From the NCBI GenBank assembly GCA_964035545.1, contig OZ037771.1:13639133-13703132 (forward strand): a DNA stretch of 64,000 nt. The letters run 5' to 3'. The translations under genes and the position numbers were made by a program. Origin of the DNA: Bugula neritina (lineage: Eukaryota; Animalia; Bryozoa). Within the stretch, counting starts at the first letter, position 1, and every line of letters begins with the position of its first letter. Below are positions 1 through 64,000 of this stretch, piece after piece. Under the pieces are notes generated by a model, which was given only the letters and a program-made list of their open reading frames with translations, made no database searches and was not told the DNA's origin.

Positions 1-1208
1 ATTACAATTTCAAAGGTATATTCAAGCTTAATTACTGTTTTACCACAAGCTTTAACTAGCTAGCTGATTTTTTGTTTGTTATATATTGTGTATATTATGT
101 AGTATATACTGTTACTAAAATCAAACACATATCTCAGATATTGTTTTGTACTGTAGAGGAACAGCCATATAAAACAGACATTATAATTATATAGCTAGGT
201 CAACTATCCAGTGAATTATAATAATCACTATAAACAATAAGGATATTTATTACATATTCAAGCATTATAGGGGGCTGCTTTCAAGTTGCTACTATAGCTA
301 ACAAACCACACCTAATTTCTGATAGAGAAGTTATTTTAATAATAGGTAGTTATTGTAACATAAGTTATTTAGCCAAATTAAATAAAAATCATCATGTTGC
401 AAAAATGACTGTATCATTAAAACATCGCAGTTTTTTGCAATCAATGTACGTATTAGCAAAGATTTATCAATTTTTATTTAATATAAAAGAAGCTTACATT
501 TGTTGACAGTAATTTAAACTTCTCTATCAACTATAGAACGCCCTGCTTTTTGCTATCATTTTGCTGTCATTCCATTATAACAATGCTGCCAATAAGCACA
601 CACTCAGATGTCTTTACTGTCAGCCTAAATTCAGGTACATGTCATTTAGAAGCTCAGCTCCTGCTGTCCTTTTCTTTACACAAACCACTAATACAGGGTT
701 GTGTTTAGTAAAATTTAAATCTAAATGATAGCACTTCCACAAGTTGACTAGGTACAGAAGTTATAATAATAAGCATAATAATCTGTATTTAATTACTTGA
801 ATAATATGATTATCTTATATACTTTGGTATCTAGGAGCTCCTTATAGATGTTGAAAAGATTTGGTGGTTCAGGGCATTGTTTTTGCTTTTAATAACAACT
901 TGTTGAGAATCATAAAGTTTAAGGTTCATGAAGTTAACAAATTTTTTATAACTAATACTTATAACCTCAGGTATGTTTACAACTTACCAGAAATAAATTT
1001 ATTTTAAAACTTGAGCATTCAGCTATTTATTATATTCAAGAGTAATTAGTAATTAATAATACTAATACAACAGCAAAATAGACTTGGTAGTAATAGCTAG
1101 TTTGCATAGGCAAAAACTAAGTGTTAGAATATTGAAAGCCACGAATAATGCATTTATCTACAACGACATGGAAAGCATGCAATCTTGTGGGTGAGTACAA
1201 TGTTAGCA

Positions 1209-4200
1209 CTACTGAAGAACTAAAGTTACTGCCTGTTCAAGATGGTCCATCCTTGCTTGTATTATTCTGAAAAGGAAAGTTGAAAAGGTGTTGTCAAAGG
1301 ATGAAATGTAATTGCAGACATTTAGTGCACATTATCATTAAATAAATCAGCATGATATATCAACAATTTTAACCAAACCTACTTTATACAAAATTTCAAT
1401 AGCGTGAAAAGTTCAATTCACATTGAATTAAATCATGTGCTAACAAAATTATTGTTGGAAGTTACAAGAGTTGGGAAAGCTTTTCCCTAATTCATTATAG
1501 CTTTTCATGTATCATCACAGCTATATCAGCTATAATATTATGTTTTTTTCTATACACTCATATTATAGCTAACCTTTTTGACTGCAGGTATAAAAACCCA
1601 ATATTTTCACTTATATTTACACTTGCAACTTGCAACTATGCACTTATAACTTATGATGCGTAACAGTTTTTTCACATTGCTATTTCTTTTTATTTTGGCA
1701 CAATGAATAATTCTATATGCCAAAAACACAACAATTATAATTATGTATTTATAATAATGCATTAATTAGTTGATCCTAATTAAAGTAAAATTCAAAAATA
1801 TCTTTATTTACAAAAATTTAGAAATATTTTGTGAATTAAATTACTTAACATTTGAAATGCAACTTACGGAGGTTGGTGAGAAATGACGTAAATCTCCAGA
1901 GTTTTCATTATTTCAGTCTCATTTATTTTTCTCCTCAGTTTTCGAGAAAGACGATCTGAAATTGTTTGTGTGTTGGAAGGGTATGTTATGTTGGTTGGCC
2001 AATGAAGACTCAAAATACCATCATAACAGGTAAATTCCTGTCCCATATCAGCAGAAACAGTACAATCTGCCAAGAAAATAATATAATATGAATAAAATAT
2101 GTCAAATAAAACACCCCTGAGTGATAGTTGTGAAATTATATAATTATATTTAGTTTGATGTGGTGCATAGAAAATACTTGAAGTTAAAGGCCAGGAGCAA
2201 AATTTAACCTAGGAGCAACAAATCGAATTTTCTTGTTGCAGTCTATGAACGTTTGTGCTGTCAACATTATATGTGTACCATGCAGTTAATTATACAATCA
2301 CCCTTAGTTGATTTTATATAATGTTTAATAAATGTATTTACTCTGGTAAACAACTAACACATCAGAAATATATTTACAGCTAGAGATGATGTCATTACCT
2401 TTTCCACAGATACTTTGAAACTGATGGCTTCTCATCTGCATTATAGACCTCAGCATAAACACTCCATATTCATTCTGATTTATTATGTTGCAATCCATAA
2501 AATACTGAGCATTAAACACCAGTTTTTTTACTTCTGTGAATCCTACAACAGTGAGTTAGTTGGCCTGTTACAGCTGTTGTTTTATACGTTGCAAATTTAT
2601 CACTAAAAAACTATTTGTCCTATTTGTTATAAATATAGTAAATCACGAAAATTCAATTTTGTGTTTACTTTGAAATATTCACGATATTGCAAGTCATATA
2701 AATTAACTAAAAGTATATTGCTACCCATTAGCTATTTTAAATTCTTTTTGTTAAATACATTCACATATATTAATATATAATAATGAGATTATTAGATAAC
2801 GGAATTGTTTTTATACGCTGTTTACTTGTTTTGCTAAATTAGAGTCTATAGGGAAAATAAAATAAAACCAATAATGTATCATAATATGCAGTTATAGAAG
2901 TTATGTTATGCAACAATACGTAGAGCCTATAATATATATTAGCATAAAGCATAATATTAGCTTATGGTAAACAGTATAATAAAAGTACAAATAATATTCA
3001 GTGTTTCGATGTGTGAGTAAGCCCTGTGGTGTAATGGCAAGCCAAAGGTTTGAGGCTCAATTCCCAGCAAGGAAAATGCTATTGTTCTTAATAGAAGGAG
3101 TTGATATAAACTAGTACCTACAAAACATAATGATATACAAAGATCTATACTTACTCTTTACTATAATGTGGTAGATGCACATTATGGAGTTGTGTTCTGT
3201 TATTTGTCGGTAAACACCTTCTGGAAATCTTTTATATCTTCCATCTTCCAGCGGAACTGATACTTTATTGCTGGAAACTGGCAAGTAGTAAGTTTTGTTC
3301 ATGTTTGGACACTCTTCAGGGACACTAGTAGACGTACCGGTACTTCCTGGCAAGTTTTCGCTGCCTGTAATATTAATACAAATAAATATTAGTCAAAAAT
3401 TACCAAACACAATTAGATGATAAGAATTTCATATATGGTCTTATGAATAAAATATAAACGTAAAGTGAAACCAATATATGAAAAAAATTTAAAAAACTGA
3501 AACCAAAGTCTTTTGAGATTTTTGTAAAATATAATTTGAATTGAATCACATGATTTTTTTTAAACATAAACAGAAAGAAAAGATAAAATTAAAAGTTTTT
3601 GGAGCAAAGCAACGTCTTATTTTCTGCTATTTTAGGACTTGCAAATTCTCAGACACTTTATATTAACTTTTGTAAAACAATTTTAAGAAAATTTCAACTA
3701 TAGTTGATTATCCAAACCTTTTTATACAAATAAGTATATTAGCTGACAAAATAAATTGGTAAGTTACTTTAGCAATGACATAGCTAAAGTATTAATAATT
3801 TGTATAACTGTAGCAGTTCACAAAATAGTATATGTCAATAGTTTGCAACCCTCTACTGTTGTAAATGTAAAAATTTCATTTTAACTATATATGAAGCTGT
3901 TTTTACAAAGTTTGAGTTTTTACTTTAATACTAAATTAAATAATTTTCTCAAATAATTTGCACAGCTAATTATTTTGAATAAAATTGCATTCTTTTATAA
4001 TTCAACATCTTCAATCCACATTGAACTTTTCAACAGAGTATTTCAAGTGTAATGACACAATATTAAATATATTACTATAATAAATTTGTTGTTATTAATT
4101 GTTGTTTATTTGTACAACAATAATTATTATTAGACAAATAAGCAAACTTATGCAAACAAATGTCAAGTTTCTACTGTAGAGAAGCTCCAACAAACTATTG

Positions 4201-7200
4201 CATAATCTTTGAATGAGCGCCAATTTAAAAGCTTATCAGGTAATTCAAATAAACAAGCAGAAACTAACCCCAGTTTGGCTAAAATCAATTTAATAAAATC
4301 TAATACTCTGATAGTAAATGTACAGCTCAGTAAGAAATTTGAATAAACATTTTTTGTAAACCCAGCAGTGCTTCATACCTTTGACGGTGACGTAGAACAC
4401 ACAAGCTGCAGATCTGTATGTAGTCTCCAGTCTGTAAAACCCTTCAGGGAGTTCCGCCACATGACCGTCTGTCAACTCTACCTCCACTGTCAGCTGGTCG
4501 GGTAGCAGCATGGTTGTGATGTTCCTGTGGGGGCAGGGTAAGTTGTCACCTACAATGGTAGAACACAACTCCTCATAATGCACACATTTTTTACTAATGG
4601 TGTAGTAAGAGTTTGGTGAAATACACAATATTACATAATGCATTACATAATATATTAGGCATTCATATTTTATAAATAAAGCTGCTTTTAGGTGTCTTTA
4701 CTTTAAAGAGTTTAGTAAAAATTATATTTGCTGGTTGCCTTGCATTGTAAAGCTTACCAATTAAAATTATTATCTTTTGGCCACTGCATCAGCATAATTT
4801 TAGAATACAGCAAAATTAATAAATCACTACACTTTTAGCCTCTAACTATTATTTTGCAGGTTTGACAAGAAAGTGCAAATAAAACTTTTAAATTTTATTA
4901 TTTCAGCTGCCTTTCTCCAGTATTGTAATTTGCTTTAAAGTTCTCAAAAGCATCAGCTATTCATGTATTTTTATTATTCAGTTATAAATTTTAGCAGATT
5001 GGATTTTAATCAAAGTTTAGTAAAGTTATGAAAGAAAAACTATATTTTCACAAAAGTACAAATGCACCTTTAAGGGTTTTAAGATGTGGCCACTTTTGGA
5101 TATGCAGAATGAAGGATAGAAAGACAAATCCAATAAAAAGGATTTTTGAATAATAATAAATTCTAAGAATTTATAACAGCGTCAATCATATTATTAGGTG
5201 TAGGGGAGGGGCATATACTAAAGGTTACCACACAACTTATTTCTGTCTGCTATATAGATGTTATGCAACAAGTACATAAGTCTCTCAGCTTGTAACTAGA
5301 AAATTACAGTAGTTGAGCTCAGAATTTGCGGAGTAGGTTATAAAGGCTACCTAAAGCATCAATGAAAATATTAAAAGGAGAAACAGCTGCAATATTGGCT
5401 GCTCAAACTTACAATTTACGTACACATAAGTTTATTTTATTGGGCGTAATGTAAGCCTCAACTTACCGTGTGTTTCTGATATATGGAGGGCTTGTAGTCA
5501 GAATTATTCTTTATAGTATTTCAAAAAATTATATTTGTCTATTGAATTTAGTTAAATTACATTAATTATAACTTTGCATAAAGTATATTTGTCAATGAAT
5601 CTCAACTTTTCAACTTAATGTTGCACAGTCAAAGTGGTGAGTTTAGACACATCACACAAGCAAATCTAGACAACTATAATAGTGAATTTGATAAAATTAT
5701 ATACTAGTAATTTGGCTATTACTACTTCTGGCTACAAGTAAACAAGAGAATGCAAATCTCAAAATTATTATGGGTTTGGAGATTGGTTGCTGTTAAATGC
5801 CTTATGAATAAAGGCTGGAATGCAGTCATATCCCATAGCTATAAGTGATACCAATTAAAAATATAAATAACTTTTAACACATCACGTACCTGTCAGTTTG
5901 TATATAGAAGTAGTTAGCCCCACATAAATAGCATTGTCAACCACCAAGATGGAATTTGGTGTACTTTGAAATTCACTCCCATCGTAACATTGTATCTCTC
6001 CATAGAAACATACCGGAAGCACTTTTTTACCAGTAGTATCAATCAACCTGAGTCTTCTCTCTCCATAATCAACCACCACAAAAAGGTCCTTTTGAATTGC
6101 TTTGATCTCATTGAGATAGGATAATTCAGCTATCTCAAAATCACCATTCAAATTACCTGGATACGTTTCACCGACTAGCTTCTTGTTGGTGATATTACCA
6201 GTGAAAGACCAGCTGAGTTGAGAAATGTAGTAATAATGATTAGCTACAAGCAGCTGATCTCCTGCCCAGGCCATACCTCTTGGTTGGCTCAAACCAGATT
6301 GTATGATTGTAGTTACAACTCCAGTCTCAATATCTACGGATCTAACGGCATTGTTCGTGTCATCTGTTACCAAAAGCTTTCCTGGATTTCTGGCATCTAA
6401 TAGCAGTTCTCTTGGACCACCAAAGCGAGCAACACCTACTGGTCCATCAGCAAAACCTCTGGAATTATAAGTTCCCGCCAGCAATCGAATGGTTGTAGTA
6501 TTTCTTTCCAGTATTTTTATGCATCCTTTGTCATATTCGGTGATGGCTAGATGGGTTCTGTTAATTTGTGTAAAGCTAGTAGCAAAGATTAACTGAATGA
6601 TGATTTCATTACTTGTGCCGTCTGTGGATATCAGGTGAGGCCACGAACTGACTAAGATACTTCTGCAGTCGTCCTTGAAGAGGTCAACTTCCATATGATC
6701 AACTGCATAGTTCATTGTCGTGTACAAGTTATAATTGTTGAAAGTCACACTGAAATATTTATTCATTATTATGCATTTTCAGATTAATTACTAAGAAAAG
6801 CTTTTTAAAGGTATGTAATATGGTCATTGAAAGAGAAAGCAGGCTTGGTCCAGCGGTTAAAGCACTTACTTGCCTGGCAAACGCAAGGTTAGTGGTTTGA
6901 TTAGTACTATAACAATCATGATACTATACAGGAAGAGCATTCAGACATATTTGCAATGGTAATAAGATTTCATTTGTAATTAAAAAAGAAAATTGGTTTT
7001 TATCTGGGGCATTCACAGGAATGGTGACTATTGTAAAAATTTTGCCCCTGCCAGGATTTGAACCACAGACCTCTGGCTTGCAAACAAGTGTGCTTAACCA
7101 TTACACCACAAGGGCAGCTAGGTTAACTCAGCACTACAACTTTAAAACTGGACAAATTTTTAAAGTATATTGATCATCAAAATGGCTCCAGTTTATTTTA

Positions 7201-7621
7201 CATCTGTTGTCAAAAGTTTTAGAATCTACTGTGTGTATAGAATATAAACTCAAACTGATATGCACCAGTACTTGCAGTATTATGACATTGCATGGTCTTA
7301 TTTTAGACTTTAAAAACACAACAGCTAATGGTTCTAAGACCTGTTTCAAGATATTGAGATTTGAGAATGCCAGGGAATATTATTTATTTTAGAATTTAGA
7401 TAATCTAACACTCACTCTTTATGATAAATAATAACTCACCCAGTTTCCTGGTCAGATGTTATCTGCATTGGACAACCAAGTGCAATCTGGAAACAAACAC
7501 AAATTGATCATATATAGCATGCAAGTTGTGTATTAAGAATATTTCAAAATGTATTAATATTAGTTAATTTATAATAAATTATAATTGTACTTACTGCTAT
7601 GAATAACCAATAGTTCGTCAT
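1209..7621 (-). CDS. Paralog 1: secreted NHL beta-propeller + 2 HYR-like + Cys-rich C-terminal domain (571 aa, last exon truncated). Exons 7595-7621, 7440-7486, 5890-6749, 4379-4549, 3155-3364, 2399-2542, 1868-2066, 1209-1266
   Basis: All junctions are GT-AG with intron phases 0,2,1,1,1,1,2, and the total of 1716 nt keeps frame. Signal-like start MTNYWLFIAIALGCPMQ. NHL motifs LAGTYNSRGFADGPVGVARFGGPRELLLD and LLVTDDTNNAVRSVD. HYR-like CPHRNIT...LPEGFY...CVFYVTVK and CPNMNKT...FPEGVY...CIYHIIVK. Last exon IIQARMDHLEQAVTLVLQ* is less certain. Confidence 0.8.
7043..7115 (-). mobile_element. tRNA-derived repeat, family A
   Basis: Reverse complement GCCCTTGTGGTGTAATGGTTAAGCACACTTGTTTGCAAGCCAGAGGTCTGTGGTTCAAATCCTGGCAGGGGCA aligns to 11073-11143. 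Confidence 0.6.
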
Positions 7622-8357
7622 TTTCTCTCTCAGTAAACTAGCCTGCTTTAGTAGGAGCTAGAATAACTAGTCTCTTCACGCCTCTAAGCTTTGGGTGAAG
7701 TGAAAGGTATAATTACATGCACTGACATACTTACAGCTTAGGGGTACTGCGTAGTCCATAGCTCGGATTCTTTGTAAAAGCCAGATGTTAGTAAATATAT
7801 TTGATGCCCAAAGGCTATTTTTTCGCTGTTGAAAAGCCAGAAAACCAAGCTTTGTATTAAACAATGGGCTACTATAATTGTTGGTTGTATACTTTTAGGA
7901 ATAGCACGTGCTTTATCACTCCAGAAATTAGCTCTTTGTGTACTCAACCGTGCTTCTTTAACAATGAAGTCATTGGTAGGGAAAACTAATGTAGAAGCAT
8001 TTTCCTTTGCATATCTTACTGGCTAATTTTTAAGTTTACTACTTTTTCCTAAGAGTATATGAGTGTTCTACCAAATTTTCTAATATTTGTCTAGAATTTA
8101 AATAGTCAAAAACCTTCAAATTTGTTTAATACTAACCAATTTGAATAAATTTAAACACATTTTATTGCAAGAAAATATGGCAGCTAGAGCTACAAGCTTC
8201 TAAGTAGCCAATATTGCGACAGTGAAGTGAATTGTACATTTAGGTATCTAGAAAAGCAACAAAAAGTAAAAAACATGAAATCATTTTATGTCCACTTGAA
8301 ACAGCATTATTTTAACACAAATAAGTTGTAAATCATCATCAAGTCTTTATAAAAGTT

Positions 8358-9350
8358 TTAGGCAGCACACATAATGCTTTTCTGAGCAGCTTGTGACTAA
8401 TCAGCACAAGTTGGTAGCAGCACTAGTAGAATCATTTTCCTTCAGAGTTTTTCTTAGCTGATATTAATCTACAAATAAATATTACATAATAATATATTAT
8501 TATTCTATAGCTTTATGGCCCTGCACATATCTTTTTATATTTTAGATGTTAACTCGCAGATCTAATACAATCATAAGAATTCATTCATGCATGAAAGTTG
8601 TTAACTGACCGTTAAATGGTTACTGCATGGTAAGTTTTAGTTGATGCAAATCTATAAATACAGTAGCATTACATTGATGAGAAGTCACTTTAAAGCAAAA
8701 ATGGCATACTGCAGGTAATAATGGCGCAAGTGGCAAACTAAGTAAAATGGCACGTTTTTAATATTGTAAGGTTTGGGGTAAAAGTTTGGAATCAGGGTTT
8801 GAAGTTTAAAGTTTGAGGGTTTGGGGTTTTGGAAAATTTAGTATCAGTTTTTGATGTTTATTTAATTTCAATTTGTGTCATTATATTACCTGTGTCATTT
8901 TCACCTGTGCAAATTTCACGAGTGCGATTTTTACCTAAAACTGAGTGTACAGCATTTTGTACATAACTTACCATTAAATACTTTAATATAAAGCTGACAC
9001 AAGTAACGGCTTTATAGGAATTGCAGCCATGAATCTTATGGCAGGTTATATTTCAATTTTCAAGTTAATTAAGTACGGGGAAGTGTAAAAAGAACTCAAA
9101 GCTCCAGAATTTTCATTAAGGTAGTGGTGACTGGATATAACTTATCAGTTGGCCAGTGAATAGTTAGCATGTCATTAGTACAGTTGTAGAAAGGAACAAT
9201 ATCAGCAGGTAATTCACAATCTAAATAATAATTATAGAGGACATTGAAAGAGGAATGTAGAAGTCATGTAGGTATTTTGTTTTGTAAGCACTTAAACGGA
9301 GAAGATAATCACATACCTTGAGCACAAATACTCTGTAACTGTTGTTGTTT
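8358..9350 (-). pseudogene. Decayed duplicate of the last three exons (and the intron between the first two) of paralog 2
   Basis: 9317-9350 matches the end of exon 12111-12254 (QQLQSICAQ), and the intron 9221-9316 resembles 12016-12110. 9077-9220 matches exon 11817-12015 but has an internal deletion, an in-frame TGA and a damaged donor. 8358-8468 matches the last exon with a 1-nt deletion (GAGAAA to GGAAA) and a GAG to TAG change. Confidence 0.85.
8697..8937. mobile_element. MITE-like repeat of the GGTAAAATGGCACA family, inside the decayed 3' duplicate
   Basis: CAGGTAATAATGGCGCAA and AGTAAAATGGCAC on the left, TGTGTCATTTTCACCTG on the right, and a GGGTTT-rich centre. Confidence 0.5.
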
Positions 9351-11072
9351 CTGTATAATTATAAATTACTATTAAATATAGCTCTAGTAATTACAAACTT
9401 ATACGAAAGGTCTACGTTTAGATAATATTAAGTTTCAAAAGACTGTAAAGACTATTTTAACTTGTTGCTGAGTTTTCATTCTACTTCATAAAGTAAATAA
9501 AAACAACCAAAACTTATGAAAAACATTTAAATAAAATAAGACAAATATTATTTTGGATATAAAAATTTAAAATTATATTATATATTTTATTTTCCTACTT
9601 AGCCAGAATTATCCTCAGAGCAGCTGCCTTCATTCTAAACTGTAAAAGTTGATAAGCTTATTGAGAAAAATTAAATTACTAATGGAACTATAACTTGAAA
9701 GATTGGAATTAGCAGTAATGACTTGCACAAACAGTTATGCAGCTTGTCTTTTGTAGAATGAATCAATAATAATTTATATATAATTTTCCTGCCTGCATAT
9801 ATCTTCAGGGGTAATATTAACTATTGGGTGTTGAGATAATATAATAATCATTCTATTCTATTAGATATAACATAACAAATCTTTACTCAGATGCAAACAC
9901 TGCAATAACAGATCAATTCCTCTATTATGTAACATATTGCAACATTAAAGTGTCTAAATTTATATGAAAACAATTTCAAAAGCAACTTGTTATTAGCAAC
10001 TTTAAAAGTCAATTAGTATTGCCAGTTGGTTGGCAGCAAATGGTTTGGCATTAGTTTTAGAAAGGAAACATTTCCTCGAGGCTGTTTCGTAATTTTGATT
10101 ATTTTTAATAAAATTTATTTTCTCAGCAAAACAAATATTAACTTTACACCATGACATACACATATCATATTATATTAAGAATGTGACTTTAAAATAAATT
10201 ACCTAATAGTAGGAAGCCTAGCTCTTAATAAAAAACGTATTTTCAAAACGTAATAATAAAGTTTAGAACCAGACAAACCAATAAGATTGATTATAGCTGC
10301 ATAATTTTATACAAATAACATTTTATAATATATAGGTATAGTTGGTGGAAAATGATTTATATCAACTAGTTAATGTATAGTTCTAACAGCCTTCTATGCA
10401 AACTGAGAGAAATATCAATTAAAGTTACACTAGTAGAATTTGTGAAACTCTGATAGTTTATACATTAGCCCAGGGTCACATGAAAAGCTGATAATTTATG
10501 GCCTAACAGTTGCTGTTCTTTTGGTAAAGTTAGGCTCTTTTGGAAAAGTACATTTGAAATTTTTATTGTGACAAAACCTTAAAAGTAACACATTATTTTA
10601 CTGAAGCAATTTAATTCACTTCTTGTAAAACTATATGATAATATTATAGAAACACTTTCACAATACAAACAAGAATCTAATACATAGATGATGATTATTG
10701 CTTACTTTATAACAGTTCATGGAGTAAAACCTGAGAATTTAAAAGGCTAAAAACAATTATATAACCAATATCCATGTGCATAGTTAGAAGACAACACCCT
10801 ATAAAATAAGTATAAAATTTGTAGATTGGTTTGAACCATGTGTCCCTATCCCATTGGGTTTCGGTAAATTTCTTGCTATAGTTTTCATCGTATCTGCAAT
10901 GCTTTGTATCCACTGAAAATAAATGTTTAACCATAGAACATCAAAAACATACGTTGCCATCTGACAAACAGAAATATAATTTGGTTATCTTGGAAAAACA
11001 GTAAAACGATGGTAAGTTTGATTACACTCAAGTTTCCGGCAGTATTTAATGTAGTGTTGAGTTTACCCAGTG

Positions 11073-11143
11073 GCCTCTGTGGTGTAATGGTAGCACACTT
11101 GCTTGCAAGCCAGAAGACTCGGGTTCGATTCCCAGTGGTGGCA
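11073..11143 (+). mobile_element. tRNA-derived repeat (SINE head or tRNA pseudogene), family A
   Basis: A box TGGTGTAATGG and B box GGTTCGATTCC with imperfect stems. Diverged copies at 7043-7115 (-), 3021-3075 (+, deleted) and ~26180-26212. Confidence 0.6.
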
Positions 11144-11276
11144 ATTATTTTACACTTAAGCATATCCAAGTGTGTGATTAAGATAGTCTCTTAAAATATG
11201 TTACATAAAACTAAAATTTAAAGATTCCAAGAAATTGTAAATGTAACAGACAAAGACCTTGAAAGCAGATGATAAC

Positions 11277-14200
11277 TTATGAGTGGCACGTGTTCATCTG
11301 GGCAACTTTTGACTCATCAGCGCAAGTTGGTAGCAGCACTAGTTGAATCATTTTCTCTTCAGAGTTCTTCTTAGCTGATATTAACCTACAAATACAAATT
11401 ATGTTATGAAATATACAATTATAATGTATTTATAGTCATACAAAGACATTGCTTTGTTCATTATAAGTAAATATAAAGTTTGTTTATTGTCTGCTGAAAA
11501 ACTAATATGTAAATAAAAAACGGCAAAAATTGGAACCTAGCATGCAAATCTAAAAAAACTTCATTTGAAATTTATAACGCTGATAAAAATGCTTTAGCAT
11601 AAATTATAAATAATAATTGTGTGTGATTGTTTAGAAAATTTATATTCATCAGTGCTTAGAAAAATATGTTTTGCTTTGAAACTATGCAAAATGTTTTGAC
11701 TAGATGTTTTTGAGTATAATAGAAATTGTTTGCATGTTTCATTTTGAAGAAAGCCTCAAATTTGAACAAAACTTATCACTGCAGAGATATGTTTGTAAAT
11801 GTCTATGCACACTTACGGAGGAAAGTTGAATGGAATGTACAGCTCAAGACTTTTCAAGATGGCAGACTGGGCAAGTCTTTGGTTGAGTTGATTAGTCAGA
11901 TCAGCTGGAGGTAGAGCAGTGGTGGCTGGATATAACTTATCAGTTGGCCAGTGAACGGTTAGTATGTCATTAGTACAGTTGTAGAAAGGATCAATCTCAG
12001 CAGGTAGTTCACAATCTAAATAAAATTATACAGGGCAGTGTAGGAGGAATGTAGAAGTCATGTAGGTATTTTGTTTGGTAAGCACTTAAACAGAGGAGAT
12101 AATCACATACTTTGAGCACAAATACTCTGTAACTGTTGTTTCCTTTGTTTAAATATAGATCTCAGCATAAGCCTGCTGTAATCATTGAAGTCTACAGCAT
12201 CACATGATGCTTGATAGTCTGTTTTGAATGACAATCTCTTCTGATTCAATGGCGCTAAAAATAAAATCAGAGTTATTATTACTTTGAAATCAATTAAAAA
12301 ATAAAACAATTAAATCACAAAAACTAGATAAGTACATACTAAATGTAATGAAATTAGCAGTAGGCTTTGTATTAAAATCTACAAAGAAAATTGGCATGGA
12401 ACCAGTTGCTAAAAGTTCAAAGTGAGATTGTGACTTAAGGGTAACCACTTACTTTCTACATGAACATGATAAATACAAGTTTTGGAGTTGTATTCTTCCG
12501 CCATTCGGAAAACACCTTCTGGGAAACCTCTCCACACACTTTTACCAGAGATAGTGACATTTACAGCAACTGATAACAGATGGGGTGATCTGAAAGAGGT
12601 GATATTCTTATATGTGCATTCCGGAGCCAAATTAAACCAGGAGTCGTGGTGTTTTGGTTCACTTCCTGTAGTGGAAATTAAAGTCAAGAATCAAAGGGTG
12701 GCTACATAGCATTATACTGTAACCTTAACCAAAACCATCTGAAGATAAGAATAGTGTAGAAAAACATGAGAATGGTAAATTATTTTGCAAGAGAGAGATA
12801 TAACCAGAACATAATTAAAATATTATTTTTTTTAATTTATTTACGTACTCTTACTTAGTTAAAATTTTATCTTAATCTTATTTTTTTGTTTATACTCACT
12901 TTTTACTACAACATGATAAACACACATTTCCAAGTTATACATCTTTTTCATTTTGTAAACTCCCTCAGGAAAATTTACAAAGTAACCGTCCAGTAATTCA
13001 ACTCGTGCTGTGGTTTCGCCAGGAGCCAGAGTGGCACTAATGTTCTTGTAGGGGCATCTTAAGTTGCTCACTAAAAGGAGCAAATGAGCTGTGATAAGCA
13101 AGTATATACGACTATAGACATTGTTCATAGTATAAGCAGTAGGTATAGTATGAGTAGACATCACTGACTTGATCCTAGACCTTACAATAAGTCTAATTTA
13201 AGTATCATTCTAATTCATGCAATAGAGCTCATAAGAAACATATACTTTTAGCGAAATACTATGCAAATTTGCTTTTTTGCCAATTTTGTGTTTTTTGCTG
13301 CAAAATCTTGTTAATAGTATAAAGCCCAAGTAAATTTAAGGCTGATACACAATTGCATATTGTACTATAAAATTTGCGCAGGAGTTATATGAAATAGTTT
13401 AAAACTTACAACTTAATTTGTAAATAGTGTTCTCTGTTCCTACATAAACTTCCTCTTTGATGTTCAGTATAGACAAGAGACCTGATGGAAATAGACTGCT
13501 CGAACCACAAAACTCCTCTCCTTTAAAGCACACAGGGTCAACGACTTGCTTCCTCAAATCTAGTAACTTCAGCTTCTTGTTCCCATAATCTGTGACCAGA
13601 TACAACTTGCCTCGGAAATTTGTCATTTCGTGGAGACTTTGGAATTTAGCTATGTTGAATCCACCATCTTTATCTCCAGCTGATGTTGAGCCAATCCACT
13701 TGTTGCTTCTAACTCCACCAGCTCCATTCCACCAAATCTTGGTTATGTAATGATGGTAATTGGCAACTAGAAGAAAATCTCCGACCCAGATCAGCCCTTG
13801 AGGTCCACTAAATCTGATCTTGTATACTGTCCTGAGCATTCTTGTCTTCAAGTCCACAGATCTTAGTGCATGGTTGTACATATCTGTAACTAAAATTCTT
13901 TCAGGGTTTCTTTTGTCAACCACAACTCCATAAGGATAATTGAATGTTCCATCACCAAAACCTCCATCAGAAAAACCACTGCTGCCGCAAGTTCCTGCCA
14001 GGATATGTGGAACATTATCCTTCCTATTGAGAATTCGAACGCAATGATCATCATGATCAACTAGAACTATGTGAGTTTTGTTGACTTGTGTAAAGCCAGT
14101 GGCAAATATTAAAGTTGATAGAATAGAGGTACTGTAGCCATTTGTGGTGAACAGATGTGGCCATGAGCCAACCAGGAGATGAGTACAGTTGTCATAGTAT

Positions 14201-17200
14201 TTGTCTAACTCCATGTGATCAACAGGGTAGTCTGTGTTCAAGAATTTTTCAAACTTCTGAAAGGAAATTCTAAAACATACAAAGTTACGATGTGTTTATT
14301 TGTTACCAAATATAGCTACAAAGCATGAATAAATAAATAATAAAATATAATTCCAATAGCACAAATGAGAAGGCTAATGGCCAAAGATTGAAAAAACAAT
14401 AAAAGTTTTGAAACACAAGAAATTACATGACTTCAGCTTTTTGAAATCTGCATGAAAAATAAACTAGATATTTTTTAAAATAAAACTTGTTCCAAAATGA
14501 AGTGAGTATAAGCTACAAATTGCCGTTGTGTGTATTCTAAATTCGAAAGTTACAAGAAAATTAAAACAAGTTCTAGGCACCTGGTAAAAAGAGCATGCAG
14601 GTAAAAATGGCACAGGCAATAAGCAATAAACACAGTTAGTTTAAGGTCATTAGTTTCCAGATTCAAGCACTGCTTTATGTTATATATAAACGGTTTCCAG
14701 GGGATAGCTCGAACAGTTTTTGTCTCACGTTAACAAATTTGACATGAAAAGATAGCTCTTGCATTCCTCTTTCATATACTTTTTTAATTTTTCAATAAAA
14801 AATTTTCTGAGAAAGTTGTTGCATAATAAGTAAAATTTTACACCCTCCATGTTCCACTGCTGTAGCACAGGGGATTTATTTTATAAAGTCTAAAAGTTAA
14901 ACTTGACATTCCTTGATATGTTTTCTCTAATATACTTTCTTTGTTTTTTGAAATTCTGTTTATGCTCTTCACAATTTGGTAAAAACATACACCATTTTGC
15001 AAGTTTCACTGCAATTTTCTAAATTCTTCATATGGTGGTTCTAGCTACGCTCCTGTGACTAATTATAACATTCCTAGTACGTTTGCCGCTCTGCGCTATC
15101 ACAATAACATATAGTACCCTCTCGCACAAATTGGCAATCTATTGGATTTCTGCCAATATAATGTTCCCTGTTTTACATTAGCACTTAGCTGAATCATCTC
15201 ACTATGTTACAATAATATATTGAAAATGCCTCAGCACAACATAATTCTTTGTTTGTTTGGCAGAGTTAATTTCAGCTAAATCACTTCACTTTGCAGTCTT
15301 GTCAGTAAAGGTCTGTCTATAGCGCAGCAGGTGTATACTTTCAGTTTCTCTAATTCACATATGATTATTTTAAGTACATTGTATTCTATAAAATCAATTT
15401 AAGGTTTAGTCTAGTGTTCAGTATCTAATTATTATGCATGTATGTTGTCTTACTGTTGAACAAAAGTTAAAAAAAAACTTTACAATTATAGCCATATTTA
15501 TTATACATGCGTAGGATTTGCATAAGTTGACAAAAAAAAATTGCAACAAAACAGGGTTGAACCATGACCAACCAACTTGTCGCTGACGCCTCTAACCTCT
15601 GGACCACGCAGTCATCTTTCAAAGACGCGCACTATTTGAGTCATTATCATTACATAAATATTTCGCGCGCAAATGGGTTATAATTATTAGGCTGTCAATT
15701 CATGTTGATAGCAGTCAAAGCAAATGGTTTTGAACAAATAACCCAAAAGTTTAAAAATAAGTAGCTTGCGTATTACTAGCTACAAAAACAGGTCTGAAAT
15801 AGACTGGTAAAGCAAGCTCTTATTGTAGAGTTTGCAGATGTGCTCTAAAATAAAACTTAAACTGTATGCTATTACATAAGTATTTGTATTCGAGAGATAA
15901 ATGGACATTACTGAGTTTCTGGAAAACAACATACTTGAAGTTAACTTTGACAATGGTGTGTTATTTTCATCATAGCTAGCCTATAGCATAAATCTCTAAT
16001 CATATGAATCTTTATGAAGCCCACAGCTCATGTAAGGGTGGCAATGTAGTTTGAAACTAAAAATTATGTTGCTGCACTGTGTTTATTATATATTATGGAG
16101 CAAAATTTGGTTTTTGTAGCCTACCCAAACACATACTACAATGCAGCTTATATGCTGGCAGCTGTAATAAATACTGCCAATAGCAAGGTTACTATCACTG
16201 CTAGCTCTGTGCAGTATGTAACCTCTTGAATAATTGCGCCAATTTTAAACTCTTGGAAGTTGGCCAAGTTATCATATCGCAGCCAGCCACCGGAGACAAA
16301 GCATCAGAGCTATTCATATAATATTATACTGATGCACTTGGTAGCAGAGTGGCTAATCTAATATAGTTCATAGTTCAACACCCTTTACTTTAGGAATACA
16401 GCCTCTTTTTTTAGGTTTACCTAACAAAGCATGAAAATATCTAAACTGATATTCTGATAATTTAGAGGTACATTTTGAAAACTAGGTTAATTGCACTTGT
16501 TTGCGCAACAACAATAATAAAATAGATATTATGCAGTATAATAAAAACACACATAATACTATATAATATATTATAATGACAATAATATAATATTATAAGT
16601 ACCATTACTGCATTTTATAAATCACATGGTTGCCAAAAAAATGTATCACAAATTTTGTAATTATACATCAAAAATAGAACTAGCTAGGCAGCAGGTTAGA
16701 ATAGAGTAAATTTTTAAAACATGAAATCATGATTTGACTATTGTTTTATTTAGGCCAACCAACCTAGGAACACAAGATTGGGTTTTAGCTGACAGTTTAT
16801 AACATTTAGCTTTTGAGCCAGCAGCACTGGCACTTGTGAAGTATAGGAAAAGTTAGTGAAGCGAGACTAACAAGCACTCAAATACAAGGCATATTGAGAC
16901 ACAATAACAAGTCAGGAGCGTATAAATTGAAAAGAATGTGGAAGGGGGACTATGTTTTTCAACAAGCTATAACTTAAACATGAATTGGCTTTTGAAAAAA
17001 ATAAAAAAGTATATTGGAGAACATAAGTTTCTTTATCTTTTCATATTTTTTTTGTTCCTGTGACATTCAACCTGTTCGAGCTATCAGTGGAACATTGTTC
17101 ATATAGAACATAAAGCACCTGGCAAAGAGCCAGAAAATGAAAAGTATGACCTTAAACCAACTGTGAAGGCACAAATTAAAAAGTAGGTGTATAAAGACTG

Positions 17201-17474
17201 CTCAGGTAAAATAGCACAAAGGGAACCGAAAGTAAATAAATTATGTGTGCTATTTTCACCCAAACGATTTTATTTTAAATCAAAATATTTACCTTGCTTC
17301 AACATCTTTAGTAAACTTCACTCCACAAGCAATAACAGCAAAAACCTACAGCATGTTTTAAAATTAATTATAAACACGATTCAAGAACCAAAAATAAAAG
17401 TGTATTTGATTTAGTTTTTACAAATTTACCTTTGCACCAAACAAATAACTTACCAAAATCTTCCCGAACTTCAT
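11277..17474 (-). CDS. Paralog 2: secreted NHL beta-propeller + 2 HYR-like + Cys-rich C-terminal domain (589 aa). Exons 17454-17474, 17293-17345, 13410-14269, 12900-13070, 12453-12665, 12111-12254, 11817-12015, 11277-11385
   Basis: GT-AG junctions, 1770 nt in frame. Signal MKFGKILVFAVIACGVKFTKDVEA. NHL motif LAGTCGSSGFSDGGFGDGTFNYPYGVVVD. HYR-like CPYKNISATLAPGE...FPEGVY...CVYHVVVK. C-terminus PTCADESKVAQMNTCHS*. Confidence 0.87.
14631..17165. mobile_element. Non-autonomous DNA transposon with ~100-bp imperfect TIRs starting CACAG (CMC-type ends), in intron 2 of paralog 2
   Basis: Left end CACAGTTAGTTTAAGGTCAT...TGCTTTATGTTATATAT...GATAGCTCGAACAG. Right end reverse-complemented CACAGTTGGTTTAAGGTCAT...TGCTTTATGTTCTATAT...GATAGCTCGAACAG. 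Possible AA target duplication. No transposase ORF. Confidence 0.75.
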
Positions 17475-18344
17475 TCTTAGCACCTTAAAACTGTTGTTAG
17501 ATTAAAACCATGGACTGAGCTGAGCTACACTTAGCACAGCTGTTCTTCCACAATGAGGTCTTCTGAAGGCGTGAACCATTATGCCAACTCACACAGCAAC
17601 GTATAATTATAACAATTCTACCCTGGCTTATTTTCGCACCACCTCATTGTCATAAAAGTAGTCTTAGATAATTAATAGGTTCACTATTCACCTACATGTA
17701 CAACTATAACTTCTTTGTCTATTTCAACATGGCTTACAAGATATTATATTATAAATTTAAGGTGCAACTGCACTTCAATGCACTTACATTTACAGTCAAG
17801 ATAGATAGCTTATTTACAAAACTATTATTTCTTACTATGACCACCGGTAAGTTTGATGTATAGAGAGGCAGTATAAGTTTATTGGTAAAAAGTCAATATT
17901 CTGAAAGCCCACCAATCTAAAGGTCCATTGGTTTAAAGATATTTTGCTATTTAAATTACGTAGGAAATTAGAATAATAAGTTGTGGAACTAGAATAGCTT
18001 TCAAAATTACTGGGACTATTGCAAGGCTTTTTATAATTATAGTCTACTATTATAGAGATTTATAAAGATTTCTTTGCTGACATACGTAATTGCACTCATA
18101 CACGATGTGGAAACTAGAACTAGAAACTTCCTAAAGACAATTCATGCCAAGTTGCTAAGTTCATATTTGACCTTAATGTAAAAGCATCTAGAGAAATATA
18201 AATGAAACGTTATAGTAAAAACTGTTGTAGCAAAAGCTTTTGGTGGCCTTCTAATCTAGACACAATATATACAATTCAATATATACGTTGAAATATTTAT
18301 TTGATCAATCAGCTTCAATAGGCCTGCAACGAATGATTATATGG

Positions 18345-22162
<3,818 letters not shown>

Positions 22163-22650
22163 TTTGTAATAAGTTCTGTGCACTTGTCAATTCAGTAAAC
22201 TTTCTTCCTTCAGCTGTGAAGTTTGAAAGAATGAAAGTTTTACTTGAACCAGTAAATAACAAAGTAGATTTATTATGGATCTGTCCTAAGTAAGTGTATA
22301 TAGTATGCAATCTAAATAAATTTCAACAATGGTAGTTATGCAACTTTCCATTCAAATCTTAGCTTTCTAAGACAATTAAATCGTAAGCCATGAAAATTAC
22401 ATGTTTTTAAAAGGTTAATGAAAAGGGTTCCATAGGTTTGTTTAAACTGGATTGCAGAAATGTACAATAAGGGGAGAAATTTAATTTTAGTTTGCACTGT
22501 AAACACATACTTGCCCTTACAAGTTACCCAATATATAGACCAAATACATGCCCTAGTAAATGTTTGTGCCAAAATGCAATCATATTTTACATAGTAAAGG
22601 GCAATATTGCCACATGCCTCATGCCACACATAATAGCTGGCAAAGGGATA

Positions 22651-22833
22651 GTCACTGCGTTTCCATGACCGGGCATAATGCGAATGAATGCCCCGTACGG
22701 ATTATTTGTGGTTTGTGGTTTGCATTAACTTATAGTTGCGGTTTCATTCGATGTAACTGTTTCCATTAGCCGAGTGAAAAAATCCATTCGCATAATGCGA
22801 TAATGGAAACGCAGTGAATGGAAACGCAGTGAG
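22651..22833. mobile_element. MITE (~180 bp) with 15-bp TIR TCACTGCGTTTCCAT; right TIR tandemly duplicated
   Basis: TIR at 22652-22666 and its reverse complement ATGGAAACGCAGTGA at 22803-22817 and again at 22818-22832. TA on both flanks. Confidence 0.7.
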
Positions 22834-24842
22834 TATGTGATGATTAAAAATAGCTGAAAACTGAGGCTTATTATTAAATATTCTCATCAAAATCAACTTT
22901 CTAGAAAGTCTCCTGCATTAGCCACAGTATAACTATGAAAAAATGGTATCATTATTATCGCCATGGCAACCGGTTAACAATAGCAACTGTTATACAAGTG
23001 GAAAACTCACGTGTTGCTCTCTTGTATTACTACCTGATATAATACCCCTATTGAAATTCAGGGGTATAACAAATAGATTTACCTCTCCGTGGAGTATCAT
23101 TCTATCTAAAGTAGAAGAGATTAGGAAATTTTGACAGAGGAATGATACAATGACTGGAACATTAGAGTTAAACAATTTAAAGTCAAATATTATAAAGAAT
23201 TGAAATGTAATTTTACAATCATATGCAGCTTTTAGTTTTAAATCAATTTTCAGACAACAAATCAAAATGCGTAATTTTAAAAGCAATATTTATATATAAA
23301 TTAAGACATATAAAATAATATATGCAACTTAAGTTTTACCTCTATATTTCATTTACAACTCAAATGACACTTATAGCCTGTTTAAAGAGCTTTGAAGTTT
23401 TATTGCTACGCAAATATTATATTGTAGTGTACTTGCTAACAAAATTATATTACATAGTCTACCAGATACTTCTAAGAACTGCTATAAACATACTTAAGAT
23501 CACACCCTAAATTTCTAATTTTTTAACAGCTAGTGATTTCACTATTTCATAGTATTTTTTAATTATAATTAAAAAAAAGAAAGCAAGCATTATTAGTTGT
23601 AAACTTACTGTGTATATAGATGGTTTAAGGCAATAGCTTTCTGACTCGTAAAATTTTTTAGTAAAAACAAAGCCATAAGCTATAACTCTATTACAGTGAT
23701 AATGCATATCAAAGCTCTTTTTGTAGCTATAGAGCTTTTTTAATGCTTGCAGAGTTTTATGCCATTATATTCATATAAAACTATTACTTTTTGCTTACAG
23801 CCTTTCTTAATTGTGAAAGAGTTAGAACAAAAGTGAGCTATATATACTGTGAAGTTATATTTTTGCAAAATGTAATTAATACTATTTCTGTTAAAGTTGG
23901 TACGCAATAGAATTTTTTAAATTGATTTTTCATATTTATTAAAGAGAAGGCAACTACAAAACTCAACTAATAATTTAATAGAAAAATAGAAGCACTGAAC
24001 TGGCTGAATACATAAAAAAGTATCAAGTGTGTGAGGGAAATAATGCGCTTAATGCAGTATTTCGACACACAAATAGTGTTACAGAAATTGAAAACATGTT
24101 GATGCAATATAGACTTGAAATTCTTTTCTAGCTATAACAAAACATTTTATGTTAAAAAGGTTTCTTCGTATGCTGCAGCAAGTTGTGCTTCGGACAGAAT
24201 TTACAGTTTATTGTTCTTGCTTATTAAGATCAACAAAATTGTGGGATTGCACAATCAAAACAATAATTACAACATGAACCACATTTATTTTCTCCACCCA
24301 TTAATTTAGAGTTAGACGAGCATACAGGACTGAATCAGGATGAGTGAGGATTAACTTAGAGTTGGCAATTAAATACTATGCTAGTAGCATAAGGTTAAGG
24401 ATAAAGACATATAATTTTACTAACTGTTATTACAACTCTATAATATGAAGTCTATCATTGTCTAAAGTGTAAGTTTTAGAGTATCATTTCTTGAAATTAT
24501 AGCCTATATATGATTTAGTATACTTGCAAAAGCCCAACTTTACTTTTGCACAATAGTGCAGTGCCTTGCATTGCATGAGCAAGCTACTTTCAGCTATGTT
24601 CTTCAGTGTTTATTAGTCCTAGTTATTATTGTAGCCATTTATTTTGGAATTGAAATTGCTTTTTAAGATTAAAATGTTTAAATTCAAAGTCTAAAATAAA
24701 GGGCTTGATATGCATTAAAATGTTGCTTTTAACTGAATTGTATATATATTGTTATATATATTATACTAAAGTTGCTACTTTTATCTTTCATAGCTACACA
24801 AAGTTTTGCTAAACTATATGCATGTTGTCCTGATATATATTA

Positions 24843-25032
24843 AGTCACCATCCCTGTGAGACAAAACTCTGATGAAAGGGGTTTTTGTTAAATCATTTTA
24901 TTTAGATGAAGCACAGGAGCAATTATGACTGTTTGCTCTTCCTAACATCACATGGTCTTTGTCTGGCTGAACCCATGACTTTGTGCTTATTGCTAGGCAA
25001 ATGCTTTAATGCCTAGACCACAGCTGCTCCCC
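24843..25032 (-). mobile_element. SINE family B copy
   Basis: Reverse complement of the 25503-25697 element (GCAATTATGACT...GCTCTTCCTAACATCAC...CTAGGCAAATGCT...CCACAGCTGCTCC). Confidence 0.65.
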
Positions 25033-25502
25033 TGTTGCTTTAATATATTGTAGCACTCAGTAAAATCTATTGAACTCTAAAATTGTGTATTTAGTATTTA
25101 AACTATATATATATATATATATTTACATTGTTGCAGAAATGTCATTTAAATAGAATCTGCATCTATTTCTGTACCGTTACCATCGGTACTATAATATACA
25201 TATTAAAGCCGTGACTGATGCATTCATTTGAAATAATATTTACTTCAAATATGTGAGAGCATAGTGGTCCCTATATAATATGCTGTAATGCAATTACATT
25301 TGAAAAAAGTTGCTCTAGAGCACTTAAGGTATATATGCAATATATTGAATAAAGCGGAATGCTTGCAACAAGTATATTATATTATGCTTCATGTTGCGAG
25401 TGTATAAAACAACAGTCAAATCACAAGTTATATTGAGCACATTCTCACACTTACATGCACAAGCTGTTATATATTAGAGACAAGACTCTATTCTCTTAGA
25501 AA

Positions 25503-25697
25503 GGAGCAGCTGTGGTCTGAGGATTAGAGCATTTGCCTAGTAAACACGAAGTCATTGGTTCAGCCGGACAACAGCCATTGGTGATGTTAGGAAGAGCATC
25601 TAGTCATAATTGCCTCATCTGGATAAGTCCTTAACTTGCTTTAACAAAAGTCTATCAGCGGTGCCTCACAGGAATAGTGACTGTAAACTTGCGTGAG
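25503..25697 (+). mobile_element. tRNA-headed SINE, family B (~190 bp)
   Basis: Head GAGCAGCTGTGGTCTGAGGATTAGAGCATTTGCCTAG and core GGTGATGTTAGGAAGAGCATCTAGTCATAATTGC, shared with copies at 21332-21530 (-), 24843-25032 (-), ~42835-42950 (+) and ~6835-6955 (+). Confidence 0.65.
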
Positions 25698-25930
25698 TTT
25701 TTATATTTTCTTATAAGGACTGTAATATATATGAACATTAGGCTGATTAATAATAGCCTGCTTAAAGATTATTAGCACACTCTTGCAATAATTTTTATTC
25801 AATCAAATAAAAGTGAGTGATTTACAGTGTAATTAGAAATGAAAAATCAGGTATCTGGTGTAACATGGTTGAGTTTGACATATATGAGCAGGTGTCTGTT
25901 TCTATAACAGTACATTGCAAAGTTTGACAT

Positions 25931-28900
25931 TTAAGAGCAGGTGTCTCTTTTACTGTCATAGGTCTTAGTCTTATCTGAACAGCTTGATAAGAGTAAAGCT
26001 CGGACAACTTCACCATCTTCGTTTTTGATTGCAGAAACTGTTCTGTAAACAAATAGACATATTGTTGTGACAAATGAACATCAGATCTATATAGAAGTTA
26101 TACATATTATTTAGACTATACACATGCACATATACCTAATGTAATATGTTGCGATTAGCAAGCATTATAGTGTTATTATAGGTCCGCGGGTTCAAATCCC
26201 AGCAGGAGCAACTATGTTATACCTAAGTTTGCAAAATTTTTCATACACTATACTTGCTAGTAAAACAACAATTTATTTTTCTATGCAAAGATGTTGAGAT
26301 TCTACTTCTAAAAACTTGCTCTGCATGGCTTAAAAATTTGCTATAGTAATCTTGTAAAAGTTAGTTAAGACTATATGCAAAAGCATTTTTAAGTGAATTG
26401 ATGTACAAGGGGCATAAATGGTTTTATACTTGTTAAGCCTATATAGAATAGCAAGCAATGCAATCTTTATTTTAAAGCACATTAAAATTGGAACAACTTA
26501 CGGTGATGTTTGGAATGGCAAAAATATTCCTAAATCCTTCATTAGCTGGTAGTTATTGAGTGTGGGTTGAGTTTTATTTCTTATCACAGATGGAAGTTCT
26601 CTTTTGTTGACAGTGAACCACTGATCAGTTTTCCAGATAACAGTTAGGACGTTGTCAGCACAGTTATAGATAGGCTCCGAATCCGGGAAGAGTAAACTAC
26701 AGTCTGAAATATCAAGGAGCATGTAAACATAGGATAGTTGATTTTGTGTGTGTGTTGTGTGTTGTGTTGTGTGTTGTGTGTGTGTTGTGTGTGTTGTGTG
26801 CGTGTGTGCGTGTGTGTTGTGTGTGTGTGTGTTGTGTGTGTGTTGTGTGTGTGTTGTGTGTGTGTGTTGTGTGTGTGTTTTGTGTGCGTTGTGTGTGTTT
26901 TGTGTGCGTTGTGTGTGTGTTGTGTGCGTGTGTGCGTGTTGTGTGCATGTGTGCGTGTGCGCGTGTGCGCGTGTGCGTGTGTGCGTGTGTGCGTGTGTGC
27001 GTGTGTGCGTGTGTGCGTGTGTGCCTGTGTGCGTGTGTGCGTGTGTGTGCGTGTGTGCGTGTGTGCGTGTGTGCGTGTGTGCGTGTGTGCGTGTGTGCGT
27101 GTGTGCGTGTGTGCGTGTGTGTGTGTGTGTGTGAATAATTGAGTTACCTTTGTCACAGGCTTTGGCAATATGCTTTTTACGCAATGTAAGCTCCTGGCTC
27201 AAAATCTTCTTGAATTCGCTATTTTGTAGAAAGTGGCATGGCAACGAGTACTTAGATGTGAAAATCAGCCTCCTCACTATTGGTGACACTAAAATATTAT
27301 AAATAAATTTAAATTGCTTTTTTGAGTAATTATCAATTGTAATGAATTACCTCAATGCATTGTTCAGGTCGTTTTCTATAAACAATTTAGTATTTACTTA
27401 CTCTTTACAAAAATAAAGTATTCACATGTCCTATTTATTACTTTAATATCTCCTATAAGGTAGTTCCTTTGAACATTTTGGTCTGACAGATTGATTTCTG
27501 TTGACTTCTGGCCAGGTGTCACCAAGACTGTGATGTTTTGATATGGACAAAGGTTGTCACCTACAGCGTAGCAGAAGTACATAATCTAGACATACATATA
27601 CCTACAGCAATACAGTATAACTGCATTATAGTCAAACATGGATCATTACCTACTTCTAGAACAATAAATTAGTAATACACAAATTATTACCTACAGCATA
27701 GAATAATACATTAACTATATAGTTAATGTATTTATTCCATGCTGTAGGTAATAATGTACCATATGACCATATATGGTCAAAGGTTGTACTACCTATAATA
27801 GCAGTAAACTATTATAGCATTAAATAAACTCATTTATTTCCCGGAGCATGAATGAATTGCACATTAAAATATCACATTGATCAGTTGCTTCCTATATAAT
27901 TATGAAAACTTTCATCTTTTAGTAGTTATCTAATGTGATTGATTTAGGTCTTTAACTCAAACAAGTCTTTTTCTTACCGCTTAATTTTATAATCTTATTA
28001 TTCAATCCTACATAAATTTCCTCTCCAACATTTAAGATTGACCATGCTTCTTCCATAAATGAACTACTCGCTTCACATTTCTTTTCTCCATGAAAGCAAA
28101 CTGGGCCAACTGTCTTCTTGTTCATATCTAATAACTTCAATTGGTGATTTTCAGCAATGAGAAAAAAGCCGTCAGCAATTTTCTTAATGTCTCTAATATC
28201 GGTAAATCTAGATTCTTGAAGACTTCCAACCTTGTTACCATTTTCCTTTTTAGAACCTGCTAGTATACTAGCTTTCAAATGACCAGTTTTAGACCAGCTC
28301 AATTTAGTTATAAAATTATAGCTGTTGCTGTTACCGATTAGTAACTCTTGCCCGTGCCACACCAAGTTATTTGGCTTGTCGAAATACCATAAACTCCTCG
28401 AAACCATTTTGAATTTTCCGGTGAGTATATTAACTGAAATTATTTGATTTAGATACTCATCTGTTACTACTAAGTTGCCAGGATTTCTGACATCCAGTTG
28501 AACTCCCCACGGATAAAGAAAGTCCTTATTATACGGGGGATGCCTGTTGCATTTTCCAGTCAAAACTTTTACTTGGCCACTTTTCCTTTCCAGAGTTTTT
28601 ATGCAGTAAAATGTACGGTCAACTAGAACCAAGAAGCTAGCATTAATTTGAATAAAACTTGAGACTGCATGATTATATGGGAGCAAGTTTGTAGTTGTGT
28701 TCCCGTTTGTAGTGAAAAGTCCACGGTATGTAGCGACTATAAGACTTCCATCATTCTTATACTTGTCAACCTCCATAGAATAGACCATTTCATTTGTGTT
28801 CAGAAAAACCTCCACCTTGTTGTAAGTTACACTGAAATAAAATAAATTTTGTACTCCTTCAAGCTGACTATAATATTGTTAACATTCTTTATATAATTTG

Positions 28901-29697
28901 AAATGTTGAAGCATTTGGAAAAGTGATGCAACTTAAATTACGTAATGCAAATTAACCTGTATATTCAACTTAAATATGAAACAAATTTTTACCAAGTAAT
29001 GTAACTATTATATCCATTAAAAAAACTTCTAATTAAGCATACATGTTAACATCTTAAAGTATCTAATAAAAAGTGAATGCAGATTAACAATTCATTGTTA
29101 AAAAACCAGTAAATCCAATTAAAGTTGACTAAAATAAACATATTATATAAAAACAACAACTTGCAATTATTTTTTTCTCTTTTTTAAAAAGTTCCAGCAA
29201 GTGTTTTATATAGCAGCAGAAGTTACAAAATCAGTTAACGTAACATTTTTGTATATTCAAATATTTCCACATATTCCGATATTGTTAGCAATAATAATTT
29301 TTTTCATTCATTTGCGTCTGGTATTTAAACCTAACCCTGCAAACAGTTAGATTGTCTGTTTATACTTGTTTATCATTACATTTAATTTTGTGAGGATATT
29401 TCTATTATATATATATATTTTTTTTTTTACTTATTATATAACCATATATGAGTTATTTTTTTAAATTAGAACTCCATTATTAAATAGAAATTTCAAGTTT
29501 ATACACTTACCTAGTAGGAAGTTCCTTACAACAACCAATGCTAAAGGCGTATGCCAGTACAGCCTAAAATGTAAAATAAAAACTCAATAATCTACAATAT
29601 GAAGCAATTATATATAATTATAATAAATGGATAATTAAACTGAGAAAGATTATCTTATGGCAGCTTTACTTACACATGCAGCAAACCACCGATGCAT
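25931..29697 (-). CDS. Paralog 4: secreted NHL beta-propeller + 1 HYR-like + Cys-rich C-terminal domain (514 aa). Exons 29674-29697, 29511-29563, 27978-28831, 27402-27560, 27148-27288, 26502-26703, 25931-26042
   Basis: GT-AG junctions, 1545 nt in frame. Signal [23 protein letters not shown] motif [22 protein letters not shown]-terminus [18 protein letters not shown]. Confidence 0.87.
26745..27133. repeat. Compound (TG)n/(TGTGCG)n microsatellite
   Basis: Seen directly; intronic in paralog 4. Confidence 0.97.
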
Positions 29698-30803
29698 CCT
29701 CGCTTTGGTAGAAGTTTAGCAATTCAAGAATATGCTAATATATTCTAAGAAAAGACAAAGTGGAAGTGTAGCTGTGTCAGTACAATTATATATAATTTGT
29801 TGAGCTATAATTGTTATTTGGATTTCTTTCTTCCTTGTTGCACAATAGTTTTCACAGTTGACCGTATGATTATGTATATATTATACATTAAAACTAACAT
29901 GATATTAAAATCTTGTTTCTATTTATAAGAAAAAGTTATTATCTTGGATAACAGCATGGAACTACAAATTAAAATAACTAGCATTGGCATAATATTATTA
30001 TATACAATTTCTTATAATTTTCTGCTATATATGTCAGGGCTTTCAAGTAGAATATTATATGTACGCGTCATAATAGTAATTTCTATTCCCATTGTTTGCT
30101 TGATGGTCAATGGCCACACATGCAGCGCTTTGTTAATATTATAAATATGATAGTAATAACATTCAGTTTGTATTCAATATAATAATTTAGCTCATAGGCT
30201 GTATATATAGTAGATTTTCAGTATATCAGAGTACTACCCTATAATTTTAATTATTATTTCAACAGTATTGCAAATTACAGAGAAATATAATTCCATCTTT
30301 GAGAAATCAGATTGAATTAGAAAAACAATCTATAACAATTGGAAAAACATGTTTTTGAATAATTATAATAATTTAAATTAGTAGCCTACTATTATTAGAA
30401 CAAAAAACTATGTAGTTATTAGTTCATTATTAATTGTTTATAATTAGTATGAGAGTTAACTTCATATAATAAAATATTTTAAAAATATTTATTGCTAATT
30501 ATGAAAATTTTGAAACAGTACCTTCACTGAACTTGTTGGATAAATTAAGTGTTTGTTAGAAGGTCACAAATTATGATTTATTTATACCTATACTGACACT
30601 TGATTACCATACTTATTAAGTGCAGCCACACGCACAAGTTAAATTTAAAAAATTAGAAAGAACCTCAAAAATCTGTCAAATTTTTTAGTGTCACAATAAT
30701 TTCTAATCAAAGTAAACACATTATTTTGAATTGGTTAAACATTTTTTTTTGCTTTTCTATGCAATGCAGGGTGTTAAACATGATTGTGACTCAAACATGT
30801 CAC

Positions 30804-31862
30804 TCAATTGCAGGTGTCTGTTTTGGTATCATATATTCTGGACACATCAGCACAAGTGGATTTGAGAAATGCCTGGACAATTTCTCCATCTGAGTTCTGC
30901 ATTGCAACAACCATCCTAAAAATCATAAAAATTACCTGCTGATAGTACAACTATAATAAGCTTATGGTTAATTCTAAGAGTAGCGTTTTTATAATTTGTG
31001 AATAGTTTTGACTTTAAAATCATATGTAAATTCTTTGTCATAACTTACAAAGCTTTTTTATCTAAAGAAGGTTTACAATTTTTGTAGAGCGCATGCACTA
31101 GAACTTAAATGACAACAGAGTAAAATAGAGAAATGTGATTTGTACAGAACTTATAAATATTATAGCTCAACATCAACAATTCATTCAATTATTTAAAAGT
31201 TGAAATAGGTATGTGCCAAAGAATACTCCAACATTTTTTTCTTGCCCCCAAACTTAATAAAATGTTACCAAGAATGAATTAAATAATAATTAAATCTTTA
31301 ATCAAAGTTTTAAAAAAAATATTTTCACCCTTTTCACACCACAAACATTTTTTTATTGTTATTAAAGTTAAAGTTTTTATTAAAGGTAGACAACCTACGG
31401 TAATTTTTTAAGATGGAGATAAATTCCGAGATTTTTCATAAATTGGGAGTTGTTGAGTTTGGTCTGAATTTTACTTATCACAGCTGGAACTTCTGTAATG
31501 TTGGCTGAATACAGCTGGTCAGTGGTCCAGATAGCAGTCAAAACATCACCATCACAGTTATAGATTCGCTCAGAATCAGGAGATGATACGTTACATTCTG
31601 AAATGCCAAGCAGAGAGCATAATTAAGCAGTTGAGTCTCTTATGTAATACTTATGTAATACATTGCACATTCAGATAGATCTAGCTTAGATTCAATTTAA
31701 GATTAAATTAGACTAGTTACATTCTCTCTCTCTCTCTCTCCCAAACACACACACACACACAGACACGCAAACACACACGCACACAAACACATGCACACAC
31801 ACAGACACGCAAACACACACGCACACAAACACATGCACACACACACACAGACACACAAACAG

Positions 31863-31903
<41 letters not shown>

Positions 31904-31920
31904 AACACACACACACGCAC

Positions 31921-31970
<50 letters not shown>

Positions 31971-34640
31971 GCACACACACACACACACACACACCGACAC
32001 ACACACCAACACGCACGCACGCAGGCAGGCAGGCAGGCAGGCAGAAAGATACACACATACACACATGTAAATTGCACATTGAGATATATTTTCTAACAAA
32101 CTACATTGTATTGTTACCTTTGTCACAGATTTTATCAATATGCCTTTGCCTGAGGTTGAGTGCATCAGTCATGGCATTTAGAAAACTTTTCTCTTGTAAG
32201 AAATAGCACGGCAGCTGATACTGAACTTGAAAAGCTAGCTTTCTCACTATTGGCGATTCTACATATATATTAAAGCAACTCTCAATATATATATATATAT
32301 AACCTAAAAATTATAATAATATAATGGAAAAATAATGTAAAAGATAACTACAGCATAAACCATTCAGCTATATATCAACTAACTTTCAACTATGACGAAA
32401 GATTCACACATCTTGCTTGTTATTTTATGAACTCCTATTGTGAAATTTTCTTTAGAAATTCCATCTGTCAGAAAAACCTCAACTGAATTCTGGCCAGGCT
32501 TTAGGAAGACCGTGATGTTTTCATATAAACACAGATTATCACCTATGCAAGACAAATGAAAAAAAGCAAACCTAGATTGTAATTAACATCGCAACAGAAA
32601 TAAAATATTTAAACATAGATATAATCATCTATAACACAAAGGAAAGGAACAACAGGTATTATTAATATTTATGCAACAATTAAAAGTGTTTTTATATTGT
32701 AGCCAGATGTGAAGGTAGGATCAATACTATTTATAGAAGCATCTTTGATACAGCAGACAATCCAATTAGGAAAACCTTTTTTAAATCAGATTTTGATAGA
32801 GTTTAAAAGAATATGTGTTATACAATATTACTGTACCGTATAGCTTATATATATCATTGTACATTCCAACATAGACCTCTCGACCAATTTTCAGCAAAGA
32901 CACAGGTCCAAATGGCAGCAAGCTACTAGTTTCACAGTCAAGTTCTCCGCTGAAACAAACTGGCCCAATCAAATGCTTGTTTAGATCTAGCAGCTTCAGT
33001 TTTCTGTTTCCATAATCTGCCACAAGGAAAAGGCCATCTGCAACTTCTTCCATGCTATAAATACTCCTCAACTTAGCTTCATTGACTTTACCGATTTTAT
33101 CACCGGGGGTTGTTTTGGAACCAACTACAACGTCGTTGCTAATAGTTCCATTACTAGACCAGCTAACTTTAGTAATAAAGTAATAGTAGTTAGTAACAAA
33201 TAGATCCATACCATCCCACCGTAATCCACTTGGCTCCTTAAACCCGAACTTGAGAATCGTCTTTAGTGTTCCAGTATTTATATCAACAGAGACCAATGCT
33301 TGGTTATATTGATCAGTGACCAGCAACATGCCTGGATTCCTAACATCTAGTTCCAGTCCCCAGGGGTGGAAGAACTGTCCCTTCGTAACCCCGTATTCGG
33401 TATAACCGGTGGTGTTACAAGTTCCAGCTAAAACTTTTATCTGTTTATTTCTTCTGTTGATGGTTTTGATACAGTGGTTCCTGTAGTCCACTAGAGCCAC
33501 AAAACTGCTGTTAATTTGTGCAAAGCTAGTTATTGTCATTTTGTTTGAAGTAAGGACTGTAGATGTTTTTCCATCTGTTGTTAAAAGATCTTGAGAAGTG
33601 CTGACTAAGAGACTTCCATCTTCCTTGTATTGGTCAACCTCCATGTCATATACTGTATTCGAAATCTTAAGAAACAGTTCCGAACTTCTGTAGGATACGC
33701 TAAAATGAAATAAATTAAAAAAATTGTTGGTGTACGTAGGCCTATTTGTAACAAAAGTGATAAAAATATAAAACATACTTGAAGGAATATATAATATAAT
33801 TTTACTATATTGAACCTTTTTCCAATCTGGTTGACAAACAACAAATAAAATATGTTTTAAATTTTTTTATAGCTACGGTAATTTTAGAGATTTTCCAGCA
33901 TTATCAAACATTGTGTGTTATTGTTGTGAAATTGTGCCTCATGAAATATGCATTTCAGAGTTATATTCTTTTTACCAATTTATCGTGTTGCAACAATTAA
34001 CACTGATACCGGAAATTTGTTGTCCGAAATTCCGGATCCCAATTTTCAGACAACAAAGGATATTTTGTGTGCGTGTTATTTGTTATATTTGTATAAAAGC
34101 AGGCAAGTTTCAGTGTAGATTCAGTCTACCACTGGAGCTTGCTTGTGAAGGACCTAATTTCTACTCTACAATAAAAGCTGCTATTATCTACAACTTCATC
34201 ACTTCTTGTTCTCTCCTAAGTCACATTTGACCCACAAGTTTATCACACTATTTTAGAAAAAAATAGCAGTCTATAGCACAGATGTACAAGTAATTGGAAA
34301 TTAAAATAAATAAGGAGCCTAAACGCCACTGTGAACAGTTTTTAATAGTTTAGTCTCCTTCATTAGTTCCACCAACCATTGCGCTAAATAAAACTATGAC
34401 CACAAGATTGTGCAAATATTCTACTCAGACTATTAGAAATGAAAAAACTTAAAGCCTACCTTGAGTTATATTGCCAGTTAGCCCCAGCAATTCCAGCAAG
34501 TATGATCACAATCTAAAAAATATTTCAATACTATATTATATATATTATGTTATAATTAAATTAATTTATTTGAATTCTGTTAGCTGTGTAACATTACTTG
34601 AAGTACTTACAATTATTGTGAGGAAACTGGAGCATGTCAT
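30804..34640 (-). CDS. Paralog 5: secreted NHL beta-propeller + 1 HYR-like + Cys-rich C-terminal domain (518 aa). Exons 34611-34640, 34460-34512, 32837-33699, 32384-32542, 32118-32258, 31399-31597, 30804-30915
   Basis: GT-AG junctions, 1557 nt in frame. Signal MTCSSFLTIIIVIILAGIAGA. NHL motif FFHPWGLELDVRNPGMLLVTDQYNQAL. C-terminus STCADVSRIYDTKTDTCN*. Closest to paralog 4 (shared 159-nt HYR exon and PDSExIYNC). Confidence 0.87.
31724..32064. repeat. Compound (CT)n/(CA)n/(GCAG)n microsatellite
   Basis: Seen directly; intronic in paralog 5. Confidence 0.97.
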
Positions 34641-34772
34641 TGTCAACTTTGAGAAGAAGATATTTAGCTTTTCAAACGGAGCTGTTGAACTGTAGTTCTT
34701 GGCCTATTTGTGCAGTAAATAACTACTAGCAGTAAGGTGGTGATAATACTCCATGTTATCTATGTTATGTAA

Positions 34773-34844
34773 ACACACACAAACATACACACATAGCTAC
34801 ACACACCCACGCCCACGCCCACGCCCACGCCCACGCCCACGCAC

Positions 34845-34920
<76 letters not shown>

Positions 34921-34980
34921 GTGCATGTGTGTGTGCGTGTGCGTGTGCGTGTGCGTGTGCGTGTGCGTGTGCGTGTGCGT

Positions 34981-35050
<70 letters not shown>
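34773..35050. repeat. Compound (CA)/(CCCACG)n/(TG)n/(TGCGTG)n microsatellite just upstream of paralog 5
   Basis: Seen directly. Confidence 0.97.
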
Positions 35051-35054
<4 letters not shown>

Positions 35055-36126
35055 GGTGTTCAGCTAAAACCAAAGCTCTTACAAAAAAGAAAACAACTAA
35101 ATATATTCCAATTCTTAAAAAAATAGATAATCATAAGCCAAATAGAATGTAATAATTTTTATTAGTTAGATATACCTACAGCTGAGCTAATTTTATATAA
35201 TATACACATATTACTAAATGATCAGCTAGCACTGAGTGATGTAAACTGGCCGGTAACTGCATCCCAGAGACATCCAATAATATTTATAATAACATGCTAT
35301 CATGTTAAATTAGAGATGACTGATAAAACATTATATATATTGCTCAAATTAAATTACAGTGTTAACCTTATAATTTAGCTGCAGTGCGATAAACAGCTTA
35401 GAAATATGTTGATTTGCATGTCTGCCAGCTGTACATGGCCTAAATAAAAGATATTATATAGTTTTAGGCTCATTAATCAAATTAATAATTAATTTATTTC
35501 AATCAGCATATACAAATATCTGAAAGCAAGATAATTTTTTTTACAATTTTAGAAAGCTATAATATTGTTTTAAATGGTTTATTTAAAGTAGAAAATGTGT
35601 AATTATGTTTGCAAAGTTATTAAAAGCTAATTTTAAGAGTGCATTTATATTCTCTTAAGAGGTGAATGGTTACAAAGCATGTTAGAGTTCATATATGTTT
35701 AATGTAATTTTACAATAATATATATATAGGAGTTGAAAAGTTTGAGTTTGTTAGAAAATTAGGCTATAAAGTATTGTGCCATATTACATCTGAGCAGAAA
35801 TTACATATGGAAACTTTTAGAATATTTCTAGCTATCCCACAATGCATACATTTTGCAAAAACCAGAGAGTGTAAAATAATGGTCCTTCCACTGGGAATTA
35901 AACCGCCGACTTCCGGGCTTTTCAAGTATTCTTTTAAAGCTTTCTATAGCTTTTTCTTTAAAAGCTTTTATTAGCTTTTCTCTGAAGACTCATATAATAT
36001 ACAGTAACAATTATATAGTATGGTAGGTTATGCGTATTTATCTGCTGTGTGTATAGCAAGCCTTCTATACATGTTCTATATTATAGTCGTATTTTATTAA
36101 TTGCTTACTTTTCATATGCATGGCAC

Positions 36127-36270
<144 letters not shown>

Positions 36271-37437
36271 AGTCTGTCAGTGTTAAAATACTCAATTTAT
36301 ATGGTAAAACCTAATTGGCAAAGATAGAGATATAGCGCCGCATGCTGTTTTCAAATAACATTTACGCCTGCATGTACTGTGCAAAGTTAAGCAAAACATA
36401 TTATTATAGTATACCAAACAATATAATAATATAATATAATAATTACAGTTTTCAGCCCTTAAGCTGCATGCACGCAGCTGATATATATCGTACTATCACC
36501 ATAATAAGTATTTCACATGAATTAGTGTGTAAAATATTTTGAGGTAAATATTTATTCTGCAGCATGCATGTAGATTCACTTTCAAAGCTAAACTTGCTTT
36601 TTAAATTTGTTATATAGTATGTTATTCTTTTCCGTAAAATAACTTATATGTATGGATTACTCTGCCAATCTGAGAAAAGCTTGAAACTAAAATGCACGAG
36701 GAGCTGTTACAGTAGACTTATTATAACTGGTATTGGCTATACTTTTACCAAAAACAAAAAATGAATGACATGAAAAAAAACAATACAAGTTAAAAACTAA
36801 TTGTATTTCAATAATATTTCGAAATTTAAAATATTTAATATATAATAAATATTTTTGAACTAATAAAATAAACATTGAACTATATAATAAAGAAGGACTA
36901 GAGTTAAAAAAATTTCTGCTACAACATTTTAACTCAAACTCAGGATGTGGGATATACCAATGGATTTTTTTTTCAGAAATATAGATCAAATTAGTTCGAA
37001 TAAAATTCTAATATTAAGACAGGATATTTAATATACGCCCTCATTTATTGCTAAAAATGTTTTTTCTTTATTCTCCATGCATATATATTAAAAAGATTAA
37101 TTTATGCTTGCATACATTTATTTTATTAAATTATGATTTCAACTATAATTTATTATGTAAATTAAGAAAGTAGTAATTTAAGCAAATTATAATATATAAT
37201 ATATATTTGCCAAATTCAAAACCATGATCATGCTAGTACAAATATTTTTTTAGTTTAAATTAACTGAATGGTTCCCAGAGAGAAACATCCGGGTATCAGC
37301 TGAATAAAGCTGTTGAAAGTAAGAAACTATGCTATTAATAACAATATGTTTAAGAAAATTTTAACAATTGCTAAAACCATTAAAATATAATTAAGAAGAA
37401 AGAACAATGTCTACATAGTTTTACTCGTGATATTAAT

Positions 37438-40400
37438 TTACGAGCAGGTTCTTTTCTCCGAGTCATACAGTTTCGTCTCATCAGCACAGGTTGTAGTCAA
37501 TACTAACCCAACGTACTCCCCTCTGGAGATTGGTATACCATTAACAACTCTAATAAAATATAAAACATAAACCTAATTGCATGTTGCATGCTTGAAAAAT
37601 TCATTGTATAAACTGTAACAGTTATAAAACAATCAGTTCTATAAAATGCTTACTAAATGACACATGCAAGAACAGTTAATTCCCAATCTACTTGATACTC
37701 AACATAGAGCAATTTTATATGCAGAATAGAAAAAATATATGACCATGCTATAATTATTGAGTTTTTAATCAAATTCCTAGCTAGGTATAAACAAAGTAGT
37801 TTAAAAAAAAATGGTGTCAATATCACCTTTGACCTTCACCTTAAAGCTTCCATTATGGATGTCTGTTTTTCTCCTATATTTTAATCCATGTAATTAAATA
37901 GAGAACATAGATTTTGTAATCTTTATGTAAGATTTTTTATACTTGTAATGTATTTGTTTTCAAGTTATTTTTCATAGATGTAAAAAGCAAAGAAAAACAG
38001 TTTTTAAACTCAATCACCCGCACAAAGTGAAACTAATAATATCTAAAAGGTCAATGTGGGTGTTTGAAATTAAATATCAATACAATATATTGATCTTTTT
38101 TGCAAAAAAATGTGGGTATAATTATTGAAACATATACTAGGTTTCAGTAATGAATTCTAATGATAATTTTGAAAATTGATTTACTACTTATAGAACCAAA
38201 TAATACTTCAGGCCACACCCTTACAATAGGCAACATGGAATTACTATGTTAGACCACATAATAATGACACCCCTTACAATATTAGATAACACAATGGCCA
38301 CGCCCCTACAATAAGCAACATACTGGCGAACAATATGGTTTCTTGTGATTATACTTTAAATATATATTATTATGGTTGCATGACAGATGGATATAGATAT
38401 ATAGAACTATGTGCCTATAAAAAATGTACAGATTTGCACTAGATAATTTCATTTTGAAGTAAATTTCAGATTGCAGGCATTGTAGTTTGTTAGTTTGTTA
38501 CGATAAAGGCCTGGCCTCACACTCTGAAAATCACACGAAATTGTCTATTTGACACGAAAACACAATCGTAGGAGGATTTTTGAGGAAATTCAAACAAAAT
38601 TGTCTTTGTTGAGTGTACACAACGAAGGCGATGGATGAAAAATCACAATAAACGATAAAAACCATTAGATTGGTCAATAGAATTTTAGAAGCAGTAATTA
38701 TTTTATTTCTATCACGTTTCTTTATTTGGCAATTGTCTGCTGTTTGTATTCCGTGAAAGACTCCTTCACGGACCATTTATTATGTGCGTGGCTGGTCATA
38801 ACGAGAGGATAACTCATAAAAATCGTCACACAATTGCGTGGAATTCTCACAAGCGTGAGGCCAGGCCTTTCCATAGGTATGGCAATAGAAATATACAAAC
38901 AAAATGTAAAACATAAATACCAATCATTTTTCACAGTAAGGGGATACAACTTACGGAGGGTTTGCAGAGGGGACGTGAATCCCTAAGCTTTGCATTGTAG
39001 GGGAAAGGTTTAACAGTTTTTTAACTCTCGTTTGTATGGGCATGGGAAGGTGTGAACGCAGGTGAAACAGGTTGTCTGTTGGCCAAAACACGGTTAAAAA
39101 GTTATCGGAGCAAGTGTAGTGTGGTTCCAGATACGTTGAAATCACGCAGTCTACAAAATAATAAACTAAACTATTTTAGTATAAGCTAAATCTAGATAAA
39201 TATTCAACTATAATGATAAAATATTTCTGGACAATGACCTACATCACAGAGCAAATAGTTAAGGGCACCAGATTTAGATTTCAGAAGAAAAGAACTTTAC
39301 AATCAAGCTGCATCTTATTAGCTGCAATGCAAATTTTTTCACAAAATAATTTAATTTCTATTTTAAGCTACAATTTTTATTTTTTAAAGTTTATATTGAA
39401 GATATATAATTGATTATATAATTTGCAGGAAGCGCAATTGTTAGTAATTTTAGGATAACTTTAAAATTTAATTCAAAATAATATATAACAGCATTTTCAT
39501 CATATTATTTTATATATTAACGGATAAATTACTATTATTTTCAAAAATGAGAGCATGCAAGATATTTCTATTGGCACATATTTTGGGATATACTTGTATT
39601 TAAGTTAAAACAAAGCATAATACAAGGATTGTTGCCGTTCACAGCAGCATTACCAAAATATCATATTGAGTAAAATTACTTTAATATAATATTACATATG
39701 CCACAAATAGAAGTCCTATTATCTTCAACAATACCAATCAATTAAAGTTATAGAGCTTAACCAGTGAACATTAAAATCTACACAATAATATATTATTTTT
39801 TATGGATCTTTTAACTATAAAACATTCATTTAATTTTTTATAAGTAAATTATAATTAAATTAAAGAAACTAATTTTTTAAAGAATATTATTATGAACAAA
39901 TTACTACCGTGGGCACAGACGATTTGTATGAGTCGTTTTCGTCTAGACAAGGCGTCTAATAAATGATTTTTAAAAGTTCTTCTTTGGAGATATGAGCATG
40001 GAGCTTGATAAATAGCGTTGAACTCAAGTCTCTTGAGCACAGGAGTTGCTACAAACAGCATAAAACACCTCAGCATAACTTTGCTAGCAAGTACCTTATA
40101 ATCTCGAGTTTGCTCAAGAAATAGAAGTTTGTCAGTAGTTAAGTTAATGCTATCTTAACAACTATAATTACTGCATATCTATATCTGATCATTTAGATAA
40201 ACTAAAAAAGCTCTGTGTGGAGTCATACATTATACAAACACAATTCTATATAGAAACAAGTAATTGCTATACCACAAATTACGTGCTGAAATATAAACTA
40301 TACAATAACTCTTATATATATCAACACTTGCAATATAATTTGTGTTAGTTAGCAATTTCAAGTAACATATTATTGAATAAGTTATTATAAACAAAAGCCT

Positions 40401-41972
40401 TGAGCTTTAGGTTTTGTTACATGTTGAATGCAAGTCATATAACTGTATGCATTACAAAGGTGTAAATGTGTAGATAAGTAACATACTTTTAGTTAGTAAA
40501 TACACTCACAACTATATTTGTAAATGTTTTTCTCCATTCCGAGATAAATTTCTTCTCTTATAATAAGTAAGGAGATTGGAACACGTCCCAGTTTAGTACT
40601 TTTTGTGCAAGGCTCTTCATTAAGCAAGCACACTGGACCAACTTCTCTTTTACTCAAATCTATCAGCTTCAACTTGTAGTTCCTTCTATCTACTACAAGA
40701 TACTTCCTTCGTCCAATTGCTTCAATATCGTGAATAGTACTAAACTCCGCCACATCCAAACTCCCAAGGATGTCGTCAAACCCGGTACGCGAACCAGCAA
40801 ACAGCGTGCTGATGGCCGTTCCATTGCTAAGCCAACTAATGTGATTTATGTAGTGAAAATCAATCACCACTAGAAGTTGCTGGTCTGCCCACCTTAGCCC
40901 GAATGGTCTGTTTGGATATGGGAAGCAAATTACAGTGTTTACTTCTTTTGTAATTAGATCCACGGCTCTCAATGCAGAGTTATCCCGATCAGATATGAAC
41001 AAACGATTTGCATTTTTAATGTCTAATACAACACCGTAAGGATAATAAAATTGATTTCTGCCTAATCTACCTTCTTTATAGCCTCCAACGCCACACCTAC
41101 CCGCTAATACCTGAACAGCATTGGTATCTCTGTGCAACACTTTAACGCAATGTTCAAGGCACTCCACGAAAGCTACTTGAGTGCTGTTAATTTGCGTAAA
41201 ACCAGATAAAAACCTGACATGAGATAAAAGGGTTACAGTCTCTTTTCTATTAGCTGTCTGAAGCTTGTTAGTGGAACTTATCAGAAAGTTCCTGCCTTTT
41301 AAATACTTGTCAATCTCCATGTGATAAACTGGGTCAGTTGTATTGATATGCAACCCCGTGTATAAATAAGACATGCTACAATTATCAAATAAATGTTTCT
41401 ATAATAATATAATATTATAGGTATCAAATATGTATATCAGATAATTCAAACTTCCATGTATTGGGAAATTTTAATAAAAAACAGGTTTTTTGCAATGGTA
41501 GTATATATATGTAACTTTGTTTTATAGATTACCATTTAGATGATATACCATTATTATATAACTAGAAATTTGTATATTCAGTAATTTAGTGTAAGTGTAA
41601 AATATATTTTATTTATATATTTTGGCAAATCATAGGTTAAAAGTTTTAATTAAACTTTTAAATATGTTACTCATTGCATTAATTCAAGTATCTCCTTACA
41701 AAAACCTGTTCTTGCTTTTTGCTACCACAACTATGTTTTTGACTTTTGTGCAAATAAAGTGAAAATATTGAATAAAAGTACAAACCTTGATTTCTGGTTC
41801 CCAATTGCTTCCACCCATGCTGTGAGTTGCAGGGAAACCTGAAGCCAAATATTTAATTTGATTTATAAATCAAAATCTTGGCAAAAGTACATGATATATA
41901 TATACTCACATTATAATACAAGTCATTTTAATTAAGAAAACATACCATAAAGACAAACCATAGAAATCCCAT
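37438..41972 (-). CDS. Paralog 6: secreted NHL beta-propeller + Cys-rich C-terminal domain, no HYR module (464 aa). Exons 41946-41972, 41786-41838, 40510-41375, 39908-40048, 38955-39150, 37438-37549
   Basis: GT-AG junctions, 1395 nt in frame. Signal MGFLWFVFMVSLQLTAWVEA. NHL motif LAGRCGVGGYKEGRLGRNQFYYPYGVVLD. C-terminus TTCADETKLYDSEKRTCS*. Confidence 0.85.
38505..38870. mobile_element. MITE (~365 bp), possibly PIF/Harbinger-like, in the last intron of paralog 6
   Basis: Perfect 16-bp inverted repeat AAAGGCCTGGCCTCAC (38505-38520) / GTGAGGCCAGGCCTTT (38855-38870), with imperfect subterminal extension. Confidence 0.72.
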
Positions 41973-44060
41973 TCTGCTTAGTTTTGACAAGTCAACTTCT
42001 TTGCACTGTATGTAGTGATGTTATACTATACCCTTAGCTCTGCACAATATTTTAAAGGTTTGCACTCTGTAATTTAATTTATGAAAACTTCCAGTAGTTT
42101 AGCTATTGGTGTGAATTACATAAAAACTAAATTCTCCAATAACTATATTTATCTCAGCATGGGTATATGTGACTTTACTCTTTAGTGGTTATGAGTGTAA
42201 ACTTTCTGCTTTTCACAATAACATAATTGTCGTGAAATTTTCTGTAACCTTTTGTTTGACAATAAATAAAACTAAAGCTTTACTGGACAACTATATTATA
42301 ATTATACTAAAATGGCTTAATTGTACTTCTTGCACCTAGAAATATCCACAGGGAGACATTGGCTATTTGTGCCTTTATTTCAGAATTGCATGCTTCATGG
42401 TAAGAAAACCATGGGTATACCCGTAAGAGAATTATAATTAGTAGCTGTAGCCTAACAATAGCTTCAGACATTTAGTACACATTCCTTGAGATTATAGAGT
42501 AACACTATGAGACCCAAACTCAAAATTAGGTATATAGTTATTATTATAATATTAAGACATGAGCTTATATATAGCAGTTAGAGTCTTCATATAATTGTAT
42601 TTCTATGAGTCAATGTCAGCACGTTCAATTTACAGAAAGACGGCAAACATTAATCTGAGAAGTGAAAAATACTGCCAGATTAACCTTTTTTATTTGCTAG
42701 TAAAAATTATACATTATATTATACAATTTTTTTTCATGCAGCAGATGTCACCCAAGGAACAGAGGAAGCTTGGGGAGTTAGATTGTTGGCCTATAGTGAA
42801 CCTGAGGTTATGTTTCCGATTCCCATGGTAAAGGCCAATTGTGATGTTTAGAAGAGCATTCAGTCATAATTGCTCCTGTGCCTCATTTGAATGTAAGTTT
42901 TTAGTTAAATTCAATAGAAGCCCTATCAGGAATATAAGTAGCCAGATGAACTTCTGTATTCAGAAGGCAATTCTGAAGTTATATAATTATTGCAGAGACT
43001 TGAGTATACAAAGAAGCAACCTCAACTTGATTTTATAAATGACTTGTAAAATTTGCTGTCATTGATTATTTTCTGTGTACTCTAAAGCCATATCAACTAT
43101 GTAAGCTTACTAATAATCTGCTGGACAACCAGTATACTTATATAAGCTGTTACGATAAAACATAAGAAGCAATCATCTCAAGTTCGCCAATTTGTTATAG
43201 AATGATTTACACTACAAGCTTTGCTGTGTACAGCTGTTAAACAAGTGTTGTTAATTATAGTCAAATGGGAACAACCTTGTTTCTACTCAACTTGTAATTT
43301 TACTCACAGCTGGGGCATGGTAATGAATATTCTAGCTAAATTTATTAAAGTGCCATTCAGACAAGAGAAGACAACTGGTGCAGAGATTAAACTGAGATCA
43401 ATTCATGGAAAGACTATAATTGAAGGCCTCATTTTATATAGTAATAAATGATTAAATCTATGCGTCCCTTTTTGACAGCATTACACTATAAGTAATCACT
43501 CACATGCATATTGTTGGGGGGTCAATTCAAAACTTAAAAAAGATTAGTAGAGAAGAGAAAATACAGTCATTAACACATGCTTTTGCTTGCAGTAGTAGAA
43601 ATAGAGGAGGTAACTCTAAAGTAGAAAGATACCGATTGCCCATATTCTCTATAATATAGAATATATTATTATAGTAAGTAAATCAGCCATCTATCTACGC
43701 ATTCTAGTTGTCTATAATATAATGAATAAAGTGAAAATTTAAATGTAGGAGTTATGCTATTTAATGAGCTAAATAACGAGAAACTTACTTCTAGGTAGTG
43801 AACAATAATTAACATTAGAAAAAACTGCAACTGCAAAAAAGTAAAATTTTGGAAAGTTTGAAACAGCAAATTGTTGGTTTTGGTGCTAGCTATTACCAGA
43901 CTTATGAGTACGTAGCCTATACACTTTTTGTACTCTGTGAAAGTGCTTTCCGAAATTTCCATGTTATATTATGAAATTTACTCATTTTATTTAATATATT
44001 TTAAAAGAAGAATTTCCTAAAATTTTACTCTAATTATACTAATTCCTATTATCTATACTT

Positions 44061-44431
<371 letters not shown>

Positions 44432-44694
44432 AATATTTTTTTTTATCATCATTATTATGCGAGAAATGTTATGCATACACGGTGGTTATAACATGTGTAT
44501 ATATGTCATATAATAAATAAAGCACTACGATATTACTTATTTTACATATTATATAACTTGAAATCAAGAATTTTACAAACTCTACAGTTATGTAGAGAGT
44601 ATATCTTATAGCCAATTTACAATAACTATTAAATAGCACACCAACTGCATTAATTGTGCATTATAGCTAGCCACCACTTAATATTGTTGTTATT

Positions 44695-46100
44695 GTTCAA
44701 TTAGTTAGATGGTGTAATATACAGTAACACACAGTCTGAGGTAAAGAAGATAATATTTTAAACAAGTGCAGCTGTGAAAGTCCAGATGTCTATCTTGTAC
44801 GTCAGCAGTATATATTATGACAGCTATTATACCCTCTGGAAAGTTACTATATATATAGTTATACTTTGAGTTTAGATAAACTGACTGACGTAGTCTCTGA
44901 TACACATCTGTTTATTCTCTCAACACTTGAAGACTTGGAGTTAGTCTGCCTAGACAATATTTATCAGGCAGCTTTTATGGAAACTACTCTAGATTCTACA
45001 TGCATGATGTTTGTCAACTTTTTTGCAGCAAATGTTAATGCAAATTGTAATGCATGATGCTTATTATATTTGATTGATTATATAGATAAGAGTGGCACAC
45101 AATAAATAGCACAGGCAACATTCACACGGCATAGGTAAAATAGCATGCAAATAGAAAATTAGGTAAAATGGCACAATAGCCGATGGTATATTCGACCAAA
45201 ATCAAACTTCAAACCCCAAACCCCTAACCCCAAGCCAAATATTCCCCTATATAAACCTCAAACTGCCCCCAACCCAACCCTTCAACCCGAAACCCCAAAT
45301 TTGAAACTGTGACACATTTACCTAATTTTCCATTTGTACCACTATCACCTGCACAAAATTCCATTTGCCAATTTTGCCTGTGCTAACTTTAACCCCATTG
45401 TATATACTCCAAAGATAATATAAGTATAGACCATGTGATTATGCAACCCATGTTACAACTATAACATATATGGAGTTTAGGGAGGGATTTGGGGTTTGGG
45501 GTTAGGAGTTATAGTGCATGGTCTAGTTTTAAGGATTGCATGGGAGGTTGTAGGCTAGCAGGGGGGTTAGGGTGTGGGGATAGACACTAAGAGTGGGTGT
45601 TTGAGTTTGGGCAAAATTAGCATCAGTGTGCCAATTCATTTGCTTTTTTCATTTGTGATATGTTAAATTATAGCCTGTGCTATATTTGTACCTGTGCCAA
45701 CTATAATGTAGTATAGCTAACGTCATCTATTAATATTGTCAATCGTTGAATTAGTTTGAAGATGTAAATTGCAATAACGCACAGCTTGAGGTAAAAAAGA
45801 TATTATTTTAAACAACCAGCTGTGAAAGCCCAGGTGTCTATATAGTATCTTGTACGTAAGCAGTATAATATGACAGCTATTATGCCCTCTGCTGGAAAGT
45901 TACTATATATAGTTATACTATGAGTTTAGATAAAACTGACTGACGTAGTCTCTGATACACATCTGCTTATTTTCTCAACACTTAAAGACTTAGAGTTAGT
46001 CTGCCTGGGCAATATTGTTTTATAGGCAGGTTTTATAGAACCTTCCCTAGATTTTACTTACGTGGTGTTTGTCAACTTTCTTACACCAACTTTCGATGCA
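44695..46100. repeat. ~340-bp diverged direct repeat (about 44700-45040 and 45750-46100) separated by MITE-like DNA
   Basis: Shared blocks CAGCTGTGAAAG, TGACAGCTATTAT, GGAAAGTTACTATATATA, ACTGACTGACGTAGTCTCTGATACACATCTG, GAGTTAGTCTGCCT and TGTTTGTCAACTTT. Confidence 0.85.
45091..45397. mobile_element. MITE-like repeat with GGTAAAAT(A/G)GCACA subterminal units in inverted orientation and a degenerate (AACCCC/AACCCT) core; relatives near 8697-8937, 14575-14630 plus 17166-17265, 45480-45700 and 46140-46340
   Basis: Inverted arms such as TAGCACAGGCAA / TTGCCTGTGCTA, with the same motifs recurring at the other loci. Confidence 0.5.
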
Positions 46101-46678
46101 TGTGGCCTTATATATATGTTTGTTCAATTTTAAATAAAAAACGTGCAGGTAAAAATAGGATAAGTAATAATGGCCAAATGTAAATGTACACTAGGTACAA
46201 GAGCCAACTAATGTTGATTTTATGCTCATCAAAACTCCAAACTCAAGCATGTATACGGACTCAAACCCTAAACCCAATTTTAATGGGAATATTTTGTGTT
46301 TATCAACTCAATCTAGCTTTGTGTTCGTATGTAGGCATATCTGCTGTAAACAAAATTGTTAATACTTATATAGATTTTCACTCTAATACACATACTATCA
46401 CATCTTAAGTTTTTCTGCTAACAGCAGTTCATACACTTGGCAATTTATTCTAAAAGTGTTGAAGAACAAAACAATTTTCAACTGCAAAATCAAACTTTTA
46501 ATCAGAAACATTTCAACACACAAAGTTAATAAATCACATAGAATTAGAAATTCATGATTATAGTCGATTTAGATGTAAGCTATCAAGGCTTAGCAATCCA
46601 GTTCCATGTAGCTTGTGGTAGCTTTTAGTTAGACGACAAACAATGTGAATGTGTCTTTGCTGCTGATTGGTCAGCAAT

Positions 46679-48817
46679 CTAGGTACATTCGTCCTTGACA
46701 GCATCATAAGTTTGAGTCTCATCAGCACAGGTTGAATTAAGAATCACTTCTGCAACTTCTCCCTTTGAGTTCTTCTTAGCAGCAACTACTCTGCATGTTA
46801 GTAAGATAATAAGCAATAAATCCACCTTATCTTTTTTTAGATTAAGCCACAATATTTGTAGAAAATAAAATAATCAATAAAAAGTATAAATGATTATATG
46901 TAATATAATTATCAAAAACTGTACAAGTTTCATGTTATTTGTATTTGAAATTGTTATAAATCTAACAATTTTTAGATATCCAGATTAATATCTTCTTTTT
47001 TAAGTTCTGTATTTAATTATCAGAGTTCTGAACTAAATTTTTAAATGTGAATCGCAGAATATCTTGAATTACTAAAAGTTTTAAAAATTGCTTTAAGAAT
47101 ATATCAGACTCACGGTGGTTGGTGAGAAAGAATAAAAATCTCCAAAGTTCTCAGTGCCCCTGACTGATTTAGCTTCTTTTTCAGTTCGTCATTCAACACT
47201 GCAGGAGGTTCCAAGATGGCGGCAGAATACAGCTCATCAGTTGGCCAGTAGACAGTTAAGAGATCATTGGTACAGTCATAGAATGGTTCAAGTGTGGCAG
47301 ACATCTTGCAATCTAAACAATTCAAAGAATGAGGTCACTATATATACTATATTATAATGCCATAATATTGCAGTAGTTTACAGAATAGCAACTCACATTA
47401 TACTAACGTTTGTATCATTCACCTTAACCTAACTATAGCTTAACTTATAGCCAAGCGGCAGTTAATTTAAAAAGACCCCTATGTAGTTTAGAATATATGC
47501 GCGATGGCACGGGGCTATAGTTTAGACCACATGCATGCAAGGTCTATATACTTGTACTTTCTGCTTTAAATCATTGCATTTTTTTACTTCCTTTACTTAT
47601 AATTATAGTAAGTTTTAAGTAAACTACCAAAGAACTTATAAAATGCATAGAGTCAAAGCACAAGTTTTCAAGTAAGCAAGTAATTTTCAAATTTTTTGCA
47701 TAAATATTAGCAATTACTAACAATTCATTTTTTTCATAAAATGTTGCATGCTATATTATAGACTCTCAAGTTTTAATAGACCAGTCAGGTAAATTTGAGG
47801 ATGTATTTTCAATATGAAATTTCAAAGTTGAGCCAAAACCTCAAGTTGATTACAAAGATATATCAATTATTCACAGCATGCGGCACTGACAATAAATTAT
47901 AGCATATGACAGTATGTGTAGGGCTATAGTTGAGCCACATTGGAAGTGGGGCGAGCTGAATCATGCAAGCACAATTTGGCAAACTAATTTATTTCACTGT
48001 TTTTATTTTAATTGGACACACTAATTTCTACACTTAATTAGTCTATATACTTTTTAACTGAATTTTTCTGCCATCAATATACAATATATATCCAAACCTA
48101 CATTTAGTTTAAAGACAAATCAAATTAATTGTTATATAAGTGCATTAATATTAGACTGTTTTGAAAACTTTCTCAGAATGGTGCAAAACTAGAGATAGGA
48201 ACAGTTAAAAGGAAAAAAGCTTAACTATTATACCTTATGGCAAAACAAGGCAGTGGCAAATACCTCAAAAGAAAACTGGCTCTATCTTAATAAGGAAAAA
48301 GTTTCTGCAACTAATCTCAATGAACAAAAACAGCAACAAATGACTGACTTTTAAAGAACTTTAAGATGAATGGCAAAGAGTTTTTTCCCCACCTATAATT
48401 TAATTTTTGGCTCACCTATATAACTCAACTCGTCACTATTTTTAATATTATAAAACAAGAAGATGCTCCTATACAAATTTTTATTTCGCTATTTTCAGGT
48501 ACACACCTTAAAAACTAAAAACTTTGAACTCTATCAAACAGAAAATTTCATTAGCCTCTTTACAATAGAACCTTTCCTTGCAGCAGTTAATCTAATAAAA
48601 TAAAGAGTCCATGCAATAACAGAAAATATAACAATACTTCAGAAAGATAACATTAAATAGTACACAAAATACTCACTACCAGCACAGATCCTTTGAATTT
48701 GATCTCTCCTGTGAGTCAATGTAGATCTCAGTACAGCTCTGCTAACATTACTATTGAGTAAGTCACATGACACGTCATACTCTGCTTTGAATGTCAATCT
48801 TCTCACTACTTTAGACT
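46679..48817 (-). CDS. Paralog 7, partial: three intact exons of the Cys-rich C-terminal domain (48677-48817, 47114-47312, 46679-46790); 5' exons not found in this window
   Basis: Same 141/199/112-nt exon sizes and phases as the other paralogs. Translations SKVVRRLTFKAEYDVSC...ICAG, CKMSATLEPFYDC...SHQPP and VVAAKKNSKGEV...STCADETQTYDAVKDECT*, with no disabling mutations. Confidence 0.78.
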
Positions 48818-49426
48818 CTACAATGACACCATTGTTTTTAAGAATTATTGTACAAACTCGCTATATGAATAATATTATTTTGTTTACAAACAAATAAATT
48901 TTCTTCTACAAATTACAGGGCATAATTTCACAGTATCTCGTCCTCAGACATAACACTTATGTACCAATACGAGATACATTACATCATAATTAAATGTTGT
49001 CTATCGGCAAAAATTTTGCAGTAGCCAATCATAGTACTATAACAGGGCAGTCTGAGTGTAGTATCTCGTTTATCGGCATAATTATAAAAGCCCGTAGTTG
49101 AAGATGGAGTTGGAAGCTTTTCAAATACCTCCCGCATATAATAGCATTTATGCTAGTCCTTAAAACTAAATAAACATTATGGTAGACCAATAATCATGAA
49201 AGCTCTACTCATTTGTAACTGGAGGATTTGCAGCACCACAATACTAAATTTCTTGCATTGGAGGTGCTTAGGCTGTGTTGTCATAGTTATATGTACTTAT
49301 TGGGGCTTGGTATAAAATTAAACCTGACAATTATAATGATTAAAGTATTATTGCTGTGATTTCAACTGACCAACTTTGGAGTTATTATCTCGATTCTTTG
49401 TCAGGAATGGTTAGATAATTTCATGC

Positions 49427-49490
49427 AATAATGAGTTTTGGCTTTATATCATTATAAATAATGAGTTTTGGCTTTATATCATTATAAATA
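49427..49490. repeat. Perfect 30-bp tandem duplication
   Basis: AATAATGAGTTTTGGCTTTATATCATTATA occurs twice in tandem. Confidence 0.9.
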
Positions 49491-52400
49491 TCTACATTGA
49501 TGGCAGCACTGAGCTAGAATTCTAATATCTTTTCAAGCTCATTGGGTGGCAGCTTATCGGCTAAATTTTATGCAGATATTGAATAATGTGGTTTGATAGT
49601 TATGCTATATTGTTAGGTTCACAAGCATCTTTAAAAAGTTATAATTATTGCGTTGGCCATAGGTCAAAAAATTACCTAAAGAGAGGGCAGACAACTCCAA
49701 AAGATTGTTTTCGCAGAAGCAAGTAAAATTCAGCTAAACTGAATACTCCAACTGATCAACATTTTCATCTATTGAAATTGAAGAAAAGTTAAATATTATT
49801 ATACTATTCTAATCATGAATAGGCACAAGCTAAAAAGATATTTATTTCAAAAAATATAAAAAGTAAAGTAACACAACAATGTTTGCAAACGCAGACCTAA
49901 AAATGTGAATATTCTAGCTTGAAATTAAGTCTGAAATTCAGACTTTTCTAGGTTGAATTGACTTTAATTGACTCACCAGAAAAAACAATTAATAAAATTA
50001 TAAAGACAAGCATATAATGAAAAATGTAGTTCATTAGCAAAACTGGAGGAAAGCACTTTTTTTTCTAGAAATTGTTCGATTACATGATACATTTTTGTGC
50101 AAATGATATTTTTTAATAAAATGAAACTGTTGTATTGTTTGGCTAGATGAAGTTTCAAAAGTATTTTTAATATTTTCTCAAATAAAGTAGACATGCACTC
50201 CATTTTCACATTTTTTGGCAAAACATATGATTGGGATTCAGTAGTCAATCAGTTAAGCTTGACACAAGGAGTTGTCACATCCATCCTAAAGAACAAGACC
50301 ATCTACAATAACAAACATGGAAAGTACTTAAAATTACATTTTAGTTTACAATAATCCTTAAAATATATGTTGCCTTCTGCAAATGCTAAATAAAACACGA
50401 TGTAATGCTATGTTTACTTAGACTAAATCTTGCTGACTTACAATGAAATTCATTCATTTCAATTTGAAAATTCCTGTCAATAACTTGACTCTATGCTAAC
50501 AACTAATTGTAATACCAAAATCACACTGCTACTTTTAGTTTAGGGAATTTATTTTCATTATTAGTTCAATATTCAGCAGAGGTTTTTCTTTAATGAACAA
50601 ACAATAGGCATACATGCAGATGAAAGATTAGGTCTAGTGAATACTAATTTTGTGCCTAACAAAAAAAAAATGAAAGACTGCATGAAAAACTAACAACTCT
50701 AAAAAATTGCAATTTGAATGAGGCTCAGGCTTTTAGGTGAGCAAGAGTAACCAGAAGAGCTACTTTAATGGAAGAAATTACTGACTGATTGTGTAGTTGC
50801 AGGCTGCATGATGTGTTTTGATTGTCACAACCACTTTTGAAAAGGGAAAATCCATTAAATTAAGACTACTGGCAAACAACGGAACGATAAGGAAAAAATA
50901 CCAAGTAGAAATTCACTTCTCAAAGCAAACTGTAGTTAATACATTATAGATGCTTAGAAGAAGCAGGCAATAGTGAATGCTATATAGTGTAGATCAGGAT
51001 TCTATACAATGACAAGTAAACTGAAATTCCAGTGCACTTTGAAACTACTTGTAAGAATGGGCTTAGTGCTTTATAGTGCCTTGAAATTTTTTCAAGTCTA
51101 ATTGGCACCATGCTATTAGAATTCGCAGAGAGATGACCCTTTAAACTTTCACTTTAAACTTTAATACCTTCACGATTTTCAGTAAGAAATTCAATTTATC
51201 TAGGTCTGAAATTTCACCGAGTTGCATTGCAAGCCGCTGGTCAAAATGTTTAGTTTGTGATGACTTAATCAGCTGATTTCAGAATAACAATCATTGGGAA
51301 TGACATCTTCATGTAGATATAGATATTTATGCTTATAATTATATCGGCTGCCTTCATCAATCATCGATACTATGCTGCCAAATCAACTAATTAATTACAG
51401 TTGGAAACTTCAAAAGGCATTGAATAGCAATTAAGCAAGTTATACTTTTAATATTACAAAAAGAACTTATGCATCAATATGATTTAAAATATAGGTGGGC
51501 ACTCCGCTAGTGATATTAACTGAAACTGGAACTTTTTTCATGCAGGAAAAGCAAAAACGCATCTCAACAGAAACCTAAAAATTTCCAGCACACTTTATGC
51601 TTTGACAACACGCACACAATAACTTCGTTTATGGTACAAACCTTTTTGTTGATTGTTTTCCAACATTTTCACTAGAGCAAAGCCGAAAGAAATTTGGAAA
51701 CTGCATAATGATGCCAGCCACCGTGGCATCATCTTCTCTGGAAAATTATTGACAAATCATCACCCAAAAACTTCAGCAAAGCCTCCATCAATAGTATGTA
51801 ATACTTTAGGTGAAACTAAAAAGAAAGAGACAATATTTTCGTGTAATTTAACCCATCAATAAACGCATCAATAGTTAGTGTGGCCACGGTTTAAACCTCA
51901 TTAATTTCATGCTATTTAAGGCTTTTACAACTTAAAAGATGTAATTCATCTGCAAGAGAAATGTTAGATATATGAAATGAGTAGAAGTGCAAAAGCAAGC
52001 AGGTATTAAGGAAGGAAGAGTTAGTAGGTGTACTTTGACTTGCGATAAATCAATGTGATACCAGATGTGAATTTTGAGGTGTGTTTACTCCAATCTCACT
52101 GAAAAGGTAGAAATAGCTAAATTTACGAGACACACAATATTTTATAAAATACTGCACATTCATTAAAACTTTATAAAACTCTAGTGTGAAGGGTGACTCA
52201 CACTTTTAAACCGTAGATGAGCTAAGTTGTAAAAGTTTGATGAGAACCTTTTACTCTATAAATTTATGCAATATAAAATACTCTCCACATATTCAACAGC
52301 TACGAAGTTTTGTTGAAGATAAACTTCCTCAACAAATATACAGAAAAAAGCTATTTGAAAGCCAAATTTCATTAGCATATTATAAGATTATTTGTGTTTC

Positions 52401-52863
52401 ATCTTTATAAACAATGATTTAGTCATTTAAAGGATAACTAATGATTTCACTTTGTTTTTCATTCAATAAAAACTAAGTGTAGTTGGTATTAAAAACAGCT
52501 TTCATTTCTCACTTTTTTTCTCACCCTAATCTGCGTAGGCAAACAATTGGTTTGTTTCAAACACCACAACAGTAAAGCGTGACAGCATAGCCAGTGGAGA
52601 AAACAATCATCTATACTGCTGGATCAGTGGCAACTTGTGAGTGTGTCAGAGTAGTGTCTTGTTGTGTGACTCTACAAATAAATTATGAATTTGAATATAC
52701 TACAAAGTTGCAAACATTGTTTTAACAAAACACAGCATTTACTTGATATTATATGTAAAGCTCAAGTTGGTATAATATATATTAAATAAATTTTAGCTTT
52801 CCTTTTGGATACTCTGAAACAAAATAAAAAAATAAACCAAAATTGGGTAAAGCCATGCAAACT

Positions 52864-53170
52864 AGAGAGAGAAAGAGAGTGGGAGAGGGGGGGGTGGGAG
52901 AGAAAGGTTAGGAGAGAGGATGGAAGAGAGATGGGGTAGAAGAGAGAAAGGGAGAGAGTCAGAGAGATAGTGGAAAAGGGAAGTGAGAAAGGTTAGGAGA
53001 GAGAGAAGGTGGGAGAGACGGAGAGTGGGAGAGAGAGAAGGTGGGAGAGACAGAGGGTGGGAGAGAGGGAGGGTGGGAGAGAGGGAGGGTGGGTGGGAGA
53101 GAGGGGGGAGAAAGAGAGAGAGGTTGAGTGGAAGGTGTGGGAGAAAGAGACAGAGAGAGGAGTGAGAGAG
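52864..53170. repeat. GA-rich polypurine tract with GGTGGGAGAGA units
   Basis: Seen directly. Confidence 0.9.
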
Positions 53171-54099
53171 CTTCCAAACTAACACCATTGACTTAAAAAA
53201 TGTTGATAAAAACTGCAGCAAGTCTTTAAAAACGATGCTAGCAAGTTCAAAGCTCACTATAACTTTCAAAATCAATAAAATGTCAAGTTCAAAAAACTCA
53301 TCTGCGAGCAAAAAATAGTTACAGAGACAACCAGGTATTGGGCAAGAGCCAGCTAATAGGAGTACCTTTTTAGATAAACTGCATGCAGGCACAGTGAGAT
53401 AGCATCGGTGAGTTGTGTCTTCATTTTAATTTCCTAAAAATGAACATAAACAAATGCTAGTAATGAAAGTTTTCAGGGTTATTAAGGGTGCAATTTTATC
53501 ACTAAACATCATAGCAATAGCAAAAATTGCTCAGTACAAATTTAAGAAAAATTTCTTTCATCCATTACATAATACCCGAAATCAAATCCATTTATTCAAT
53601 TCATCAAGCTGAAAAACCAAGAATAATCAGAAAGACAGTAAAATCACTTTCTAGTAAAAAACAGCTTTAGATCATAATTGTTGGGTTCAGCTCTTAAGCT
53701 AAGACACCGATGCACTGAAATACGAAAAAGATCAGCATACTTTTGACTGTCACAAAATTTATTTTACGTGCAACAGACATTTTAAGGTCACCCGCCACCC
53801 GCGCAGCGCAGGACCACGTTGGTGAAAGGTGACCAGATATTTTAAGGTAAATAAAAATCAAGCAAAGTTCATCGTCATATTGCTTACTGCTTAATGCTGC
53901 AGCTTATTTTTGCTTACCAAGTTTCTTTCTGCAGAATAATTGTAGCTAGCTTCTCAATTTGCCATCTTTATTCCAGTCCAGGTTCAAATGACATCTTGAT
54001 CGTTGCAAATATCCATGCAAGCTAAAAAATATTTATCAATCAGTACAACAACAGAAATACTTACAATGATCCAAATATTACTATTACATTACTATAACA

Positions 54100-57000
54100 T
54101 TACACAGTAACACTATGTTTATAATTGTAATACGGAAGCATGACTTTGTGGTAGTTTGATATGCTATAGCAAAAGGTAGAAAAATCAACTGAAAAACCGA
54201 CAGAAATAATCAAGTACAATTAACTAAAGTAAATAAACTTACTGAATAGTAAATATTTTACTATACTTAGTGAATTGATTTACTTCCACTAGGTTTACTT
54301 TCATGATTAAATGCTTCTGTCTATTTTCCAGTTTATAGGAATATATTAAAAGTGAAACCAATTATAATTACTATTACCTTATCTAGTTTTGACTATATAT
54401 TTTTCACAAATATAAACATAGTTATATGCGTATTCCTATTGTGACTGCAGATACCATTGCGGTAACTGAAATCAAACTTCATTCTACTTCAAGTTTCAAA
54501 CATTGTCCCAATTCAAAGACTAACAAGTAAATAATTAATAACTGTGAAAGCTCCAATAAGTTACTTCATTATTAAATAAGATACAACTGATTCTACTGTA
54601 TATGATACTATGGTATCTGTATTAAATTAAAACATAATTATGAAAATCAAAAGTTGTATTTTGAGCACTTATATTATAGTAATTAAATTAACAGCTTAAA
54701 ATAGGCACATTAAACCATGATTGGAATTTTTATCCATTTATCTTTATAATTATATTTATTCTTTATTCTGAAAGTTGACCCAACACTGGTAACAAAACTA
54801 AAAGTAATTGATTAAGTATGATTTATTCTTACACACTTTACCATTATATTTAGTCTTCCTGACTTTCAGTCTGCCATAGTGATTACTACTATATGAAAAT
54901 GACTTTGACTTAGGAGTCATAATTATAGTCACAGTGTTGATAAGTCAACAGTGTAGGATTAACACAGCACTAGACTAGTACTACCTCCAGCTTTCAAGTT
55001 TATGTTAGGGTATCTCTAAGACTAAAGAGTAACCCTAATAATGTAAGCAAAGAGCAGTGAGTAATAAGCATGCTATTCAACTTCAAGTTTCACTAGTACT
55101 ATAACCAATACCACATGTATTTTGATAAAATTATGTAGCTGGTGAGTGAACTATAAAATTAAATAGGGATCAAACTTTGAGCAATATTAATAGAAATAAT
55201 ATTAGGACAGAGGTTTCCAATTATTAGTATGTGAAACCAAAGGGGAATGGATAACTACTATTAGTATTATTACATTTACTTTATATTTAGTTTTACCAGT
55301 TCGTATTATGATTATCTTACTTTGAATTGTAAAGTATAATAATTATAATATTCATAGTAGTATATTTATATTAGTAATTAATATGTATATTAGTAAAAAC
55401 ATTTGTTTTAAGTTGCTTGTTTATTAAATTATTCTAAATCCTAATAACGATAATCTTAATATTAGTGATAATCATTATGCTCATCACTGTCCCCAAGTGC
55501 TATCAGTATGACCATCGCAATGTGAACCTAGACGTGAATGTAAAAAGGCACTGCAAAACAGAACATGGGATGGAGGCAGATATCCATACCATAATACAAA
55601 TATCGATATTGAATTTGATAATCATAATTATTATACAAATATAATGATAATAACTACAATGATCAAAAATAAATAATACCAAAGAGTTTTCGAATTACTA
55701 TTCATAAAATCAAATATCACATTTATAAAGATATAATCATATATATTATTAAATTTAAGTCAATTATACTAATAGCAATAGTAATATAAATAGAAAAAAG
55801 AATCATTGACCAGGAGTAGGTGCAAAATAAAAGTCAATTTTAAGACAAAGAGTAAGAAAAATACTAAATCGATGTTTAAAATTACTTATTTTTAATCTTA
55901 GTCACTTACAGTCAGACTTAGTTTAATTTTTACTACTAAGTCTTTAATTTCAAGTTCATTTTAACAATAAACTTGAAGACTTTAACTAAGAATATGTATA
56001 ATTCAAAATTCCAAACTGGTACAAGTAAAAGTTGCTACTGAAGCTTTGTAATATTATTTTAAATTATTGGTATGATAGCATTATATTTTGATTCATAGCA
56101 ATACTGATAGTGACAATTTCAAACATACCCATACCATTACTGTTACAGTTTAAGTTACTATTGCCATTGTGATTGCCGGTAATGAGTAAATATAACTTAA
56201 ATTTATATGACTATTACTATTACTATTAGTATTACTATCACTTTCAGTACCGGTCTAGTATCAGTATCACCTTAATTCAAAATCAATGTATAATTTATCA
56301 AATTACTTTTATATTATCATTTATCAATAATATGTCTATCACTATGATATTATCATGATATTGATTTTTAATTTAAACATAATAAAATCATAGGTATAAT
56401 CATAATGATAATGATAATCATAATGCTTAATTTTACTTTTAGTTCAGGTTCAATGATTTAAGAGTAAGTGAAAGTTACTATATATTGCCATTGTGATTGC
56501 TAGAAATAAGTAAATATAATTTAAATTTATATGACTATTACTATTACCAACACTCAGACTTACTCAGACTCACTCTGTCTCTAACTCTAAGAGTAAGTCT
56601 GAGTCTCACTCCACCAGAGTGAGAGTGACACTGAATTACTATAACTATTACTATAACTATTAGTATTAGTATTAGCAAAATATATCAACCTTATGATTAT
56701 CTTATTAGTTATTACAATATGTTCGGCATTGATGTTGAACTAAAAATATTAATAGTTATTACAATCACAATGACAATGCCAATATCAATATGATCAAAGA
56801 CAAATGATTCCAAGCAGTTTCAGTTTGAGTTTGAGTTGAAGGTAAGTTATAAGTTGAAGTAGTACGTAAGTGGTAGTTGATACTGATACTATCAGTGATA
56901 GGTCTATACTCCATACCAATGAACTCAATAATATTACCTATATATTACCATAAATTATATTACTATTAGTATTACCTATAATTAAAATATATTCTTTCTT

Positions 57001-58971
57001 TTCCAGCTCAGTGCTTCATACCCTCTACTTAGTCTAATGCCGCGCACATGACGAGAATGTGAGGTGAAGGTCACTCACAGCTAAAATCGCCAAGGATCTG
57101 TAATCCATCACTAGTAGTAGTAGTTCTAGTAGTCGTACTACCAGTAATCTGGCTTCGCTATGACACTACGAATTGAATGTTGACAAGACGCATGCATGTT
57201 TGCTGTTGGTAAACTAATTTTTACTGAATTTTAATCATGCTAAGCTGCAACCTATTTTCTAATGAAATAATATATTCAATAATAATATAATAAATATAAT
57301 AATTATGATTATCATTATAATATTTTATCATTTAATTTTATAACTTTTACTTTTACTTTTAGTTTTAGTATTAGTATTTTGGTTTTACATCAAAATTTAC
57401 ATCATTAAGTTTATCATTATGATTACAAAATGAAAATAATTATCATTAATCATTACCTTTTAATTTATGATTATAATTATAAATTAATGTTAGAATTACC
57501 ACAATTACAATCATAATGATAATGGCATAATGCCAATGATAATCACAATCGTAACACTAATAATAAATAAATAATAGTAATAGTCAAACTCAAGGATTGA
57601 CTTTGAGCCAATGATTCAGATTGTCTAAATTTAATTAAATAAATTTCAGCCTTGGGTTTAACTTTACAGTTCACAATTTTATTTTACATTACGACTGAGA
57701 GTCACAGTAAGACTAAGAAAAAGAGTAAGTCATACCTTTCTTGCAGTTATTTTCAAAGTTTGTAGTTGTACTAGTACAGTAGTAGACCTAGTAGTAGTAC
57801 TAGTAGTAGGCCTAGTAGTAGTAACAGTACTATTAGTAGTAGTAGTAGTAGTAGTAGTACTAGTACTAGTTGTAGTACTAGTATCAGTGGTAGTAGTAAT
57901 AGGACTGCGATCTTAGATGTAAGTCTAATGAAATACGAATTATAATAGTATAAGTATAACTTTTACATATTTAGTTTTACTATAAGTGTAAATATAATGA
58001 GTAATAGTAAAACTCAAAGTATATACATTAACTCAGTTTAGCATTAATGATAAAATATAATAATTATAATAAAGTAATATGATCACCATTACGATTATAA
58101 TTAAAATTCTTAGTAACACTTTTATGATACTCAGTTTAATTTATTAATATTAAACATTAGTTTGGCTACCACAAATAACTAATAAGTGCTACTATAGGTA
58201 ACTGTAAAGATAAGTATAAATTTAACTATAACATAGACTATCAGCAATAATAATATATCATATTGATATTAAACTATATATGGATAATGCAAATCATAGA
58301 TCATACCTCATGATAATTATTCCTAATGATCTTACTTTTTATATGCTGATGCTAATAAGTAGTAATTTTAAATTTGATAACTCATGAATGATGAATAAGA
58401 TAACAAGAATAATACTGGACCTAGTAATACTATTAGTCCTACTACTAGAATTGTATTATCTTATATGTGTAATACGCTTCTTTTAGTAATACTGCTGGTC
58501 AAAGTTAGTGTTAATCATATTTATAGTTAAATGTTGAAGGAATAAATTAGTTCATAACATAAACATTGCACTATGTGAATATGAAATTTAATATGAATAT
58601 CCCAATTACACTTGCTGTTGCTCTTTAGAGACTAGAGTTATAACTTATAACTATGATATAATAATGAATACCATTATTTTAACTAATCATATTACTCAGC
58701 TAATGTTAATGATAACTGTAAGTCTAAAAACCATTACGGTTATAGGTATCACTGACTAATATTATTAATAATATAATCATTCGTTTTATACTTGTACCTA
58801 TATTTATATTTATACTTATACCTATTTTTATACTTATGATCATATCTATACTTTCACGTATGCTTGTACATTTTACTCATAGTATCAGGGTGGCAATCGA
58901 AAAGTCATAATCGATATGCTAATCTAATAATAGAACCAACTGCACTAATATAGTTGTATATTATTATTATT
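54100..58971. repeat. AT-rich low-complexity block with TAA/TAG/TAT triplet-like repeats, (TAG)n at ~57762-57900 and an internal ~75-bp direct repeat (56150-56225 / 56472-56548)
   Basis: Seen directly; no ORF of 60 aa or more in the track across ~5 kb. Confidence 0.75.
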
Positions 58972-61919
58972 GTTGATTGACCGTAGTTTTTTAGCTGGTG
59001 TAACCTTTTACCATTGGCCTAGTTATACTAGGCTGAAATAGATAGAACTTTCCTCAGGATGTGAGCTTATCCTGATCCTAGTAAGGGTGTCTGCTGAATT
59101 AATGAGCATTTGTTTTCAGCTACTCCAAGTAGTGTCAGCCAGTCTACAATCTTGTATAAAGCTCCAAAGGCTCCAGTTACAACGGGATGACTTTTTTGAT
59201 GTTTTCCAAAGGCGGGTTTATTCTAGTGCTAAATTCTGATATTTTCATAACTTTTCGAATTTTTTTCTTTTACTCTGTAGTTAACAGGGACTGTGATATC
59301 AATTATCGTTGTTTCAGCATTATGCTTGTCAACTACTAATATATCGGGTCTCCTAACTTTGATGACTATGTCAGTGTGTATGTTAAAATCTTACAATGTT
59401 TTTACATTATCATTTTCCAGTACTGATTCTGCTTGATGGCCGTACCAATTCTTACTTTTCTGAAACCCACGAAGTTCACACAACTACTATTGAAATTATC
59501 AATGCCAAAAGGTTGTGTTTTTTCTTATATTCTCCTTCTGCTACCTTCTCAAACTCACTCAATACGTGCATCGAAGTTTTGTCTCTTGCGTTACACATTC
59601 CACACTTCTTGCTACCCTGTTCTCTCATCATAGCCACTTTATAATTTCTAGTAGTGAATAGTTGATCTTGCGCAGCTGTCAGCAGTCCTTCTGTTTCCTT
59701 TTTCAGCCAACCATACTTCAACCAGTTCCAGGAAAATGCTTTCATGTCTTCCACCATTTTGATGTATTGACCACGTGAAGCTTTTCTTTACACTCATCAG
59801 TTCTTTCTATCACTTTATCATTATTTAGTTCTACCGCCGTTTTGTCTTTTAGGAAGGTATTCAGTGTGGTGTTTCTATCAGTCTATGTTATATTTATGTA
59901 GTCTGACATGCTGCAGTTTTCAATCTTTATGCATTTTTCAGTTGACAACATTCTTCTACCGCCTTCCCTTCTGCTAAAATACAGCCTGCCTACATCTGCT
60001 CTCGGATAGGGTGCACGGTTTGTTGTCATTAGCTTCCTTGTCTTTCAGTCCATATTTTTCAGCTCATGAAACAGTTCAGTCAAGTATTCTAGCTGTGTAA
60101 TGCACTGCTGTTACTGCCCATGTGTTTATTGCTTTGATTGTGTTCTCACCATTCAGTTTTGAATCCAGAACTTTTCTTATTTGTTTGTAGTACTCCTTGA
60201 TCTTATTTTTCATTTCATATATTTGTATTCTATCAATCTCAAGAACTCCTAGATATTTATACGGCTTCTCACCCAGATCTTTGATTACCTGTTCATCAGG
60301 CAAACTGATTCCTGTGTCCTTGATTTTCTTTCCCTTTCTCATAACCAGTGTGGCACATTTTCTAATCCAAATTTCATTTCTATATTCCTTGTGAAGATCC
60401 CGGCAGTGTTTACCAAAGCTTCCAGTTCTGACTTTGATTTCCTATTTACCTTCAGGTCATCCACATATAGGAGATGGTTTGTTTTCTGTCTCGTCGAAAT
60501 TTGCATCATTGAGCCGCTTCTGTCATGCGAATCGGTAGTTGGAGAAAAGGGATAGAGATAAAGAGTCTCCTTGGAAAATTCTTAGTTTGATCTTTATTTC
60601 TCCTATCTTTTCTTCCAGGTATTTCAGTTGTGTTTTCCAGGTTTCATGCTTTTTCTTATCAACCTTATGACATTAATTGCTATTCCAGTTGTTTGCATCG
60701 TTTCTAAGATCTAATTTCCTTGTCTTTACATATGCTCCAATTTGTTGCTAATTTTATTTAGTCATTCTGCATTGGTATTATTTTTAGTTGGCTGACCCCA
60801 TATATTTTATCAGAATGCTTTTGATTTCCTTGTCAGGTGCCTCTTTAGATGTACGTATTCATTTCCTCGTAATTCTTGATAAAAGCGCTTATCATTGTAA
60901 ACATTGTGTTCTGATTATATTGATCAACTCATTCTGTATATCTGTTTATCTTCTGGCTTACAGCTCTCAGGTTTTGCTTCAGTTTTTCAATCACTACACC
61001 ACACTCTTTGTTCTTTATCCTATATTTTTCTTCAACCATTCTTCTCAATGAATCATTGTAAGCTCTACTTTTTCACTCTGCTATTTTACTTAAGTCTGAT
61101 CTAATTTCTTTTTATTTCTTCTGCAGTCGTATTTTCCATACTTGTACATTGTCAGTTTTTCTTTTTCCTTTTTGTTACACACTTGTTCTGTTACTATTTT
61201 TCGCACAAGCCATGGTGGTGTTATTAAGCTCAATGGTATTAATAATCTCAACACAGTTTAGCACATCATTAATCTGTTTTACTGCCTGTAGTAATTTGAC
61301 CCTCTCAATGTGCCTAAGGGCTCTTAGTGTTGGTCGATCATTAGATAGTTTGTTATGCTCATTTATAATTTTTCTACTAACACTTTTTCTACCTCTGAAC
61401 TAGGTACTCTTAAAATTCTCATGGCTGATTTATATGCTATCTCATGTTGTACTATAACATCCTCTATTTGCAAATTTAGCTCTTCATTATCTTCTTCACC
61501 AATTGATGTGCCTAGTTCTTGCAAGGTTCCTTCTTCAATCTTATGGAGTTCTTCTTCCATAAAATGCTTGTGTTTCTTCATAGTTCTTGCTTAATCCGAT
61601 AGTCTCTATTCGCTGATGTTAAACTCTCCTCTGTTTTCCAGCGTTTGCACTTTCTTTTTAAATAATTCTTTGATCCGGGTCTACAGAGCTCATACATTGT
61701 TTTTCTATAACCTCTCAATTTGGGTGTACTTTTGAAGCAGCATTTCATGACAACTTTGTTGTCTTCTCTTGAGTATCTTCTTCTAGTTGTGCCATTAACG
61801 GGTTGACGGCCGTAGGTTGCCTGGCCCTCCACATACCCACTGCCAGACGAGACATGCCATGTTTAGTTAGACATACCATTAACGTCGTTGGCTTTATTAG
61901 TTCTATTTTAATGGATCAT
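58972..61919 (-). mobile_element. Degenerate non-LTR retrotransposon with RT and restriction-like endonuclease, R4/Dong-like, internally deleted
   Basis: Frameshifted fragments: RRRYSREDNKVVMKCCFKSTPKLRGYRK (N-terminal), IFQGDSLS, NHLLYVDDLK and YKYLGV (RT), KKETEGLLTAAQDQ, CGMC...H (zinc knuckle), RRPDILVVD...IIDITVP (endonuclease). TAA repeats flank both ends. Confidence 0.9.
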
Positions 61920-64000
61920 ATTATTATTTTTAATTATTATTATTATCACTATCAGTAGCAAATAAATAATTTTATATTTGTTATTAGTTACTACTTATAG
62001 AAATTGAGTGCCACAGCTTGAGGGTTATAAAGTCAGTCTTAGTCAATGTAATGGGGATGCTGATACTGACATTTGGCTTCGAGCTCATACTTAAATTGCT
62101 AACAACTATACCTAAGGATAACAGGAGTATTAAAATGTTAATTTATAAGGATTATAACCTTAGAGTGGAGATATTATTCTCAATTTATTTAGTTTTTACT
62201 TTACTAACTTTTATTTTATTCATCAACCTTACTGTCTATTTAAATAGCAAACTAAAGAATAATTATGAAGGCCTTTGAATTGAAGTACTTTTCTGTAGCT
62301 GATTAGATTTCAAGTATTAAAATAACATACTAAGACAGAATACCATTATATGAGCTAAATTAATAAAGTAAAGAAGATTTCTTTGTTAATCAAAATATAG
62401 GTGTCACATATGCCTATTTTTAAGATTATGTTCTTATATGTGCTGTCTTTTTAATATTTTTAAAGTGCTACATTTTGAGGGTAGCCTACATCAATATGAC
62501 TGCCCTGTAATTGCTTGTCAACTATAAGAGTTAGACCTATAAACTGTCTCATTTTCAAATTATCTTTACTTTTCTAATTGATGTTAACATGACTATTCCT
62601 ATTAGTATTTTGGTGTTTACCATTAGTAATGTTTGAAGTAACATCAATATCATTGTTAATTTGTCTAATTATTCAAATTTTAATATTCATCATTTGTGAA
62701 CAGTAATAAAATTTTGTCTTTCTTAAATTAATGTGATGCTAGATTAGCTACTCTAGCAAGTGTGTATTGTGCAATGAGTACCAATGCCATATTTTTGCAC
62801 TTCTTGTTCTATATAATTTAGATTTAAGGTAACAATTCCTAAAGCTATCACATAATGCTGCTATCAGTTATAAAGATGTCACTGATCCAAACATTGAAAA
62901 CCAGCTGAGTGCATGCAAGGTTGAAAACTCATTTTCTCTGGTTAGGTAAGTAAAAAGGTATTTGCTGTAATTTACAACTATTTTGTTTTCAACATCCTTG
63001 ATGTTCATCTCTAAAAGATAAGTAGCACATAATGGTACCTGTTTTACTTAGCAGAAGAAATTATTGTCAAAGCTCTATTACTACATTTTAAATTGTATGA
63101 CACTCTTTTGACTACATTTGATTTCATATCTCAAATAATTATATTTCTGACTCATGAAACTGTAACCACACACTTGAGAACAAAATAAATAATGATATGG
63201 AAGCTTTCTTTAACTTTGTCAATTTAGTCAACAGCCAATGACTGAAAACATGTTTTGTACACTATTGATTGCCTCTCTATTTCCGCTATAAGGCAGAAAC
63301 TTTAATCTCAAAATTTAAGACACTGGCAATTCTTCCCAATAATACGTTGTTCAAAACAAATATTTTTTGCCAAGTAATATAGTATTTAATTATATTTTTT
63401 AGTCAAAGAAATGTGTTTGGTTTCTTGTGTCATCTTGAATAGGTTGTTATCCATTATCTTTTTCTTCGTGTTATGGCTATGAGTGTATATAACCTTTGCT
63501 GACAGGTTTTTCCCCCATCACTATATGTTTCTCTGTTTACTCTCTAACAGTTTTATTTCTGTTCATTTTTTAGAGTTTACTAAAATGACATGGGTGTGCT
63601 TTGTTGTGGCTCCTAATTGAGCGCATCCGTTGAGATTATTGGAAGTTTTGTTGAAAATGAGCTGAGGCCTCTTACTCCTAAAGGCACGAATTTGAGTCAT
63701 CTTAGCTACTTGTAGCATATCAACATCGAACAGCACCATTCCACTACTCTAAGCTTAAGGTTTTGGCTGCATTAGATCAACAGGTAAGTTTAATAGTTTG
63801 TATTTCGTACACTATTTCATGATGTCTGTTCAGCATTTACTTGGTAGCACACATTTATAGATTTTGCATTCTTTTAGTTTTTTGCAGTACAACTTTTCTA
63901 CGCAACTATTACACTGTTGTTGCTGTTAATTGTAGTTTATTCTGCTTGACCATGCAATTATTGAATTATGTTGCAAAGGTGATTGAGTCCTTTTATTTAA

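Follow-up and report, generated by a model that had tools for sequence, protein, structure and literature searches.

A tandemly expanded family of putatively secreted NHL-propeller proteins in Bugula neritina with rapid change on one propeller face

What kind of protein is encoded by a run of similar multi-exon genes in the genome of Bugula neritina, and how does such a family diversify? The 64,000-nt stretch analyzed here (the window) had been described in a first-pass annotation as carrying six spliceable genes and two partial copies, head to tail on the minus strand, of a secreted protein family without a name. The exon sets were recovered by an all-against-all comparison of the minus-strand open frames of the window. 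Frame comparison and splice sites bore out the six complete genes, and these were accompanied by one 3' copy lacking the propeller and one fragment. The common exon plan consisted of 21–30 nt, 53 nt, ~860 nt, 0–2 exons of 159–213 nt, and then 141/144, 196–202 and 106–112 nt, with an AG acceptor and a GT donor at every exon and with the near-identical exon sizes and intron phases (0,2,1,[1],[1],1,2) that the annotation had given. There were six propeller exons (~290 aa; 31–42% identity to the first one) and seven exons each of type H ("HYR") and type B (141/144 nt). Type C (~199 nt) accounted for eight exons and type D (~112 nt) for seven pieces, of which six are exons and one is a fragment at 8435–8512. 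When the exons were concatenated and checked for frame, stops and hydropathy, all six gene models were open, in frame and stop-terminated, and none had a TM-like stretch past residue 25, in accord with the earlier claim that no transmembrane segment is present. The sequons reported as conserved were likewise found throughout the window: Q(I/V/L)N-x-(S/T) in six of six propellers and N-x-S/T in seven of seven H exons.

The first gene, G1 (1607–6940, minus strand, as for all features below), has a propeller exon at 6749–5890, H exons at 4549–4379 and 3364–3155, and B, C and D exons at 2542–2399, 2066–1868 and 1712–1607; the last exon had been placed near 1209, which is not where it lies. The G1 model comprises 586 aa and is open and in frame, with a tentative 5' exon at 6940–6870 (71 nt) that is uncertain because of adjoining tRNA-like SINE sequence. 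G2 (11277–17474) begins with exon 1 at 17474–17454 and a 53-nt signal exon at 17345–17293, followed by the propeller exon (14269–13410), H1 (13070–12900), H2 (12665–12453), B (12254–12111), C (12015–11817) and D (11385–11277), and its open model of 589 aa has the N-terminus MKFGKILVFAVIACGV... G3 (18345–22162; open, 533 aa; N-terminus MALRWKATALTLLCLAWMV) consists of exon 1 at 22162–22133, exon 2 at 22034–21982, a propeller exon at 21305–20440, and H, B, C and D exons at 20100–19900, 19460–19320, 19010–18812 and 18456–18345. The same set of exons makes up G4 (25931–29697; open, 514 aa), with exon 1 at 29697–29674, exon 2 at 29563–29511, the propeller at 28831–27978, H at 27560–27402, B at 27288–27148, C at 26703–26502 and D at 26042–25931. 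The B–C intron of G4 is a (TG)n microsatellite that is in frame by chance.

G5 (30804–34640; open, 518 aa) has exon 1 at 34640–34611, exon 2 at 34512–34460, a propeller exon at 33699–32837, and H, B, C and D exons at 32542–32384, 32258–32118, 31597–31399 and 30915–30804; its propeller exon is 93% identical to P0001, which comes from a JGI metagenome contig. G6 (37438–43830) has no H exon and comprises a tentative signal exon at 43830–43778, a propeller exon at 41375–40510, and B, C and D exons at 40048–39908, 39150–38955 and 37549–37438. From the 53-nt exon onward the reading frame of the model stays open; the donor of that exon is weak, and exon 1 was not found. Both partial copies are present, with a composition that needed correction. 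One is a B-C-D unit at 48817–46679 (G7; B 48817–48677, C 47312–47114, D 46790–46679), whose C exon shows 77–88% identity to the C exons of a young chromosome-7 clade. Upstream of G7 the window contains neither a propeller nor an H exon, and a genome-wide propeller search returned none between window positions 41375 and 64000. The other is a fragment of the 3' part of G2 at 8435–9346, which contains the 5' half of a C exon (~9220–9099) and the start of a D exon (~8468–8435) and has neither a propeller exon nor a full exon set; its stretch 9123–9346 is 92% identical to G2 11918–12140.

Exon junctions were checked against RNA, a comparison that covered G2 among the window genes. RNA-type contigs contained the junctions 13410|13070, ~12900|~12665, 12453|~12254, 12111|12015 and 11817|~11385. 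All of the G2 junctions from propeller to D occurred at the predicted sites within single contigs, which came from four studies, and the propeller exon is thus spliced to the downstream exons. First scans found no ATG-started or hydrophobic 53-nt exon within 2.5 kb; the G2 signal exon was placed 3 kb upstream by a contig 5' overhang that exactly matched 17292–17321, i.e. the 53-nt exon of G2. Signal-like N-termini, which the annotation had assigned to all six genes, were therefore supported by RNA in G2 and were also found in G3–G5, while in G1 and G6 the signal exon is only tentatively placed. A natural full-length transcript product of 520 aa, P0019, has the same architecture as the window genes and has an orthologue at C7:14594888 (92% identity). 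Transcription and splicing are documented for both G2 and the P0019 gene.

The head of the protein, on the ~860-nt exon, is an NHL propeller of six blades. AlphaFold modeled residues 40–320 of P0019 with pLDDT above 95, as 24–25 strands in six blades with the N-terminal strand closing blade 6. Foldseek matched the model to the NHL propellers of TRIM71, Brat, PknD and NHLRC2 at E values of about 1e-11, and the top matches were six-bladed NHL propellers. The family profile matched solved NHL domains, those of SOQ1, NHLRC2 and TRIM71 being the nearest (SOQ1, 4e-20; NHLRC2, 5e-17; the range over SOQ1, NHLRC2 and TRIM71 being 4e-20 to 1e-11) and 36,880 library proteins at E≤0.001. The Pfam NHL model (PF01436) exceeded its gathering cut-off only in G2 (26.6 vs 20 bits) and was weak or absent in the others. 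The NHL assignment of the annotation was thus upheld by the model, the structural matches and the family profile. The invariant columns of the propeller alignment are D, F, Q, C, R, G, P and L. Membership in the TRIM-NHL proteins was considered and rejected, as the propeller is preceded only by the 21–30-nt and 53-nt signal-peptide exons; in P0019 this part amounts to 35 residues.

The HYR label of the H modules was supported in part. The H module was predicted to be a 56-residue beta-sandwich of five strands (pLDDT 91), and its best Atlas shape matches were the Sushi+HYR+cEGF and "HYR domain-containing" clusters (TM 0.76 and 0.71), which do not give the position of the aligned region inside the HYR-bearing proteins. 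It resembles the HYR modules of the hyalin, SVEP1 and SRPX type in occupying one phase-1 exon, in its conserved pair of cysteines (present across 31 modules) and in its predicted all-beta sandwich, and its C-terminal motif, G-x-[YH]-x...C-x-[YF]-x-V-x-V, aligns with the true HYR domains of the genome. However, it is only ~52–70 residues long, compared with ~81 in HYR, and the Pfam HYR model (PF02494), which detects three true HYR exons elsewhere in the Bugula neritina genome, matched neither four H exons nor P0019 even at E≤10. An hhalign comparison of eight H modules with the three genomic HYR domains aligned 23 C-terminal columns with a probability of 16% (E 0.0016). Against the PDB, the H module gave generic Ig/PKD matches only (Z 3.6–5.1), and Foldseek returned KRAS-type noise alone.

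The C-terminal domain has 145 residues with six cysteines and is spread over the B, C and D exons. It had no relatives in Pfam or among PDB sequences, a region-restricted search of 5.8 billion proteins returned the query alone, and all matches of its Atlas features were below 0.8. The SEA domain (PF01390) gave no Pfam match, and the Atlas SEA cluster, at 0.76, was at noise level; the single partial SEA exon in the Bugula neritina genome was too little for a profile comparison. In P0019 the C-terminal 200 residues had pLDDT <50 because MAFFT had stacked B, C, D and H fragments, and these alignments were set aside. A search at C9:7.88 Mb for an intron-free copy with a contiguous tail (a retrocopy) found none.

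In the whole genome (216 Mb), shared clusters contain at least 137 propeller exons, 86 C (tail) exons and 52 H exons, which agrees with a lineage-specific expanded family, as had been proposed. Full-length, stop-free reading frames are found in about 90 propeller exons. Median pairwise identity in the family is 47%, and the number of HYR-like spacers, each one phase-1 exon, ranges from zero to at least four per protein. Among more distant sequences, contigs L081–L083 were too short to tell whether H or tail exons accompany the propeller. The sole named public member is "hypothetical protein EB796_001164 [Bugula neritina]". Literature on bryozoan or Bugula NHL proteins and on secreted NHL expansions yielded nothing relevant, and NHL goes unmentioned in the B. 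neritina genome papers; no named family with this architecture was found in databases or literature, which leaves the annotation's statement to that effect standing.

Divergence between the window and the RNA sets (dS 0.21–0.25; intron p 0.17–0.19) matched that of flanking non-coding sequence and corresponds to cryptic species. Between orthologues, dN/dS of the propeller exon was 0.10 for G2, 0.13 for G1 (against the sibling-lineage contig L006) and 0.44 for G5; at least two of the three compared genes are thus conserved between sibling lineages once established, and G5 is less so. Young paralogues had whole-exon dN/dS values of 0.6–1.46 and no stop codons. Amino-acid change among them was concentrated on one side of the propeller. 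In two independent clades, the D-A/B-C loop face, as assigned from the strand order in the predicted model of one member rather than from coordinates, carried 2.7–2.95 times as much nonsynonymous change as the rest, a ratio reached by none of 5000 label permutations. Per-site variability was correlated between the two clades (rho 0.41, p 2e-12), and all 22 shared hotspots lay within or directly adjoining D-A/B-C loops, with all six blades represented. In seven independent sister pairs, omega, computed here and below as if tandem copies underwent no gene conversion or recombination, was 1.57 on the variable face (p 0.006) and 0.57 elsewhere. With all nine sister pairs the variable-face value was 1.12, which is not significantly above 1 and therefore leaves room for relaxed constraint on surface loops. 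The non-variable part of the propeller was constrained (omega 0.45–0.57, significantly below 1), as was the C exon in the same sister pairs (omega 0.39).

The one-face hypervariability in young paralogues gives new support to the recognition role that had been suggested for the array. We consider it probable (roughly 0.6) that the array belongs to a diversified secreted recognition family, whose germline repertoire would consist of binding proteins acting outside the cell. Gene structure, splicing, expression, the propeller fold, the size of the family and its substitution pattern are shown by the analysis, and from there we infer secretion, ligand binding and a division of labor between head and tail. 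The members would be secreted, glycosylated and disulfide-bonded proteins of a very large family, in which a cleavable signal peptide encoded by two small exons would be followed by the NHL propeller, HYR-like spacers and the six-cysteine domain. The family grows by tandem duplication, after which the D-A and B-C loops in each of the six blades would evolve faster than neutral, with the propeller scaffold, the opposite face bearing the conserved N-glycan and the C-terminal domain held under constraint. Each propeller face could in this way come to bind a different ligand, and the invariant tail might serve a common function such as anchoring, assembly or effector contact. By convention, the side formed by the D-A and B-C loops is the top, ligand-binding face of a propeller, and in the solved relatives this loop-rich side is where binding takes place, as established for RNA binding by Brat and TRIM71.

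A more specific form of the recognition reading can be put forward only tentatively: bryozoans may use these >100 secreted NHL-propeller proteins as their main microbe-recognition system, perhaps including recognition of the bryostatin-producing symbiont or of foreign tissue. The hypervariable propeller face would then be the binding site and the six-cysteine domain a shared anchoring or effector module, and the family would be an NHL-based counterpart to FREPs, VCBPs or VLRs. B. neritina relies on a defensive bacterial symbiont, and to our knowledge no non-self recognition molecules have been described from Bryozoa.

An unlikely alternative is that the genes encode matrix proteins with a structural or adhesive task, for example in the cuticle, the cystid wall or the glue of attaching larvae. 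Propeller and tail would then make up a material, and the loops would vary simply because they are exposed and unconstrained. Such proteins would also be secreted, glycosylated, cysteine-bonded and modular with a variable number of spacers, and the omega near 1 on the variable face over nine pairs, which is not clearly higher, fits them; but unconstrained loops account poorly for variability that is confined to one face, falls at the same positions in two clades and exceeds neutrality in young clades, and proteins of this type rarely retain >100 intact paralogues as diverged as these. Colony allorecognition, in which linked diversified loci would encode the labels or receptors that control fusion or rejection, is very improbable, even though Bugula is a colonial animal and the large diversified tandem array combines a variable face with a conserved tail. 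Allorecognition genes typically show extreme allelic polymorphism, whereas the four RNA data sets carried nearly the same G2 allele and the dN/dS of 0.10–0.13 at ordinary cryptic-species divergence reflects conservation.

Slightly less credible still is an enzyme family whose paralogues act on different substrates. Some six-bladed propellers of the NHL/SGL type are lyases or lactonases (PAL, virginiamycin B lyase, SMP-30), and the Foldseek matches included the second of these as well as an SMP-30/gluconolactonase-like protein. However, alignment and model topology revealed no histidine or acidic cluster and no metal-binding set in the invariant or near-invariant columns, the active-site face of such enzymes is the most variable part here, and the nearest sequence relatives are non-catalytic NHL domains. 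That the array consists mostly of decaying, neutral duplicates without current function is strongly disfavored: whole-exon dN/dS near 1 in young paralogues and the two incomplete copies in the window would fit, but the stop-free propeller exons, the six open window models, the constraint on orthologues and on the non-variable part of the propeller, and the transcription and splicing of G2 and the P0019 gene speak against it.

The preferred reading, a secreted recognition family, can be compared with known systems. The NHL propeller has been encountered chiefly inside cells, as a module that binds RNA or protein, and in bacterial sensor domains. Few folds have been expanded by animals for extracellular recognition, and an animal family of >100 secreted NHL proteins, one face of which evolves fast, would bring in a further scaffold. 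They would also be the first concrete bryozoan candidates for roles in immunity, symbiont handling or settlement. The family also delimits two modules, a C-terminal domain for which no relative was detected and an HYR-like one of reduced length, and it is open to direct testing, as genes, splicing and candidate binding residues are defined. With the lumenal-type propellers of NHLRC2 and SOQ1, and with TRIM71, Brat and PknD, it has in common the repeat motif and the six-bladed fold. Those proteins carry thioredoxin, RING/B-box/coiled-coil, kinase or filamin partners, all of which the Bugula family lacks. It differs from them further in its leading signal peptide, conserved cysteines, N-glycan site, HYR-like modules and new C-terminal domain, and in having >100 paralogues with one fast-evolving face. 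By analogy, drawn from general background, snail FREPs, amphioxus and Ciona VCBPs and bivalve C1qDC proteins are also lineage-specific tandem expansions of secreted multi-domain proteins in which change is accelerated in the presumed binding domain and a second domain is conserved; their folds (Ig, fibrinogen, C1q, chitin-binding) are unrelated to the NHL propeller, HYR-like module and new domain of the Bugula family. Bacteroides surface proteins (BT_3476/3tc9 and 3hrp), among the top Foldseek matches, pair an Ig-like extracellular module with an NHL propeller of six blades. They are bacterial lipoproteins that carry the Ig-like module first, i.e. in reversed order, and lack the six-cysteine tail, and their sequence similarity to the Bugula family is confined to the NHL repeats (E 6e-7 to 2.5e-6).

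The exon families in the window were defined by comparing all open frames of at least 25 aa with one another. Six minus-strand propeller frames (280–331 aa) showed 31–42% identity to the first, and 3' of each propeller exon, on the same strand and in a fixed order, lay members of four further families: H, which the first-pass annotation had called HYR, and B, C and D, which encode the C-terminal domain. The canonical AG/GT sites matched the previously proposed exon phases, and together these gave nearly one unique solution per exon, all on the minus strand: 854–866 nt for the propeller exon, 159–213 nt for H, 141 or 144 nt for B, 196–202 nt for C and 106–112 nt for D. The number of H exons in the six complete genes, G1 to G6, was 2, 2, 1, 1, 1 and 0, respectively. 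As the first-pass annotation had proposed, all six genes could be spliced into open models, each ending with a stop codon. The two partial copies it had listed corresponded to a seventh unit with B, C and D exons only (G7, 48817–46679, minus strand) and a minus-strand fragment (8435–9346) with 92% identity to part of the G2 3' end. Long (GT)n, (AC)n and (TA)n microsatellites were present in the introns and spacers of the family (19568–19706, 26745–27133, 31745–32006, 34847–35050, 36128–36268 and 44064–44436). In G4, a (TG)n tract fills the B–C intron without a stop codon, and B and C therefore lie in one 282-aa open frame.

Splicing was examined in G2 by placing Logan contigs from four RNA-type studies on window positions 11200–17199. 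The contigs covered the G2 exons only, and the propeller and downstream exons were joined at the predicted junctions within single contigs of 1.3–2.1 kb. Each contig carried 84–115 extra bases 5' of the propeller exon, and the last 30 bases of this overhang matched 17292–17321 exactly. Exon 1 of G2 consists of an ATG and six codons (phase 0) and is followed by a 53-nt exon; their joint translation, MKFGKILVFAVIACGVKF..., is typical of a signal peptide. Equivalent exon pairs were found in G3, G4 and G5, and signal exons were tentatively assigned to G1 and G6. A tRNA-like sequence (7040–7110; T-loop GGTTCAAATCC) lies directly upstream of the tentative G1 5' exon, and ARAGORN reported an odd "tRNA-???" at 11073–11143; both are probably copies of a tRNA-derived SINE, and the former may be the source or the disruptor of the G1 signal exon. 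Divergence from the window was about 6% in the exons of the G2 RNA-type contigs and 8–19% in flanking non-coding sequence of sibling-lineage genomic contigs, values that fit the cryptic species known in the B. neritina complex (PMC11480708). All whole-protein analyses (searches and folding) were based on P0019, a 520-aa protein translated from a Logan contig of 1925 nt. Its single uninterrupted frame runs from a signal peptide through the propeller and one H module to the B-C-D tail, and its orthologue in the genome of the window, at C7:14,594,888, showed 92% identity.

AlphaFold with a 22-row alignment predicted the propeller of P0019 at pLDDT >95 for residues 40–320, as six blades of four strands each, blade 6 being closed by the N-terminal strand. 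The identification as an NHL propeller was borne out by Foldseek, which returned NHL propellers (TRIM71, Brat, PknD, NHLRC2, the SOQ1 lumenal domain and Bacteroides BT_3476), and by the family profile, which matched SOQ1 at 4e-20 and NHLRC2 at 5e-17, as well as 36,880 library proteins, most of which were giant multi-NHL proteins. The HYR label held only in part. The H module was predicted from 31 exon-wise sequences as a five-strand sandwich (pLDDT 91), and two of its three best shape matches in the ESM Atlas were HYR-bearing clusters (TM 0.76 and 0.71); however, it had no match to Pfam HYR, only generic Ig/PKD matches in PDB (Z 3.6–5.1), and hhalign aligned no more than the C-terminal 23 columns with the three true HYR exons of the genome. 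We describe it as HYR-like and shortened, its kinship to HYR being putative. Searches of Pfam, PDB and the protein collection gave no match for the C-terminal domain (about 145 residues, six conserved cysteines), and its Atlas neighbours were at noise level only; from its residue pattern, an alpha/beta fold is a guess.

The searched genome comprised 216,009,554 bases in 321 pieces, and the window occupies positions 13,639,133–13,703,132 of its chromosome 7; tzBugNeri2.1, the published assembly of B. neritina, totals 216.00 Mb over nine chromosomes (PMC11480708). Propeller-exon matches numbered at least 137, about 90 of them full length without stops, mainly on chromosome 7 (13.37–14.67 Mb) and chromosome 2 (24–33 Mb). 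These clusters also held 86 C exons and 52 H exons, each downstream of a propeller exon. A family member 0.7–4.5 kb before the window start (G000:C7:13634603–13638420) has four consecutive H modules between propeller and tail, so that the H count per gene spans 0 to at least 4. About 6–7 kb past the window end (G000:C7:13708762–13710179), a propeller exon with its own H exon gave two overlapping matches in different frames; this is probably a frameshift. The copy is possibly a pseudogene, or else the head that G7, about 21 kb away, has lost. A separate cluster at G000:C8:7.66–8.73 Mb contained about 45 more propeller exons with 21–30% identity to those of the window and no C-exon or H-exon matches nearby; it may represent a sister family whose tail differs.

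Between orthologous propeller exons of the window and sibling-lineage contigs, dN/dS (omega) was 0.10 for G2, 0.13 for G1 and 0.44 for G5. The G1 orthologue on the JGI contig L006, compared with 5891–6748, showed 11 gap columns and a differently ending product (...VFCHIQTDR), reflecting either a sibling-lineage frameshift or an assembly error. For the paralogue comparison, forty further propeller exons were added; young paralogues had whole-exon dN/dS of 0.6–1.46 and no stop codons. When sites were classed by strand order in the predicted model, the D-A and B-C loops exceeded the remaining sites 2.7–2.95-fold in nonsynonymous divergence in two independent young clades, a ratio reached in 0 of 5000 label permutations. 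By four-stranded meander topology, these loops share one face of the modelled propeller, and a conserved Q-x-N-x-S/T N-glycan site lies in an A-B loop on the opposite face. The two clades were correlated in their per-site variability (rho 0.41, p 2e-12), and all 22 shared hotspots, with all six blades represented, lay in or adjoined the two loop classes. In seven phylogenetically independent sister pairs from the two clades, omega was 1.57 for the variable face (p 0.006, one-sided, against neutrality) and 0.57 for the rest of the propeller (p 5e-5); the C exon of the same gene pairs gave 0.39 (p 6e-5).

These results are consistent with a secreted repertoire in which the binding face diversifies and the tail stays constant. 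The main alternative to positive selection is relaxed constraint on the loops. When two older pairs were added, the variable-face omega dropped to a non-significant 1.12; the contrast between face and rest persisted in that sample (odds ratio 2.8, p 5e-9). Conservation between lineages and a G2 allele that is nearly the same in all four data sets speak against a role in allorecognition, and the variable face, which lacks conserved catalytic residues, speaks against an enzymatic function. Neutral decay is unlikely given the intact frames, sequence constraint and expression.

Bugula neritina is a colonial marine bryozoan, and our literature search returned no paper tying bryozoans or Bugula to NHL proteins; the two B. 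neritina genome papers leave them unmentioned. The one named public family member, EB796_001164 (KAF6040527.1 in NCBI, "hypothetical protein EB796_001164 [Bugula neritina]"), is a cluster mate of one homologue, and its gene model ends after the B exon. No named family with this architecture was found, in line with the first-pass annotation. The mode of evolution, from site classes, sister pairs and orthologues, is new in this analysis.

Probable mobile elements were observed in and near the genes. Intron 2 of G2 holds an element of about 2.5 kb (14631–17165) with nested terminal inverted repeats at its ends, including 27-nt arms (CACAGTTAGTTTAAGG..., 14631–14657 and 17139–17165) that are 85% complementary. 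No long ORF is present, and the element drew many contigs of very high summed depth, many starting at 14629–14631; this is probably a non-autonomous DNA transposon present in high copy number. Upstream of G7, in a gene-poor stretch, short broken minus-strand ORFs at 59400–61850 (e.g., ...NTWAVTAVHYTARILD) resemble the C-terminal portion of ORF2 from a non-LTR retrotransposon and look like a decayed LINE copy.
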